From the IMG/VR virus record IMGVR_UViG_3300026274_000003, positions 1 to 61,959 of that record: a stretch of 61,959 bases of DNA. The stretch is one strand, 5' to 3'. Position 1 is the first letter of the stretch. Each line of letters opens with the position of its first letter. Positions 1 through 61,959 of the stretch are shown here, in pieces. The stretch is from a virus. Taxonomy: Duplodnaviria > Caudoviricetes. The notes under the pieces were generated by a model that searched no databases, had not been told where the DNA came from, and saw nothing but the letters and a program-made list of their open reading frames with translations. The position numbers and the translations under genes are program-made.

Positions 1-161
1 ATGAAGGCATTGAACCACAGCGTTTTGTGATGTTCACTGACGGATATCCTGGTAGCGGTTGGGGTGATCCTAACTACTGCGATACGCTGTTCATTATTCA
101 TGGCAGCACCAGCATTGTCGCTCCGTTCGGTTTGACCGCGTACTACGAACTAGCAAACTAA
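1..161 (+). CDS. 3' end of VWA-like domain protein (partial)
   Basis: Frame from nt 3 reads EGIEPQRFVMFTDGYPGSGWGDPNYCDTLFIIHG...APFG, stop TAA 159-161; FTDGY...W...APFG is typical of the C-terminus of phage DUF2201/VWA-like proteins. Confidence 0.7.
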   Translation, partial: EGIEPQRFVMFTDGYPGSGWGDPNYCDTLFIIHGSTSIVAPFGLTAYYELAN

Positions 162-180
162 GCTGTAAAGTTAGTTGACA

Positions 181-209
181 AAAAGCCCCGTACAAATCGG
201 GGCTTTTTT
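181..209 (+). terminator. Intrinsic (probably bidirectional) terminator
   Basis: aaaagccccg-tacaaat-cggggctttttt. Confidence 0.85.
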
Positions 210-220
210 ACGAGCAAAAT

Positions 221-577
221 ATGAAAAATAAAATATTCGTCCTGATGTCTAATGCTGGTAGGGTCGCTGGTACGTTTCACCATGAGCCGTCGGACCTAGA
301 ACGTGATGAAGCCTATGCGCGTTATCTGGGGCATTCTATTGAGCTTGGTACAGCAAAATGGAACACTTGGGTTGAAGAGCATGACGTGTTAGGTACATCC
401 CCAGAACAAGTTGAAATTGATAAGCTACGAATGCAGCAAGTGGCGATAAGCACGGCCGCGCTTGGTTATAATCCTAATCTAGGGCAGGACAACTCAGCTT
501 GGACAGTTGCCCTAGATGATGTGGTTAAGCTCTGGGATAAGTATTACTTTTTGTATTCAAATAAGGCGCAGGAATAA
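221..577 (+). CDS. Hypothetical protein
   Basis: 118-aa ORF in + strand gene run. Confidence 0.6.
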   Translation: MKNKIFVLMSNAGRVAGTFHHEPSDLERDEAYARYLGHSIELGTAKWNTWVEEHDVLGTSPEQVEIDKLRMQQVAISTAALGYNPNLGQDNSAWTVALDDVVKLWDKYYFLYSNKAQE

Positions 578-661
578 GCATTCATTAGTGGAAAGTGCAT
601 ACTCGTATTCGAGGTGCATTAAAGACTCAGTAACACTAACAGTTGCCCTCCGTCATTTACA

Positions 662-690
662 TTGACTGCAAGCTCACATGAGCTTATCGT
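662..690 (+). promoter_or_regulatory. Sigma70-like promoter with palindrome in spacer
   Basis: TTGACT-N17-TATCGT; spacer holds aagctca-ca-tgagctt. Confidence 0.55.
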
Positions 691-717
691 ATGGTTAATT
701 GACTATCGGAGGCATCA

Positions 718-1299
718 ATGAAATTAAGTCAAAAAGAGCTTGAAATGCTGTCCAGCACAGACATTGACGCATTGCTTGACACCATGTGGTGGTATATCAA
801 AACCCCACCAAACGTAATTTCGAAGGAAGAAAAGGGAGCGCATGTTCAACGATTACGAGTGCTCTCTATGGCCACTGATACTACCTCAGGACGGCAACGT
901 CGTGTGATAGATCGATTGATGCATGAAGTAAACATGGCTGCGGTGCATCGTCAAGGAACAGGAGAATTTGCACCTGATGTTGTCGTGAAACTTGATGACT
1001 TGAGGGAGGAATTAAAAGCGGCATTCAGGGGTGAGTTCTTTACTCCTATCAAACATGTATCCACACACTTGGCTGACGTAGAAGAACTGTTCGTCATCCA
1101 ATTAGTTCCAGCATTTCAACATCACCCAGAATTCCCTGTTACCTACTATGCTGGCTACTTTAAGTCACCGAAGTGGGAAGCTGAACAGACAAATGACATC
1201 CATGCGGCCGCTCGATGGTCCGCCAAGGATGAGGCGCAAAAGGTTGCTGATGCATTATTGCCTTCACTCAGTTGTGTTTGGAAGGTGGTTGAGGCGTAA
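718..1299 (+). CDS. Hypothetical protein
   Basis: 193-aa ORF with GGAGG SD. Confidence 0.7.
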   Translation: MKLSQKELEMLSSTDIDALLDTMWWYIKTPPNVISKEEKGAHVQRLRVLSMATDTTSGRQRRVIDRLMHEVNMAAVHRQGTGEFAPDVVVKLDDLREELKAAFRGEFFTPIKHVSTHLADVEELFVIQLVPAFQHHPEFPVTYYAGYFKSPKWEAEQTNDIHAAARWSAKDEAQKVADALLPSLSCVWKVVEA

Positions 1300-1337
1300 T
1301 GACTGAGTAAGCAGCGTTCACGGGAATTGTTAATCAT

Positions 1338-1802
1338 ATGCAATTAGTAACCGCAATTGAACCCCAATTGGATGAAGTTGTGAATAAAGATCACACATAT
1401 GGTCTAGGTGAAACATTTAGGCGTCTGCGTCGGTCCCAAGGTCTAACACAAGCTGACATTGCCAAGAAAATAGGCCTTAGTCGAACGTCGGTTGTGAACA
1501 TGGAGCTTGGTAGACAAACAATCACGCAAGAAATATTGCATGCATTGGCTGATGCTATTGATTGCACTGTGACCATTCACTTCACACCAAAAGGCTTAAA
1601 GATCCCTCAACAATCTATTGAGTTGGTTGAGTCAATTAGGCCTGTGACTATAAAAGAAACTCGGCTACAAGAAATAGCTAGGAGTGTGCATGGCGCGATC
1701 GTATCTGCAAACAATTCACCAAGTATTCAGATTCAATTCATCGTGGGAGCTATGAAGATAGCGCTCGATGAAGTTGGGGTAACTCAAGAAGATATCAAAT
1801 GA
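1338..1802 (+). CDS. XRE/Cro-family helix-turn-helix regulator
   Basis: RRLRRSQGLTQADIAKKIGLSRTSVVNMELG HTH_3 signature. Confidence 0.9.
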   Translation: MQLVTAIEPQLDEVVNKDHTYGLGETFRRLRRSQGLTQADIAKKIGLSRTSVVNMELGRQTITQEILHALADAIDCTVTIHFTPKGLKIPQQSIELVESIRPVTIKETRLQEIARSVHGAIVSANNSPSIQIQFIVGAMKIALDEVGVTQEDIK

Positions 1803-1827
1803 TGCATTATTGTCTCGGAGAATCGAA

Positions 1828-2103
1828 ATGACTGAAAATGATGAAGCAATGATGCAGTTTGCGGTTGAGGCTGACGTACCCAACGAAGATACTATTGCCA
1901 AATATTGTGCATTGTATCCGCAGTACGCGGAGCAAATCAAAGAATTGGGTAAAGAATTGCAAGCAATGCATGGCCAGGAAGAAGTGTACGTGCCACTAAC
2001 ACCTGAACAAGAGAAACAATTAACTGAAGATGTTTCACGTCTGGTGTTTAAATTTTATGAAGCCATGTGTAAACATCGTGGACAAAAGATTGGTAATGCT
2101 TGA
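1828..2103 (+). CDS. Hypothetical protein
   Basis: ATG 1828 after GGAG. Confidence 0.65.
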   Translation: MTENDEAMMQFAVEADVPNEDTIAKYCALYPQYAEQIKELGKELQAMHGQEEVYVPLTPEQEKQLTEDVSRLVFKFYEAMCKHRGQKIGNA

Positions 2104-2151
2104 TTGGTATTGCCAATCATTGTAGTATCAATACCTAAGGAGAATAAGAAT

Positions 2152-2613
2152 ATGACATTTCCGCAAGGTGCAATGTGCAAAGGTAGCGTCAGTCTTGGTA
2201 ATGGCTGTGGCCAATGTTCCCGCTGTAAAGAAGAAATCCTATCACTAAACGATAAAGCGCAAGATTGCAATGCGTCAGCATGGCGATATCGAGTATTTGG
2301 ATTGCGTGGACCCAACAGGCACCGTTGGTCATTTACCGACGAACGTGAGTATATGATTTCGTTGCTTGAACATGGTGGTTTCGTTGTCGAGCCACTCTTC
2401 GAAAAAGAAGAAAGTATGGCTGCAGAATCGCCCGAAGCATTGAGAGCATTATTCAGAATTGCATTCGATTCGACAGTAAATGACTTGGCTGCTGATCCAG
2501 GTAAATGGTCGTCTACCATTGCATACTTGGCTCTTGGTGGTATTCATGCTGGTGGAAAACGCCTAAGCACTCAAGAAGAACTAGAACAAAATTTGGGAAT
2601 TAAATGCGAATAG
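2152..2613 (+). CDS. Hypothetical protein with N-terminal Cys cluster
   Basis: ATG 2152 after AAGGAG; MCKG...CGQCSRC. Confidence 0.65.
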   Translation: MTFPQGAMCKGSVSLGNGCGQCSRCKEEILSLNDKAQDCNASAWRYRVFGLRGPNRHRWSFTDEREYMISLLEHGGFVVEPLFEKEESMAAESPEALRALFRIAFDSTVNDLAADPGKWSSTIAYLALGGIHAGGKRLSTQEELEQNLGIKCE

Positions 2614-3152
2614 TAAACGGGTTGTGCCTTTTCTGGCGCAACCATGACATGGGTTCCAATTGGAACCATTCACCATCTTTCCGTATGGATGGTATCGACT
2701 TTGAATATGCAGAACAGCCTATGATGTATTATAAGGCTATGCTATTCAATGATCCAGCAACTGCCCAACGTATTCTTGATGCCAAGTATCCTTGGGATAT
2801 CAAAGACAAGACTACTGGCAAGGTAATTACTTGGGGTCATAAGTCACTTGGGCGCCAAGTCAAGAATTACGATGACGCAGTATGGATTGAACATCGTGAC
2901 GAACTCATGTATGAGATCTGTTACGCAAAGTTCAGCCAGATTCCGGAGTATCGTGAATGGCTACTTGGTACTGGTGAATTGTATATCGCAGAAGCAAGCC
3001 CGCACGATCGTATCTGGGGTATTGGTCTTGAAGAGACCGATCCATTAGCAGAAGATCCTGCTACCTGGCCCGTTGGTGTTCTTAACCTATTAGGCAAAGC
3101 ATTGATGCGAGTGCGTGACAAATTACGTGAAGAAGAATTGGCATATGAGTGA
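2604..3152 (+). CDS. NADAR (YbiA/T4 gp30.3-like) ADP-ribosyl hydrolase
   Basis: EQPMMYYKAMLFND, KSLGRQVKNYD, KFSQ, EASPHDRIWGIG, NLLGKALMRVR. Confidence 0.92.
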   Translation: MRIVNGLCLFWRNHDMGSNWNHSPSFRMDGIDFEYAEQPMMYYKAMLFNDPATAQRILDAKYPWDIKDKTTGKVITWGHKSLGRQVKNYDDAVWIEHRDELMYEICYAKFSQIPEYREWLLGTGELYIAEASPHDRIWGIGLEETDPLAEDPATWPVGVLNLLGKALMRVRDKLREEELAYE

Positions 3153-3543
3153 ATATATCAAGGATGAATCAGTGAGTGAAGAAGGTCCCTGGCATCTGTA
3201 TTACGATAATGGCAAAGTATCTGGTATTGGTAGTCACGACTTCACACATGATGTAATGTTTGGTATGACCGGTGATTTTGGTGGTCCTGAAAATCGTTTG
3301 AATTACGGTAATGAAATTGTTCGCCGTCTTAATGCTTATGGTAAAGCGGTAGAGCCTTCGAGTGCTGCATACACATTTGAAGCATTGCGTACTCTTGTTG
3401 ATTTGCTTGATCATCAAAGAGGACATTTGCCAGAAGAAGAATATAAAAAACTTGAAGACGTAGCATTACGTCAAGCACGGTATGCATTGCAGGGAATAGC
3501 ACATCGACGTGGTCGCGCAATAGAGAAAAAGATCGATAACTGA
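3145..3543 (+). CDS. Hypothetical protein
   Basis: ATG 3145 overlaps NADAR stop. Confidence 0.65.
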   Translation: MSEYIKDESVSEEGPWHLYYDNGKVSGIGSHDFTHDVMFGMTGDFGGPENRLNYGNEIVRRLNAYGKAVEPSSAAYTFEALRTLVDLLDHQRGHLPEEEYKKLEDVALRQARYALQGIAHRRGRAIEKKIDN

Positions 3544-3558
3544 GTTTCACGCTGATGT

Positions 3559-3584
3559 AAAAAGCCACCCTAGGGTGGCTTTTT
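3559..3584 (+). terminator. Intrinsic terminator (perfect 26-bp palindrome)
   Basis: aaaaagccaccct-agggtggcttttt. Confidence 0.85.
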
Positions 3585-3633
3585 AACGATTATTGATTGC
3601 CATATTAGAATGGAACAAATGGCAAATAAGTGC

Positions 3634-3661
3634 TTGACGTGTGGTTGCCAGTACGTATAAT
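3634..3661 (+). promoter_or_regulatory. Sigma70-like promoter
   Basis: TTGACG-N16-TATAAT; spacer contains TTGCCA. Confidence 0.7.
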
Positions 3662-3700
3662 TGTCTATGTAGACAGTATTAACCCACAGATGGCAAGTAC

Positions 3701-4024
3701 ATGAAAGATAGAGCAGTTAGATTCACAGGCGTAACCCTCAAAGCATCTGACATTCTCCGGACTTATTCAAATCGAAAAACCAACGGTCCATTTCCAGGAA
3801 ACTGGGAACGTGTTGAAATTTCAATAACTGAAATCGTGTATGGCATAGATCTAATTGCCAAAATGGATTTATATATTGCCACGCATTTTGAATCAAAATG
3901 GGGTGTTTATAAAAATGACACCTCGAACAAACTTGTAGTATTCTTTGAAGATGGCAACGAAGCTATCATGTTCAAATTGATGGGTGGCGATACCGCCTAT
4001 CTAAAAAATCAAACTGAGGAATAA
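3701..4024 (+). CDS. Hypothetical protein (jumbo-phage F-E-D...A-x-M-F-K-L family)
   Basis: C-terminal VFFEDGNEAIMFKL. Confidence 0.7.
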   Translation: MKDRAVRFTGVTLKASDILRTYSNRKTNGPFPGNWERVEISITEIVYGIDLIAKMDLYIATHFESKWGVYKNDTSNKLVVFFEDGNEAIMFKLMGGDTAYLKNQTEE

Positions 4025-4029
4025 GAATT

Positions 4030-4623
4030 ATGTCAATGGTACCTATGGTAATCGTCAATGACGGCAAGGGTGAACGGTCTTACGACATTTACTCGCGCTT
4101 GTTGAAAGAACGTATTATTTTCATCGACGGTGAAGTCCATGACCAAATGGCAAGCATCGCGGTGGCGTCGCTTCTGCATTTGGAAGCGGAAGATTCAGAA
4201 CGTGATATTTACATGTACATCAACAGTCCGGGTGGCAGTGTTGTGGCAGGTAATGCCATTATCAACACTATGGATTTCATTAAGCCAGATGTATGCACGA
4301 TCGTTACTGGTATGGCCGCTAGTATGGGTTCCATGTTGCTGACGTCTGGTGCTAAGGGCAAGCGCTTTGCACTGCCAGATTCGACAGTGATGATTCACCA
4401 GATCTCGTCGGGTGGTCGTGGTACGTATAGCGATCTGGAAATTTCGCTTAACGAGACTAAGCGTCTGCGTCAACGTTTGTACGGTCGTTTGGCACGTACG
4501 ACTGGCCATACATTCGAAGAGATTGAAGCAGCTTGCGATCGCGACAACTATATGAGCCCTGAAGATGCTCTTGCATTTGGCCTCATTGATCGTATCGTTA
4601 CTAGTCGCAATGATTTGGTTTAA
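4030..4623 (+). CDS. clpP: Clp protease proteolytic subunit
   Basis: DIYSRLLKERIIF, YINSPGG, catalytic Ser (GMAASMG), His (MIHQ), Asp (RDNYM). Confidence 0.97.
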   Translation: MSMVPMVIVNDGKGERSYDIYSRLLKERIIFIDGEVHDQMASIAVASLLHLEAEDSERDIYMYINSPGGSVVAGNAIINTMDFIKPDVCTIVTGMAASMGSMLLTSGAKGKRFALPDSTVMIHQISSGGRGTYSDLEISLNETKRLRQRLYGRLARTTGHTFEEIEAACDRDNYMSPEDALAFGLIDRIVTSRNDLV

Positions 4624-4653
4624 GAAGTAAAGTAGTACCTCCGAAGAGTAAGG

Positions 4654-4678
4654 AAGCCACTTTTTATAGGTGGCTTTC
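4654..4678 (+). terminator. Probable intrinsic terminator
   Basis: aagccac-N9-gtggcttt. Confidence 0.55.
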
Positions 4679-4712
4679 TTGCTGAATGAGTTGCCATCTG
4701 TTAGTATGGCAA
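4679..4712 (+). promoter_or_regulatory. Sigma70-like promoter with TTGCCA/TGGCAA inverted repeat around -10
   Basis: TTGCTG-N17-TAGTAT; TTGCCA 4691-4696 and TGGCAA 4707-4712. Confidence 0.55.
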
Positions 4713-4732
4713 TCACAATAAGAATAATAAAA

Positions 4733-6052
4733 ATGAACTATCAATTCCCCTCTATAACTTCCATTGAAGAAGTCCGCCAAGCTTGCTTGGATGCAAATGC
4801 GCGTGTTCAAACTCCGTGCTTCGTTGAACGTAATACTGGACATGGTTATATCGTGTTCGATTATGTCGTTAATGTTCGAGGCTTATTCCAAGATCTGACT
4901 GGGGATGAGACCGTTGATCGTGCATCCAAACTGGTACGTGAATGCCGTGGTTTGATCTTTGATGAGAAGACGGGCCAAGTCATTGCCCGAGGGTACCATA
5001 AGTTTTTCAATGTCAACGAACGGCCAGAAGTATTGGATTACAACATTGACATGACGCAGGACTTTATTGTTCTGGAGAAGCTTGATGGTTCAATGCTGCG
5101 TCCGGTTCGTCCGCTAGATAAGCGGGGTCCCAATGATCCAATTCGTTGGGGTACGATGATGGGTTGGACACCAATTGCAGACTTGGTGAACGACTTCGTG
5201 AACACGTCATCCCGGGGTTACAAGAAGTTGGTTATAGATTGCGAAAACAATGATGTGACGCCCATCTTCGAATGGTGTTCACGCAAGCAACCTATTGTGA
5301 TCGACTATGAGAACGACGCGTTGATACTGACTGGTATGCGCCATAACGTGAATGGTGAATACATTCCATATTCTGAAATGCAGGCTTATGGTGTATTGTA
5401 TGATATTCCAGTGGTGAAGGCCTTTGAGAAGTCCACTCGTGACTTGAAGTCGTTCATCAACTATGTTCGTGGTATCAAGAACATGGAAGGATACATTATC
5501 CGTTTTGCTACTGGTCATATGACAAAGCTGAAGGCCGATGACTATTGCTTCCGCCACAATGCATTTGAACTGTTACAGTCAGAAAAGGATATTGTTCAAT
5601 TGGTGGTTGAAGGTAAAGTTGACGATCACTTACCTACGATGGATGCCGTAAATGGTGGGGCCTTGACTACTTTCGAGGCTGACTTCCACAAGAACATTGC
5701 CGCGTATGCGCAAAACATCATTGATAAGGTTGAAGCACTGAAGGCTCAGTATCCAACACGCAAAGAGTTTTACCTGAACGTGGTTAAGAACCCAGACTTC
5801 GGTATTTCATCAGAAGATGCTGGTTATTATGCTCGAGCATATGCTGGTCAGGATGTGCAAGAGTCGATTATGCATCACATTCGCTTGCATATGCACAGTG
5901 GTCCACGTATTGATGAAGTTCGTCATTATTGGGGTAATGTATCGTGGCATGACTATCGTAGCAATGCGATACAAAACGCGGGCACTAAATACAAAGCAAA
6001 AGCTTGGTGGGCGAAGTTGGTTGATAGAGTACGCCTGTTTTTTGTTAAATAA
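4733..6052 (+). CDS. rnlA: RNA ligase 1 (T4 Rnl1/RnlA family)
   Basis: ECRGLIF, YHKFFN, motif I EKLDGS, PIFEW, EGYII, KLKADDY; start at ATG 4733 chosen. Confidence 0.92.
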   Translation: MNYQFPSITSIEEVRQACLDANARVQTPCFVERNTGHGYIVFDYVVNVRGLFQDLTGDETVDRASKLVRECRGLIFDEKTGQVIARGYHKFFNVNERPEVLDYNIDMTQDFIVLEKLDGSMLRPVRPLDKRGPNDPIRWGTMMGWTPIADLVNDFVNTSSRGYKKLVIDCENNDVTPIFEWCSRKQPIVIDYENDALILTGMRHNVNGEYIPYSEMQAYGVLYDIPVVKAFEKSTRDLKSFINYVRGIKNMEGYIIRFATGHMTKLKADDYCFRHNAFELLQSEKDIVQLVVEGKVDDHLPTMDAVNGGALTTFEADFHKNIAAYAQNIIDKVEALKAQYPTRKEFYLNVVKNPDFGISSEDAGYYARAYAGQDVQESIMHHIRLHMHSGPRIDEVRHYWGNVSWHDYRSNAIQNAGTKYKAKAWWAKLVDRVRLFFVK

Positions 6053-6113
6053 AAGATAGCTTGACTTTGTGCCAGATGAGTGTATCGTCTGGTTCTTATT
6101 ATTTGAAAAGACC

Positions 6114-6308
6114 ATGAACGTTTTTGATATGAAAAATTTATCCGTAACCTCTGAGCAGTTCGATCGCGCGATCGTATCGCAGCGAGCTGAGGCCGGCCGA
6201 TTTGATTGTATTACGAAAGCAGACGTGGAAGCATTGTTGGGACTGGCCCACCTTAATTCAGGTGCCCCATATGACTCGAAGACGCCCCTAAAGGATAGGT
6301 TATTGTAA
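6114..6308 (+). CDS. Small hypothetical protein
   Basis: ATG 6114, preceded by TTGACT-N16-TATCGT at 6061-6088 and followed by a terminator. Confidence 0.45.
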   Translation: MNVFDMKNLSVTSEQFDRAIVSQRAEAGRFDCITKADVEALLGLAHLNSGAPYDSKTPLKDRLL

Positions 6309-6334
6309 AACAGCAATAGCTTAACTGAATACAA

Positions 6335-6360
6335 AAGGGGCGACTAATTAGTCGCCCCTT
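6335..6360. terminator. Terminator-like perfect palindrome
   Basis: aaggggcgactaa-ttagtcgcccctt. Confidence 0.7.
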
Positions 6361-6381
6361 CGTCATATCTGGCGCAAATAA

Positions 6382-6410
6382 TTGATTAAAGGACTGGCAA
6401 GTGCCACAAT
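6382..6410 (+). promoter_or_regulatory. Sigma70-like promoter
   Basis: TTGATT-N17-CACAAT; contains tggca-ag-tgcca. Confidence 0.45.
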
Positions 6411-6415
6411 AGGTT

Positions 6416-7585
6416 ATGAAAAAGATTCCATTAAACAGTCTAGTAGTATTGATTGATATTGATACGAAAGACATCATGGGGAAATTCCCAGATCATGAGT
6501 TCGTCAGTCTCGAACGAGTACAAGCTCGTTTGACTGGAGGTAATGAACGGCCTGATCTGCGAAGTCTCTTCATGCACGAAGTAGAACACGAAGTAGTCAC
6601 CAAATTAATGCTTGGTGAACGAGTAGTTGTTGATATCCCAGATTTGCGGCGTGATGCTCGTATGAATCTGGCTAGGATCGCAATCAGTAAGGGTATGGGC
6701 GTTTTTTACATCGTAGATGACTTGAACGTTCGGCGAGATTTGGCAAGGGGCGATAAGCTTGCTGAAGTGATCGATATCAAGAAAGATAGCTTTACTGCTA
6801 TTTTGCCGTTGGATGACAGTGACCTCTTTACGCAAGTGATTCAGAGGGGCTATGAAGGTATTACGGTTGTTCCTGACGTTCATGGAGCATTGCACACAAT
6901 GCTGAATGCAATTCGTTGGGCGCATTGCCGTAATAACTTTTTGCTGTTTCTGGGTGACTTGCTGGATTATGGCGTCGATTCGTTAGAAACGATTGACGAG
7001 GCATACCGCTTAGTCGTTCGAGGGGAAGCGGAAGTAATCAACGGTAACCACGAGAAGAAGATTTATCGTTGGATCACACAGCGTGATGGTGCGTCACACA
7101 TCAAGTTGAGTGAAGCGAACAAAGTAACAACCAGTCGTATTGAAGCACTTGGTGAAGGAGAGATGGAACGTTGGACTTCTCGCTTTCGTGCTCTTTACAA
7201 TATGTCACGTAACCATCGTATTGCTAGGAATTTTGCATTTACACATGGCGCAGTGCATCCTGACATCTGGCGAGTTACTGACAAACGTGTAAGTGGTAAG
7301 TTTGAAGAAATGTGCTTGTTTGGAGAAGTGGACAACGAAATACAACGTAGAGCGGACGGGTATCCAAACCGTGTCTATCGTTGGGTTGACAAGTTGCCGA
7401 ATGATCATATCGCCATTGTGGGGCATGACATTCGAAGCACTGATATTCCGCTTATCCATCAAGGAACAAACGGTGGTCTGGCTATTTTCCTTGATACAGG
7501 GTGTAGTAAGTCAGGTCATTTGAGTACGGTGGACATTAGATTTGTTGATGGTGTGGCAAAGGTTGGTAATTTCAATTCTTTCTAA
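6416..7585 (+). CDS. Pnkp-like protein: degenerate kinase domain + metallophosphoesterase
   Basis: N-terminus IPLNSLVVLI resembles bacterial Pnkp but has no P-loop; DVHG, GDLLDYG, GNHE, THG, GHD, LDTGC phosphoesterase motifs. Confidence 0.85.
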   Translation: MKKIPLNSLVVLIDIDTKDIMGKFPDHEFVSLERVQARLTGGNERPDLRSLFMHEVEHEVVTKLMLGERVVVDIPDLRRDARMNLARIAISKGMGVFYIVDDLNVRRDLARGDKLAEVIDIKKDSFTAILPLDDSDLFTQVIQRGYEGITVVPDVHGALHTMLNAIRWAHCRNNFLLFLGDLLDYGVDSLETIDEAYRLVVRGEAEVINGNHEKKIYRWITQRDGASHIKLSEANKVTTSRIEALGEGEMERWTSRFRALYNMSRNHRIARNFAFTHGAVHPDIWRVTDKRVSGKFEEMCLFGEVDNEIQRRADGYPNRVYRWVDKLPNDHIAIVGHDIRSTDIPLIHQGTNGGLAIFLDTGCSKSGHLSTVDIRFVDGVAKVGNFNSF

Positions 7586-7639
7586 CCATAAAGTACAACT
7601 TTAATGTTCCTAAATAATTAGCCTAAAAAGAAGAAGATT

Positions 7640-8227
7640 ATGGAACGGTATAAACTCGGTATAGGATCCGGCGACGAAGTGCTCGTGTTAAACATGGACG
7701 GTTCGCCAGTCAACGTTCTCCCACTAAGCACTATGGGATGGACAGACGCCGTTAAAGCTTTGTATGCTGATAAAGTTCAACCTATTGCCTATTATGACGA
7801 TTGGGTTGTACGTTCACCATCAATTGAGATGCGCGTGCCGTCTATTGTTATGTCCAAGAGCTACATCAAGCCTGGGCGTGATATGAAGTTTAGCCGTTCC
7901 AATGTTTTCTTGCGCGATGGTCACGTTTGTCAATATTGTGGACACCGCTTTGGTCATGATGATCTCACCATGGACCACGTGGTTCCACGTAAAGACGGTG
8001 GTAGCACCAAGTGGGAAAACATTGTATCGTCATGTGGACCGTGTAACTCGAAGAAGGGTCACTCAACACACATGAAACCGAAGAACAAGCCATATCGTCC
8101 TTCGTACTATGAGATGGCTGATAAGGCGAAATCTAGACCAATTACTATTCGCCACGAAAGTTGGATCGATTATGTTAATTGGCCAGAAGATAAAATTCGG
8201 TTAGTTATCAACAAACATCACAAATAA
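7640..8227 (+). CDS. HNH endonuclease (McrA-like)
   Basis: VLVLN, RDGHVCQYCG, TMDHVVP, WENIVSSCGPCNSKKG. Confidence 0.92.
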   Translation: MERYKLGIGSGDEVLVLNMDGSPVNVLPLSTMGWTDAVKALYADKVQPIAYYDDWVVRSPSIEMRVPSIVMSKSYIKPGRDMKFSRSNVFLRDGHVCQYCGHRFGHDDLTMDHVVPRKDGGSTKWENIVSSCGPCNSKKGHSTHMKPKNKPYRPSYYEMADKAKSRPITIRHESWIDYVNWPEDKIRLVINKHHK

Positions 8228-8230
8228 ATT

Positions 8231-8268
8231 TTGACAGTAAAGGTGGTTCTAATTAGAATCACCCTTAC
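8231..8268 (+). promoter_or_regulatory. Sigma70 promoter overlapped by near-palindrome
   Basis: TTGACA-N17-TAGAAT; gtaaaggtggttcta-at-tagaatcacccttac. Confidence 0.8.
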
Positions 8269-8303
8269 TCAACGATAATAACAACTAAAAAGGAGTTTGA
8301 GTA

Positions 8304-8612
8304 ATGTCAGACATTCAAAACGAAGTTCAAGAACAAGCAGCACCCGTAGCACAAGACCAAGCAGCAATTGGCGTTGTTGATCTGCAAAATGCAGTCAAGA
8401 TCATCGATCACGCAGCTGAGCAAGGTGCTTTCAAGGGCTGGCAAGTTATTGAGCAAGTTATCGCAGTTCGTAACAAGCTGAATGCTTTCGTTACCGCTGC
8501 ATTGGCCGCTCAGCAAGCCGAGCAAGAAGCTGCAAATGCAGCCGCTGCCGCTGCTGCTCCTGCTGCGCCAAAGAAGGTTACTAAGACTAAGGCCGCTAAG
8601 GCCGCTAAGTAA
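8304..8612 (+). CDS. Hypothetical protein with Ala/Lys-rich tail
   Basis: AAGGAG SD; C-terminal AAAAAAPAAPKKVTKTKAAKAAK. Confidence 0.8.
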   Translation: MSDIQNEVQEQAAPVAQDQAAIGVVDLQNAVKIIDHAAEQGAFKGWQVIEQVIAVRNKLNAFVTAALAAQQAEQEAANAAAAAAAPAAPKKVTKTKAAKAAK

Positions 8613-8683
8613 TCGCAGTGCGATAATGTGGTTAGATGGACATTGCGCTCCATCTAACCTTTTTCATACCCCAAGGATTAACC

Positions 8684-9379
8684 ATGTCACAAATTAAAAA
8701 GCACTTCGGCAAGATCAAGTCAACTGACCGCCGTTGCGTGGTAGTTTTCATGCAATTGCCAGATGCACTCGATAAGGCATTGATCATCGACGTGGAAGCA
8801 TTGCCACCACGTTTTGAACAGATTATCTCAGAAATTCTGAATGCACCAGCAGGTCAGAACGAAAAGAATCTGGCTGATTACATGAATACCCGCCAAGTGC
8901 CAGAAACAGGTCGTTCAGTATTGAACGAATTCCATGCGAATGGTTTCCTGCGTGTCGAGCCAATCACCAACGTCATCATGTTACCAAACCCAAGCCAGCC
9001 AATCCCATTGGTTGACATTCTGAAGTCTATGGGTACACTCCCCGATTCAGTAGAAATGGATGCGGTCAAGGAAGCAGACAAGTTCAACATTATCGTGAAC
9101 AACTTGAATGCATCTAAGAGCGAAGAGCGCATGCAAATGGCATCAAACATGCTATATGAAGCTGAACTGTTGGAAGCTGAAGCCGCAAAGAAGCGCGAAC
9201 AAGCTTACCAGTATGTACCAGCAATGCGTCCCCCAAAGAAGACAAATGCAATGGCAGCACCGACAGTTGCAGTAGCAACTACGGCTGATGAAGCTGTGGC
9301 TGAGACCAAGAAGTCAGGTCGTGGTGGTGATCGTCGTTCTTCGACAAAGTCAGAGAAGCAACCCAAGGCTGCTGAATAA
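8684..9379 (+). CDS. Conserved jumbo-phage hypothetical protein
   Basis: ATG 8684 after AAGGA; IKKHFGKIKSTDRRCVVVF. Confidence 0.75.
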   Translation: MSQIKKHFGKIKSTDRRCVVVFMQLPDALDKALIIDVEALPPRFEQIISEILNAPAGQNEKNLADYMNTRQVPETGRSVLNEFHANGFLRVEPITNVIMLPNPSQPIPLVDILKSMGTLPDSVEMDAVKEADKFNIIVNNLNASKSEERMQMASNMLYEAELLEAEAAKKREQAYQYVPAMRPPKKTNAMAAPTVAVATTADEAVAETKKSGRGGDRRSSTKSEKQPKAAE

Positions 9380-9380
9380 T

Positions 9381-9668
9381 ATGCAGGCTAAAGTCCTAGC
9401 GATTGTTGAACGCATAGTGGCTGAACGAGATCGCCAGAAAACTTTGCCAGGTTCAGAATGGGATAGCAAGAATTCAGTCAATGACTGGATTGCTATCGCC
9501 AGTCACTATTTGACCCAGCAAGCAAAGCGTAAAAGCTCTTCTCGTTTCACACGAGGGATTTCGCTCACACAAGAAGATTTTGAAGATGATCTGATAAAGG
9601 CTGCTGCTGTTATTCTAGCCGCCCTTGAATTTTCAGATACTTTGAAGTCCAATGGTGAATTGTCGTAA
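9381..9668 (+). CDS. MazG-like all-alpha NTP pyrophosphatase-fold protein (divergent)
   Basis: VAERDRQ...DWIAI...EDDLIKAAAVILAALE; usual EExGE motif absent. Confidence 0.5.
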   Translation: MQAKVLAIVERIVAERDRQKTLPGSEWDSKNSVNDWIAIASHYLTQQAKRKSSSRFTRGISLTQEDFEDDLIKAAAVILAALEFSDTLKSNGELS

Positions 9669-9678
9669 TTGACAAGAC

Positions 9679-9706
9679 AAAAGCCCCGGCAAGTTCGGGG
9701 CTTTTT
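9679..9706 (+). terminator. Intrinsic terminator
   Basis: aaaagccccg-gcaagtt-cggggcttttt; same arms as 181-209. Confidence 0.85.
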
Positions 9707-9727
9707 GCCAACTGGAATAAGAGAAAT

Positions 9728-9946
9728 ATGAAAGACCTTCCAGCTCCCACCAGGGAACAAATAAGATCATATTTTGAAGGCACAAAACATATGTCTGAAG
9801 AATATGTAGCACAATTGATTACCACATGCCATACGGTATTGGTAGAGATGCGCAAGGAACAAATTGTGCGTGAACAAAATCCACAAGTCCAGGCGTTATA
9901 CGAACAGTATCGCCGGGCAATTAATTCGGTAGATAATAATGGGTAA
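9728..9946 (+). CDS. Small hypothetical protein
   Basis: REQNPQVQALYEQY motif. Confidence 0.65.
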   Translation: MKDLPAPTREQIRSYFEGTKHMSEEYVAQLITTCHTVLVEMRKEQIVREQNPQVQALYEQYRRAINSVDNNG

Positions 9947-9986
9947 CCGTCAAGTAAATACGAATGGACACTTTGCGGAGAGCAAT

Positions 9987-10250
9987 ATGAGCAAGCCCGA
10001 CATTCTCGATGAAATTATTAGCCAACTTGATACAGAAGAAATTCCTGCCGAATTCATTCTGTTGGCAAAAGTACGTACCGTACTTGGTGAAGAACTTATC
10101 ATTAACGGTTCCGATTTAGAATCAATGATGACCAATAAACCAGATCAAATCGCGGATGTGCGAGTGATCTTAGACGTCAAAAAGATTCGACAAGCTATCG
10201 TTAAAACAACTAACGCGATCTTGTTGGCAGCTAGAATCGATAAAGCGTAA
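9987..10250 (+). CDS. Hypothetical protein
   Basis: ATG 9987 after GGAG; TAAATA at 9955-9960. Confidence 0.7.
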   Translation: MSKPDILDEIISQLDTEEIPAEFILLAKVRTVLGEELIINGSDLESMMTNKPDQIADVRVILDVKKIRQAIVKTTNAILLAARIDKA

Positions 10251-10269
10251 ATTTTTACACCTTCGCAAT

Positions 10270-10319
10270 TAGACAAGTCCTCGACTTTGCCATATACTTT
10301 GGCAAACAATCGAGGACTT
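10270..10319 (+). promoter_or_regulatory. Sigma70-like promoter inside a long inverted repeat covering the SD
   Basis: TAGACA-N17-TATACT; arms aagtcctcga/tcgaggactt and tttgcca/tggcaaa. Confidence 0.7.
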
Positions 10320-10324
10320 TCTTC

Positions 10325-10615
10325 ATGCAAGACACTCAAGAACGAATGATCGAGAAACAAGCTCGAATTATTTCTGATCTCAACAGATCAATATTAGATC
10401 TCAAAAAACAAGCTAACAAGCTAATGGAACGACTCAAGAAGTGTGAGTCACAAGCAGCAATGTATAACCTCATTGAGGAACTTGTTGCAAAACACCCAAA
10501 TCTATCTGACAACTGGTCCGACTTCCTCATGATGCTAAAAATGGTCGAAGGGGGAGTGGAAGAGCAATTCAAACAACTGATGGTGCCAGATTATCGTCCA
10601 TACAACGTAGAATGA
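10325..10615 (+). CDS. Coiled-coil paralog family A, member 1
   Basis: C-terminal LSDNWSDFLMMLKM. Confidence 0.75.
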   Translation: MQDTQERMIEKQARIISDLNRSILDLKKQANKLMERLKKCESQAAMYNLIEELVAKHPNLSDNWSDFLMMLKMVEGGVEEQFKQLMVPDYRPYNVE

Positions 10616-11016
10616 CTAGCCAAGTATCCACTGAAGTTAATGTTGGCTTAGCTTTGTTCCATAAGATGGTTGATGCTCAGATGGAAGCTGCGCAATGGAA
10701 AGCGAAATACGAAGAACTCGCCAATCAAACGCTTGATTCAAAACTAGAGCTAGCACAACAGCAAGCGGCTGGGTGGTGGACCAAATACGTGGATGCGAGA
10801 GATCTGAATATCCGCCATAGTAAAAACCACGAAGAATTAGTCGCTCGAATCAACGATCTGTCGAAATTCAAAAGCCTATATACCTGCTGGACTACGCTAT
10901 GTGATGATCCACGATTTACTGACAGTTTGTCAGATTTGATGTTGATTATGAAACTATCAGAACCGGACTTATTCGCTGAATATGAACTCCATGCAAAGAG
11001 ATGCAAAAATGAATGA
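10612..11016 (+). CDS. Paralog family A, member 2
   Basis: FTDSLSDLMLIMKL; ATGA overlap. Confidence 0.75.
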   Translation: MTSQVSTEVNVGLALFHKMVDAQMEAAQWKAKYEELANQTLDSKLELAQQQAAGWWTKYVDARDLNIRHSKNHEELVARINDLSKFKSLYTCWTTLCDDPRFTDSLSDLMLIMKLSEPDLFAEYELHAKRCKNE

Positions 11017-11299
11017 TCAACATACTATTGATACCCTGACTAACATGCTGAACGCGACGAAAGAACAGTTCGCCCAAGCAGATGCTGCATACCATATGCA
11101 GAAACAAGCAAATTCACAACTGCAACGCGACTTGAACGTACGAGTATTAGAAGCAGAACTCTATCGTGTTCTTATTCAAGCAATTGAAGAAAATGAAAAT
11201 CTGCAAGATGCCTGGACCGATCTAATGATGATGTTCAAGCTTACTGTGCCAGGTGCAGAAGATAAATTCAATGCCGTTTTGAGAACATTCCCACGATGA
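11009..11299 (+). CDS. Paralog family A, member 3
   Basis: LQDAWTDLMMMFKL. Confidence 0.75.
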   Translation: MNDQHTIDTLTNMLNATKEQFAQADAAYHMQKQANSQLQRDLNVRVLEAELYRVLIQAIEENENLQDAWTDLMMMFKLTVPGAEDKFNAVLRTFPR

Positions 11300-11631
11300 C
11301 TGTACCCGAGAAAATAAAGCTTTCGGCTGATGAAATTGAGCACTACAACCAAAGTGTTAAAAAGTTCAACGATTTTCACGAGCACGAATTGGAGATCGCC
11401 AAACGTGACAACGAGATTAGCAATCTGAACTATACGGTAAAGAGATTACAGAACAATCTAGATAAGTTCGTGGAATACGACATCAAGGGTAGGATGCTCG
11501 AATTGATCGAAAAGAAGTGCGAAGAGTATGACGGTATTAGAGATCAGTGGACAGATTTGCTGATGACCCTCAAACTTATCTATCCTGACATCGAAGCAGA
11601 ATTCAAACAAATAATACAACAAACATCATGA
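11296..11631 (+). CDS. Paralog family A, member 4
   Basis: IRDQWTDLLMTLKL. Confidence 0.75.
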   Translation: MTVPEKIKLSADEIEHYNQSVKKFNDFHEHELEIAKRDNEISNLNYTVKRLQNNLDKFVEYDIKGRMLELIEKKCEEYDGIRDQWTDLLMTLKLIYPDIEAEFKQIIQQTS

Positions 11632-12149
11632 TCGTTTCACTTATAGTTGCCATTGCTGAAAATGGCTGTATTGGTAATAACAATGAATTGCCGTGGCCAC
11701 GCATCAGCGAAGATATGAAATGGTTCAAGACTCATACTGAAGATAAAATTGTCCTCATGGGTTCCAACACATGGCATAGTCTTCCAAAGAAACCACTAGT
11801 CAATCGACTAAATGTGGTCATGACTAAGCAAACTCCTCGTGATTTCCTGGAAAGCGATCTGTCCATTGAGCCCCATTATTTTGTAAATGGTGATCCTCAA
11901 GCAATCGTTGACCAGCTTGTGGTGCGTTATCCGCACCACCAAGAGCTTATGGTTATTGGAGGAGCGCAGGTATACAATCAGTTTGCCAAGCTGGCAGACA
12001 GGCTCTACGTCACTCGTATAGGTAAAGCCTTTGAGGGTGATTGCTTCCTAGAAATAAACACTACCGACTTTGAAGAACCATTCTTTTCGCATGAATCGAA
12101 GGGAGATGACTTCACCGTCACATATGAAATAAGAGACAGAAAAGTATGA
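11628..12149 (+). CDS. folA: Dihydrofolate reductase
   Basis: IVAIAENGCIG, LPW, EDMKWFK, MGSNTW, PLVNRLNVV, VIGGAQVY. Confidence 0.96.
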   Translation: MIVSLIVAIAENGCIGNNNELPWPRISEDMKWFKTHTEDKIVLMGSNTWHSLPKKPLVNRLNVVMTKQTPRDFLESDLSIEPHYFVNGDPQAIVDQLVVRYPHHQELMVIGGAQVYNQFAKLADRLYVTRIGKAFEGDCFLEINTTDFEEPFFSHESKGDDFTVTYEIRDRKV

Positions 12150-13189
12150 CACATCAAGAACAACAATATCTAGACCTACTACAAAAGATCCTTGATAACG
12201 GGGACGAACGTATGGACCGTACTGGTACGGGCACACTCAGTTTGTTTGGCGAGCAAATGCGTTTTGATCTATCACAGGGGTTTCCAGCAGTTACTACCAA
12301 GAAACTAGCCTGGAAAGCCTGTGTTTCAGAATTACTTTGGTTTATTGAAGGTAGCGGAGATGAGACGCGATTGAAGGAAATCCTTCACGGTGATCGCAAT
12401 AGTGAAAAGGCAACCATTTGGACTGGTAATGCTGAAGCTCCATATTGGAAACCCAAAGCAAAGTTTGAAGGTGACTTAGGACGCATTTATGGTGTAGGCT
12501 GGCGTAGCTGGCGGTCGGCTGTACAATATGTGGGGATACATGATAGCGAACTAGTCTATACGATTAAAGAGACTGACCAGTTACAACAATTGATTGATGG
12601 AATTAAGAATGATCCATTCGGACGGCGACATATTCTAACTGCATGGAATCCAGGCGAACTTGATCAGATGGCATTACCACCATGCCATATGTTTGCACAA
12701 TTCTATGTGTCGAAATGTTCGGTAAATGAACGTTTGCGCATTGCATTAAATAGTGGTCTTACCTATACAATCTCAAACAGTTTCAATATGGATGAGAATA
12801 AGGAAATAGTACATCAAGCATTTGATCAAATGGCTAAAACCTACGCCATTAGTATTCCACGTTATAAGTTGTCATGCCAGATGTACCAACGTTCTGCTGA
12901 TATGTTCCTTGGTGTACCATTTAACATTGCTAGCTATTCACTCTTCACTCATATGATTGCACAAGTTTGTGACTTGGCTGTTGGTGATTTCGTACATACG
13001 TTGGGTGATGCGCATGTATATTCAAATCACGTTGAACAAACGAAAGAACAAATTAGTCGTACTCCCTTGGCATTACCAACATTGTGGTTGAATCCTGAAA
13101 TCAAGGATATCACACAGTTTACGATGAACGATGTCCGCTTGGATGGTTATCAGCACCATTCGCCTATCAAAGCTGCCATGGCTGTTTAA
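12146..13189 (+). CDS. thyA: Thymidylate synthase
   Basis: DRTGTGT, RRHILTAWNP, ALPPCH, YQRSADMFLGVPFNIASY, GDAHVY. Confidence 0.98.
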   Translation: MTHQEQQYLDLLQKILDNGDERMDRTGTGTLSLFGEQMRFDLSQGFPAVTTKKLAWKACVSELLWFIEGSGDETRLKEILHGDRNSEKATIWTGNAEAPYWKPKAKFEGDLGRIYGVGWRSWRSAVQYVGIHDSELVYTIKETDQLQQLIDGIKNDPFGRRHILTAWNPGELDQMALPPCHMFAQFYVSKCSVNERLRIALNSGLTYTISNSFNMDENKEIVHQAFDQMAKTYAISIPRYKLSCQMYQRSADMFLGVPFNIASYSLFTHMIAQVCDLAVGDFVHTLGDAHVYSNHVEQTKEQISRTPLALPTLWLNPEIKDITQFTMNDVRLDGYQHHSPIKAAMAV

Positions 13190-13203
13190 GCCAGCTGAAG
13201 AAA

Positions 13204-13235
13204 TAACGAAGGCGCCTTAAAAGGCGCCTTCGTTA
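13204..13235. terminator. Bidirectional terminator between convergent genes
   Basis: taacgaaggcgcctt-aa-aaggcgccttcgtta. Confidence 0.8.
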
Positions 13236-13249
13236 CGATTGGAAAAGCA

Positions 13250-13855
13250 TTAGCTAATAGAGATCACATTACTGGGGAAAGTAGCGGTACCACCATTTGC
13301 AAGAGCAATCATTGTCTGCTTGCACGCTGATACGTATTGTGCTGTTGCTTTGGCAAATGCCATAAACACAGCAGTACTTGGAAACGTATGAACGGCACCG
13401 GTAATGTCAGCCCAATCAATAGTTTCAGCATCAGTGGTGAATTCTTGAAACGTAGATATAAACTGAGCTTCAGAACTAATATTGGCTTGATCATCAGGAC
13501 TCACACCATATGTACCGTTTAATGCCGCTGTTGATGCACTCGTTACCACTACTCCATTAGAAATAGCGGCCGCATATTGTTGATCAAGTGTTAATGGTGG
13601 CGCCATATAAGCAGCAATGTCACCATACTTACCAGCGATCAAATCAGCAAAAAGCTGTTGACCATGAACTTCAACATCGTCAGCTCTGGCATTAAATGGA
13701 ATACCAGTACTTGGTATGGCTGGATTATTAGGAAAGGTCACAATACAGTGAATTTCAGTGTCATCAGCACTAGTGTAAGTTGCATTAGTAACCGTACCAA
13801 TATCGTATATAGTGGTCGTGGGTGTTGGAATTATAGGGGTGGTAGTATCAGTCAT
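13250..13855 (-). CDS. Tail fibre assembly protein (DUF4376-like C-terminus)
   Basis: IPFNARADDVEVHGQQLFADLIAGKYGDIAAY typical of fibre assembly proteins; directly follows fibre gene. Confidence 0.7.
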   Translation of the reverse strand: MTDTTTPIIPTPTTTIYDIGTVTNATYTSADDTEIHCIVTFPNNPAIPSTGIPFNARADDVEVHGQQLFADLIAGKYGDIAAYMAPPLTLDQQYAAAISNGVVVTSASTAALNGTYGVSPDDQANISSEAQFISTFQEFTTDAETIDWADITGAVHTFPSTAVFMAFAKATAQYVSACKQTMIALANGGTATFPSNVISIS

Positions 13856-13864
13856 AATTATTCC

Positions 13865-15496
13865 TTAAGATATACGGCACAATAGCCAGTCAATACCATC
13901 AGTTCCGGTTGCATTTACTGACATAGCCATCCATGTTCCTGCTACGCCTGGAATTGCTACAACTTGTCCTCTACTCAAAGAATGCGACCAAATTGTATAA
14001 GAACCAACACCGGCAAGTGTCATTGGTTGATACCAGCCAGATGTGTATATCTGACCCTGGTACGAACTATCAACATACAAATTTAATGCTGGGGATGACC
14101 AAACAACCTGAACAGTATGCCCACCTACTACAGTAGGATAATTATCACTAGGCTGTTTAGATGCGACTGCGGTATTGAGTGACCCGATCTCAGAGTTGAT
14201 TGTACCAATTTCAGAGTTGATAGTGCCAATTTGTGAATTGAGTGAATTAACGTTTGCATCGAGTTCTGCCTCAAATACAAATGTACCTAGATTGGTGGCA
14301 TCTACAGTTGCCGCTAAGCCACTACCGTTCCAACCAATGTAAACTTTGTTTGCTGCTTGGCCAGTTCCACCACCCTGCTGAACTGGGGTATATCCCAATC
14401 TAACCGAATTGACACCGTTAGTTACCGCTGTTGTTACAAACGCGGTAGTTGCCGCTTTAGTTGACGCGTCACCAACTGCGGGTGTTGGCGCTGTTGGTGT
14501 ACCACTAAAGGCTGGGCTTACTAATGGTGCATAAACTGAAGCGGCAGTAGTGCTTAACAAGTACGGCGATAGTGAATTTTGTACGTAGGCAGTATTTGCC
14601 AATTTCAAGCTATTATCACCAGCAGTCGGAGTAGGAGTTACTGTTCTTGACTGATTAATAGTCATCCATTGATTTACACCGTTGGATACAAAGGTGACTT
14701 GCTCACCAGCATAGATGGTGTAAGATGTACCGTATGTTTGTCCGGCAATACCTGCACCTGCAAGAATATCATCACCATTTTGACATACGATAGTTGCAGT
14801 TCCAGCCAATAAAAAGGTGAAGATCAAGAATTCACCAGAAGGGGATCGTGCAGATTGTGGCAATGTTACAGTAATGCCAGTAGTAATGATATTACAGACC
14901 GTACCTAAACTTGTACCAGTCAACGTTGTGCTGGTGTTGATAAAGGTGGAGCCGTATTGATAGCTGGTGTACGGTGACGCATATATCAGTCCCGTACCAA
15001 AGCTGTTTACCGTCAATACTTGACCGGCAGTTCCTATATTGGTTATACCAGTACCACCAGCCGCAATTGGGACTGGTGTTGCATTAACTGGTGGAGTATA
15101 CAGACCAGCAATCGTTACATAGTTATTCAACTGTAGCTTAGTTGCTGAACTGGTGGCTAATGCACTTAATGCTGAATTTGTACTAGCCAATTCACCAACG
15201 GTTGCATAGTTGGAAAGATCTGATTCAAAAGATACAGGACTCCAAGTACCGGCAGACGTGTACACCTGTAGGTAAAGTGTCGTACTGTTAAACCAAAGCT
15301 GACCAATAATAGGCTGAATGGGTGGTGTTGGTCCTGCAAAGTTCTGCAAGAGATTGATATCGTTTTGGGCGACAGCTTGACCATAATTGGTAACGCCACG
15401 TCCAATCAGATTAATGGCCAATTGTGCGGTATTGATCAGATCGTCAGGCACCTCAAAGGTCCCGTTCACCGCCGTGGAAACCACATAATTTGTCAT
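13865..15496 (-). CDS. Tail fibre protein
   Basis: N-terminal L-G-R-G...YGQ...N...LLQNFA...P-P-GQLWF adaptor; SPAFSGTPTAPTP..GD.ST..ATTAFV fibre repeats; heptad segment. Confidence 0.85.
   Translation of the reverse strand: MTNYVVSTAVNGTFEVPDDLINTAQLAINLIGRGVTNYGQAVAQNDINLLQNFAGPTPPIQPIIGQLWFNSTTLYLQVYTSAGTWSPVSFESDLSNYATVGELASTNSALSALATSSATKLQLNNYVTIAGLYTPPVNATPVPIAAGGTGITNIGTAGQVLTVNSFGTGLIYASPYTSYQYGSTFINTSTTLTGTSLGTVCNIITTGITVTLPQSARSPSGEFLIFTFLLAGTATIVCQNGDDILAGAGIAGQTYGTSYTIYAGEQVTFVSNGVNQWMTINQSRTVTPTPTAGDNSLKLANTAYVQNSLSPYLLSTTAASVYAPLVSPAFSGTPTAPTPAVGDASTKAATTAFVTTAVTNGVNSVRLGYTPVQQGGGTGQAANKVYIGWNGSGLAATVDATNLGTFVFEAELDANVNSLNSQIGTINSEIGTINSEIGSLNTAVASKQPSDNYPTVVGGHTVQVVWSSPALNLYVDSSYQGQIYTSGWYQPMTLAGVGSYTIWSHSLSRGQVVAIPGVAGTWMAMSVNATGTDGIDWLLCRIS
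14190..14231. repeat. 21-bp tandem duplication encoding IGTINSE heptads
   Basis: tcagagttgattgtaccaatt / tcagagttgatagtgccaatt. Confidence 0.8.
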
Positions 15497-15519
15497 CTGT
15501 TACTCCGGTGTAGTATAAT
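15490..15519 (+). promoter_or_regulatory. Possible sigma70 promoter of + strand sugar operon
   Basis: TTGTCA-N18-TATAAT. Confidence 0.45.
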
Positions 15520-15527
15520 TTATTCTG

Positions 15528-15535
15528 TATTTATA
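15528..15535 (-). promoter_or_regulatory. T4-type late promoter
   Basis: TATAAATA on minus strand upstream of fibre gene. Confidence 0.7.
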
Positions 15536-15573
15536 TAAGCTTAAATCACGTGCTCGAGCACAGGAAACAAACA

Positions 15574-16662
15574 ATGAAGCATTACTACCGTATTGGTACT
15601 GAACAGTATCAAAATGCCATTGAGGCATGGAGCAGATTCCGTTCCCTTGAAGCATCTAATCAACATCCAGATTTTGAATTGGTCCTCGATAGTGGTAGGC
15701 TGGCAGCATATGACTGGACAATTCCAGCCACCAAGGATTTGCGAACGCTTGAAGAAGAATTTGCCACACGTATTCGCCAACAAAACAAATACGTCCGTCT
15801 GATGTACAGCGGTGGTTCAGACAGCCATTCGGTTGCTGATGCCTTTCTTCGCAGTGGTAATACAATTGATGAATTCGTTATGTATTCATGGGAATCAATG
15901 AATGACGGATGTCTTGATTCCATATTTCAAGTGAATATGAAATTGACTTGGCTAAAAGAAATGCATATTAAATATAATATGCCATTGGCAAAGATGACCG
16001 TAGTTCAAGTTGGTCAACAATTACATAACGAGTTCTTCGAAAAGAATTGGTTCTTGAAACACCCAGGCCATAGTGGTACTGAAAGCTTCAACGTGAATCA
16101 GATGGCAGTTATGAGTAAATATGCTCCACTACCAGTCAATGTTGACAACTACATTAATGTTTGGGGAATGGAAAAACCTCGTCTTTTTACCGACGATAAG
16201 GAAATCTACTTCCAGATGAATGACAAGAATACGATGTATTCTGAAGATCCATCTACAAACAATATCTGGTTCTACATGGCAGCCGAAGCTCCAGAGCTGA
16301 TTCGAGCACAGTGCGAAGGTGCTTTGGCTGTTGCTCGCGGTATTTTCCCCAACTTGACCTTGTCACAAGCCTTACACAAGCTACAAACGGTTCGTGATTT
16401 CTACCATGAATGGTGTACCAGTGTTGGACGTGTTACAACTAAATTCCAAAACTCATTCATCTTCTTGAGTAAGAATGTGGGACAGTCATTGACCAACAAT
16501 AGTCGTTACCATCACGTTGATCACTACGCTAGTACGCGCAACGAAACCTGGAAGCATTACGAAGAATATGTTAATACGGTCAAGGACTTGAGTAACGGCA
16601 CTAACATATTGCATGGCGTTAACACACAACGATTTATATTAGAAAGACTATGTTCACAATAA
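15574..16662 (+). CDS. PP-loop (adenine nucleotide alpha hydrolase) family enzyme
   Basis: LMYSGGSDS PP-loop; GMEKP. Confidence 0.75.
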   Translation: MKHYYRIGTEQYQNAIEAWSRFRSLEASNQHPDFELVLDSGRLAAYDWTIPATKDLRTLEEEFATRIRQQNKYVRLMYSGGSDSHSVADAFLRSGNTIDEFVMYSWESMNDGCLDSIFQVNMKLTWLKEMHIKYNMPLAKMTVVQVGQQLHNEFFEKNWFLKHPGHSGTESFNVNQMAVMSKYAPLPVNVDNYINVWGMEKPRLFTDDKEIYFQMNDKNTMYSEDPSTNNIWFYMAAEAPELIRAQCEGALAVARGIFPNLTLSQALHKLQTVRDFYHEWCTSVGRVTTKFQNSFIFLSKNVGQSLTNNSRYHHVDHYASTRNETWKHYEEYVNTVKDLSNGTNILHGVNTQRFILERLCSQ

Positions 16663-17330
16663 TTGGTAATATCGCAAACTTACCTTCAGTCGAAGACTTG
16701 AAGGCATACCATATCGGCGAGACAGATAAGAATGATCTGTCAAAGGTGACAGACTTCGTACAACTACGTTACTCATGTCAAAACAAAGCAATTGAAGTTA
16801 TGGCTGAACACACTGGGGTTGACACTTCCAATCTCAAGAACGTCAACGCTCCAGGATTCCAACGTGTTGAGATTCCACAAACGGCAATTGATCGTTTGGC
16901 TGACATCTTGCATGTTCGTAAGCCTATGGCTAGAATGCAAGTTCTTGAACCAGGCAACATGATGACTATGCATTGTGATGATTTGGCCGTTGGCTATATG
17001 CGTCCCATTGAGCAGTCATTGATCGGTAAGGTGGAATTTACCGAAGAAGAGCTTGCAATGTTTGACGCCGACAACTATTATGCTACCCGTTTCCTAATCA
17101 TGATGGAAGATTGGCAATGGGGTCAAGGCATGATGTTCAATGATAAGACATTTACCCATTGGAAATCAGGTGATGTGCTTTATTGGGATTGGACAAATGT
17201 TGCACACTCAACATTCAATTCTGGCTACATTCCTCGTGGATTGCTTCGTCTTACTGGTCTACGCACTGACTCTACTACTGAGATGATCAATCAAGGATTG
17301 AATGGCAATCCGTTCTCAGCGCAATTCTAA
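16650..17330 (+). CDS. 2OG-Fe(II) oxygenase-like protein
   Basis: PGNMMTMHCD (HxD), WQWGQ, WKSGD, AHSTFNSG..R. Confidence 0.75.
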   Translation: MFTIIGNIANLPSVEDLKAYHIGETDKNDLSKVTDFVQLRYSCQNKAIEVMAEHTGVDTSNLKNVNAPGFQRVEIPQTAIDRLADILHVRKPMARMQVLEPGNMMTMHCDDLAVGYMRPIEQSLIGKVEFTEEELAMFDADNYYATRFLIMMEDWQWGQGMMFNDKTFTHWKSGDVLYWDWTNVAHSTFNSGYIPRGLLRLTGLRTDSTTEMINQGLNGNPFSAQF

Positions 17331-17332
17331 TA

Positions 17333-18292
17333 ATGAATATTCTCGTCACTGGTAGTTCTGGATTTATTGGACACAACATCGTAAAGATGCTTGATGGGTA
17401 TAACGTCATTGGATTTGACAATCATGAAGTCTATCCGTCGGTGGATTGGAGAATATTAAAAATGCTAATAAATGAACGATTAGCAATAACTTCCCAATCC
17501 GAAAAGTTTAAGGAACATCGTGCAGATGTCACGCGTGGTTTTCCTCATCTGGGTGGTTTAAATTACGATGTGATCATTCACACCGCAAGCTTTCCCAATC
17601 AACATGAAGTGTCGTTGCATCCGTTCAACGCAACCAATACTATGATATTGGGTTTGATGGGAGCATTGACGCTAGCGCAACATTGTAAAAAGTTTGTGTT
17701 CATCAGTTCAAGCATGGTATATGGCGATTATCCCAATTTCGCAACTGAAAGCCATCCAACTAACCCCAATACGCTTTACGGTGTTTTAAAGGATAGTGGG
17801 GAAAAGATTGTTCGGAACTTTACCACCACATATGGCATTCCACACACGATCATTCGACCAAGTGCAGTCTATGGTGAACGCGACGTATCAAGTCGATTAG
17901 TGGGTAAATTTATCACCACCGCAATTGAAGGTGGAACTCTACATGTTAACGGCCCTGACGAGATACTTGATTTCACTTACGTGGAAGATGTAGCTCAAGG
18001 TATAGTGCAAGCCGCATTCAGTGACAATACCAATAATAAAACCTACAATCTCACACGATCTGATGCCAAATGTCGTACAATACTGGAAGCGGGTGAATTA
18101 GCAATTGCATTGGCTGGCAAAGGAACACTTTCAATTCAAGGTAGAGATACTGCATTCCCAAAACGCGGTAACCTATCAATTGAACAAGCTCGCAATGACT
18201 TTGGCTATAACCCAACAACTAATATAGAAGACGGGTTCCAAAGATACTATGAGTGGCTACATTCCTTTCTCAAACGTCAAGCTTCAGTATGA
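17333..18292 (+). CDS. NAD-dependent nucleotide-sugar epimerase/dehydratase (SDR)
   Basis: ILVTGSSGFIG, SSSMVYG, YGVLK, DFTYVEDVA. Confidence 0.93.
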   Translation: MNILVTGSSGFIGHNIVKMLDGYNVIGFDNHEVYPSVDWRILKMLINERLAITSQSEKFKEHRADVTRGFPHLGGLNYDVIIHTASFPNQHEVSLHPFNATNTMILGLMGALTLAQHCKKFVFISSSMVYGDYPNFATESHPTNPNTLYGVLKDSGEKIVRNFTTTYGIPHTIIRPSAVYGERDVSSRLVGKFITTAIEGGTLHVNGPDEILDFTYVEDVAQGIVQAAFSDNTNNKTYNLTRSDAKCRTILEAGELAIALAGKGTLSIQGRDTAFPKRGNLSIEQARNDFGYNPTTNIEDGFQRYYEWLHSFLKRQASV

Positions 18293-19283
18293 AAAGATGA
18301 AAGATGAAACGCTAGCAGTTATTGATGGCGTTTTATCATCTGGCATCCTCCTTGACGGACCGCAGGTCAATAAACTGATTGACAATCTACAGTCAATGAC
18401 TGGTCGGAAACATGCGATTGTCACTCATAGTGGTACGGTCGCACTTCAAATCATTGCTGAATACTACAAGGTTCGACCTGTGGTATGTCTTCCAGCTATC
18501 AGTTTTCCCGCAACGGCAAATGCATTCGCAGTAGCCAATAACTTCATAAGATTCATTGACGTAGACAAATACGGCAACATGCTGCCAATAGCTAGTTCAT
18601 CTGATCTAGTATGTGCCGTAGGCTTGTATGGAATGCCTGTTGATCGTGACGCATTTAATGCAAAATACTTCGTCGAAGACGCATGCCAAAGCTGGCTCAG
18701 CCCTAAGCCAGGTACTCATACTCAAGTCATCAGTTTTGATCCCACCAAGAATCTAGCAAGCATCGGTAATGGTGGGGCAATTGTAACTAATGATGATGAT
18801 CTAGCGGTATTTGCCAAAGCATACATCAATCATGGTAAGACTGCTGATGGCTTCACTATGGCCGGATCGAATGTCAGAATGTCCGAGGTTGAATGTGCGG
18901 TACTGAATATGAAGTTCCAGTACATTGATCTTTGGCAGATGCGTAGACGAATAATGGCAAAGTTCATGATCAGTTTTCTTGACTGCCCCACATTAGTAGA
19001 TGCCAGCAATATTGAGATTCATGGATTGCAAAAGTTTGTTATCAGAGTTGATAACAGGGATGCGTTTGTTGCTGGTATGAAAGAACAGGGTATCGAATGC
19101 AAGATTCATTATCAGCAAGCACTTCCTGACTTGCCGCATTTGAAGAATGCACCAAAACCCAATTCTAACAATTACAAAACCTTCTTGAAGGAAGTGGTAA
19201 GTTTGCCGTTCTATCCTGAAATGTCAAACCTTCAAGTAGAACACATTGTCGCTTCAGTTAACAAATGCTTGCTGTTGAAGTAA
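18249..19283 (+). CDS. DegT/DnrJ/EryC1/StrS PLP aminotransferase
   Basis: SGTVAL, SFPATANA, EDACQS, SFDPTKNL..GNGGA, SLPFYPEM. Confidence 0.93.
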   Translation: MSGYIPFSNVKLQYEKMKDETLAVIDGVLSSGILLDGPQVNKLIDNLQSMTGRKHAIVTHSGTVALQIIAEYYKVRPVVCLPAISFPATANAFAVANNFIRFIDVDKYGNMLPIASSSDLVCAVGLYGMPVDRDAFNAKYFVEDACQSWLSPKPGTHTQVISFDPTKNLASIGNGGAIVTNDDDLAVFAKAYINHGKTADGFTMAGSNVRMSEVECAVLNMKFQYIDLWQMRRRIMAKFMISFLDCPTLVDASNIEIHGLQKFVIRVDNRDAFVAGMKEQGIECKIHYQQALPDLPHLKNAPKPNSNNYKTFLKEVVSLPFYPEMSNLQVEHIVASVNKCLLLK

Positions 19284-20275
19284 GCATTTAGCCAGTCCCA
19301 TTCATAGCTCAACATGAGCTTGCTGTAGTCACCCGACACAGTATCGAAATATTCCATAGCATCAAGTGCTCCCTTCTGACTCCATTCACCAAATGGAGCA
19401 TTGGAAGGACTCAACCAGACAGTCAATCGTTCCTGAGCTTTGGCATCGCCTTGGTTAATGTAAAGCTTGAGCTTCAAGGCTTCACGGAATGCAGTACGCC
19501 AGGTGTGTGTTGGGGAAGTGTTGAATACAGCAGTTCCTGACAACATTGGAATGGACTGATAGCTTTGCGCCAATGTGAAATCGATCTCATCAGCAGGATT
19601 TGCCAATACCAATCGTTTGTTATATGCGATAATGGCTTGATGCCCATAGACAAGTCCATTCACAGGATTCAACACCGTGAACACATAATGTCGATCTTCA
19701 TGTGTGGAACAATTCCACGACCAGTCAAATTCATGATTAATCTTGATTTTAGCAAAGACGGCAAAGAAGCAATGAGTGCCAGCTATTCTAGCTGCTTCCT
19801 TATATGCGGCTGCTCGACCATTTACCCCAGTTACGCGTAGAAGACGATTGGCGCATCCAGCAGTTAGCTGTTCAAGCTCCGCATAGTGCTCTTCCGCTGG
19901 AAGCTCTCCGTTTGATATAAAGACAATATCAAGAGGCTGGTTTACTACCGCGGAAGCAACGACATCAACGTGGTTAACCTCATCAAACATGGAGTCGGTT
20001 ATGGCTACTCGCTTTGGAACGAGCTTGATGCCATATGAACCATTCGTATTCAAGAATGCAAATACCCGATCCATCTTATCCTGATCAGCAACATAGTCAA
20101 AGTTGAATGTATCCAATACGACGGTGTCTTCCCATACCACCCAATAAAAACGAGTGAGAGACTTCTTCTTGGCATCAGCAATGGTTTCCACTCGTTTTGC
20201 CATAGGGAAACGGTCTTTGAGCTTTAAGAATTCTAGATGTTCTGGGTCTTTGGATATGAAGAAAAGATCATACAT
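19232..20275 (-). CDS. Two-domain GT-A/GT2-like protein with degenerate DxD
   Basis: Two DxxFIS repeats; NPVNGLVYG, WRTAFRE shared with 23089..24012; start at ATG 20275 chosen. Confidence 0.7.
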   Translation of the reverse strand: MYDLFFISKDPEHLEFLKLKDRFPMAKRVETIADAKKKSLTRFYWVVWEDTVVLDTFNFDYVADQDKMDRVFAFLNTNGSYGIKLVPKRVAITDSMFDEVNHVDVVASAVVNQPLDIVFISNGELPAEEHYAELEQLTAGCANRLLRVTGVNGRAAAYKEAARIAGTHCFFAVFAKIKINHEFDWSWNCSTHEDRHYVFTVLNPVNGLVYGHQAIIAYNKRLVLANPADEIDFTLAQSYQSIPMLSGTAVFNTSPTHTWRTAFREALKLKLYINQGDAKAQERLTVWLSPSNAPFGEWSQKGALDAMEYFDTVSGDYSKLMLSYEWDWLNAYFNSKHLLTEATMCST

Positions 20276-21167
20276 TTTTGAGATAAACTTCCTTTGTCCA
20301 CTGCGATTGCGCATTTGACTGTTCGGTAACGCCACACGCTTGCTTACATGTTGGATGTGGATCAGTATTCAACATTTCAATTACTTCGTCAATAACGTTA
20401 GTCATAGATCGTACACCGTAATCAACTTTCACGTCTGGCCTTATACCAATGTAACAACACGGAAAGTATTCTCCTAGAGAGTTCACATAGATACTTTTCT
20501 CGTTTAGAGCTTTACATACTACCGTTTCTGATGGAGTATAAACTTTGTCATTGACCTTTTTCAACCATTGTACCGTCTGATGCACTGGTCTAAGTGTTTC
20601 CTTCCTGCGAAAGATCGTGAACCCCATAGAAGTAGCCAATGCTTCTGCTTCCTCTACTTGATGTTGATTATGGTCGAACACTAGCATATCCCAATGAGCT
20701 TCCCCACCAGCAGCAATGAAAGCTTTGGCATTAGCCATAATCTTCGTCCATTGAGAATCACGGCGGTAGATATGATTGGTATCCTCTAGTCCATCTATAG
20801 ACCATATCACGGAACTGTTCTTACCCATCACAGTAGCCAGCTCAGTCCACCATTTTGGTGAGCGCAAGCTTCCGTTGGTATTCATACCCAGATTAATACC
20901 AGGATTGATCTCGCGGAAATAACGATAGATGTCAATGCAATCCTTAGCAGCGGCAGGCTCGCCGAAGTTACCACACATAAACATTCGATCCAAGTTACGG
21001 ATGAACTCTAGAGAGAAGGTATCTTTCGCCCTCTCTAGAGTCATATCACCATGTCGCAAGTAATCGTTAGGAAGATCTCCCTCAGTACGTGGGCATTGTG
21101 GACACCGTAAATTGCATGTTGATGTTGGCTCTAAGTGCAACATCTTTACATCGTCTAATAGTTTCAT
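20268..21167 (-). CDS. Radical SAM protein with twitch/SPASM-like C-terminus
   Basis: CNLRCPQC, GNFGEP, NTNG, SIDG, FPCC...CKQAC. Confidence 0.93.
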   Translation of the reverse strand: MKLLDDVKMLHLEPTSTCNLRCPQCPRTEGDLPNDYLRHGDMTLERAKDTFSLEFIRNLDRMFMCGNFGEPAAAKDCIDIYRYFREINPGINLGMNTNGSLRSPKWWTELATVMGKNSSVIWSIDGLEDTNHIYRRDSQWTKIMANAKAFIAAGGEAHWDMLVFDHNQHQVEEAEALATSMGFTIFRRKETLRPVHQTVQWLKKVNDKVYTPSETVVCKALNEKSIYVNSLGEYFPCCYIGIRPDVKVDYGVRSMTNVIDEVIEMLNTDPHPTCKQACGVTEQSNAQSQWTKEVYLKNV

Positions 21168-21179
21168 TGTTATCTCTTA

Positions 21180-21299
21180 ATGCGTATTGCTTCTGGGATT
21201 GTGGTAAAGAGCCACCATCAGCCTCCTTAATGTTTGCGCATACCCACTATACAACAGGATGGCAACCTGTTGGGGACGTAGCCATAACGTCTTGGTAGT
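21180..21299 (+). ncRNA. Structured non-coding region: hairpin plus three-way junction with complementary loops
   Basis: Stems atgcgta/tgcgcat, gtggt/gccac, actat/gtagt, caacagg/cctgttg, gggacgt/acgtctt; loops atggc and gccat are complementary. Confidence 0.5.
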
Positions 21300-21312
21300 T
21301 CGATATTTAGTC

Positions 21313-21439
21313 ACCAGAATCATGAGTTCTCCCTGGGTTTCACATCGTCCGTGAAGGGTCTCAAGTACCCTTGGAATCGATCATAACCTCATTGAATTCC
21401 TCTAGGAGAATGTTCCTGAGGATGGATATGTAGTTAAGG
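21313..21439 (+). ncRNA. Unknown structured element, copy 1
   Basis: 40/47 nt identical to 46922-46968 (manual alignment); nested stems gagttc/gaattc, gggtt/aacct, atcg/cgat, aagggt/accctt. Confidence 0.6.
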
Positions 21440-21457
21440 AAGACTGGTATTGGAGAG

Positions 21458-21575
21458 TAGCCACAATCGAGAGTTCTATCTGGGTTTGATGTCATTGGTA
21501 AAGGGTCCTAGAGGTCCATCTTTATGATAGAAACCTCCATGAAATGTCTTAGAGGGGGATGATATGTGGTAAAGG
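21458..21575 (+). ncRNA. Unknown structured element, copy 2 (tandem, ~147-nt period)
   Basis: aatc..gagttct..ctgggttt..aagggtc..aacctccatgaa..gatatgt.gt.aagg shared with copy 1; stem tgtcat/atgata replaces atcg/cgat. Confidence 0.55.
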
Positions 21576-21630
21576 TTCGAGAGGAGGGTAAGCTCACTAG
21601 ATTAGTTATAGAGTGGTTTAAATGATAAAG

Positions 21631-21658
21631 AAAAAGCCACCCGTAGTGGATGGCTTTT
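21631..21658. terminator. Bidirectional intrinsic terminator
   Basis: aaaaagcca-cccgtagtgga-tggctttt. Confidence 0.75.
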
Positions 21659-21676
21659 ATCTTATTTGTACTATGC

Positions 21677-23089
21677 TTATCGTTTGCTTAAGCACATGTT
21701 ATAGAAGTTGGTGAGTTCTGGGAACTGCTCTAGGAATTTAACCTTACGTCTAACCTCGTACTCTTCGTAGAATAGCGCGAAGTTTTTATGATGTTCTTCG
21801 AGCTTGTAATCGGGGTATGGTTCATACATATAAGCCAGTAGCCGTTCCATTTGATCTACTTCTTCCAGATAGAAGCGTCCCCGTTGATCTGGACTAGTTT
21901 TTCGTGTGTACTGTTGCATGAACTTTGATATACGTTCTTTGAACTCGTCTTTAATTTCGGTTGGGAGGACACGAACGTCTTGGAAGTCTGGCCATCGCAA
22001 ATAGTTGATCATCATTGGAACTCTATTCCAAGCATCAGCTTCATTGAATTCAACTCGCATATCCCAGATATCTTTCAAGAACAGGTCAAAGGTGCTTACG
22101 CTAAGGGCATTGAACGTAATCATGAAGTTTAGATTTGCTTTAGTGCTAGCCAAGAATCTACGGCAGTTGCTCATAAACTTATCATAGTTCATGCCTGTAC
22201 GGATGTAATCTGCTTGTTTACCGTGTGCTTCTGCACTTGTGTAAATGTCAATCTTGTTTACCAGGGGTGCAATTTCATTACAGTAGTTGATGAGTTTAGT
22301 AATCAGATCATCAGGAACCATCATATTGGTGTTGATTGAAATATTAAGTTCTTTACGTGGGTGTTCCTTGATGTATTCGAATACACGCCAAGTATGTTTG
22401 CTTAACAGTGGTTCGCCACCGGTAATGCGGAACGTGTCGAGATTCTGGTAAAGGTCTGGCCACCATTGCCAAAAAGCATCTACGTATGGGTTATGTTCCT
22501 TATGTGGAATTGGCATTTTTTGTACTGCTTTGAGTGAATCAAGACTGCCATTCAAATAAGTTGTGGGGTATGGACCATGACGTTCAATTTCTTCCATCCA
22601 CTTACTTGATACTTCGGGTGAGCAGTACATACATTTAAGATTGCAAGTGTTCTCAAATGCAACCTCAAGATATGAGGGCATGATGTTCTCACCGATACCA
22701 GAATCCAAGACTCTCTGTAGATGGGGATATGACCATTCCAAATTTGCACTTTTATATGTGCGATCACTTATATGGTCCCCGGGTAGATCTTCCACATTCC
22801 AGCAATATTGGCATTCTTTTGGGCGTTTACCATTCAGCATTTCTAAACGGCGATCCATTTTGAATTCTGTGTTATGCAATGCTGATGGATTTTTTTTAAT
22901 CTCTGACACTGGAATAATGTGTGTCATTGGATGATGACATGAGTGTGTATGCCCATTCATGAGATAAACGGTTGACTGCAACCACTTAGCCATGCACATG
23001 GTATTTGATTCGAATTTTTGTTCGATGTCGTCCATATTGCTTTTTAGCTTTATGATACGAATTTCGTTTTGTGATTTTTGTTCTGACAT
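21677..23089 (-). CDS. Twitch-domain radical SAM protein
   Basis: N-terminal CMAKW..HSCHH..CQYCW; CNLKCMYC; ITGGEPLL. Confidence 0.93.
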   Translation of the reverse strand: MSEQKSQNEIRIIKLKSNMDDIEQKFESNTMCMAKWLQSTVYLMNGHTHSCHHPMTHIIPVSEIKKNPSALHNTEFKMDRRLEMLNGKRPKECQYCWNVEDLPGDHISDRTYKSANLEWSYPHLQRVLDSGIGENIMPSYLEVAFENTCNLKCMYCSPEVSSKWMEEIERHGPYPTTYLNGSLDSLKAVQKMPIPHKEHNPYVDAFWQWWPDLYQNLDTFRITGGEPLLSKHTWRVFEYIKEHPRKELNISINTNMMVPDDLITKLINYCNEIAPLVNKIDIYTSAEAHGKQADYIRTGMNYDKFMSNCRRFLASTKANLNFMITFNALSVSTFDLFLKDIWDMRVEFNEADAWNRVPMMINYLRWPDFQDVRVLPTEIKDEFKERISKFMQQYTRKTSPDQRGRFYLEEVDQMERLLAYMYEPYPDYKLEEHHKNFALFYEEYEVRRKVKFLEQFPELTNFYNMCLSKR

Positions 23090-24012
23090 TAGTCATTCCT
23101 TAGTTTGAAACTTTCGCGAAAGAAGTCGCTAGCTTTGTCATCTAAAATTGGAAACAGAATTTTAGTTTGGCTTTCAATCCAATCGCCACATTCGCGAATA
23201 TTTTGATCCAAAAATGCTTCATCATACGTCCAACCAGTAGCTGTTTTCTTAATATCAAACAGCTCTGGGTTTGCAAAGTTCCATTCACTATCAAACCAGT
23301 CGTAGTCTCTGATTTGCGTGTAATCCCAATGAGGATCGATCATCTTCATAAGACCGAATCGAGTCCCATACATGGCCCATTTGCCGTATTGAACATCCGC
23401 CCCGACACAAGCCCAAATACGAAGGTTGCGTAGATTTACTGCATGCAACTTTGATTTCATCTCAGCAGCTTTGACTCGTTGTCCTTGATCCAAAGAAAGC
23501 TTTACTGCTTCTCGGTAACCAACACGCCATGCTTGATATGGGCTACCGTTGTTCCATACTTCACTGAATGTTTGATGTACTTGTTGATAGTCTTTTTCCC
23601 AACAGAAATCAACCGCTTTTCTAGGATCATCGCTGTTTTCATGTGAATTCATATTCAACACGAATTGCGTTGACCAGAGCTTCAAGCCGCCGTTACCATA
23701 CATCAAGCCATTTATGCCGTTGAGTGCGTTCCAGCTGAAGCTTTTGTTGATGTCTTTTTGTGGATCGAGATTGACCGTTTGGTCGAAGAATGACGGCAGT
23801 ACGATGTTGTCTGCATCAACGGTAATGAACCAATCAGTTTCGCTTTGTTCAGCACACGCACGATGCGCTTGGTCAAAGCCTTTGACGCCGTGGACACGTT
23901 TGGCCCATGGGCATTTGTCGAGTAGATCAGCCCAATGTTTTTCAGCATTGGGCTCGTCATACGATAGGAAGAAAATATCAAATTCAGTTAGCTGTCTTTT
24001 TTCGCTTGCCAT
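23089..24012 (-). CDS. GT-A (GT2-like) glycosyltransferase
   Basis: DIFFLSYDEPNA, RVHGVKG, TVDADN (DxD), NGLMYGNGG. Confidence 0.8.
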   Translation of the reverse strand: MASEKRQLTEFDIFFLSYDEPNAEKHWADLLDKCPWAKRVHGVKGFDQAHRACAEQSETDWFITVDADNIVLPSFFDQTVNLDPQKDINKSFSWNALNGINGLMYGNGGLKLWSTQFVLNMNSHENSDDPRKAVDFCWEKDYQQVHQTFSEVWNNGSPYQAWRVGYREAVKLSLDQGQRVKAAEMKSKLHAVNLRNLRIWACVGADVQYGKWAMYGTRFGLMKMIDPHWDYTQIRDYDWFDSEWNFANPELFDIKKTATGWTYDEAFLDQNIRECGDWIESQTKILFPILDDKASDFFRESFKLRND

Positions 24013-24916
24013 GTGGCTTCCTAATGAAAGCCAGGTCAGATGACAATGGATAGCTTGCTACGCCAAATGCCTGGTTTAAGTCTAAAGGCAATTGTAACGT
24101 AATTTTCTTATTTGAGCAAAGACTTTCAACATCAATTGGCAAGGCATCATATACCACATTGGGATCTTTAGGCATAGTCAGGAAGATGGGGCAATTAGCA
24201 GACGATGGCCAGTGCAAAACTGGTTTACCAATAATCTCGAGTGTCAATGTGTTTGCTTTGATATCATGTGTGGCTAATATGCCATCAGTAATTACTTGTT
24301 CCTTGTATGTAACCAATTTATTGAATCTTGAAGTAGGGACCACCTTTGATATGGTTTTTGGTACTTTGGAAATTTCTAAACTATTATAAATGAATACACG
24401 TTCACAGTAGATCGAATAGTCATTCAACTTGAATTCATGAGTAAATGATGCATAGCCTGTTTCAAAGAATTTATCAACATTTAATTCAAACACCGCAACA
24501 ATAACCGATGGATCTCGTTTTGGTGTAAGAGTGAATGCCATCGTATCACCTTTAATATGTCCAAACCTGAAGCCCCTAAAGTCGGCTGGTATAGAGAATT
24601 CAATTAATTTGTCGACTAATGCGATCGATACGATTAATCCGGGACCCATAATTGGCGTTTGGTGAATTTCAATAAATTCACCAACATTAATTGGAATCAT
24701 ACCCTTGGCATTTACTACCACCAATTCAAGTTCTTTTCCGTATTGCTTTCCGTAAATCCAGTCGTTGAGTTGCCATTCATGATTCAAGAATCGCAATGCC
24801 GTTTGTTCATCCATTTCAACAACGGAACATCCTGGGTGGTCATCTTCTAAAGGACGACCTGCTACTGAAAAGATCTTACCAGTATCAGCATCGTAATGAG
24901 CATAAAATATTGTCAT
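23984..24916 (-). CDS. Hypothetical protein
   Basis: 310-aa ORF coupled within operon; internal repeat LT.K.DP.V. Confidence 0.75.
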   Translation of the reverse strand: MTIFYAHYDADTGKIFSVAGRPLEDDHPGCSVVEMDEQTALRFLNHEWQLNDWIYGKQYGKELELVVVNAKGMIPINVGEFIEIHQTPIMGPGLIVSIALVDKLIEFSIPADFRGFRFGHIKGDTMAFTLTPKRDPSVIVAVFELNVDKFFETGYASFTHEFKLNDYSIYCERVFIYNSLEISKVPKTISKVVPTSRFNKLVTYKEQVITDGILATHDIKANTLTLEIIGKPVLHWPSSANCPIFLTMPKDPNVVYDALPIDVESLCSNKKITLQLPLDLNQAFGVASYPLSSDLAFIRKPHGKRKKTAN

Positions 24917-25773
24917 TTTAATTTAGTCTCATAGGATACAATCATTTCGTCAGTTAGAAAATCTTTGATGTGATAATGCAAAGGAGCAAGTTGACGATAG
25001 CGTCCAATCTTTAATGCCAAGTCATCGGTAAAATAAACACCAATGTGTTTTGTCCAATCTTCACTAACTGCTTGGCCTTCCCAGTTCTGTAGTTTGGTCT
25101 TCATATGTACAAAGTTTGGAAATTGACCGATCGGTAAGCATTCATCTTCAGCACCAATTAATCTGGTGGCAAGGGCAAACACTACATCAGTGGATAGTGC
25201 ATCAGGTCTTGGTTCTTGTAGAAATTCGAACCGGAAATGTTCCCAGTTATGGAAAATTGTTTCTGCCATATCGAACAGTTCTTTTGCCAAGTCACTATAT
25301 TTGAAATACATAAAGGCCGTATAGACGTTTGGTAGCTTGTTAGCAGTGAATGTCTTTCGGTAGTAGTCGCTAGTCGCTTCTTCCCCACGGTACGTCAAGG
25401 CGGTAGTCGCAAAGCATACATCTTGTTTAGCCAGGGTATCCCACCATAGATCGACGTTCTGCATGAACAACATATCAGTATCCAGCTTGATAGTTTCTTC
25501 GTATGGAGTCATGTGATATGCCTTCCATTCGTTTTCAAGTTTCCAGTCACTAGATTCTGCTGCATCGCCCCATGGTATTTCAATTATCTCATCAAAAGCC
25601 CATTTATATTCTTCTGGTATAACTTGCCCCGGCGTTATACCAATTGACAGATACGGTACGTCAATTTGTGTGGCTTTCAGACTAAGAGCTAATGCGTAGG
25701 CCATTCTGACGTAATCATGGGTGCCATTTTGGGCGAACGTAAAGAATCCGCGCTTGCGTTTAAATTCTCTCAT
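24913..25773 (-). CDS. GT8-like glycosyltransferase
   Basis: TPYEETIKLDTDML (DxD), STDVVFA, FVHMK. Confidence 0.75.
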   Translation of the reverse strand: MREFKRKRGFFTFAQNGTHDYVRMAYALALSLKATQIDVPYLSIGITPGQVIPEEYKWAFDEIIEIPWGDAAESSDWKLENEWKAYHMTPYEETIKLDTDMLFMQNVDLWWDTLAKQDVCFATTALTYRGEEATSDYYRKTFTANKLPNVYTAFMYFKYSDLAKELFDMAETIFHNWEHFRFEFLQEPRPDALSTDVVFALATRLIGAEDECLPIGQFPNFVHMKTKLQNWEGQAVSEDWTKHIGVYFTDDLALKIGRYRQLAPLHYHIKDFLTDEMIVSYETKLK

Positions 25774-26669
25774 TCTTTAACTCCATAAATGTCGATAAGC
25801 TTATCAGCGAACCGCAGAATTGAATACTTGTTCATAGCATGAACCGTGACACCCTTTACGTTATTGAGTCGATATAACCAATTCTGTGTTGGGTCGTTCA
25901 CAAAGAATTTTAACTGATTGTATGCCACATCAATTAGTTCATCGCAATCAAAACTAGATAAAATTACTGGTGATGGGAAACTAGAAAATTCGTTGTTTTC
26001 CAAGAAGCCGTTCAACATATGAATAGCAATCGAGAACGCATAGTCATTACGAAATAGCTTACCTGGGAATTCATAAACGTATTGAAAGTAAGCATACTGT
26101 GCTTTGATGTGAGCAACTAGATCGAACAATAGTTTCGCCCGTTCGCCCTTTCGGAAGTAGACTTGGGTTGCCCAATACATTGGAATACCCATACCATCCA
26201 AACGTATTTCATTCACATTTGGTTGTTTGTGTTCCAGTGTTACAACGTCACGATTGATCAAAACGTCTTCATCATTTTCCCACACCAGATCAAACATTGC
26301 ATCCTGAACTAACAAGTCACTATCAATCATGATTGTTTCGTCAAAAGGTGACAGATCATAAGCGGAACTGCGTGTACCATTGTTCCAATTAAGCTTCTTA
26401 GTGGTACTGGCCGAATCTCGAAAATTGCGTTGTGAATTACCGGTATTGACTTTGGTATAGTCGATGATAATGATATGTTGGAATGCATGATCAACCATAG
26501 TGTCGCCCATACTAGTTCTCAACCAATCAATAGTTCCTTTATCTGTGACTAGGCAAACGTCATTGAATTGACAGTTGGCTTTGATCATCAAGCTGCAACA
26601 GATTGCCAATTTGCCGTAATCAACTTCTTCGTTATTATGCGCGAAGATTAAAAATCCCTTAGTACTCAT
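25770..26669 (-). CDS. GT8-like glycosyltransferase (paralog of 24913..25773)
   Basis: SPFDETIMIDSDL (DxD), FRNDYAFSIA, VHAMNK. Confidence 0.75.
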   Translation of the reverse strand: MSTKGFLIFAHNNEEVDYGKLAICCSLMIKANCQFNDVCLVTDKGTIDWLRTSMGDTMVDHAFQHIIIIDYTKVNTGNSQRNFRDSASTTKKLNWNNGTRSSAYDLSPFDETIMIDSDLLVQDAMFDLVWENDEDVLINRDVVTLEHKQPNVNEIRLDGMGIPMYWATQVYFRKGERAKLLFDLVAHIKAQYAYFQYVYEFPGKLFRNDYAFSIAIHMLNGFLENNEFSSFPSPVILSSFDCDELIDVAYNQLKFFVNDPTQNWLYRLNNVKGVTVHAMNKYSILRFADKLIDIYGVKE

Positions 26670-27013
26670 TGATCAGTAGCCTGCTTTACTGATCTGGCTT
26701 TACGAAGCTTTTCAAACTCAAGATGGTATTCGTTGGTTGCTTCGAAATACTGACCCAAGATGGTGTCGTAGAATTCTTCTAGATTGGCGATCTTAACTGG
26801 ATTTTCACGAGCATCAACTAGCACTACTTCTTCAACGTCGCGACGCAACAATGCATCAACAAACGAGATCAGTTCTTGTGTGATTTTGAACATGCCGCCG
26901 TTATGGGCATATGTTAGCAAGTTTTCTAAGCGTAGCTTCAGATTTTGCTTTTGTTGGAATACGGTAACTTTGTAGTTAGAATATTCAAGTGCTTTTGTTA
27001 ATCGATCATCCAT
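26666..27013 (-). CDS. Conserved hypothetical protein
   Basis: ATG 27013 after GGAG; MDDRLTKALEYSNY...GGMFKIT. Confidence 0.75.
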   Translation of the reverse strand: MDDRLTKALEYSNYKVTVFQQKQNLKLRLENLLTYAHNGGMFKITQELISFVDALLRRDVEEVVLVDARENPVKIANLEEFYDTILGQYFEATNEYHLEFEKLRKARSVKQATDQ

Positions 27014-27017
27014 AAGG

Positions 27018-27070
27018 AAACTCCACTTGTAGTAATTTAACATTCTAACAAGTGGAGTTTATGGTGTCTA
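27018..27070 (-). promoter_or_regulatory. Sigma70-like promoter within a 13-bp inverted repeat that hides the SD
   Basis: Minus strand TAGACA-N17-TAGAAT; arms 27018-27030 and 27048-27060. Confidence 0.65.
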
Positions 27071-27076
27071 AATTAA

Positions 27077-27982
27077 TTAGAAGTTGGTTGAGATACCAAA
27101 AGCCGGCAATGACATAGCCGTAGGTAATTGATTAGTATCAATCGTTTTGACAAAACCAAATGCAGCAAATGTACCAGCAGCAACTTGGTCATAAAATGCA
27201 TTGGTATGATTGTCCTGCATGAAGATAATAACAGCAAAACCATTGCCAATTTTGGCAATTTCGATTTGAATATAATTGGCCGTGTAATTCGCAGTTGTAT
27301 TTGTTTCCACCAATACACTGGTAACTGAACCCGGCATAGCAGAATATGGAATACTAGTCATTGCAACGGTGCCGCCTGATATACTACACCCCGTGCTAGT
27401 AAACACGACCGTACCCAAGCTAGACAAAAACGAATTCCAAGATGCATCTTGTGTGGTAGAAGCATTTGGATGACCAAAGTTTATAGTAACTCTACCACCA
27501 GTATTAAAGAACGCTGCTGCTGCCGCTTCTGATCCCCACTGTAAATTAACTTGAGCACCGATACCAGATGCTCCACCACCCCAAGCTGCGGCGCGAGTAA
27601 CCGTAGTCGCACCGGTTGGAGCAATCACACTCAAAGCTGATGAGTTAACTGTCAATCTATTGGTTGAACAATAAGTTGCGGTGTTAGCATATGCGGCAAT
27701 GTCAGATGCTTTGATTTTTATCCCAGTAGTAATAACTGGCAGAGTGGCACTCGATGGTGCCGCCCCAGTAATGTGAGCATATGCTCTCGCTATGTCAGTA
27801 TACAATCCATTCCATTGCGACGCCCCAATTATGGTTCCAGTAGTAAGAGTGGGAGCACTTACCAAAGTCTGGTTGTAACCAAAAGTTGAGTTGACGGCAG
27901 GAACTCCCATCACACCAGCAATAGTGCTTCTGATGGTGTTGTAGTCTGATGCTGGTACTTTGGTTCCTACTGCTCCGCTCAT
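27077..27982 (-). CDS. Virion structural (tail/fibre-associated) protein
   Basis: A/T/G/S-rich; ASDYN, GYNQ, ASQWNGL, AFFNTGG pattern typical of jumbo-phage tail proteins. Confidence 0.7.
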   Translation of the reverse strand: MSGAVGTKVPASDYNTIRSTIAGVMGVPAVNSTFGYNQTLVSAPTLTTGTIIGASQWNGLYTDIARAYAHITGAAPSSATLPVITTGIKIKASDIAAYANTATYCSTNRLTVNSSALSVIAPTGATTVTRAAAWGGGASGIGAQVNLQWGSEAAAAAFFNTGGRVTINFGHPNASTTQDASWNSFLSSLGTVVFTSTGCSISGGTVAMTSIPYSAMPGSVTSVLVETNTTANYTANYIQIEIAKIGNGFAVIIFMQDNHTNAFYDQVAAGTFAAFGFVKTIDTNQLPTAMSLPAFGISTNF

Positions 27983-29100
27983 TACTTAACTCCTACAGTA
28001 ATTTCCAAGAGACCTACGTCATCAGTAGTTTTGTCAGCAAGTGCTCGACCAATAACTACGAAACTATTTGCAATATCGCTTAGTTCTGCTGCTTGCGCTA
28101 CACCAGCAAAGCTTGATGTAACCAAGCGCTGACCCTTCTTTACTTGACCGATAACCTTGACTGGTACTCGACCGGCTAAAGCCACATATGGATGAGTAGT
28201 ATCATCACCAGCTTCACTATTCATCATATACGCGGGCGCAGTTGAAATAACACCAAACACGTCAGTACTGAATGCCGTATTGCTCTTGGTGATTTCTTTT
28301 GAACCACCCAGAATCACCACATCACCAGCTTCTACCGTACCGTCTACTTCATAACGTTCGGCCATGTCAGCATAATTTGCTGAAGTGGCAGTACCTTGGA
28401 ATGTTACCGCATAAACGTTTGCATAACGCGCAGTTCCGGAACCCAAATTGTATGTCGCATCGGCCGTTGGCAAGTTGGTAATATTGGTGTGCATGATCGT
28501 TGCGTCTGATGGGACGAACGATGTTGGATTAACCCATGTATATGCAGTGCCAGCAGAATTGACAGCCAGAACTTGATTAGCCGTACCAAGAGTGGTAAGT
28601 AGTGCACCGCCACCGTTGCCAACAACTACTTGACCTGCTGGTAATGATGACACACCGGTACCACCGGCCACTATTGGAATTAGTGGTGTTCCAAGTGGTG
28701 GGTTGTAAAGTTGTATTTTGGAAACATAAGTTGCTGCGGTATCAGCGGTTGATGCTGAATTGGCAATCAATGAATTAACTTCAGCTTGTACCGTATTGAA
28801 TGCACTTAGGAGTGCATAATTTGCCAACTCCGATTCTTGGGCGACTTGAGCCCAGCCAGTTCCATTGTAGTAATTAATAGCCAAATTGCCGCTATTATAC
28901 CACAACTGTCCAATCAAAGGAGCTGTTGGTGCTGTCGGCCCAGCAAAATTTTCCAATTGCAAAATAGTATTGCTTGCAATTAGTTGCCCGTAACCAGAAG
29001 TACCTTGACCCACAAGAACCAACGACGTCGCCGTATTGGTTGCTCCTGCTGGGACAGTAAAACTGCCATTTACGGTGGTTGAAACCACGTAATTTGTCAT
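27982..29100 (-). CDS. Tail fibre protein with C-terminal intramolecular chaperone (peptidase G2-like)
   Basis: N-terminus shared with 13865..15496; YADMAERY...GVISTAPA...VALAGRVPVKV. Confidence 0.8.
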   Translation of the reverse strand: MTNYVVSTTVNGSFTVPAGATNTATSLVLVGQGTSGYGQLIASNTILQLENFAGPTAPTAPLIGQLWYNSGNLAINYYNGTGWAQVAQESELANYALLSAFNTVQAEVNSLIANSASTADTAATYVSKIQLYNPPLGTPLIPIVAGGTGVSSLPAGQVVVGNGGGALLTTLGTANQVLAVNSAGTAYTWVNPTSFVPSDATIMHTNITNLPTADATYNLGSGTARYANVYAVTFQGTATSANYADMAERYEVDGTVEAGDVVILGGSKEITKSNTAFSTDVFGVISTAPAYMMNSEAGDDTTHPYVALAGRVPVKVIGQVKKGQRLVTSSFAGVAQAAELSDIANSFVVIGRALADKTTDDVGLLEITVGVK

Positions 29101-29126
29101 CTATAACTCCGAATACCTTATTGTTC

Positions 29127-29134
29127 TATTTATA
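29127..29134 (-). promoter_or_regulatory. T4-type late promoter
   Basis: TATAAATA on minus strand. Confidence 0.7.
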
Positions 29135-29152
29135 ACTGCTACTTTAATACCA

Positions 29153-29773
29153 TTAGACCATTGAGATTCGAACGGTATAGATGACTTCAATTACACGATT
29201 TAATGCTTTTTGGAACGGATTAAAAATTACGTGTGTGAGAAGACGTCTTACGCTAGTAGTAGGATCATAGGTCATAAGGCCAATCTCATCAAACGTATAT
29301 TGCGCATTGGTTTGTGTGGCCGAATCGAACGCATCTTGATCAGGCGGCTCGCCATAATTCAAGGTACAAGTAACAATAATGTCTGTATAGGTATTACCAG
29401 CAATATGGTTAGTAGTAACGTTTGTGGTGGTTGGATCATCGGTATATCTAGCACTACGATTATTAACGATCTTGTAATAAGTGTCGTTGTACAACGTAGC
29501 GGTCAAACCGGTAATGTTTGGTGAAAAATAGCTAATGGTACCAGTAGCCGATACCACAGATCCACCATTACCAAAATGCATTTCTTCAATAACACCAGTA
29601 GAAAAGTCAGCCATACTGAGAGCTATGGCATTACTAAAATTTTCGTAATGGATGCTATTGTGCTTATCTCTAAAGACTTCTTTAGTTTCGGCATCACGAA
29701 TAAGAACGTGACCTTCTATTTTAAGGCGAGCGCAATCGTGTAAGCCAGTATTGCTATTGTCTGGTGTTGCCAT
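29153..29773 (-). CDS. Virion structural protein (baseplate/fibre attachment-like)
   Basis: GHVLIRD, FGNGG, LNYGEP, FDEIGL, LLTHVIF.P.QK. Confidence 0.75.
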   Translation of the reverse strand: MATPDNSNTGLHDCARLKIEGHVLIRDAETKEVFRDKHNSIHYENFSNAIALSMADFSTGVIEEMHFGNGGSVVSATGTISYFSPNITGLTATLYNDTYYKIVNNRSARYTDDPTTTNVTTNHIAGNTYTDIIVTCTLNYGEPPDQDAFDSATQTNAQYTFDEIGLMTYDPTTSVRRLLTHVIFNPFQKALNRVIEVIYTVRISMV

Positions 29774-29924
29774 CTGAATCCTCTGGGGGAAGATTCCGTG
29801 CTGTATTTTTGATATTAACCAAAATTTTACCGGAATCCACGTCTCTGATTAGCAAATGATCCATAACTTGTATGGGGGCATCATCTACTAACCTTTTGTC
29901 GTCGTTGTTGTTTTCTGTATTCAT
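29754..29924 (-). CDS. 56-aa protein missing from the ORF track
   Basis: MNTENNNDDKRLVDDAPIQVMDHLLIRDVDSGKILVNIKN...; HLLIRDVDSGKIL resembles HVLIRDAETKEV of the next gene. Confidence 0.6.
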   Translation of the reverse strand: MNTENNNDDKRLVDDAPIQVMDHLLIRDVDSGKILVNIKNTARNLPPEDSDGNTRQ

Positions 29925-29954
29925 ATTTATATGTTGGATAAAGTGCGTAGATAA
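29924..29954 (-). promoter_or_regulatory. Bipartite late promoter
   Basis: TTATCTACGCACTT-N10-ATAAATA. Confidence 0.7.
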
Positions 29955-29959
29955 AGAAA

Positions 29960-29982
29960 CACCATTAGAACTTCTAATGGTG
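29960..29982. terminator. Terminator-like hairpin
   Basis: caccattagaa-c-ttctaatggtg. Confidence 0.55.
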
Positions 29983-30003
29983 AATTTTTCAATATAGAAC
30001 CGA

Positions 30004-31722
30004 TTACAGCTTCAAATATGGTATATAACTTGGGAAATACGTTGGCATGGCCGGAACCTGGAAATAACTCGTAGTATCATACGATAATGGGGTATAGGCA
30101 TATACTGCATTAGCCACTGTACTCATAAAGAATGCAACATCATTCACATCTACCACTGTGGTCATTGGGGCAGGAATACCAGAAGATATAACAGTAAAAT
30201 TAGCACCATCAGTTGAAATCAGAATAAGTTCAGTATTGGTAGTGACAATCAAACGATTATCCGCTGTCCACCACATATCTTCAACTTTCACCGAAGTATT
30301 ACTGGTTATGGCAATAACGATTGGTGTGTAAGTAATAAAATCCGAAGTGGAATAGATAGTAATACTAGATGATGACAAACTGGATGAAAAGTAAGTGGCA
30401 TCATTATATTGTGTCAAATTCAAAAACGGAGCAGGCGGCGGATTGCCCAAAGCAGTGAATGTGGTGTTACTTGGTGTAAACTGGTAACATTGATTGCCAT
30501 AGATCGCAGCTCCGACAATAGAACCATCATTTCGTGTAACAAAACGATCAATTGTCACTGGGGCAGTTAATGCCGTCCAATTAATACCATCGGTAGATAT
30601 TTGTGCTTTATTTGATCCATACGTTGATGCTACATATGGACTAGAATATGAAATCGATTGTACTTGTTCAGGAATAGTTGGAACATTAATAGTCCAAGTG
30701 CTGCCATCAGCAGATTCGGCAAAATTACCACTAACACAACCAGCAACATAATTGACTGACGATCCTGCAATGGAACCAGAAATACAAGTAATTTGTTCAG
30801 TCAGTGTTTGGATAGACCAAGTGACACCATTATCTGCTGATGTGGCTATTTGCAAACCAGCCACCGCAAATAGTCGGTTACTCAATTTGCATTTCAACAA
30901 TGTAGTTACCACTGCTGAATTTCCCAAGGTAGCCGCAGTCCATTGATTGTTTGGAAACAATGAAACGATATTAGTATAAGTGGTATCAGTCAGTGAATAT
31001 ATTTGTGGTGTTGCGATGGATATAAATCCAGCTCCAGGATTTACGGCAGAGTACATGACATTACCAGGAGATAATGAACTAGCAACCGCACTTGACGACG
31101 CAGGAACGGATAAAACTCCATTAGTGTCAATCGCCAATCCTGAACCAATAAGCACACTACCCTTTTGCGTAGTTGATGCTGTTGGAACAGAAATAACTCC
31201 ATGACTATCAACATTGAGTCCCAATCCTACTACCACTGCACCGATTTGCGTAGTGGATGCAGTTGGCAGCACATATGAATTTGCGGCCAATACTCCATTG
31301 GTAATGGTCAGATTGGACCCAATCTTGACTCCACCCATAACAGTCGCAGACGCGGTAGGTAAAGTATACGGCACGTAATTGGGTGATATGGTCAAATTCC
31401 CCAAACTATCTACTACGAACTGACTGCCTGGGATTACGCCACCCAGAGTAGTAGAGGTTGCCACTGGAACCACTGGGTTCAAATCAGCAACCGACCAAGT
31501 CAATACATTATTATTGCTGATTTGTAAAATAGCCCCTAGAGGTCCATTAATTGATGGCCATTGTAGACCATTTAATGCAACTGCCTCGGTAGAAAGCATT
31601 AATGGTGCGACATTACCATCACCGTCTTCTACAGGTTGTAATACGGTAGTTAAGCTATTCCCGTTTATTTTTAGCAGCTCACTGAACGTCGCGTTTAGTG
31701 TCTGGCCTGATAATGTTGTCAT
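30004..31722 (-). CDS. Fibre protein with PTAS..LGGV..G..L repeats and beta-propeller-like C-terminus
   Basis: Four P.AS.T..G.V..G..L....G.L repeats; S.DG..W (Asp-box-like) repeats. Confidence 0.75.
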   Translation of the reverse strand: MTTLSGQTLNATFSELLKINGNSLTTVLQPVEDGDGNVAPLMLSTEAVALNGLQWPSINGPLGAILQISNNNVLTWSVADLNPVVPVATSTTLGGVIPGSQFVVDSLGNLTISPNYVPYTLPTASATVMGGVKIGSNLTITNGVLAANSYVLPTASTTQIGAVVVGLGLNVDSHGVISVPTASTTQKGSVLIGSGLAIDTNGVLSVPASSSAVASSLSPGNVMYSAVNPGAGFISIATPQIYSLTDTTYTNIVSLFPNNQWTAATLGNSAVVTTLLKCKLSNRLFAVAGLQIATSADNGVTWSIQTLTEQITCISGSIAGSSVNYVAGCVSGNFAESADGSTWTINVPTIPEQVQSISYSSPYVASTYGSNKAQISTDGINWTALTAPVTIDRFVTRNDGSIVGAAIYGNQCYQFTPSNTTFTALGNPPPAPFLNLTQYNDATYFSSSLSSSSITIYSTSDFITYTPIVIAITSNTSVKVEDMWWTADNRLIVTTNTELILISTDGANFTVISSGIPAPMTTVVDVNDVAFFMSTVANAVYAYTPLSYDTTSYFQVPAMPTYFPSYIPYLKL

Positions 31723-31760
31723 ATGTTCTCCAAAAGAACAACTAGTTCAATATTTAACAA

Positions 31761-31783
31761 GAATGGCGGCAACGCCGCCATTC
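31761..31783. terminator. Hairpin after giant gene
   Basis: gaatggcggc-aac-gccgccattc. Confidence 0.6.
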
Positions 31784-31785
31784 CC

Positions 31786-34700
31786 TTAAGAAGTCCACTG
31801 ATCATTGTCATCCCATGCTGGAGCAATATCAGTCCATTCAATTGGTGCTGGAGTTACGGTAGGAATTATGTACTTTGGCACCACTAATTTAGCAGTAGAT
31901 ACTGATAATACTTCTTCATTAACTGGATGGTTCACAATAGATGATCCACGATAGCCACGAATTACATTTTCTAACGTAATGGTATTAGCAGTACTATCAA
32001 ATGTTGCTTCCACGAAGTATATCAATTCCTGCCCAACCCACATATAACCAGGATGGTATATCGTACGATCCAATTTAAACATTGACACTAATGGGGTAGC
32101 ATCACTCAATACTGGCGTGATTACCACATTTGTTGATTCTTGCGTCATTGCCGTAACTAAGGTGTAACAATCACTGTCTTCAATTACTGAATAACGATCA
32201 GCAATTCCAAAGTCACGCAATGGATCCAAGAATGTCAAAGTAGTTTCTGGCGATTTTGCATGTGGTGCACGGAATACCGTAATTACTACGTGATCACCAG
32301 CTACCGCAATCACGCCGTTTTCTTCATTCAGTCTAACGGCCATACTGTTTGGACCAAATTCGGCGTAACGATCACGAGCATCTTCATCCCATGCTGGAAT
32401 ATCAAATCCATTATCAGCAGCATTGACATAGTATTGTGTACCTTCAATCAACTTACGACCGTTCAATGTCACCCACAAACTAGCAACGTTGTCATACGTT
32501 CCTGGAATTGGGAACCAGTTATCACCACTGATATGATCATAAGTCACAGTACGCATATCAAATGCATCTGGTTTTGTGAACGTAGTGACAGTCAAACGAC
32601 TAGCATTCGGGAACTGTGGCGCAAAGGCCACCGCATCGCTGTATTGTGCTTGACTTGCATCATAAACGATCAAATCACCAGTAGGAACCACTCCCGCCAC
32701 TGACAGCATCTCGATCTGGTTACCCATCATCAATGCAGTTGCTTGCGCATTTGGATCTGAACTTACCACAGTCCAAGTAAACCCAGTCAAGTCATTTGGT
32801 AATGTATCACCGTATACAATACTCACTGCAATATCAGTACTGTAAGCCTGCATGTTAATCAATCGACCTTCATACATGGTCAAGTTGATAGATGAATCTG
32901 GGTTCGATGGAGACAACACATACTTCTCGTAGAACGTTGGATCATCCCATGTTGATACGTTATCCCATGAATCTTCATCCCAACCAACTGTGATCAGACT
33001 GTTTGGTTCTGGGTGATCAGGATTCAAATTACCCAAGCTGTAACCAGGAGCAGTACCAACAATCATACTGACTATCATTGGTGCACTGTTTCCTTGTGTT
33101 ACGATCAAGTCACTAGCAGCCCAATTTGCACCTAGATTTACCGAACGTGTATTACCAGGCACAATTACATTTTGGCGTACGTCTACACCAAAAATAACTG
33201 GTTGCCAGTTGAATGTTGCTGTAACATTGTTGATGTCTAGAACAGCATCCAATTCCAAAGTAGGATTAGCAGGAGTTATGAATGCTTCGTAAATTCCTGA
33301 ACCCATCACACGCAAACCGTCGACTTCAATAATAGACTGAATATATCTTGGAGCGACTGTCAAACCCAACGCACCACTCAAAGACTCAGAACCCATTGAA
33401 CTCATTGCCAATTCTGTAACTTCAACTATGTTGAAACCAGAATTCACATTCGTCACTCGCATGCTGACTATTTTGATATAGCTGTTCAAAGCTGGAGCAG
33501 TACTAAATGTCAATACGCCGTTAGTTACACCAAAGTTTGTTGCTTGTATTCCATCAATAGTCACATATTGAATCAACGTGTCAGTAGATAATACGTATGA
33601 ATCAACAGTGATTGGGAAACTTACGGTAGTACCATCCCCGTTGAAGTAATTCATGCCAACAATGTTGTCTTCTTCAGTACCAGCAGTATAGGTAGTACCA
33701 CCGTAACCCCATACCACAGCTTGCATTACTGAATTGACATCAGTACCCAAGTAAGTAAATTCTGAGTCACGAGCATCAAATGTTACATCAATCTGTGGTA
33801 CTCGAGTTCCGTTATCATACAAAGCAATTGCTTGCTTTGATTGTGCTGGAATTGGTAATGTGGCAGTATTACTTTCCAGTAAATTCATATTTGTCAATTC
33901 CATCTGTGCCGAACCAGGGGTCCATGTTTGATGGATTTTGATTCGAACACCAGCAACGACATTAACGTCAACTAGTTCTTCTGGGTGATCAGCAGCATGG
34001 TATGGATCTGCCAATGTACTGCCATTGATTATTGCTTCATAAGCCGAATCAGCAGTAGTCAAAGCACCACCATTCAAAATTGCTTGTGGTGTATCAGCAG
34101 CAACTAGCATGATAATAACCGTGTCACCAGCAGCCATTACATCCATGGAGATATAAATTTTCCACAGATTAGCCACATTGCTATCTTGAATAATAATGTA
34201 ATCTTGATTCAACAATGACAAACGACTGCCATTACGGAAAATTTCAATTCTGTGACCAGAGGTATAATCAAATTCTGGCGTCGTTGCATTGAATTGGAAC
34301 AAGAATGCATCCCAAATTCCAACTTGTGAACCAGTGTTGTTTAATTGATTCCAATCAGCATTAAGGTAATTGTCCCAAGTGGTCATGGTTAATGAGTCCC
34401 ACACGTCACTACCGGTATCCAAAGCATCGTTTGGATTATCCCAAGCAGTATCGACCGCAGTAGAGCCACCACCATATGGAATGTTATCCCAGTCGGAAGG
34501 CAAACGGTATGAACCGGCATCAAATTTCTGTGCAAAGTACACGAAACTTGGTGCATTTGTAATCAGGAAATTACCATTTACATCAGGAGCAAATGTCAAC
34601 GCATGCACATCAAACGGTGGGCTTGCATAATTACCACCACTCAAAGTCGCAGCATTGAACAAAATACCCTTCATGATCTTCGACAGAGCTGGTTTGGATG

Positions 34701-37700
34701 TAACATCACCAGACCAATATTCTTTCAAACGATCCATAGCCAAACCATTAGTTTGGATACTATCATCAGATACTCGATCAAATGTCAATGTGACATTGAT
34801 TTTACGGACTTGATTGTTACCAGCTTGCCAATTGTTATACCAATCAGCATAATTACCAGTTTGCAATATGACGATGTCTGCTGGTACATTAGGATTTAAG
34901 ACTCGATATCCAGGCAATGATGCATCAAAATACACTGGCTTATCAAAGTCAGTAGCGTGCACCTGAGCAGTGTCAGAAATACCATACTTACTAATGAAAT
35001 CTCGGATCTTTACGTGATATGGTTTTACTTCATCAATGTAGGCCAATAAGTCGCTAGTGTAGTCAATGCTAGCAATTGGACTAGCAATCAAGTTTGCGTT
35101 AAACCCTTGAATATACATGAATGATGTCTTGAAACACCAGTCAATAAAGTCTTGTTCAGTGTGAGCATATTTGACGGTGCTAAAGAACAAATTGTTCAAT
35201 TCCAACGCGGTCATCACTGAATCTCTTAACGCGTTTATGAAAAAGTTCAATTCCAAACCCATATCACGGTTGTTTACCATTGAAGCAAATGCTATTGGGT
35301 CAAATGCTCCTATAGTAGTACCAGTGATGTCAAGTACTGGACCTGTATTTCCATAGACATTAGGATTGAGCTGAATAGTACCATTCTCTTTTGCCACAAC
35401 GGTCCAAACTCCGTTACTGAATGACTGCCACATCCAACGACCTTGACCATCGTTATTAACTAGAACATAGCCAACAGTTGGATTAGCACCAAGGGCAAGG
35501 TCGCGGTCTGTTTGTGAGTTGAATACCAAACTAGGTACCATAGTGGAATCATATCCAGTAGCGTACCAGTCAACAACCGTGAAAATGCTACTTGTATCGT
35601 AACGTTGGGTTTCAGCTATTACAAATGTTGTGCCATTCCATTCCCATACGGTCCAGAAGTTTGCCGTTGATGCATTGGCCGTAACCAAGATGCGGGTACC
35701 TACAGTCAAGCCGGTCAATGCGCTAAGAGCGGTTAATGACGAGACTTGTTGGTCCCAACGAGTTGACACTGCAAACGGATTGTTGGAATCCTTCGTAGTC
35801 TGCATAACAGACCAGAAAGGAGTATCGGTACCAAAATTGGCAACTACACCAGAAGGAACATTGGCATTTGCCAATTCTTGCAAAGTACCATAGCGAATTT
35901 GACCTTGATATTCATTAGGAATTGGCTCGATATAAGCGGAACCAAGCGTCTGAGTCCATTGCAAATATTGTTGATTATGTTCAACAGCAGTCAATGCAGT
36001 CAATGCATATGGGCGTTCATCACTTAACAACAAACTAGCGAAATAATTGTTCAAATACTGAACAATATGCTTTCTAGCGTTTGTTGAATTTATAAACCAA
36101 CTCTGACCATCACGCAAGCTATCGCCAACCTGAGCTGTTGCATACAGCTTTGGATTTGGCACTGGATTACCCAATGGATCTCGAGCTACCATGGAAGTTA
36201 CCATACTGGTAAACAACTCGGCTGAAGGTAAGCTCAATGGATCATTTGGACGTAGCAATTGCCATTCTGAATGCTTGCCAACCTTGGCATCATTTTTTCT
36301 AACACGAATTTGAATCGCGCTTGTTGGTGTCAAGTATTGGCTAACTGCTTTCACAATAAGCGAATTAGCGGCAATTGGAGCAATCCATGAAATACCATTG
36401 CTAGCCGGGTCAACGATGATTGCGGCCGCACTGGCTGCACTAATGGTACGGAATGCAACTGCTGGTGTTGTCTGGCGATTCTTTACCCAAAAATAATATT
36501 TGGTTACGAACGTACCTGAGTCGTTATCGTAGACTTGGCTTTCAACCCATGATGGAGTGGTAGCATTGTAAATGTCCCCATCATAAGTGGTTGGATCTGA
36601 TCCTGCAACAAAGTTGGTATGCCAGTCTACTGGTGAAATATCACTTTCTGTCCATTCGTATAATTCAACAGCACAATCAGGCGCTACTGAACCCCAGTTT
36701 GCTTGGCGGTATTGCATTTCCGTTGCGTAGTCATCACCAGCTTTGCTTAGGTCATTGGTTTCAGACAATAAGAAACGGCAAGTACGCAAGTTCCACCAAA
36801 TACGACCAACTTGAGACGCATCCCATTCCAGACCTAATGCTGTTTCTGCACCTTGATTGTATCGAGCTGGATCGTACTCTTGCTTGTATGCCACTTCGCG
36901 CATTGCGGCACCAGGAATCAAACTTTGAACTGGATCAAAAGATACAATGTCCTGATACAGCAATGGATTTGCCTGCATCAAATTACTGGTATTGTCCAAA
37001 GCAGTAACGCTATCATATAGCGCTATAGAATCGATGCGATCTCTATAAATGCGTGGAGCTTGTGTTCTGAACACGTTGAACTGTTGTTCACTCGCACTCC
37101 ATTCACATACAATCCAACGTTTTGCATGAGCGGGATATTGGTTTTGTGTTGATTTCAAGAAGCCCAAGTCAACGTATACCAATTCACCGTCATTCAATAA
37201 TGACCAGTATGCAGTCAATTCCTTAGGCAATGAACCACCGGCAGTAGGCAATACTGATTGATATATGTCAGTATTGGTAAAGACTGGAATGGAACCCAAG
37301 TAAGCATATGATGGATTAACACCAAATACGGTTGCAAAGGTTGAACTATTGTTTTCGTAGAAGCGTAATGACACCAAACGCAATACGATCGGAGCACCAG
37401 TATTTGCAACTAGGTTTCCGTTAGTATCAGTAGTTGGAACATAAGCAACTGATACGTTTACTGCCGCTTCGATAGTTACCACATCGCCATTTACGGCAAT
37501 AGCTCGATAAACTCCAGCAATATCTGGGTCTGTTCCTACAGGCGATGCCAAATAAATGTATTCACCAGCTACGATATTGGTTGGATAGAACAATGTAATA
37601 TCCAAGCCAACAGAACCACCAACGATTTGAACTATTGTATTAGGCAGTGTTTCGGTTGATGCTGGCATGGCACGCAATACGTCCCAGTCATTACATGAAA

Positions 37701-40700
37701 TAGTAACGTTTGTTGTTTGCAGAGTCCCAGTATTGTCTACATAAGTCTTCGATACTAGATGGTCACCCTTGTCGTATACCCAGACACGTGATGTATCTTC
37801 AATCGTAACCGTACCAGCCTGAATTCTAGTGTTCAGTGAATCAAAAGAACTAGCAGTGACTTCAACTTCGGTAGTTCTAACATAACCTGCTGTTGGTAGA
37901 TCATTGTCGTGTATGCGGTAATCTGACTTCTCAGGGAACAATGCGACAATTGGTTCTCCTGACGCAGTATTTCCTGGTGGCATGACCCAACGACTGTCGT
38001 TGTTATTGTCATTGGAATACAAAGTCATAGTCAAACTGTCAACATTCTGCAACGCAGTTAATGCGGACGCATCTAGTGTTTCGTCAGTGACATCCACCAC
38101 ATCGATACGTTGTGGTTCTTGTCTGATATCATCGCTAGTCAACAAGAATTCGAATACGTTTTCTTGCATAACGCTACCATAGTTACTAACACGGAATGCC
38201 CATTCTTCAAGGAATTCCAAATTAGTAGAAGCAGTCAACACGGTATTACGCAACAATTTGTCAAGAGCGCCAGGCGTTCCCTTTTGTTGAATCATACCTT
38301 GATAGAATTCAAACTGATTTAGTTCACTATCAAAGATATTATCCAAGAACGACTGTGATTGGTAACCAATTTGATGACGTGCATAGTCACGCATTACTGA
38401 GTAAACTGGTTGCTCAATACTGTACATGTTGCGAACGTCTTCAACTGTTCTATCAAAACTAGGAGTCATCAAGTTGTCAGTGATCAAGAAACCAGGAGCG
38501 TTCAACGTACCAGTCCAAGATGTACTGATGTTGAAGTTCATTCTGATTCGATTTTGACGCAAGTTGAACAATGGTTCGTAGATCACATCATTGAATTTCG
38601 TAATGTTATCAAAGATCAAACAATGCTCAACTTCAGCAATACTCAAACGTAACCCGTAAATACCAGAATTGGTTGCTGATACTGTGATTTCACCGTTTAG
38701 ACGATTGACCTTAGTTGCTTTAATATCTACAGCGGCACCAGTTTTATCCAAGATTGAATACACACCATTAATGATCTGTTCAATTGGTTGAATAGCACCA
38801 TGTGCGGTCTTAAATTTCACACCATCAGCCAATGGGCTAAGGCTGATGAATGTGCCTGGAGCCCATGACACTTGTGCCCAGTTTAAGAATTGACGAACAG
38901 CTACACGGAAATCGTTATTGGCATTATTATCTGAATTGAAGCTATCAAATACCCAACCAGCACTTTGCAGATACAGTTCATAACCAGCCAAGAAGTTTGC
39001 CACATCTTGTGGTTTATAAAACACAGTACCGTAAGGAACAGTTTGCACCGTTGCATTTACTTGTGCTTTGGTGTAAAACAGTAAAGATGGTGGAATAGCA
39101 GTAGACAAGCCGGCTTGCAAACTCCAGTATTGTTGTTCAAAAGCAGAACCACTTGTGTGAGTTTTCAAGCATTGGTATACCGCATTTTCGTAGGCAATCA
39201 ATACACCAGTTTGATAGTATGTATTTGGTCTCCAAGGATTGGACGGTGTTGGCATTGAACCAAGAGCAATCGTGACCTTTGGACCAGTTGTGTTAGGTGG
39301 CAAGATATTGAATACTGGATTCAGTACGTCATATCCTAGAACCGACCAGCCATTACCAGTCCACTTTACAATTACGCCACTGTAGAATTCTTCACTAATA
39401 CTTGGTGAATTATACAATACGACATTAACGTTTTCACTAGGCAATACCCCTTGACTTTCAGTACTTGCAATCATAGTCTTTGAGTCAGTGAATGCCCCAA
39501 CCTTATAGCCCAATTGTACGCCAAGTCCTCGAACGTGATCACCAAAGGTAGTAGTGATATCTTGACCCTGCGAAGTAACGTAATCGGATATCCACTGTTG
39601 CAGACCAATTACCTTCAAGGATGCTTTGTTCACAACTTCGTTGTGAACTGTGTATTCAGTGAAGTGTTTACGACGGCCGAGTGACTTACTAATTATTTGA
39701 TCTGATTGCGTTGGAAATACGGTAATGTTGTCAAGTGGTTCCCAATTGGTTTCTACGAATCGAACTGGTTTCAGCAAGTATCCCATCTCTGATAGGATGA
39801 AACTTGTATATTCGCTAGTCAACCAAGTGTATTCAACTGGAGCACAGTCACCAAATACCCAGTTATTTGCGAACAATTCTTCATTACCAAGGTTCACCAC
39901 GATACCGGCAGCAATAGGATCCAACAGAACACCATTGGCATCAACTGGAATGTACTTGCTGAAGTTTGCTCGAGCAAATGTGGGATCCAACACTGGAGCA
40001 GACGGTGTTCCTACGTTACCAGCTGTAATAGCGGCTACCAGTGCGTCTCGTTGAGCTGGAATCGTCCAGCTATAGTTAGCATCCCAAGTAGCGGGTTTGG
40101 TAGTGAATCCAAGCATTTCCCAAGGATGCGTATCTGGGCGAACTGTATCGAAGTAATAACGATAGATGCCACGCCAGTGTCCTGGAATTGCTTGACCATC
40201 AATATCAAGTACTGAACTAAAGTTCCAAGTCCATACATTGTTTTCATCAAAATTCTTATTAGTGCGGAAGTCTTTTTGACCTTGAGCAGCCCATCTTTCA
40301 AATATCGGCGTAGCAACTTGAGTGTATTCAGTAACTGAATAGTCAGTTGTACGGAACTTACCAGGAGTATGTGCCATGACGTCAAACTGTGGACGTCGTG
40401 TATTTTGCAACGATGAATCACAAGCACTGTAAAGCTGCTGTTCGTAGGCAAACATAATTTGATCACGCACGTCAATACTAGTGGCAACCCCGTCAACCAA
40501 CAATCCAGTCGCAGTGATTTGAACATTAGTAGATGCCACTACGGTGAAGCCTGGCAAAATACTACCATCGTGACCACGCAACAGCAAGTATGTGTTTGCG
40601 CCGCTAACTTGTAGGAGATATTCAGGAGTCCACAATGGTGTGATACCCAGATATGCACCGGATGCAGGAATGAAGTAGTTTGCACCACCCATACCGTTGT

Positions 40701-42975
40701 TAAAGAACGAGAATGACGAAGTCTTAGTGATTTTCAAATAGTTCAATGCTGTTGCCAATGAGGCAGCAACAGTTGAAATAGTGCCAGACGTGTACATCGT
40801 AGTGAGATACTGAACAAGCTTTGCACGATAGCGGGCGTATTCACGCGACACGTACAAGAATGTTTTCATAACATCTAGATTGGTATTAGCCCCAAGCAAC
40901 ATTGATTTCAACAATGTACCACGATTTTGAACAATATTAGTACCAGTAGTCAGTACGCGGGACTGGCTTGGGTACAACCAGTTATTAGCAGCCAGGATCT
41001 GTTGGAATTGCGGGAACCAATCATTACGCGAAATAGTTGTGATATCGTCGTTATTTGGATTAGCCTGCAAGTTTTGTGGGATTTCATAGAACCCAGTAGT
41101 TGAATCAATAGCTTGCGTGGTTTGACCAGCATAGCGCCAGTTGGTTTCATAATTGACAACAACGTTATTGTTACTGTCAAGTGTCATGTTGGTAAAATAC
41201 TTCAACCCTGTATAAGTTCCAGCAGTTGACGTGATGACATCAGTATTGAGATTATTGGTGAATTCAAACGATCCATACGTATTGAATACTGGTGCAATAT
41301 TCAATACTGAGTCAACTGCATTAGTTCCAGTTGTATCTATAGAGTAGGAAAAAATCTGAGATCCAGCAAAGCTCGAATTCAAGTATGAACTGCTATTACC
41401 AAAGCTCACACCATTGTTATCGAATAGGTCAAACAACGGGGCAGCATTGCTGTATTCTTGTGCTTTTGCCCAAGTAGTACCGTTAAAGAAATATTCAATA
41501 GGAATATCAGGATTTGGTTCAACGTAAGACAGATCAACAACCGCGACCATATCATATAATGTAGCAGCAACATCAGCAGTTAGCGTGATGTTGTTATTCG
41601 CATCTACACCAACCACATAGATTTTGTTTGCAATAGTAGTATCAGTTGAATTCAAAACCAATACTCGTTGACCAGCAACTAGGGCATAAGTTCCAATTGA
41701 TACGGTATTAGCGCTTGAACCAACAACCACATTGCCGGAAGTCTTGTTTTCGGTTGTCGCATTAAACAAAGCCCAAGTTGAGGTACTTGTGTCGTATACC
41801 ACATCGACATTGGCTTGACGGCGAACACCGTAATTAAACAACTTCAAATTGTTGTCGAATTCAATAATTGGGCGAGTTGAGTTTGCAGGTAGGTAGTTGG
41901 GAGCACTGTAAATCACCAAGTTGGTATTATACCAATGATTGGACAAACTCCAAGGATTTTCGTCTATCGCATCACGCTCAATGGTCCAGTATTGCGGCTG
42001 TGATTTAGCGATCACCTTACCAGATTGATATTGCAAGTCAATGACCATAACGTCATTAGCTTCGGTCATTTCAACCACATACGCCAAGCCAGTATCCCAA
42101 CTATTGGTGTCCCAAGCGGCAACGTCCCAATTATGGTTCCAAGTGTCATCGATGACTTCTACACGCATTCCACGAAGTAAAGCTGGTGCTGGATCCAAAG
42201 TAATTTCTGGGTAAACAAACTGTTGATCTCTAATAATCAGCTTACCGTTACTAATTGAAGAAATTGTTTGATCTTCAACGGCATAAGCAGTTACTGGCTC
42301 AGGATAGGCATACGTTTGTTGACCATTGATGTTTTGTACGAAATTACCGTTTGTCCAAATTTGAATGACAGCACCAAGACTTGGAGCCGTAGTGAAAGTG
42401 ACTATGTCATTTGCATAGGTAAAATTGGTATTTGGTATTCCAGCCACAACCACTTTGACATCAACGATGGAATTAGCTAAAGCGGCTGGTGCCGGGAATG
42501 CAACCTTGGTACCATCACCAGTATAAGTGTTAACTGGTATAGTCATAGTCATAATTGGAGGACCATTTGGCAACCAGTAATAGTTGCGATAGTTTTCCAA
42601 TTTGTCAATGTTGATTGGTGGGCACCATGAGTAATAGTCAGTCTCAAAGAGACGGTTGTGATTGTTTACCAACGCACCTTGAAAACGCAGCTTATTTGTC
42701 AAGTCGATATAGAACAACAAATCTTGTTCGTTCCCATTGGTATCATCACTAACCATTGCTGGTTCTAATTGATAGAATGAGCGTTCGGTATCGTACTCAG
42801 GCTTGTAGAAGTCAGTTGTTGGATTATAGTAGGATGGCTTTCTTCCGATATAAGCATTTACATTAGTCAATTCGCCTGGTTGAAATACCTGGTCAATTGT
42901 TGCATTAAAGAACTTCTGTAGGGTTGTCGTTTGATTGATAACTGGAAGTTGCTTTATAAACTTGCGTTGTGCCAT
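31786..42975 (-). CDS. Giant virion structural protein (baseplate wedge, gp7-like position)
   Basis: 3729-aa ORF after gp6-like gene; EEWAFR, YIDEVKPYHVKIR; CBM5/12-like WRPNTYY...YQC...HTS; GDG...F..AP modules. Confidence 0.8.
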   Translation of the reverse strand: MAQRKFIKQLPVINQTTTLQKFFNATIDQVFQPGELTNVNAYIGRKPSYYNPTTDFYKPEYDTERSFYQLEPAMVSDDTNGNEQDLLFYIDLTNKLRFQGALVNNHNRLFETDYYSWCPPINIDKLENYRNYYWLPNGPPIMTMTIPVNTYTGDGTKVAFPAPAALANSIVDVKVVVAGIPNTNFTYANDIVTFTTAPSLGAVIQIWTNGNFVQNINGQQTYAYPEPVTAYAVEDQTISSISNGKLIIRDQQFVYPEITLDPAPALLRGMRVEVIDDTWNHNWDVAAWDTNSWDTGLAYVVEMTEANDVMVIDLQYQSGKVIAKSQPQYWTIERDAIDENPWSLSNHWYNTNLVIYSAPNYLPANSTRPIIEFDNNLKLFNYGVRRQANVDVVYDTSTSTWALFNATTENKTSGNVVVGSSANTVSIGTYALVAGQRVLVLNSTDTTIANKIYVVGVDANNNITLTADVAATLYDMVAVVDLSYVEPNPDIPIEYFFNGTTWAKAQEYSNAAPLFDLFDNNGVSFGNSSSYLNSSFAGSQIFSYSIDTTGTNAVDSVLNIAPVFNTYGSFEFTNNLNTDVITSTAGTYTGLKYFTNMTLDSNNNVVVNYETNWRYAGQTTQAIDSTTGFYEIPQNLQANPNNDDITTISRNDWFPQFQQILAANNWLYPSQSRVLTTGTNIVQNRGTLLKSMLLGANTNLDVMKTFLYVSREYARYRAKLVQYLTTMYTSGTISTVAASLATALNYLKITKTSSFSFFNNGMGGANYFIPASGAYLGITPLWTPEYLLQVSGANTYLLLRGHDGSILPGFTVVASTNVQITATGLLVDGVATSIDVRDQIMFAYEQQLYSACDSSLQNTRRPQFDVMAHTPGKFRTTDYSVTEYTQVATPIFERWAAQGQKDFRTNKNFDENNVWTWNFSSVLDIDGQAIPGHWRGIYRYYFDTVRPDTHPWEMLGFTTKPATWDANYSWTIPAQRDALVAAITAGNVGTPSAPVLDPTFARANFSKYIPVDANGVLLDPIAAGIVVNLGNEELFANNWVFGDCAPVEYTWLTSEYTSFILSEMGYLLKPVRFVETNWEPLDNITVFPTQSDQIISKSLGRRKHFTEYTVHNEVVNKASLKVIGLQQWISDYVTSQGQDITTTFGDHVRGLGVQLGYKVGAFTDSKTMIASTESQGVLPSENVNVVLYNSPSISEEFYSGVIVKWTGNGWSVLGYDVLNPVFNILPPNTTGPKVTIALGSMPTPSNPWRPNTYYQTGVLIAYENAVYQCLKTHTSGSAFEQQYWSLQAGLSTAIPPSLLFYTKAQVNATVQTVPYGTVFYKPQDVANFLAGYELYLQSAGWVFDSFNSDNNANNDFRVAVRQFLNWAQVSWAPGTFISLSPLADGVKFKTAHGAIQPIEQIINGVYSILDKTGAAVDIKATKVNRLNGEITVSATNSGIYGLRLSIAEVEHCLIFDNITKFNDVIYEPLFNLRQNRIRMNFNISTSWTGTLNAPGFLITDNLMTPSFDRTVEDVRNMYSIEQPVYSVMRDYARHQIGYQSQSFLDNIFDSELNQFEFYQGMIQQKGTPGALDKLLRNTVLTASTNLEFLEEWAFRVSNYGSVMQENVFEFLLTSDDIRQEPQRIDVVDVTDETLDASALTALQNVDSLTMTLYSNDNNNDSRWVMPPGNTASGEPIVALFPEKSDYRIHDNDLPTAGYVRTTEVEVTASSFDSLNTRIQAGTVTIEDTSRVWVYDKGDHLVSKTYVDNTGTLQTTNVTISCNDWDVLRAMPASTETLPNTIVQIVGGSVGLDITLFYPTNIVAGEYIYLASPVGTDPDIAGVYRAIAVNGDVVTIEAAVNVSVAYVPTTDTNGNLVANTGAPIVLRLVSLRFYENNSSTFATVFGVNPSYAYLGSIPVFTNTDIYQSVLPTAGGSLPKELTAYWSLLNDGELVYVDLGFLKSTQNQYPAHAKRWIVCEWSASEQQFNVFRTQAPRIYRDRIDSIALYDSVTALDNTSNLMQANPLLYQDIVSFDPVQSLIPGAAMREVAYKQEYDPARYNQGAETALGLEWDASQVGRIWWNLRTCRFLLSETNDLSKAGDDYATEMQYRQANWGSVAPDCAVELYEWTESDISPVDWHTNFVAGSDPTTYDGDIYNATTPSWVESQVYDNDSGTFVTKYYFWVKNRQTTPAVAFRTISAASAAAIIVDPASNGISWIAPIAANSLIVKAVSQYLTPTSAIQIRVRKNDAKVGKHSEWQLLRPNDPLSLPSAELFTSMVTSMVARDPLGNPVPNPKLYATAQVGDSLRDGQSWFINSTNARKHIVQYLNNYFASLLLSDERPYALTALTAVEHNQQYLQWTQTLGSAYIEPIPNEYQGQIRYGTLQELANANVPSGVVANFGTDTPFWSVMQTTKDSNNPFAVSTRWDQQVSSLTALSALTGLTVGTRILVTANASTANFWTVWEWNGTTFVIAETQRYDTSSIFTVVDWYATGYDSTMVPSLVFNSQTDRDLALGANPTVGYVLVNNDGQGRWMWQSFSNGVWTVVAKENGTIQLNPNVYGNTGPVLDITGTTIGAFDPIAFASMVNNRDMGLELNFFINALRDSVMTALELNNLFFSTVKYAHTEQDFIDWCFKTSFMYIQGFNANLIASPIASIDYTSDLLAYIDEVKPYHVKIRDFISKYGISDTAQVHATDFDKPVYFDASLPGYRVLNPNVPADIVILQTGNYADWYNNWQAGNNQVRKINVTLTFDRVSDDSIQTNGLAMDRLKEYWSGDVTSKPALSKIMKGILFNAATLSGGNYASPPFDVHALTFAPDVNGNFLITNAPSFVYFAQKFDAGSYRLPSDWDNIPYGGGSTAVDTAWDNPNDALDTGSDVWDSLTMTTWDNYLNADWNQLNNTGSQVGIWDAFLFQFNATTPEFDYTSGHRIEIFRNGSRLSLLNQDYIIIQDSNVANLWKIYISMDVMAAGDTVIIMLVAADTPQAILNGGALTTADSAYEAIINGSTLADPYHAADHPEELVDVNVVAGVRIKIHQTWTPGSAQMELTNMNLLESNTATLPIPAQSKQAIALYDNGTRVPQIDVTFDARDSEFTYLGTDVNSVMQAVVWGYGGTTYTAGTEEDNIVGMNYFNGDGTTVSFPITVDSYVLSTDTLIQYVTIDGIQATNFGVTNGVLTFSTAPALNSYIKIVSMRVTNVNSGFNIVEVTELAMSSMGSESLSGALGLTVAPRYIQSIIEVDGLRVMGSGIYEAFITPANPTLELDAVLDINNVTATFNWQPVIFGVDVRQNVIVPGNTRSVNLGANWAASDLIVTQGNSAPMIVSMIVGTAPGYSLGNLNPDHPEPNSLITVGWDEDSWDNVSTWDDPTFYEKYVLSPSNPDSSINLTMYEGRLINMQAYSTDIAVSIVYGDTLPNDLTGFTWTVVSSDPNAQATALMMGNQIEMLSVAGVVPTGDLIVYDASQAQYSDAVAFAPQFPNASRLTVTTFTKPDAFDMRTVTYDHISGDNWFPIPGTYDNVASLWVTLNGRKLIEGTQYYVNAADNGFDIPAWDEDARDRYAEFGPNSMAVRLNEENGVIAVAGDHVVITVFRAPHAKSPETTLTFLDPLRDFGIADRYSVIEDSDCYTLVTAMTQESTNVVITPVLSDATPLVSMFKLDRTIYHPGYMWVGQELIYFVEATFDSTANTITLENVIRGYRGSSIVNHPVNEEVLSVSTAKLVVPKYIIPTVTPAPIEWTDIAPAWDDNDQWTS

Positions 42976-45900
42976 TATGAAATCCGTAGATTGGAAGAGG
43001 TATTGGATGTAATGATCACAATATCACTTACCTGTGCTGTACTAATAAACAATTCGTTGCTGTTGCAGCGTACTTCAAACAAATTACCAAATACACCATT
43101 GGGTGATAGTGGTACAATAACAAACGAGCTAATCGCCGTTGCTAGTTGAATGTGAACGTAAGCTGCCAATTCGGTAAAGTAAAAGGTTTCTCCGAATTCC
43201 CACTTATTTACATCAAAATAATTGTTGATCGCCGATATAATATTTGAGCGAATTTCGCCGTCACTCATTGTAGTATTTGGAATGGTAACCACTTTAAATT
43301 GTGCTTGCACTGCTGATTCAGAAGTAGAACCAAACAAATACTTATACTGAACTGGACGCCAAATAATTTCGTCACTGAACATCTTATACTGTTCAAGATC
43401 ACTAAATTGTGAAGCTAAATCAACATCAGTTGGAGCTACTGGTACACTAGTTGGATCGCATCCAGCAGCAATCCATTGTCTAACCAAAAAATCGTATTCG
43501 GTAGTCAATACAAATGCATCAATCACATTGGTAATTGCTGGATCAATACGTACATCCAAACCAGCATAATGTTTCCATTGGAATGGTAAGTTAGCGGCAC
43601 CCTGCATTATCACATAGTCGCCAGTAGAACGATCAGTACTGGTTAGTGACGTATCATACGATTGCGTACCATTAAAAATGTAAAATCCTGAATTTGCAGG
43701 AGTTATAGTATTGTTGTAATAAAATACGTCAGTGCCAACTGTCAAGTCATTCCATCCAGCTAGTGGCCATAATGACTGTCCACTAACCCCAGTGTATTTG
43801 TAATATTCCAAGTCTAACTGTGGTTCTGCATTTGAATCTTGTGTGGTTGGGTCACCAAGGAAAAAGATCCATCCATCATTAATATTCTTCGAACTATTCA
43901 AGATCTTAGCAAACACTTCTGGATTGTCAGGACTGCCATCGCCATCAGAATCGGTAGGAGTAACCACAATTCTAGTCGGATCAATAAAACCGTCAGTCTC
44001 ATACATGCTGCTTGCTATATCCAAACTCAATTGACTCAGAGTAGGATCCATAAATGTGATATGATCAGTCATAGCCAAACCACTTACTGCATCAATGACT
44101 TGTCCAGAATCATCGTTATACCATTCAACGTTGTTTGCACTTTGAAATACGAACTTGGTACCAGTTAGAATTTCGATAGTCCAGAACATAGAACTCAAAT
44201 ATCTAACACTAGCAACAAATACGGCTGGTATTCCATTTGATGCTGCTGGCACCACACCTTGATCCATGATCAACCAAGTACCTGGTAGCTGTGTGCTAGT
44301 TTGCAATACGGTATTGACGTTGAACTGGTAATACAAGTCGAATGGACTTTTAGTTGTTATTTCGTTCTGAACTTGCTGTAATTCTGTAGTCAATTGACTC
44401 ACGGCCAATTGGGTCGCCAATGTAGATCTGAATACTGGACATATCATAGTCAACGCAGCACCATCAGGAATACTCTGATTCAATGTGATTGCGGTTGCAT
44501 TCAATGACAGCAAGCTAAGGGTGTTGCCTGTGTTCTGCACAATCGGGGCTTGTATAACTTCAGCCCACTGTGCAGTCGCAATTGGCGTACCGGTTGACAA
44601 ATCATTCCATTCAAATTTCAACAATGACCCAACCGACAAGTAACTATCCAAAGAATTAACAGTTGCTGAACTGGCATACGGATAGAAAACAAAACTACCA
44701 ACTGCACTATAACCAGCACCAATAGAAGCAGCCCATTGTACTTCATTGTCAGGCGCCCCACTAAACAATGATGCGATATCCATGCCATAGTCTACGCCAT
44801 CAGTAGGTCGATATGCGTTAGCTGATTCCATCCACAGATTCAAAAAGTAATCTCTGACTGTGATATCTTGCAACAACGGTTGCAGCTTGTTTAACGTAAT
44901 CTGTTCTGGTGTTAGATTGGCAGTTATAGGAATTTGGATATACTGTGTGGTTGGCATCAAATATACCAAACCGTCATCACTGTATACCACGGTGTCCTGA
45001 TAGGTCGATGTTGGATCGTTAATATCCAGGTATCGGCTATGTCCAGAATAAATTCGATTGACTGCATGCATCTTCACAATTTCGTTAGATGTCAATGGGT
45101 AAACGTTATAGTCTTCACCAGAAACCATACGGTTTTGAGCCGCAAACGCTTGTGGAGCACGGCGGCGAATATCGTCAATCGTTTCACTTGCCACTGCGTT
45201 AGAAATAGATTCCTGTAGAGTAAACGTTAGGGTCAATGTTTGGTTTCTACCAGTCACATCGATGTATGGAACGGCAATCGTACAATTTTGCATATCAGAA
45301 GTACGCAACTGATATTGCAGACCATTGACAGTTCGATACCATACGCGCAAATTGCCAACAGGCACTTCACCGAACGTACCATCACCGAAACGCAATGTTA
45401 CCTGATCATTGTCAGTAGTGATCACGCTAAAGATGCCTTGCACGCTAGCTGGCACACTGTTGTATGTAATATTGTCGGTAATAACCGCTGGTACTGGAGT
45501 CCACTGTTCCAAAATGTTATTCGATCCATCCAATGTTTGTACCCATACGTCAGTTTGGCTGATGTTGTTTGTACTCAGATCGATCGTTCTGTTTTCAATA
45601 GGATCCTGCAAGTAATAGGTGGTCTGATTCAAGGTTCCTTGTTTGAATAACATAAAGAACCCAGTATTCGCACTGCCATTACCCAGACCATCATTACAGT
45701 AAGCCATGTGAAACGGCTGTGAGGGGTCTGGTTGCAGTTCAGAGAATCCCGTTGTATCAAAATCCATATTCACAATTTCAAAGGAATCACTGGTTCCATT
45801 TACGTTGGCATCAAACGAGTAGACGCATGATGGATTACTCTGATTACTGACTGCATACAACTGTGATGTGATAGATGATATCAAATCAGTCTTCAATGGA

Positions 45901-46421
45901 ATACCAAACGGATTGGTTGTCGGGAAAGCAGCATTGAGTACGACTACAAACTGTTCCATCCAATCTGGATTATCCGGATCATTCCATGTGATTTGAGTAT
46001 TGTTTAGATTGACGCCAAAGCTGTCAAGTACGCTTTGTGACGTTGACACATTAACGATCTTCACCAAACCTCTGGCAGACTGGGCACGACGGGCGTTATA
46101 GCTCAAAAATCTAGCTAGACGCAATACACTTTCACGAGCTTGTGCAGTTTCAAGGAAGTTTTCACGAGCATTGACGTCTGTACGAAATGCCAATGTACCA
46201 GCGATCCATGAGATCAGATCGATTAAGGCAACAAATTCTGATCGTTCGATCCAGTCATTGAAGTCTTCTGGGTAATTGGTTTGAATATACGACTGTAGTG
46301 CCAAGTTGATACTTGCCGGATCACTTGCATTAAAGTTGATCTGGGTGAAGGCTCGATACAGTACGGTCCAATCTTCCCCAGCAAACAATTCAGTTTGGCG
46401 AATTTGTTGATTTGATGACAT
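42975..46421 (-). CDS. Baseplate wedge subunit (T4 gp6-like)
   Basis: YPEDFNDWIE.SEFVALID, ARENFLETA..RESVLRLA, FGDGTFG, QNRMVSGEDY. Confidence 0.9.
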   Translation of the reverse strand: MSSNQQIRQTELFAGEDWTVLYRAFTQINFNASDPASINLALQSYIQTNYPEDFNDWIERSEFVALIDLISWIAGTLAFRTDVNARENFLETAQARESVLRLARFLSYNARRAQSARGLVKIVNVSTSQSVLDSFGVNLNNTQITWNDPDNPDWMEQFVVVLNAAFPTTNPFGIPLKTDLISSITSQLYAVSNQSNPSCVYSFDANVNGTSDSFEIVNMDFDTTGFSELQPDPSQPFHMAYCNDGLGNGSANTGFFMLFKQGTLNQTTYYLQDPIENRTIDLSTNNISQTDVWVQTLDGSNNILEQWTPVPAVITDNITYNSVPASVQGIFSVITTDNDQVTLRFGDGTFGEVPVGNLRVWYRTVNGLQYQLRTSDMQNCTIAVPYIDVTGRNQTLTLTFTLQESISNAVASETIDDIRRRAPQAFAAQNRMVSGEDYNVYPLTSNEIVKMHAVNRIYSGHSRYLDINDPTSTYQDTVVYSDDGLVYLMPTTQYIQIPITANLTPEQITLNKLQPLLQDITVRDYFLNLWMESANAYRPTDGVDYGMDIASLFSGAPDNEVQWAASIGAGYSAVGSFVFYPYASSATVNSLDSYLSVGSLLKFEWNDLSTGTPIATAQWAEVIQAPIVQNTGNTLSLLSLNATAITLNQSIPDGAALTMICPVFRSTLATQLAVSQLTTELQQVQNEITTKSPFDLYYQFNVNTVLQTSTQLPGTWLIMDQGVVPAASNGIPAVFVASVRYLSSMFWTIEILTGTKFVFQSANNVEWYNDDSGQVIDAVSGLAMTDHITFMDPTLSQLSLDIASSMYETDGFIDPTRIVVTPTDSDGDGSPDNPEVFAKILNSSKNINDGWIFFLGDPTTQDSNAEPQLDLEYYKYTGVSGQSLWPLAGWNDLTVGTDVFYYNNTITPANSGFYIFNGTQSYDTSLTSTDRSTGDYVIMQGAANLPFQWKHYAGLDVRIDPAITNVIDAFVLTTEYDFLVRQWIAAGCDPTSVPVAPTDVDLASQFSDLEQYKMFSDEIIWRPVQYKYLFGSTSESAVQAQFKVVTIPNTTMSDGEIRSNIISAINNYFDVNKWEFGETFYFTELAAYVHIQLATAISSFVIVPLSPNGVFGNLFEVRCNSNELFISTAQVSDIVIITSNTSSNLRIS

Positions 46422-46819
46422 TAGTTGTTCCCCGTATCAGACCAAAGGGCTGATTCACTGTTATTGAAAGCGGTTGTAAAAGTTCCCATTATGTTCAATG
46501 GAACGTATGTAAGAAGGATTGCTAAACTGATGCCGCTGTCCAGTATCGTGACATCCACATTGTTAACCACCAATCTGGTGTCTTGCTGGCAAATACGAAT
46601 AGCCTCAGCAACGATTTGTTGCTGGTTCACGTCTGTCATTTGCTCCTCCAGATAATTCCAAATGGCACATCCTTGATCTGGTCGCATGACGCGTTCGCCA
46701 ATCATAGTATGAAATGCTATGTAGAGATCCTGGTTAATTAAATCAAGATCATACAGGGTATACTTACCCGTGGAATCACCCGATATGGTGCTGAAACCTA
46801 CAAACGTGTAATTAGCCAT
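46421..46819 (-). CDS. Baseplate wedge subunit (gp25/GPW-like)
   Basis: GERVMRPDQGC.IW, DTRL. Confidence 0.9.
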   Translation of the reverse strand: MANYTFVGFSTISGDSTGKYTLYDLDLINQDLYIAFHTMIGERVMRPDQGCAIWNYLEEQMTDVNQQQIVAEAIRICQQDTRLVVNNVDVTILDSGISLAILLTYVPLNIMGTFTTAFNNSESALWSDTGNN

Positions 46820-46843
46820 TATTAAATTTATCCATTATGTACT

Positions 46844-46874
46844 TATTTATTGAGTGAATTAAGTACTCAGATAA
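46844..46874 (-). promoter_or_regulatory. Bipartite late promoter
   Basis: TTATCTGAGTACTT-N10-ATAAATA. Confidence 0.7.
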
Positions 46875-46879
46875 TGACG

Positions 46880-46907
46880 AAAACCCAAGCTTTTACACTT
46901 GGGTTTT
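46880..46907. terminator. Bidirectional terminator
   Basis: aaaacccaag-cttttaca-cttgggtttt. Confidence 0.75.
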
Positions 46908-46920
46908 GTATTTGTTTGTG

Positions 46921-47056
46921 AACCAGAATCAATAGTTCTCTCTGGGTTTCCTTTCGTCCGTGAGGGGTGTTTTATCCCCGACACGATCATTAACCTCCAT
47001 GAAGTATTCCTGAAAGATTCGAGGAAGAAGCCATTAGAGTTACTACCAGGGAGTAA
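46921..47056 (+). ncRNA. Unknown structured element, copy 3
   Basis: accagaatca..agttctc.ctgggtttc...tcgtccgtga.gggt..cgatcat.aacctc..tgaa..gagg shared with 21313-21421. Confidence 0.6.
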
Positions 47057-47074
47057 GAATCACTATCAGTATGT

Positions 47075-49057
47075 TTATGCTGTTGCCGTACTTGTATTAA
47101 GAGTTGCTGCATAGGCTGTGCTTCTTGGTTCCATGATGCCTGCGAAGTGGTTATAAACGTCTTGCACTGTGGTTCCTGGTTTGAAGATTGAGGCATTAGC
47201 TGCTGCTTGTGCTTGTGTAACTGCTGCATAGCTGGGTGATGACTCGTTTGTTTTCAGGAATTTAGTTGCACCTGCTGGTCCCAGGAAGTGTGCCAGATAT
47301 AGATCGGTAGCTGTAATTGTGGTTCCTGATGGTAGATTATTTGTGAGGTATTGTTTATTTTCTGACAGATAGAAAGCTCCCACGAGTGCTTGTGCTGTCA
47401 CATCTGCTCTTGAATCTATTGTGAAGTTATATTTCGAACCGTACTTTTTAACCATAGCTGCCCAAGTGGCGTCGATGAACTGATAGAGACCATATGCTGA
47501 TGATGTTGGTGCTTTTGCATTGGGGTCGAATTTACTTTCTATCCAGCACATTGCCATCAGGATACCGTAATCCATACCAGTTATTGTTGATGCTTGCTGG
47601 ATAGCTGCCAGAACGTCTGCTCTAACTTTCAAGTTATTGACGTTAACGGTGCCACCTGTATATGGAGAGGCGGTAACTGTTTTACTAGTGCCATCGCCGG
47701 TTTGCACTGCGCTTGATTGTGGTGAATCGACCGTACCTTGTCCTGGAACTGTTTTGATGATTGATACTCGATCGGTAGTTCCATTTGGTGTAAAGGAATT
47801 AGCGGATGCCCCTGTTGGTGGTGTTGCGCTTTTACTTTTTGGGTGTCCGTTCCATGGTTCATGGTTGGGCATGCGACTAACTGGGCTATTAACTGATGTT
47901 GTTCCGTTTGACTGCGCGGTTGTTGCTGGTGGTGGTACTGTTGCTGCATTTGTTGGGGTGGAAGTATTATCAAGGATTTGTGGGGCTGATCGATTATGAA
48001 CACCGCCACTCTTTAGTGTCATAGTTCCTTGACCTGTGAGGTTTACATTAGAACCAGCCAATGCCGTAATTTCACCAGATGTTGCGTTGAATCTTAGGTT
48101 GCCACCAGCCAAAGCGGTAGTATCCGCACCTGACATCAGATTGATATTATTACCGGCAGTCATAACGATATTGTTACCTGCATCCATGAGGATATTTCGA
48201 TCTGCTCTTACGTTGAAGTCTTGTTCGGCATGGCAGCTAATTGAGCCTTTGGAGTAGATATCCACGCCAGCGTCGGATACTTCGATCCAGCTATTGCCCA
48301 ATCCTGAGTTGATATAGACATATCCATTTGTTTCATGAACTAGTACTTGGGTTCCTGAACGTGTTCTAAGTCTGATGAATTCGTTATCTGGGTTATCGTC
48401 CACGTATACCTGATTAGCTCGTGGAGTCAGATAACCGAATACTCGTGATGGTGCTTCGCGTCTAGCTGATGAACTAGCTGAACCGCGTTCGAAGTCTTGT
48501 GTAAGCCCTTGATTTTGCAGACCTAATGCCAAAGGATCGAATCTTGGTCGAATTGGGCTATTGGTATTAATTGCTTGATCTTTACGATTGTATTCAACTA
48601 CTGGTGGCAAACTATTATCGGCATTGTTATCGAAGCTTGAATCGATGGCAACCCCGGGAACCATATGGTTCATATTTTGTTGATAGATGCAGGCAAACCA
48701 AAAGCCTCGGGATGACTCGCCGTTGACGAATGTAATCAATACTTGATTATCAACGTCGGGTGGTACCATCCACCACCCGTAGCTAGTTTGGCTACCATCG
48801 TAGGTATGACTACCTGGCACTAAGTCTGATTGCGCACTAACACCTGCGAAGGGGGAAGCATAGCTTACGATGAACCAATGTGAGCTATCATTGGGGTCTC
48901 CACCAATTTCAGGTATAAAGACTTCCAATCGTCCCATGCGTTGCATATCGACATTGTTTTTAATGATGCCGATATAGACCTTACCGTCGGCGATACGACC
49001 ATTAGTTGGTTCGTTTTTGTAGCCGGGAGATGTTTTCTTAAAATTAGAATAAGTCAT
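47075..49057 (-). CDS. Baseplate central spike (gp5/VgrG-like) fused to lytic transglycosylase
   Basis: D.QRMGRL.V.IP OB-fold, YGWWMVPPD, beta-helix repeats, PNHEPW.GH; SLT motif IESKFDPNAK..SSAYGLYQF, LYLAHFLG. Confidence 0.88.
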   Translation of the reverse strand: MTYSNFKKTSPGYKNEPTNGRIADGKVYIGIIKNNVDMQRMGRLEVFIPEIGGDPNDSSHWFIVSYASPFAGVSAQSDLVPGSHTYDGSQTSYGWWMVPPDVDNQVLITFVNGESSRGFWFACIYQQNMNHMVPGVAIDSSFDNNADNSLPPVVEYNRKDQAINTNSPIRPRFDPLALGLQNQGLTQDFERGSASSSARREAPSRVFGYLTPRANQVYVDDNPDNEFIRLRTRSGTQVLVHETNGYVYINSGLGNSWIEVSDAGVDIYSKGSISCHAEQDFNVRADRNILMDAGNNIVMTAGNNINLMSGADTTALAGGNLRFNATSGEITALAGSNVNLTGQGTMTLKSGGVHNRSAPQILDNTSTPTNAATVPPPATTAQSNGTTSVNSPVSRMPNHEPWNGHPKSKSATPPTGASANSFTPNGTTDRVSIIKTVPGQGTVDSPQSSAVQTGDGTSKTVTASPYTGGTVNVNNLKVRADVLAAIQQASTITGMDYGILMAMCWIESKFDPNAKAPTSSAYGLYQFIDATWAAMVKKYGSKYNFTIDSRADVTAQALVGAFYLSENKQYLTNNLPSGTTITATDLYLAHFLGPAGATKFLKTNESSPSYAAVTQAQAAANASIFKPGTTVQDVYNHFAGIMEPRSTAYAATLNTSTATA

Positions 49058-49059
49058 TT

Positions 49060-51564
49060 TTAACTTTGTGTTGGTGGGGTATTAACCGTTTGTGCTTGTG
49101 CATTTACGGTAGAATTAGCTGCAACCGCAGTTGGAATACCTCTGATTTCTGGATAACCTAATGCCTTAAACGCGTCAATTCTTTCCATACGTTGTGCTAC
49201 CAGGGTTTGTCTAAAGGCACCACCACTAAATGTATGAGTGACTGACTTAACGGCATAAACCCCCGTGAATGTGCCATTTGCATTTAGAATTGGAGTGCCA
49301 TCAGCATTTTGTCCCAATGGATATAAGAACGAAATAAGGAACATAATATCGCCATATGAATAATCCACTGACGTAGAAGATATTGCCCCTTTGGCAGTAT
49401 GATCTCTAGGCGTTTGGGCCTTAGCAGCTAGGAAGTTATTAATTGAACGTTCCAGGTTGCCGTCACCTAGCCAATAAGGATCACCCTTAATTTCAATAGT
49501 GATGTTAACCAGACTAGTGGCAACTGGACCATACATCTGATTCAAAATTGCTGAATAAACCGATCTATCTCTAGTGAATTGATCTGGATATGGACCACCA
49601 GCATCATTGCGAGGGTCGGCTGGATCTTGCCTAATCGTAATGGGGAATCGTGGTGTGGCATCAGCATTTAGCATATCTTCTGCATAACTAACAGTTCCAG
49701 TGCCACTTCTTCCCGACGTACCAAGTTTGCTAGCAGCATCAGCATTGAAATTTGTTACCAACTTCGTTGATGCATTGCCGATTGTAGTCAAAGAACCAGT
49801 CAAGCTATTTGCGTCATTCTGTTTAATAGCTATTTGCTTTTGCAATGCGGCAACTTCGTTTTGCTGCTGGGTTGATAACCCAGCACTAGCCAAAGGCTTA
49901 CCCTGAGTTATGTTGTTTACCTTTTGATTCAGATTATCGATATCAATCTTATCTTGAGTCAATGCCGCATTTGCAGCTTGCGATTGCGCCATAATCTTAT
50001 CTAAGGTAACTTTGTTTGGATTATCCTTAGCTTGGATGGTCGTAGACGTATACGAGTTTTGATATCCAGCCAAACGTGGGATCGTTGCCGCCCAATTAAA
50101 GTTGAATTTGAAGTCGAATGTTAGGACTTCGGTATTCAAACCAGTAAACATGTAATCATAACGTTTAGTCATATATCCAACTTCACGTAATTTGGTGACT
50201 AGATTTTGTTGGAACGTTGCATCTTTGTACTGTTCCACGTCATTATGGGTAATAATTGGTCTAGTGGTAAAAAAGCTTTTAATATCAATTGTGATATGTT
50301 GGACATACATTTCATGATAGTAATCGTACCCACCATTTTGAACTCGTGGTTCATATCGAAAGACAATTGGTGCTCTAGGTGTACCATCAGTCTTTTCAAT
50401 TTGGTCTTGTGCTTTAACGTCTTTTGCCAAAGCTTGACCTTCGGTACTATTCAAAAATAATAGTTCAATAACGTCGTGAATTTTGGTACCTCGAGCGAAG
50501 TGACCTTTTAACGGTACGTTCTGATCCGTACCTTCAGTCGTGCCCATAGCCATTGCTCGTTGATCGTTGAAATCGATATTACTTGGTGTAATAGACCAGC
50601 TACTAGGATTGATAATTACTGAATTAGAAGTTACTGGTGCAATCGCAAAATCGAATGTTTTGGTTTGAAATCCATAGTCTCTCAAATTGGCAGCATTGAT
50701 CATATTGGATAATTCATCCAATACTCCACCGATAGTGGTGCCCTTTGGCATAAATGCATCGGTTAATACCATAGCATCTGATGAAAACGTTGAATCTTCT
50801 TCATACGGCATCAAAGTCATAGTATAAGTGCTCCCTGCCGATGTTGAATCAACCGCTACGTCCGTAACTGAAACTTGATATAACCACTTGCCCCTATTTG
50901 GAAAACCATTGGTACATACGTTTGCGGAAGGAACTCCTGCTTCATATCCTTTAAAGGAAATTTCTATGTAGTAAAAGAACTTTGAGAAGTTCCTTATTTT
51001 CAATTCAGCTGCTGCTTGAATAACCATATCAAAGAAACTAACTCCCAACGGTTCACTAATGACCAGGGTCATTGAAGTAGCTGAAAAGCTACGAGTTACA
51101 AAATTGGGAGCGGCAATTGCTTGCATAGTCAAACTTTGAATATTTAATCCAGTGATGCCAGATTCGGCAATCGTAGTTTGGGCAGCCGTTGTTATTTTTT
51201 GATCAATAAAATCTTGATACGATTTAAAATTGTTAAAATCCCAATCCACATCTTCTGTAAGAAAGAACCTAATGTGATACGCTGGCTGATCAACACTGCT
51301 CAATATGTTTGGAGTCCAAACTGCACTACCTGCTTGATTTGCAGTCAATGGATTCGCACCGGGAGCTTGATTGGCCGTAACATTTGAAGTTGGAGTTGAT
51401 GCAAACCCCAACGTAGCCGAGGGTGCAGTTTGACCAGCAATGCCAGCAGTTGAATTGGCCGCCACCCCTGTCAATTTGAAAGCTGACGTGGCGGTATTGG
51501 TCAACTTACTGACCTGACCAAGAGCCGCAGAAACTCCCTGAGGAGTAAAGGAAAAATCAGCCAT
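49060..51564 (-). CDS. Baseplate hub/tail protein (gp27-like)
   Basis: IAESG, EPLG, KRYDYMFTGLNTEVL, IKGDPYWL, GVY.V..V.H.FSGG.F.Q.L. Confidence 0.7.
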   Translation of the reverse strand: MADFSFTPQGVSAALGQVSKLTNTATSAFKLTGVAANSTAGIAGQTAPSATLGFASTPTSNVTANQAPGANPLTANQAGSAVWTPNILSSVDQPAYHIRFFLTEDVDWDFNNFKSYQDFIDQKITTAAQTTIAESGITGLNIQSLTMQAIAAPNFVTRSFSATSMTLVISEPLGVSFFDMVIQAAAELKIRNFSKFFYYIEISFKGYEAGVPSANVCTNGFPNRGKWLYQVSVTDVAVDSTSAGSTYTMTLMPYEEDSTFSSDAMVLTDAFMPKGTTIGGVLDELSNMINAANLRDYGFQTKTFDFAIAPVTSNSVIINPSSWSITPSNIDFNDQRAMAMGTTEGTDQNVPLKGHFARGTKIHDVIELLFLNSTEGQALAKDVKAQDQIEKTDGTPRAPIVFRYEPRVQNGGYDYYHEMYVQHITIDIKSFFTTRPIITHNDVEQYKDATFQQNLVTKLREVGYMTKRYDYMFTGLNTEVLTFDFKFNFNWAATIPRLAGYQNSYTSTTIQAKDNPNKVTLDKIMAQSQAANAALTQDKIDIDNLNQKVNNITQGKPLASAGLSTQQQNEVAALQKQIAIKQNDANSLTGSLTTIGNASTKLVTNFNADAASKLGTSGRSGTGTVSYAEDMLNADATPRFPITIRQDPADPRNDAGGPYPDQFTRDRSVYSAILNQMYGPVATSLVNITIEIKGDPYWLGDGNLERSINNFLAAKAQTPRDHTAKGAISSTSVDYSYGDIMFLISFLYPLGQNADGTPILNANGTFTGVYAVKSVTHTFSGGAFRQTLVAQRMERIDAFKALGYPEIRGIPTAVAANSTVNAQAQTVNTPPTQS

Positions 51565-51566
51565 GC

Positions 51567-51872
51567 TTATCCTATGATAGTTTGTAATACTGACAATGAT
51601 GGTGCATAAATCGAAATACCAGCCACCATATCCCAGATAGGGTCACGAATGACATCCATGTTTCGAACTAAAAATACCCACCAATAATCGTATTTTCCAT
51701 ATAGATCATAACTCAAAGTATCAGGGCGGTTTTCATACTTTTTGTCCAAAGACGAAATATAAGTATCTGTCGAATCTGGTGGGATATCACGCCATACAAT
51801 AGGACCTGTGTACCACGTTGTTTGTGGCGTGTTATAATATGCAGATGTTGATGGAAAGGTTATAGTAGACAT
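51567..51872 (-). CDS. Baseplate wedge subunit (gp53/LysM-like)
   Basis: YENRPDTLSYDLYG...WWVF..RN...DPIWD. Confidence 0.85.
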   Translation of the reverse strand: MSTITFPSTSAYYNTPQTTWYTGPIVWRDIPPDSTDTYISSLDKKYENRPDTLSYDLYGKYDYWWVFLVRNMDVIRDPIWDMVAGISIYAPSLSVLQTIIG

Positions 51873-52792
51873 TAAATCCAGCCTTTGTTATTACGCATTA
51901 ATGCACCAGTTCTAAACTGGTCTAAATCGAATTTGGTTCTTAAATCTTTAGCAGTATTCTGTACTACTAATGATACCGCAATGGTCATAATTGCTGGTAA
52001 TCTTGCCGTACCACCAGCAGTGTTTATAGTCACATAGTCGACTGTGTTATCTAGTGAATATGAATGTGATTTAACAATAACTGGTAAGTCATTGAACATG
52101 TAGTTACCATAACCACTGAACAACAATATTGGTGGTGGTAAACCAGCCAAAGCAGCATTGGTTTGACCAAAGTACATTTTGCTTACGGTTCTAAGAAAAT
52201 GCATGCACGCGAGCATGTATTCACCTTCTCGTTGATTCTGGAATGTAAATTGTCCTGTTATTTCAATCGTGGTACTTGGCGTGTTCTTATACGATTGGAA
52301 ATCTTGGTTGCTATGAACAAAATGCATAGTGTCATATTCGACCGCTTGACTCCATTGTATCGTTGGAGTAAACGGGAACATCATGCCATTTGTATCATAC
52401 AAAATATTCAATATGTTGGATGAGTTATTAGCAGGACCATATACTTTTGCTTTTGCCGCTGGGTTATCACCTTGAGCGCGCAGTCTCACTCTAAAGTCGA
52501 CAGCATTATTGCTTGAAGTTGATCCGGCCCCGCCTACTGTATTGGTTAGCGAATTGGCAACACCATTAATGCCAGTGCTTGCAGTTGTGAAGCTAAATTG
52601 ACTGGTGCTAGTATTGACTACACTGGTACCAACTTGTGCTGCGGTTGTGGATCCAAGACCTAGTAAGGCAGAAGAAGAACCATTAGTTCCCGCGGATGTA
52701 ATTGGCAATCCGCTAATGCTAAAAACACCAGAAGATGTTGGCGTACTCGTATTGGAAAGTAACGATTGTACTGTTGAATCAAAATCACTCAT
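51872..52792 (-). CDS. Tail tube initiator/baseplate protein (gp48/gp54-like)
   Basis: FPFTPTI, HFLRTVSKMYFG, GLPPPIL.FSGYG.YMF.D.PV. Confidence 0.7.
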   Translation of the reverse strand: MSDFDSTVQSLLSNTSTPTSSGVFSISGLPITSAGTNGSSSALLGLGSTTAAQVGTSVVNTSTSQFSFTTASTGINGVANSLTNTVGGAGSTSSNNAVDFRVRLRAQGDNPAAKAKVYGPANNSSNILNILYDTNGMMFPFTPTIQWSQAVEYDTMHFVHSNQDFQSYKNTPSTTIEITGQFTFQNQREGEYMLACMHFLRTVSKMYFGQTNAALAGLPPPILLFSGYGNYMFNDLPVIVKSHSYSLDNTVDYVTINTAGGTARLPAIMTIAVSLVVQNTAKDLRTKFDLDQFRTGALMRNNKGWI

Positions 52793-53330
52793 TCTTGACA
52801 CCTAATCCTTGTCGGACACATTTATACATTTCTCGTGCCACGGCAAGGTTGGATGTTGGGACAGACTTCTTGAAATTGGCAAAGTCTCCGTTCATTGCAA
52901 GTAGTCTTGCTGCGGTGGCGCTATAATCATCTGGACTACGTGGAATGACAATGACTTCGATGCTTTCTAAGCCAATGCTTTTCTCTGGATCAGGATGGTT
53001 AATATAGGCATTCAGAGCAGTTTCAAACGAGTTCTCTCTGTCTTGACCTACGACTAAAACTCCATGTTTGACGCCTTCTTTTGCCATTTCCCTACAAGCT
53101 GAAAACACATTAACTGTATCAAAAATATCAATGCCTGGAAAGCATGTTTTGGCAAATGCCAGTTTTTGCTCAATTGCCAAGGGATTCTTTTTGCCATCTT
53201 GTGTTCTGGTTAGATACACACGAGATACACAATCCAATTTACTTGCTTCAGCCAGTACCTGTCTAACCAATTTTTCATGACCTTTGGTTGGCGGGTTCAT
53301 CCTGCAAATCGTAAATACCACTTTGTCCAT
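52785..53330 (-). CDS. Cytidyltransferase-like (HxGH nucleotidyltransferase fold) protein
   Basis: RMNPPTKGH, KNPL, VVGQDR, SAT.AR. Confidence 0.85.
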   Translation of the reverse strand: MDKVVFTICRMNPPTKGHEKLVRQVLAEASKLDCVSRVYLTRTQDGKKNPLAIEQKLAFAKTCFPGIDIFDTVNVFSACREMAKEGVKHGVLVVGQDRENSFETALNAYINHPDPEKSIGLESIEVIVIPRSPDDYSATAARLLAMNGDFANFKKSVPTSNLAVAREMYKCVRQGLGVKNE

Positions 53331-53342
53331 GATTTACCTTTG

Positions 53343-53350
53343 TATTTATA
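53343..53350 (-). promoter_or_regulatory. T4-type late promoter
   Basis: TATAAATA on minus strand; upstream partial match to the bipartite motif. Confidence 0.7.
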
Positions 53351-53471
53351 GGTGCGATTAAATGCCACTATTATACAGAATAACACCTTTATTGATGGAA
53401 CCACTATTGTAAGCTATCATTAGTAATACTTACAAAATTAGAGGCCAAGAAGGCCCAGGATAGAATATAAC

Positions 53472-54416
53472 ATGAGTCAAGCCGTAACAACAGTACAAAT
53501 CGTAGATACAACCGTTACCGAAGAAGATGTGGCAATCGCGGTTGTTGAAGAAGTATATGCTGGATTTGCCCCAGCCAAGCCAGTTGAAAAAGTAAAGTAC
53601 ATTACCAATAAAGAATTGCTTGCCGAGATTCATAAGAGCAAGAGTTCATATTGTATCTTTGTTGAACCGAAATATGCTGCATTCGATGCAATCGTACATA
53701 ATCTAGATCAGATCACCGATGAATTGATGTCTGCCACAAAGATTGAAAAAGCACGTTTGACTATCCAAGCTGAAAAGGCACGTCAACGTGGGGATGGTAA
53801 AAAGCCATACGAAATCAAAGTAGCTGAGATTGATCCACAAGCCATTCCTACTGAATCAATTGTATTCCGGGTAATGACCCCACACCACTTGCCCCTAGAT
53901 CCAGACCGTAAGCGTCGTGGTAAGGGTGAAGAAGGTGCATACGTTAAAACACCATTCCTTCCATTCAAGCATTTTATTATTCAAGATGGCGCACCTGTTG
54001 AAGTAGGTCGTTCACATTGGATTGGCACTCTGCAGGATGGACACTTCGATATGTCCCGTGGTCAAATTAGCCACCGTCTAGCAGTGATGTTTATGATGTT
54101 GGTTGACCGTTACTCACGTCGTTCCAATTGGCGTGGTTATACTTATCTGGATGAAATGAAGAGTCACGCACTGTTACAGTTATCCCAGATTGGATTGCAG
54201 TTTGACGAATCGAAATCAGATAATCCGTTTGCCTTCTATACCACAACTATTAAGAACTGTTTTACTCGTGTATTGAATCTAGAGAAGAAGAATCAAAATA
54301 TTCGAGATGATATTTTGATTATGCACGGCGTGAATCCATCATACACACGACAGCACGAAAATGACGGCTCGGATGCACCGGGTGAAGTCATTGACCGTAC
54401 AGCAGAATCAAAATAA
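53472..54416 (+). CDS. Late transcription sigma factor (T4 gp55-like)
   Basis: YITNKELL, RYSRRSNWRGYTYLDEM, FDESKSDNPFAFYT...F.R.L..EKK. Confidence 0.85.
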   Translation: MSQAVTTVQIVDTTVTEEDVAIAVVEEVYAGFAPAKPVEKVKYITNKELLAEIHKSKSSYCIFVEPKYAAFDAIVHNLDQITDELMSATKIEKARLTIQAEKARQRGDGKKPYEIKVAEIDPQAIPTESIVFRVMTPHHLPLDPDRKRRGKGEEGAYVKTPFLPFKHFIIQDGAPVEVGRSHWIGTLQDGHFDMSRGQISHRLAVMFMMLVDRYSRRSNWRGYTYLDEMKSHALLQLSQIGLQFDESKSDNPFAFYTTTIKNCFTRVLNLEKKNQNIRDDILIMHGVNPSYTRQHENDGSDAPGEVIDRTAESK

Positions 54417-54421
54417 CAATT

Positions 54422-54450
54422 TTGGTTACTGCCAGTTGTATCCGTATAAT
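54422..54450 (+). promoter_or_regulatory. Sigma70-like promoter
   Basis: TTGGTT-N17-TATAAT. Confidence 0.55.
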
Positions 54451-54507
54451 CGCGCTACATTAATTAGAAAATACTATGAACTATAATAGTTACATCAAGG
54501 TGGCCGG

Positions 54508-55536
54508 ATGAGTGATACCATACAGCCACTTTTTGACAAAATCGCAGTATTCACAGACATCCACTTCGGCAGACGTGGAAATGACAAGCAAGCGAACCAA
54601 GATAATGAAAACTTCATTACTTGGTTTATTCAAGAAGCCCAAGCTTGGGGTGCAACGCAAATGGTCTTTTCTGGCGATTGGCATGACAACCGACATAATG
54701 TCCATGTCAGTACGTTGAGTTATTCGCTTAGTAACCTGGAACGTTTGAGTAAAGCATTTGATAAGGTTTGGTTTATTCCTGGTAATCACGATTTGTTTTA
54801 CCGTGAGAAGCGAGAGATCAACAGTATTGAATGGGCTCGTAATATCGCCAATATCACAATTATCAATGACCCTTTGGAAATTGGTAATGTGCATTTTATG
54901 CCATGGTTAGTGGGCGATGAATGGAAAGAAATCTCAAAGAGCAAAGCCAAATACATGTTTGGCCACTTTGAACTCCCAAACTTCTTTATGAATGCCATGG
55001 TTGAAATGCCAGACCATGGTGGTCTTAATCAAGACCACTTTAAGAATCAAGACTATGTATTCAGTGGTCACTTCCATAAACGCCAATCACGTGGTAAAGT
55101 CGTCTACATTGGTAACGTTTTCCCCTTTAGCTATGCTGATGCGTGGGATGACGACCGTGGTATGATGCTTCTTGAGTGGGACAAAGAGCCATTCTTTAAA
55201 GAATGGCCTGATGCTCCAACTTATAGAACCATGAAGCTGAGCGAAGTGCTTGAAGCTCCAGAAAAGTTCATTGTATCAAAGAGTTATAATCGGATCAGCA
55301 TTGACTGTGATATCTCTTACGAGGAAGCACAGTTCGTAAAAGACACGTTTGTTGCTCAGTTTGGCGCCCGCAAGATTGATTTGGTGCCAATGAACAAAGA
55401 AGAAGCTGATCAAGAATTTGATGATAATGTCATATTCCAAAGTATTGATCAAATCGTCATTGAAGGATTGAATTCAGTACAATCAACTGGCATCTCGAGC
55501 AAGACGCTGGTTGACATTTACAAGAGCCTGCAATAA
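54508..55536 (+). CDS. Recombination nuclease, Mre11/SbcD (T4 gp47-like)
   Basis: FTDIHFG, GDWHD, GNHD, GHFE, SGHFH. Confidence 0.95.
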   Translation: MSDTIQPLFDKIAVFTDIHFGRRGNDKQANQDNENFITWFIQEAQAWGATQMVFSGDWHDNRHNVHVSTLSYSLSNLERLSKAFDKVWFIPGNHDLFYREKREINSIEWARNIANITIINDPLEIGNVHFMPWLVGDEWKEISKSKAKYMFGHFELPNFFMNAMVEMPDHGGLNQDHFKNQDYVFSGHFHKRQSRGKVVYIGNVFPFSYADAWDDDRGMMLLEWDKEPFFKEWPDAPTYRTMKLSEVLEAPEKFIVSKSYNRISIDCDISYEEAQFVKDTFVAQFGARKIDLVPMNKEEADQEFDDNVIFQSIDQIVIEGLNSVQSTGISSKTLVDIYKSLQ

Positions 55537-55540
55537 ACAA

Positions 55541-57325
55541 ATGTTAAAAATTAAAAGCGTATCAATGCGCAATTTCCTGTCTGTGGGCAATAACACCCAG
55601 GCAGTAGTTTTAAACAGGGATGGCTTAACATTGGTATTGGGTGAAAACTTAGATACTGGTGGCGTTAATAGTCGAAATGGCGTAGGTAAGAGTACGCTGT
55701 TGCAAGCTGTTAGTTTTAGTTTGTTCGGTCAGCCGTTAAGCAATATCAAGAAGGACAACCTAATCAACAATGTTAATGCCAAGAATATGGTCGTTAGCGT
55801 TGATTTTGAAAAGGATGGCAAATCATATCGTATTGAACGTGGCCGCAAACCTACGTTCATGCGTTATTATGTTGCTGATAGCTTAGTGCAAGATCCATCC
55901 AACGATGAAGCACAAGGCGAAAACAAGTGGACTCAATTTGAAATCGAACGAACGTTAGGTTTTAGTCATGATATGTTTCGACATATTATCGCATTGAATA
56001 CTTATACGGAACCATTCCTTAAACAAAAACCGGGTGACCAACGCCAAATCATTGAAGAACTTCTGGGGATAACGCAGATTAGTACTCGTGCTGAAGTGTT
56101 GAAGGAATTGATCAAGAATACGAAAGATTCGATTAAAGACGAAGAAGCTCGTATCAAGGCAGTTATATCAAGCAATCAGAAGATTCAAGCCACAATTAAT
56201 GACTTGAATTTAAAGAGCAGAGCTTGGGACACGGGACGTGACAAGCGAGTAGCCAGTGCTGAATATCAACTTGGCAATCTCAAAGGCTTGAACATCGAAG
56301 AAGAAATCGAAAAGCATAAAAAGCTTGCCGACTTTAAGGTGTTGTCAACAGAACTGACGAGAGCGCGACGTGACTACAAGCGACTAGAGAGTGACCTACT
56401 CACTAAGAACGGGCTGTTAGAACGCCATCTACGTGATCTGGCTAGTGCGGAAGCGCATGAATGTCCAACATGTGGTCAAGGAGTTCATGATGGTAGTACT
56501 GATCGTATTGTTGCTGAACTTAAAGCGAAGATTGAAAAGATTGAGCCTGAACTGTTAGCTATCGCAGCTGAATCTGAAGAAAGCAAGGGATTAGTTGCCG
56601 CTTATACTGAAGGACTTGAATCTATTGGCGATGAACCAATTACCACTTATAGTTCTTTGGAACAAGCACTTGAACACCGTAATACGCTCAATAACTTGAT
56701 TGAGACTATTACTCGTGAGAAAGATTCTGAGAATCCATATGCTGACCAAGTATCGTCGTTGCAAACCGATGGTATTCAGGAAGTTACGTATGACACGCTC
56801 AATGAACTGCAAATATTGTTGAAGCATCAAGACTTCCTACAGAAGCTTCTGGTCAGTAAAGATTCGTTTATTCGTAAGAAGATCATTGATCAAAATATTA
56901 ACCACTTGAATCATAGATTGAATTTTTACTTGGAAAAATTGGGCTTGCCTCATGAAGTGAAGTTCCAATCTGATCTGAGTGTTGAGATTGATCTGTTGGG
57001 ACGTGATTTTGACTTTGAGCAATTGAGTCGTGGTGAGATGAATCGAGTGATTTTATCAACAAGCTGGGCATTCAGGGATGTTTGGGAAAGTTTGAACCAG
57101 ACAGTAAATTTGATGTTTGTAGATGAAATGCTGGATAATGGACTTGATCAGCAAGGCAGTGAAGCTGCTTTGGATCTAATGAAACGTATGGCGAGAGAAC
57201 GAGGAAAAAACATTTTTCTCGTTTCCCACAAAGACGATTTGGTTGGTCGGGTGAATAAAATTCTGACCGTTAAAAAGGAAAATTCCTTTACTAGATTCGA
57301 CAGTGACGTTGATGACGTTGAATAA
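55541..57325 (+). CDS. Recombination ATPase, Rad50/SbcC (T4 gp46-like)
   Basis: NGVGKST Walker A, CPTCGQ zinc hook, LSRGE signature, FVDE, VSH. Confidence 0.96.
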   Translation: MLKIKSVSMRNFLSVGNNTQAVVLNRDGLTLVLGENLDTGGVNSRNGVGKSTLLQAVSFSLFGQPLSNIKKDNLINNVNAKNMVVSVDFEKDGKSYRIERGRKPTFMRYYVADSLVQDPSNDEAQGENKWTQFEIERTLGFSHDMFRHIIALNTYTEPFLKQKPGDQRQIIEELLGITQISTRAEVLKELIKNTKDSIKDEEARIKAVISSNQKIQATINDLNLKSRAWDTGRDKRVASAEYQLGNLKGLNIEEEIEKHKKLADFKVLSTELTRARRDYKRLESDLLTKNGLLERHLRDLASAEAHECPTCGQGVHDGSTDRIVAELKAKIEKIEPELLAIAAESEESKGLVAAYTEGLESIGDEPITTYSSLEQALEHRNTLNNLIETITREKDSENPYADQVSSLQTDGIQEVTYDTLNELQILLKHQDFLQKLLVSKDSFIRKKIIDQNINHLNHRLNFYLEKLGLPHEVKFQSDLSVEIDLLGRDFDFEQLSRGEMNRVILSTSWAFRDVWESLNQTVNLMFVDEMLDNGLDQQGSEAALDLMKRMARERGKNIFLVSHKDDLVGRVNKILTVKKENSFTRFDSDVDDVE

Positions 57326-57326
57326 T

Positions 57327-57656
57327 ATGATTCCAACGATTAAAGTTGATCCCCTTATTGAGGGGTGGGCAGTTGAAATGGCTAGTGATCTATCGATCAT
57401 GTATCGATTGGTTACTAGTCACAACAATGCGAATTCTAATTGGTACCGAGCGATAACTGATATCAATTGTATAATGCATGACTGTAACATGCATCTGAAC
57501 ACTGACTATTACCTGCAAACCGTACCATCTGTAGGTATGCCAACAGTGAAAATACTTGAGATTTATGTGATAGATTCGATACATATGTTTCAACTAATGT
57601 TGGTTGATGATGCAAGACTGCAAACACATTTCAATGTAATCCAAGAACGTATATGA
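57327..57656 (+). CDS. Paralog family B, member 1
   Basis: KVDPLIEGW...MYRL...DYYL...EIYV. Confidence 0.65.
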   Translation: MIPTIKVDPLIEGWAVEMASDLSIMYRLVTSHNNANSNWYRAITDINCIMHDCNMHLNTDYYLQTVPSVGMPTVKILEIYVIDSIHMFQLMLVDDARLQTHFNVIQERI

Positions 57657-57658
57657 AA

Positions 57659-57686
57659 AAGAAGGGGAACAATTGTTCCCCTTCTT
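57659..57686. terminator. Terminator (perfect 28-bp palindrome)
   Basis: aagaaggggaacaa-ttgttccccttctt. Confidence 0.75.
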
Positions 57687-57694
57687 GCCATGCC

Positions 57695-57728
57695 TTGCTT
57701 TTGTATTTGCCATATTGTACACTGGCAA
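57695..57728 (+). promoter_or_regulatory. Sigma70-like promoter with TTGCCA/TGGCAA repeat around -10
   Basis: TTGCTT-N17-TACACT; same geometry as 4679-4712. Confidence 0.65.
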
Positions 57729-57745
57729 TCTAAAGGAGACTCAGC

Positions 57746-58126
57746 TTGTCATACTATGAATTTAAAGTGGATCCAGTTACCTGCAACTGGCATCCTGAAA
57801 TGATTGCCAATCCTGATGCCAAATTTTGCTTCGTGTTTGATGCTCGCAATGTGTTCCGTGAACTTACCGAAAACGGCAATAACGTAATGCGCCTATCCAT
57901 TGCCGAAGCAACTACCAACTATTGTAAAGAACAAAACATAGATTTTTGGTATTTTGGCCCAAAAGATAGCGAAGAGTCTGACCATTGCCTATACACCACG
58001 ACGTCATCGTGGATAGTTGAACTACGCATGACTAAAAGTACTGATTTCAATATCTACAATTATCTGCTCCGACACTTAGATCATGTTGAAGAACGAAATG
58101 ACCAATCCATTGATTGCAATAGTTGA
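57746..58126 (+). CDS. Paralog family B, member 2
   Basis: TTG start after AAGGAG; KVDPVTCNW...F.F.F...IDFWY. Confidence 0.7.
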   Translation: MSYYEFKVDPVTCNWHPEMIANPDAKFCFVFDARNVFRELTENGNNVMRLSIAEATTNYCKEQNIDFWYFGPKDSEESDHCLYTTTSSWIVELRMTKSTDFNIYNYLLRHLDHVEERNDQSIDCNS

Positions 58127-58445
58127 TCCCCATGAAGCACAGTGGTTAGAAACCATGATTGCGCAGCCAGAATTCAAATATCGTATTAGGTTTGACGATG
58201 TGACGACGGTAGTTTCTAATAAATGGTCAATGTATCTGATCTTTCAAATGCTAAACGGTTGTGGCTATATTGATGGTGAGGATATGTATCTTTACCAAGA
58301 TAGTGAAGTTTTGGGAACACGACAAGAAGTATATGTGACTGGATTGGCAAATCTCACTAATATGCGATTATTAGGTAGGCCGAGTGACTTGAGCCAATTT
58401 AAGAAAATAACAATAATTGAAGAGAGAAATGGAAGCGATACTTAA
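58098..58445 (+). CDS. Paralog family B, member 3
   Basis: VDPHEAQW...KYRIRF...GEDMYLY...EVYV. Confidence 0.7.
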   Translation: MTNPLIAIVDPHEAQWLETMIAQPEFKYRIRFDDVTTVVSNKWSMYLIFQMLNGCGYIDGEDMYLYQDSEVLGTRQEVYVTGLANLTNMRLLGRPSDLSQFKKITIIEERNGSDT

Positions 58446-58749
58446 AACAGTAGACCCAGAAGTAGCTGGATGGATCGCTGATATGATTCCACTTATTGAT
58501 TATCAATATCGAATCGTGTTCAAGCCTCATTATGGAGTGTCTAGTAAGATATTCACAGTTACTAGATACAATACGTTCCTCAAACACGGCTATGAGGAAG
58601 ATGTGGATTTCATTGCTTATCAAGGAACCCAGCCTGGTGAAAGTGATGAGTTTTATGTAAAGAACTTATCAATACTAGTATGCTTGCAGTTGGCAGAACA
58701 AGAAAATAATACAATTAATATGATTATCGCAATTGAGGAGAGACAATAA
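58429..58749 (+). CDS. Paralog family B, member 4
   Basis: VDPEVAGW...QYRIVF...EDVDFIAY...EFYV. Confidence 0.7.
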   Translation: MEAILKTVDPEVAGWIADMIPLIDYQYRIVFKPHYGVSSKIFTVTRYNTFLKHGYEEDVDFIAYQGTQPGESDEFYVKNLSILVCLQLAEQENNTINMIIAIEERQ

Positions 58750-59108
58750 TGGATGATTTAGCACCGCCAGCAGTACAACCAGAACAGATTGAAGAAATCG
58801 AAGTCAATCCATATGAAGCAGAATGGGCCCCATTCACATTCTACAAGCCACTTGAGTATCGAGTGTTGTTTGAGAACAAAGATGAATTTGTGAATATTGG
58901 CTTGCTGAACAAGCTACGTGAACTATTGGAACAGCATCTGGGTGAAGAAGATGTCGATTATTTTATCGAATATCGCTATCGCAAAGATGCTGAGTATAGT
59001 ATTGAGCTATACAGCGAAAGTGTGGGATGGATGGTAATGACTAAGTTGTTAGATCCGGACAACAACACATTGCCTAGAATTAAACGAGTGGAAAAGAGAG
59101 TTCGATAA
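58749..59108 (+). CDS. Paralog family B, member 5
   Basis: VNPYEAEW...EYRVLF...EDVDYFI...ELYS. Confidence 0.7.
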   Translation: MDDLAPPAVQPEQIEEIEVNPYEAEWAPFTFYKPLEYRVLFENKDEFVNIGLLNKLRELLEQHLGEEDVDYFIEYRYRKDAEYSIELYSESVGWMVMTKLLDPDNNTLPRIKRVEKRVR

Positions 59109-59125
59109 GAACTGGTAAGTAGTAA

Positions 59126-59146
59126 ATGAGCCCTATTTGGGCTCAT
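59126..59146. terminator. Hairpin at convergent gene junction
   Basis: atgagccc-tattt-gggctcat. Confidence 0.5.
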
Positions 59147-59585
59147 CGACCAATCTAAAGATTTTACGAACGTGTTCTCTATGGCACAGCATCAGCATCA
59201 TGAGATCTGATTCACTGGCCAATTTGATGCAATTTACCCCAATAGATTCTGGGTAGGTATTGATCTTGGTCTTATATATTTTGTATTCGGAAATACACGA
59301 CTTCACGAAGTCGACCACAGCTTTGTGACCTTCTTCGATATGTTTGCGGTTTTTTGAGTCAAGCTTGGTGAATAGGTAAACCACATATTCGTATGGTTCA
59401 TTACCGTTTTTTGGTATATCACGAATCTTGAGCGTCTGATCTGCCGCTTTTTTGCTACGACTGTTCTTGCGGTTGATACTTCGTCCTTTTCTAGCTATGC
59501 CTCTAGGGCCCATGAATAGAACGGAAGAACGACGTCTAAGAGATGAAAAAGGTCTTAGACGTGCTCTACCTTTATGTTTTGCCAT
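59133..59585 (-). CDS. Basic hypothetical protein
   Basis: Arg/Lys-rich N-terminus; C-terminal ESDLMMLML. Confidence 0.7.
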   Translation of the reverse strand: MAKHKGRARLRPFSSLRRRSSVLFMGPRGIARKGRSINRKNSRSKKAADQTLKIRDIPKNGNEPYEYVVYLFTKLDSKNRKHIEEGHKAVVDFVKSCISEYKIYKTKINTYPESIGVNCIKLASESDLMMLMLCHREHVRKIFRLVDEPK

Positions 59586-60097
59586 TATGCAGTACGTTTA
59601 AGGATCAAGTCTTTGTTATTGGTGAAGAATTGGTTAAGTTCGGCAACAATAAACTTACCATGCTTACCAGTATAAACGCAATGATTACCAAACACGTAAT
59701 CTTCCGATCCTTCGAATGGAACAGCGCAGAAGAAGCCACGACGGTTGATCTTAAATGCTACAAACCATACGTCATCTTTTTCCACACAATCAAGAGTCTG
59801 TTCGATCCAAGTATCCAATTGTGGTACTGCACCTGGGGTTAGCAAGCTATGGAATGGGAAATCCGCATAGAATTTCATTTCCAATACCAACTTTGGCATA
59901 AAGTCTGGTGGTTGAATATCACCCTTTGCATGGCGTACTTGACCAGCACTCATATATTCACGACGCACTGCATTGATACCGCCAATATAGGCACCTGATC
60001 CTGGTACTCGAATAAATGATCCATCGAATACCCCAGCGAGAATTTTACACAGTTCGCGTTCGCCAGAATTTCCTTTCGCTTTCGCCTTACTTGGCAT
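59585..60097 (-). CDS. Holliday junction resolvase (PD-(D/E)xK)
   Basis: SKAKAKGNSGERE, RVPGSGA, GDI, LEMK; start at ATG 60097 chosen. Confidence 0.85.
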   Translation of the reverse strand: MPSKAKAKGNSGERELCKILAGVFDGSFIRVPGSGAYIGGINAVRREYMSAGQVRHAKGDIQPPDFMPKLVLEMKFYADFPFHSLLTPGAVPQLDTWIEQTLDCVEKDDVWFVAFKINRRGFFCAVPFEGSEDYVFGNHCVYTGKHGKFIVAELNQFFTNNKDLILKRTA

Positions 60098-60338
60098 GAC
60101 ATTTCCTTTTTGTGGCAAAAACGCTTGCTGCGGTTGCCAATCTTTGTTATTATTTGTGCATGGTAGACATGCTCTATGTATTTACTACAGATCAAAACGT
60201 AGAGCGCGGTTGGACGTCTACCTAGATGTGTTTGTGCAAGCTCAGTATATATTTAATACTATTAATGTTCAAATCGTCTGCTGGTCTGCCAGCGCTAATA
60301 TACTTTATAATTAGATAGAAACTAGATAGCAGCACCTC

Positions 60339-60366
60339 GAAGAGCAATGACCGGTCATTGCTCTTC
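60339..60366. repeat. Perfect 28-bp palindrome
   Basis: gaagagcaatgacc-ggtcattgctcttc. Confidence 0.85.
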
Positions 60367-60382
60367 ATTTTGACCATAAAAA

Positions 60383-60763
60383 ATGAAAATATACTTTGAC
60401 GGTGGCTGCAAGCCAAACCCAGGAAAGATGGAAGTGGCAATCGTAGTTGATCATGGAAATGGCACTTACGACAAGTATCACGAACGGTTAGATCAGGGAA
60501 CTAATAACGTTGCCGAATGGGCAGCGTTTCTGTGGGCTCTGGGGACCGCAATTGAACAAGGCAACACGCAGAACATTACTATTCTGGGAGACAGCCAGAA
60601 CGTCTGTAAGGCAGCCTCTGGTCTATGGAAGGTTAGTGCTGAGCATCTGAAGCCATACAAACGCGAATGCGACCGTATGATGGTAAACTATCACGGTCGC
60701 ATTGAGCATGTAAAGCGAGATTTGAATATTGCTGGTCACTACATTGAAGAAGTGAACAAGTAA
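60383..60763 (+). CDS. Ribonuclease HI-like protein
   Basis: IYFDGGCKPNPG, TNNVAEW, GDSQ, HVKRDLN. Confidence 0.88.
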   Translation: MKIYFDGGCKPNPGKMEVAIVVDHGNGTYDKYHERLDQGTNNVAEWAAFLWALGTAIEQGNTQNITILGDSQNVCKAASGLWKVSAEHLKPYKRECDRMMVNYHGRIEHVKRDLNIAGHYIEEVNK

Positions 60764-60976
60764 TTACAGAAGTGCCAATCCTGTCTTTTCAACAGTTTCG
60801 ATTCTTTTTTCTATAGCAGCGACACATTCTCTTCGTTCGTCAATGCTAATTGTCCAAGCTTCTTCTCGAGATAAGCTTCCTCGAGAATGCCACATAATTT
60901 CATTAATCTGTTTCGACAGCTCCTTTCGTTCATGCGCGAAACGATCTAGAAACTCACCAATGTTATCAGGTGGCAT
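60764..60976 (-). CDS. Small tail/baseplate assembly protein; probable -1 frameshift extension of upstream gene
   Basis: IMWHSRGSLSREEAW..S..ER motif; no SD before ATG; in -1 frame of upstream slippery site. Confidence 0.75.
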   Translation of the reverse strand: MPPDNIGEFLDRFAHERKELSKQINEIMWHSRGSLSREEAWTISIDERRECVAAIEKRIETVEKTGLALL

Positions 60977-60978
60977 TC

Positions 60979-61830
60979 TTAGGAGCTTTTGCCGAAAAAA
61001 TTCGCCGGATCAAATTCAATAGTGGTTGAAAATTCCTTTTCGCACTTAGAACAAGCTACCTGTTGAACTTTCTGTACCCCAGCCTTGTTTACTTCTTCAA
61101 GCGCGGCTTCAATCTTTGACAACCATTCACGACTGATGTTGTCAACAAATTCAGCAATATGTTCTGGGTCTTCAATCGCCCCATCAGGAACCACCACGCA
61201 TTTTACTGAACTAGCTAGTGCTTTCGTGTTGATTTTGTTAATTTTATCAAAACTAATACGGAGAGCGGCTTGTTGTTCTTCTTCGCCAGCTTTGGATTCT
61301 TCCAATAAATGCATCTTACGTGCTTCTTGGAAAGCACCAATACTGATCTGTGTGCTGGTAATCAGATTAAACGGTCCGATATAAGCGACCACTTCATCAT
61401 TCAATCGCACCGGATATTCTTCCTTCAACGGAATTGCGGTATCCAATACGTGTGAAATACTAAAAGCGTATGAGTTATCTGTTTGGCAATGAGGACACTT
61501 GCATTCGATATCCATTTGATCACCGTATGTTGCTGCTCTGATTGCCAGCAATAACGCATCAACGTCACATGTTGGCAACAATCTAGCATCAATCACTCCT
61601 GGTACGCAACTTTTGATAGTCTCTTCAATCGCATGACCACTCATCAGTGCGTCAGGACTCTTCATCAGCATTTCATCAGCACCGCGCATTGGCAATACTG
61701 ATACGTCATCGCCACTTAGTTCAAAAACAATATTGTCTATTGGTTGATAAAGACCACCACTAGGCAACTTTACTGATATTCCAGGTGCTCTAAAGTATTT
61801 GGCAAGTGGATTATGTTGGCTCTTATCCAT
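60979..61830 (-). CDS. Baseplate hub assembly protein (T4 gp26-like)/tail assembly chaperone
   Basis: NPL.KYFR.P...LPSGG.Y, KSPDAL.SG, D.DALL.AIR.ATYG, CPHC, C..C, FDPANFF. Confidence 0.85.
   Translation of the reverse strand: MDKSQHNPLAKYFRAPGISVKLPSGGLYQPIDNIVFELSGDDVSVLPMRGADEMLMKSPDALMSGHAIEETIKSCVPGVIDARLLPTCDVDALLLAIRAATYGDQMDIECKCPHCQTDNSYAFSISHVLDTAIPLKEEYPVRLNDEVVAYIGPFNLITSTQISIGAFQEARKMHLLEESKAGEEEQQAALRISFDKINKINTKALASSVKCVVVPDGAIEDPEHIAEFVDNISREWLSKIEAALEEVNKAGVQKVQQVACSKCEKEFSTTIEFDPANFFGKSS
60994..61000 (-). other. -1 programmed ribosomal frameshift heptamer T TTT TTC
   Basis: AAT TTT TTC in frame 0; -1 frame TTT TTT CGG CAA AAG CTC CTA AGA ATG is open into 60764..60976. Confidence 0.75.
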
Positions 61831-61860
61831 GATTTCCTTAATTAAGTATGCTGTTTTCTT

Positions 61861-61891
61861 TATTTATGATTGAAATAAAGTACATAGATAA
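61861..61891 (-). promoter_or_regulatory. Bipartite late promoter
   Basis: TTATCTATGTACTT-N10-ATAAATA. Confidence 0.7.
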
Positions 61892-61935
61892 TTTCTTCAC
61901 TAAATATTAGATAACGTTAATAAGTCAAGGTATCT

Positions 61936-61959
61936 ATGTCTGATCTTACCATGGAAGGC
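61936..61959 (+). CDS. Start of next gene (partial, unidentified)
   Basis: TAAATA at 61901-61906, AAGG SD, ATG TCT GAT CTT ACC ATG GAA GGC runs off window. Confidence 0.45.

Follow-up and report, generated by a model that had tools for sequence, protein, structure and literature searches.

What is a hairpin-forming element doing in three copies in the window analysed here (61,959 nt, positions 1 to 61,959 of the IMG/VR virus record IMGVR_UViG_3300026274_000003), and what does the DNA around it reveal about its role? The initial annotation, made from the sequence of this window, described the element as a conserved structure on the + strand and offered a phage small-RNA family or anti-defence decoy, an RNA-primed origin or a non-autonomous mobile element, leaving room for a decayed coding remnant. 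The polar character of the repeat sites described below suggests that DNA copying, or transcription in one direction, starts at them, and speaks less for a small RNA gene.

Results

A motif search with AATCNNNAGTTCTNNCTGGGTTT, allowing up to three mismatches, matched the window three times, each time exactly and on the + strand (21318, 21465 and 46927), compared with 0.05 matches expected by chance from dinucleotide shuffles; none of 100 shuffles reached three. A repeat search of the window returned a single 47-nt family at 21313, 21460 and 46922, in which copies 2 and 3 are 72% and 85% identical to copy 1 over 47 nt and the third copy follows the second after 25,462 nt. The copies are therefore located where they were originally placed, the match of 40/47 nt between copies 1 and 3 was recovered by the repeat search, and copy 2 does follow copy 1 at a spacing of 147 nt and shares with it the tail GATATGTRGTWAAGG. 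Repeat unit 1 (21313..21422, + strand), delimited by its match to the covariance model R1 (21318-21405, 78.7 bits, E 1.5e-15), its fold and the family boundaries, consists of a variable hairpin enclosed by the blocks ACCAGAATCATGAGTTCTCCCTGGGTTT (5′) and AACCTCATTGAATTC (3′), with a short A/T-rich hairpin after them. Unit 2 lies in tandem with it (21460..21568, + strand; R1 match 21465-21552, 72.6 bits), and unit 3 (46922..47030, + strand; R1 match 46927-47012, 83 bits, and fold) is found between two baseplate genes.

All four neighbouring genes are on the minus strand. Units 1 and 2 are flanked by a radical-SAM gene (20268..21167; PF04055, E 7.3e-9; phrog_21308) and a radical-SAM-like gene (21677..23089; phrog_14086, E 2.4e-13), the latter followed by a minus-strand hairpin that resembles an intrinsic terminator, with an 11-pair stem and a T tail (21632..21658). 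Unit 3 has a gp25-like baseplate wedge gene on its 5′ side (46421..46819; PF04965; phrog_43), a gp5-like baseplate hub/lysozyme gene with an SLT domain on the other (47075..49057; phrog_13211, E 5.9e-45), and a terminator-like hairpin with a 10-pair stem immediately 5′ of it (46880..46907, + strand). A TAAATAT word (the reverse complement of ATATTTA; 21303..21309, minus strand) lies 8 nt from unit 1 and faces gene 20268-21167; it is late-promoter-like and may serve as a promoter, and the same word adjoins first units in two related genomes, G001 and G002. All-against-all BLASTP found no paralogues among the flanking genes, and the idea that the repeat is a by-product of paralogous neighbours was rejected on this ground.

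The R1 model of the repeat unit was run on the window, on a complete (100%) phage record of 523,836 bp (G001), on a relative of 290,322 bp (G002) and on further contigs. It matched 3 times in the window, 23 times in G001 and 16 times in G002, with 25 additional matches in 19 of the 27 other loci searched and with 1 and 3 matches in two further IMG/VR records; soil and peat metagenome contigs are among the sources of these additional copies. The three copies first noticed thus belong to a far larger family, with dozens per genome, and the element length of 120-150 nt given for them must be corrected to the ~85-110 nt over which conservation extends family-wide. Units share one plan, in which two near-invariant blocks (5′ block GAGTTCTNNCTGGGTTT, 3′ block AACCTCCATGAA) enclose a variable hairpin, usually with a short A/T-rich hairpin after them, and they are grouped in clusters of one to three at ~15 sites per ~0.5-Mb genome. 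Copies are dispersed on both strands, and the blocks are imperfectly inverted relative to each other (TTC..TGG.GTT vs. TTC.TGG..GTT). The variable middle falls into ~6 unrelated sequence types (56 copies); the cores also differ between syntenic sites, a difference implying that copies have exchanged sequence. R1 found no match in the nearest cultured relatives, Atu_ph07 and Phosso, and the best reading is that the repeat is specific to a clade of T4-like megaphages of ~0.5 Mb. Pattern matches in bacterial genomes (L196 and L197) were not confirmed by R1 and fit chance.

As the initial annotation proposed, the element is conserved, hairpin-forming and non-coding, and it matches no Rfam family. 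Rfam 15 gave no match at the gathering threshold anywhere in the window, and at E<=1 the weak matches fell on terminator hairpins outside the units and none on the units; ARAGORN found no tRNA or tmRNA gene in the window. The nested hairpin is present in the minimum-energy folds of all three window copies, with a closing GGGTT/AACCT stem that pairs in nearly all family copies, a middle stem (ATCG/CGAT, TGTCAT/ATGATA or TCGT/ACGA) and a G-rich apical stem. Whole single copies from the window have ordinary folding energies on either strand (z −0.48 to +0.45); the structural signal sits in the variable middle (mean z −1.21, negative in 51 of 56 copies), where all ~6 sequence types fold and a G-C to A-U exchange occurs in 4/19 type-A copies. 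RNAalifold consensus structures on MAFFT alignments of the type-B, type-A and post-block regions were poor or empty because stem registers differ by indels, and each alignment set yielded just one pair that was clearly compensatory. Support is only modest for the short hairpin that follows CCATGA (mean z −0.64, 37/57 negative).

The + strand had originally been favored because most mispairs are G-U on that strand, an argument that fails a composition control. Although the + strand folds better in 39/56 copies by raw energy, this is because it is simply G+T-rich, and shuffle-normalized z-scores do not separate the strands (−0.59 on the + strand vs. −0.71 on the minus strand; z lower on the + strand in 24/57; Wilcoxon p 0.41). 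The + strand polarity itself has separate support in a G+T-rich tract that follows the units solely on their 3′ side and solely on this strand.

This tract, 0.75-1 kb of strong G+T excess on the repeat strand, is a family-wide feature. Keto skew, computed on the element strand in consecutive 250-nt bins 3′ of clusters, takes values of +0.18, +0.19, +0.14 and +0.08, and C content in the tracts is only 14.6%, while the upstream mean keto skew is +0.007. Over the first 1 kb 3′ of clusters the mean is +0.150, with values of at least +0.11 in 24 of 28 clusters, against a background in which only 1.5% of genome windows reach +0.12; the four clusters that lack a tract are two partial copies together with G002:1806 and G002:202919. 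Control intergenic gaps (n = 142 and n = 59) showed no skew step. When G001 was scanned without bias, eight of the nine strongest 750-nt skew windows abutted a cluster with the correct polarity, and some top skew jumps lay far from any repeat. On other contigs the tract was seen at 18/18 loci (~12 distinct), and no regular tracts were found in the cultured relative Atu_ph07. G-runs are asymmetric within tracts (GGG 12.7 per kb vs. CCC 2.7 per kb). The excess reaches third codon positions irrespective of gene orientation: on the element strand, 28/28 ORF segments of the G001 tracts have a positive keto skew at third positions, with means of +0.293 in sense and +0.287 in antisense segments over a baseline of ±0.02, and the value in an NTase gene is +0.57. 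The skew is local, being strong for ~1 kb and weak to ~4 kb rather than replichore-wide, and marks an initiation zone at most, with no implication for fork travel. A bidirectional, origin-like skew step of the N-domain or replichore type was dropped as a description since the profile in the element frame is one-sided and local.

Both loci of the window conform to this pattern. In the skew profile, the C-poor tract 3′ of units 1 and 2 (21569..22750, + strand) crosses the minus-strand terminator into the antisense radical-SAM-like gene, with GC skews of +0.23 and +0.17 (windows of 21250-21999) vs. −0.05 to −0.14 upstream and a keto skew of +0.132 over its first 1 kb. The tract 3′ of unit 3 (47031..48250, + strand) lies over the antisense gp5-like gene, in the 3′ half of that gene, with a keto skew of +0.222 over the first 1 kb; its GC skew ranges from +0.10 to +0.22 and its AT skew from −0.19 to −0.32 (windows of 47000-48249), with upstream values of ~0. 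In the last 330 codons of this gene, third positions have a skew of −0.30 on the coding strand vs. a reference of +0.07 ± 0.08.

Clusters lie 28-54 kb apart, more regularly than expected by chance. Around the circle, the 16 clusters of G001 are 28-53 kb apart except for two short gaps (gap CV 0.41 vs. 0.92 expected, P 2e-4), and G002 has a gap CV of 0.17 (P 1.5e-5); these values weaken to P 1e-3 and 0.01 when two partial syntenic copies are removed, and they come from syntenic relatives rather than independent replicates. Each of the three window sites, like most sites in G001, is syntenically matched in other phages, unit 3 corresponding to G001:95697/95747 and G002:99427/99495. The flanking proteins at syntenic sites are merely 61-75% identical, but the sites have been kept and the blocks are near-invariant nonetheless, which argues for purifying selection on the blocks. 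Presence/absence polymorphism was not seen, as every window site and every G002 site that was checked has a G001 partner; sites found in G001 only fall outside the part of the genome covered by G002.

Discussion

We propose, with a probability of about 0.42, that the clusters are polar initiation sites at which the repeat strand stays single-stranded downstream, in the manner of a replication origin with an R-loop or D-loop. Initiation at the repeat would be followed by a process running ~1 kb in the 3′ direction, and the repeat strand would be held single-stranded along that distance, so that exposure could drive C-to-T and A-to-G deamination; alternatively, the tract may be selected for G-richness. 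The compositional footprint is consistent with a single-stranded non-template strand downstream of the sites. The most likely process would be R-loop or D-loop priming of DNA replication, comparable to T4 oriF and oriG, ColE1 and the mitochondrial H-strand origin, with the repeat acting either as the structured 5′ part of a primer transcript or as a DNA hairpin recognized by an initiator. Even spacing would then split the half-megabase genome into ~35-kb replicons. Of the roles suggested in the initial annotation, an RNA-primed origin best fits the new evidence, initiation itself being read from composition. A gp59-type helicase loader was not detected in a search whose positive control was also silent.

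A transcript directed into the tract would call for a promoter, and the earlier caveat that no clear + strand promoter was visible is confirmed by a search for sigma-70-type sites, which found none at either window locus. The late-promoter-like word beside first units points opposite to the + strand. This bears also on an unlikely alternative, namely that the repeat is a promoter and/or a structured 5′ leader of abundant ~1-kb + strand transcripts, sense or antisense, that has no role in replication, the tract being a transcription-associated strand asymmetry; the earlier idea of a small RNA or decoy is covered by this alternative. Polarity and length of the tract do fit exposure of a non-template strand, five G001 sites have the unit in sense orientation between co-directional genes, 6-45 nt ahead of a start codon, and a terminator-like hairpin comes after several of the clusters. 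Four metatranscriptome runs also contain the element region, but as contigs without strand that all break near the units, and contig depth in the RNA libraries is 2.4-2.9 over the element vs. 7-17 in neighboring genes. These RNA contigs weigh neither for nor against a transcript, and with no sigma-70-type promoter a discrete small RNA is at most a candidate. It is also hard to explain why transcripts should be evenly spaced at 28-54 kb and cross essential baseplate genes in antisense; the tract in the window extends beyond a terminator, and a GC skew of +0.30 is large for transcription alone.

It is improbable that the repeat is instead a selfish palindromic element of the REP/BIME, MITE or Rickettsia-palindromic-element (RPE) kind, tolerated in intergenic DNA and occasionally in genes. 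Its dispersal in many copies on both strands, its imperfectly inverted terminal blocks and the exchange of variable cores at syntenic sites would suit such an element. So would the copies inside ORFs, two of them in sense and in frame (G001:166383 and G002:171623) and one antisense at an ORF's 3′ end (G001:197193), and an in-frame repeat insertion of ~40 aa that, in an alignment of 23 NTase-like proteins, 9 carry and 14 lack; RPEs are described as inserting in-frame into genes (PMC10969869). However, searches for a Y1 transposase (RAYT, PF01797) and a reverse transcriptase (PF00078) were negative in all three records, including the complete G001, with controls positive in 6/14 and 3/14 genomes, respectively. 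Target-site duplications gave no signal, the longest shared flank word averaging 4.64 vs. a null of 4.67 ± 0.16 (56 copies), in a test subject to fuzzy element boundaries and old copies. Together with syntenic retention of near-invariant blocks and regular rather than random spacing, these results weaken the mobile-element reading, which also leaves the polar 1-kb synonymous-site skew at each site unexplained.

Similarly improbable is a DNA-level site of another polar process, such as a site-specific nick with strand-displacement synthesis, loading of the sliding clamp that activates late promoters of the T4 type, or a landmark for recombination or packaging. In its favor, late-promoter words of the T4 type occur in the phage, regular spacing would suit a signal working over a distance, and strand displacement from a nick would likewise leave the repeat strand exposed 3′ of the site. 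The evidence that favors such a site is, however, equally compatible with replication priming; a plain duplex binding site needs no hairpin covariation, and a Y1 profile search turned up neither a nickase nor an HUH enzyme.

A decayed coding remnant or small minus-strand peptide gene (..KPREN frame), which the initial annotation had left possible, is hardly credible: the three window copies do share a P(F/L)T(D/N)(D/E).KPR frame that closes with a stop in each copy (RPFTDDVKPRENS*, GPFTNDIKPR* and TPLTDERKPRENY*), but among 57 distinct copies block-to-block distances modulo 3 are even over the three frames (19/20/18), any one frame is open in at most 23, the blocks show no variation at any of the three codon positions and the flanking ORFs are not paralogues, so that the repeat is neither a coding remnant nor a conserved reading frame. 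Leader-peptide ideas (an M-x-S-S-x-W-V mini-ORF and a FEEFxLGL..NLHELFV frame) hold in subsets of copies, with no family-wide frame.

Polar initiation at the clusters would bear on the question of how half-megabase genomes are copied within a single phage infection. It is possible, if doubtful, that the whole ~0.5-Mb clade replicates from ~15 evenly spaced, sequence-defined polar origins, each comprising a hairpin repeat and a 1-kb R-loop or D-loop zone. If true, this would be a eukaryote- or archaeon-like multi-replicon layout built from one repeated origin module, a layout undescribed for a phage or bacterium. In the literature, we found no description of multiple, repeated or evenly spaced origins in jumbo or huge phages; for huge phages, reports are confined to whole-genome GC-skew patterns, ~30% appearing bidirectional and ~30% unidirectional (PMC7162821). 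The shared element, regular intervals and polar mutational footprint define concrete, testable candidate origin sites, and the signature of repeat plus keto-skew tract is searchable in other large mobile genomes. Even without a role in replication, a strand-specific 1-kb bias at synonymous sites of adjacent genes would be an unusual constraint on phage gene evolution.

Comparison with known systems places the repeat close to several of them. Like REP/BIME sequences and REPINs, it is short, hairpin-forming, dispersed, clustered and mainly intergenic, but it has no Y1/RAYT gene, longer units and a variable core between invariant blocks; moreover, three loci lie inside ORFs here, where an element of the REP/BIME kind would be expected strictly outside genes, and regular spacing and a polar skew tract at each site set it further apart. 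It resembles RPEs and prokaryotic MITEs in being palindromic and able to sit in-frame in proteins (PMC10969869), and differs from them in its lack of a target-site duplication signal, its syntenic, mostly intergenic sites and its non-random distribution. The PeSLs of T4-type phages are conserved intergenic stem-loop repeats, often between small ORFs (PMC4122927), and our repeat shares with them this character and that of a likely substrate for exchange between copies. Unlike PeSLs, which are terminator/promoter composites, it showed no sigma-70-type promoter at the window loci, and no T tail follows its unit hairpins; hyperplastic regions are where PeSLs cluster, whereas this repeat is evenly spaced and also found among core baseplate genes.

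The ssoA of rolling-circle plasmids and the complementary-strand origins of G4 and M13 likewise have conserved short blocks in variable, covarying hairpins, which function in single-stranded DNA and in one orientation. In contrast to the present case, they act on a template that is already single-stranded. At ColE1 RNA II, the R-loop is favored by a G-rich non-template tract. The mitochondrial R-loop is favored in the same way (PMC6317783), and both ColE1 RNA II and the mitochondrial LSP/CSB H-strand origin follow the R-loop logic of T4 oriF and oriG. T4 itself has at least five origins, of which oriF and oriG act via persistent R-loops with a single-stranded non-template strand, and the cited review places T4 origins near shifts in compositional bias and gives them no common sequence motif (PMC3016281). 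Unlike at oriF and oriG, neither a promoter, middle-mode or other, nor an A+T-rich unwinding element was found here. As in T4, the sites are polar, occur in a T4-like phage inside or beside genes and number several per genome; unlike the T4 origins, ~15 of them share one repeat and are regularly spaced.

Results

The initial annotation had described three copies of the element in the window, and this count is borne out. In this 61,959-bp IMG/VR virus record (14% complete by CheckV) the motif AATCNNNAGTTCTNNCTGGGTTT has exactly three occurrences, all on the + strand; 0.05 are expected, and 0/100 shuffles reach three. A repeat search of the window returned a single 47-nt family at 21313, 21460 and 46922, with identities of 72% and 85% and spacings between copies of 147 and 25,462 nt.

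An exact-pattern scan of IMG/VR placed true relatives in two contigs, of 523,836 bp (G001; direct terminal repeats, 100% complete) and 290,322 bp (G002; 68% complete), most other matches being chance. A covariance model of the repeat, R1, was built from nine copies and at E ≤ 1 gave 3 matches in the window, 23 in G001 and 16 in G002; 40 matches with E ≤ 0.012 were taken for analysis. Scanning G001 and G002 over their full length with a loose motif yielded no additional full copies. A stricter pattern added three more IMG/VR contigs and 22 metagenome stretches, and when R1 was applied to 27 loci, 25 matches were confirmed in 19 of them and none in the other 8, among which are the two bacterial-MAG loci, a number that fits chance. 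The nearest cultured relatives, with ~40% identity in a baseplate wedge protein and ahead of Rak2-like jumbo phages in similarity, are Atu_ph07 of Agrobacterium (490 kb) and Phosso of Sinorhizobium (469 kb); neither gave an R1 match. All three window sites are syntenic with sites in G001 and G002. The flanking proteins are merely 61-75% identical, a divergence at which neutral intergenic DNA would be randomised, whereas the repeat blocks are unchanged. RNA-library contigs, which carry no strand information, had low depth over the units. One such contig (run X5), lying over window 21374-21493, carries another core, of 25 different letters, between the conserved blocks; this core matches the unit of another locus, L175, and so represents a relative's unit in the same RNA library.

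In the family alignment, conservation begins ~12 nt ahead of TTCT and ends ~30 nt past ACCTCCATGA. The unit is thus about 85-110 nt long (21313-21422, 21460-21568 and 46922-47030 in the window) and not 120-150 nt as first proposed, and the tail that copies 1 and 2 have in common arose by local duplication. Two near-invariant blocks, AGTTCT..CTGGGTT and ACCTCCATGA, enclose a core of 23-49 nt that belongs to one of about six unrelated types, each folding as a hairpin closed by GGGTT/AACCT. The nested hairpin proposed for all three window copies was recovered by alignment and folds; the folding energy of the three entire copies taken singly is unremarkable on both strands (z -0.48 to +0.45). Across the family, cores fold better than shuffles (mean z -1.21; negative in 51/56 copies), and one stem pair of core type A is G-C in 15/19 copies and A-U in 4/19. 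Apart from this pair, MAFFT-based consensus folds break down, as the stem registers shift between copies. Support is modest for a short A/T-rich hairpin that follows CCATGA (mean z -0.64; negative in 37/57). In three-unit clusters (G001:126080-126356, G001:67101-67353 and G002:130158-130445) the inter-unit sequences can pair across a unit, an example being TTCCTCACGAA and TTCGTGAGGAA, which precede and follow the third unit at G001:126080; this hints at a higher-order structure of whole clusters.

The strand of the element, which had been read from G-U pairs, cannot be read from folding. Although + strand energy is lower in 39/56 copies, the z-scores of the two strands are alike (-0.59 vs. -0.71, p 0.41), since the + strand is G+T-rich. 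The minus-frame peptides noted earlier are present (..PFTDDVKPRENS, ..PFTNDIKPR and ..PLTDERKPRENY, each followed by a stop), but the unit is not coding: block-to-block distances modulo 3 are distributed 19/20/18 over 57 distinct copies, and any one reading frame is open in 23 of the 57 at most. Rfam returned nothing on the units, in keeping with the initial annotation, which recognised no known ribozyme or riboswitch, and the window holds no tRNA genes. Complete G001 encodes neither a Y1/RAYT transposase nor a reverse transcriptase in searches whose positive controls worked; the flanks of the copies have no target-site-duplication signal, and the small flanking ORFs have no paralogy among them. 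By the tests run, the element belongs to no Rfam family and is not a REP/RAYT, PeSL, retron or DGR element, and it is probably not a MITE.

In the window, the genes flanking the units lie on the minus strand, and the units are antisense to both neighbours, units 1-2 between two radical-SAM genes and unit 3 between gp25-like and gp5-like baseplate genes. Elsewhere the orientation relative to neighbouring genes is mixed. Units are sense between co-directional genes at G001:370253, 374154, 418025, 466776 and 469060; point at the downstream gene in divergent regions at G001:126080-126356 and 226195-226447; and lie antisense within the 3' end of an ORF at G001:197193. In an NTase-like protein the repeat forms an in-frame insertion of ~40 residues (..FEEFYLGL..NLHELFV..). 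Of 23 aligned homologues, the 9 closest have the insertion and the other 14 lack it; the G001 and G002 orthologues carry cores of different types. Directly 5' of many first units stands the word ATATTTA; its reverse complement resembles a late promoter and, from its sequence, would serve the divergent gene.

Several other features of the window deserve mention. TATAAATA-like words, as the reverse complement on the + strand, occur at about 15525-15540, 29128-29140, 29915-29930, 31745-31756, 46843-46852, 53343-53352 and 61862-61872; they precede minus-strand structural genes by 25-35 nt, which suggests T4-type late promoters in this megaphage. A 13-codon minus-strand ORF (about 21178-21219) with a strong AAGGAGG ribosome-binding site (about 21224-21230) lies just upstream of the radical-SAM gene at 20268-21167, after which come another radical-SAM-like gene (21677-23089) and, up to 27043, genes that lack annotation; this group may be a peptide-modification cassette. 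A single minus-strand ORF at 31786-42975 encodes 3,729 aa, and its Atu_ph07 counterpart, beside the baseplate wedge gene, carries the annotation of T4-like virion structural protein. Two similar terminator-like hairpins (181-230 and 9679-9728; AAAAGCCCCG..CGGGGCTTTTT), with similar sequence after each, form a separate small repeat family.

Clusters of one to three units are regularly spaced. Those of G001 lie at 27.7 (partial), 67, 96, 126, 166, 197, 226, 265, 308, 342, 370, 374, 418, 467, 469 and 522 kb, and the circular gaps are 28-53 kb except for two short ones (CV 0.41 vs. 0.92 for random points, P 2e-4). The gap CV of G002 is 0.17 (P 1.5e-5); the two genomes are not independent, because synteny is common to both. 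With two partial syntenic copies left out, the spacing P values become 1e-3 and 0.01. These partial copies (G001:27738-27785 and G002:30418-30464) keep a perfect 5' block but lack both the canonical 3' block and the G+T-rich tract; they are located within an ORF, at positions expected from the regular spacing.

GC skew and keto skew both jump upward at the clusters; this step is absent from control intergenic gaps (n=142 and n=59), and gene-strand switches do not explain it. Because reverse-complementing the sequence leaves a step of this kind unchanged, the profile was redrawn in the element's own frame, where the skew is one-sided, 3' of the cluster. Keto skew on the element strand is +0.18, +0.19, +0.14 and +0.08 in successive 250-nt bins 3' of the cluster and ~+0.03 beyond these, out to 4 kb, with a mean of +0.007 on the 5' side; GC skew 3' of clusters declines from +0.30 to +0.09, with C at just 14.6%. 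The first 3' kilobase averages +0.150 and reaches at least +0.11 at 24/28 clusters, and merely 1.5% of all 1-kb windows reach +0.12. The tract is lacking at four clusters: G002:1806, G002:202919 and the two partial copies. The effect is a local one that does not span replichores, and it is visible in the window's own profiles and in 18/18 loci of other contigs (~12 distinct); Atu_ph07 has no such pattern. Within the tract, GGG occurs 12.7 times per kb vs. 2.7 for CCC. An unbiased scan of G001 found 32 windows of 750 nt with absolute keto skew of at least 0.14. Of these, 13 abut a cluster; of the 9 that reach at least 0.20, 8 abut one with the right sign. G001:514550-515300, among the genome's strongest (-0.251), lies >7 kb from the nearest repeat; it may reflect a unit that has diverged or been lost, or another cause of skew.

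Third codon positions are skewed regardless of gene orientation. In G001 their keto skew is positive in 28/28 ORF segments (sense +0.293, antisense +0.287, baseline +/-0.02); the G002 means are +0.364 for sense (8/9 positive) and +0.108 for antisense segments (3/6 positive). The NTase gene reaches +0.57, and the window's antisense gp5-like gene has -0.30 on its coding strand vs. a reference of +0.07 +/- 0.08.

Discussion

Single-stranded DNA deaminates C-to-T and A-to-G, leaving a G+T excess on the exposed strand at synonymous sites, a footprint that is established both for the strand displaced when mitochondrial DNA replicates and for non-template strands. The one-strand G+T excess at synonymous sites described here is the footprint expected of single-stranded exposure. 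The pattern would look no different if selection had favoured a G-rich non-template strand; on both accounts a polar process would begin at the repeat and run ~1 kb 3'-wards.

We favour the reading of the clusters as candidate polar R-loop or D-loop initiation sites, given this putative polar start and the precedent of R-loop origins in T4. On this reading the regular spacing would partition the genome into replicons of ~35 kb. No + strand promoter was found at the window loci, as the initial annotation had already seen. Strong polar transcription without a replication role ranks next. A nick or clamp-loading site comes second among the alternatives, and selfish DNA third, the mixed contexts, taken alone, resembling REP, MITE or RPE-like elements.

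In the literature searched we found no phage element of this sort described, repeated, evenly spaced and polar. T4 is reported to use at least five replication origins, near compositional shifts; oriF and oriG each combine a promoter with an unwinding element, and the R-loops formed by their transcripts persist and keep the non-template strand single-stranded (PMC3016281). Such an R-loop origin is the nearest likeness to the candidate initiation sites in predicted working, but the search of the window loci found no counterpart of its promoter. The T4 origins are reported to have no common motif (PMC3016281), whereas the repeat sites described here have one.
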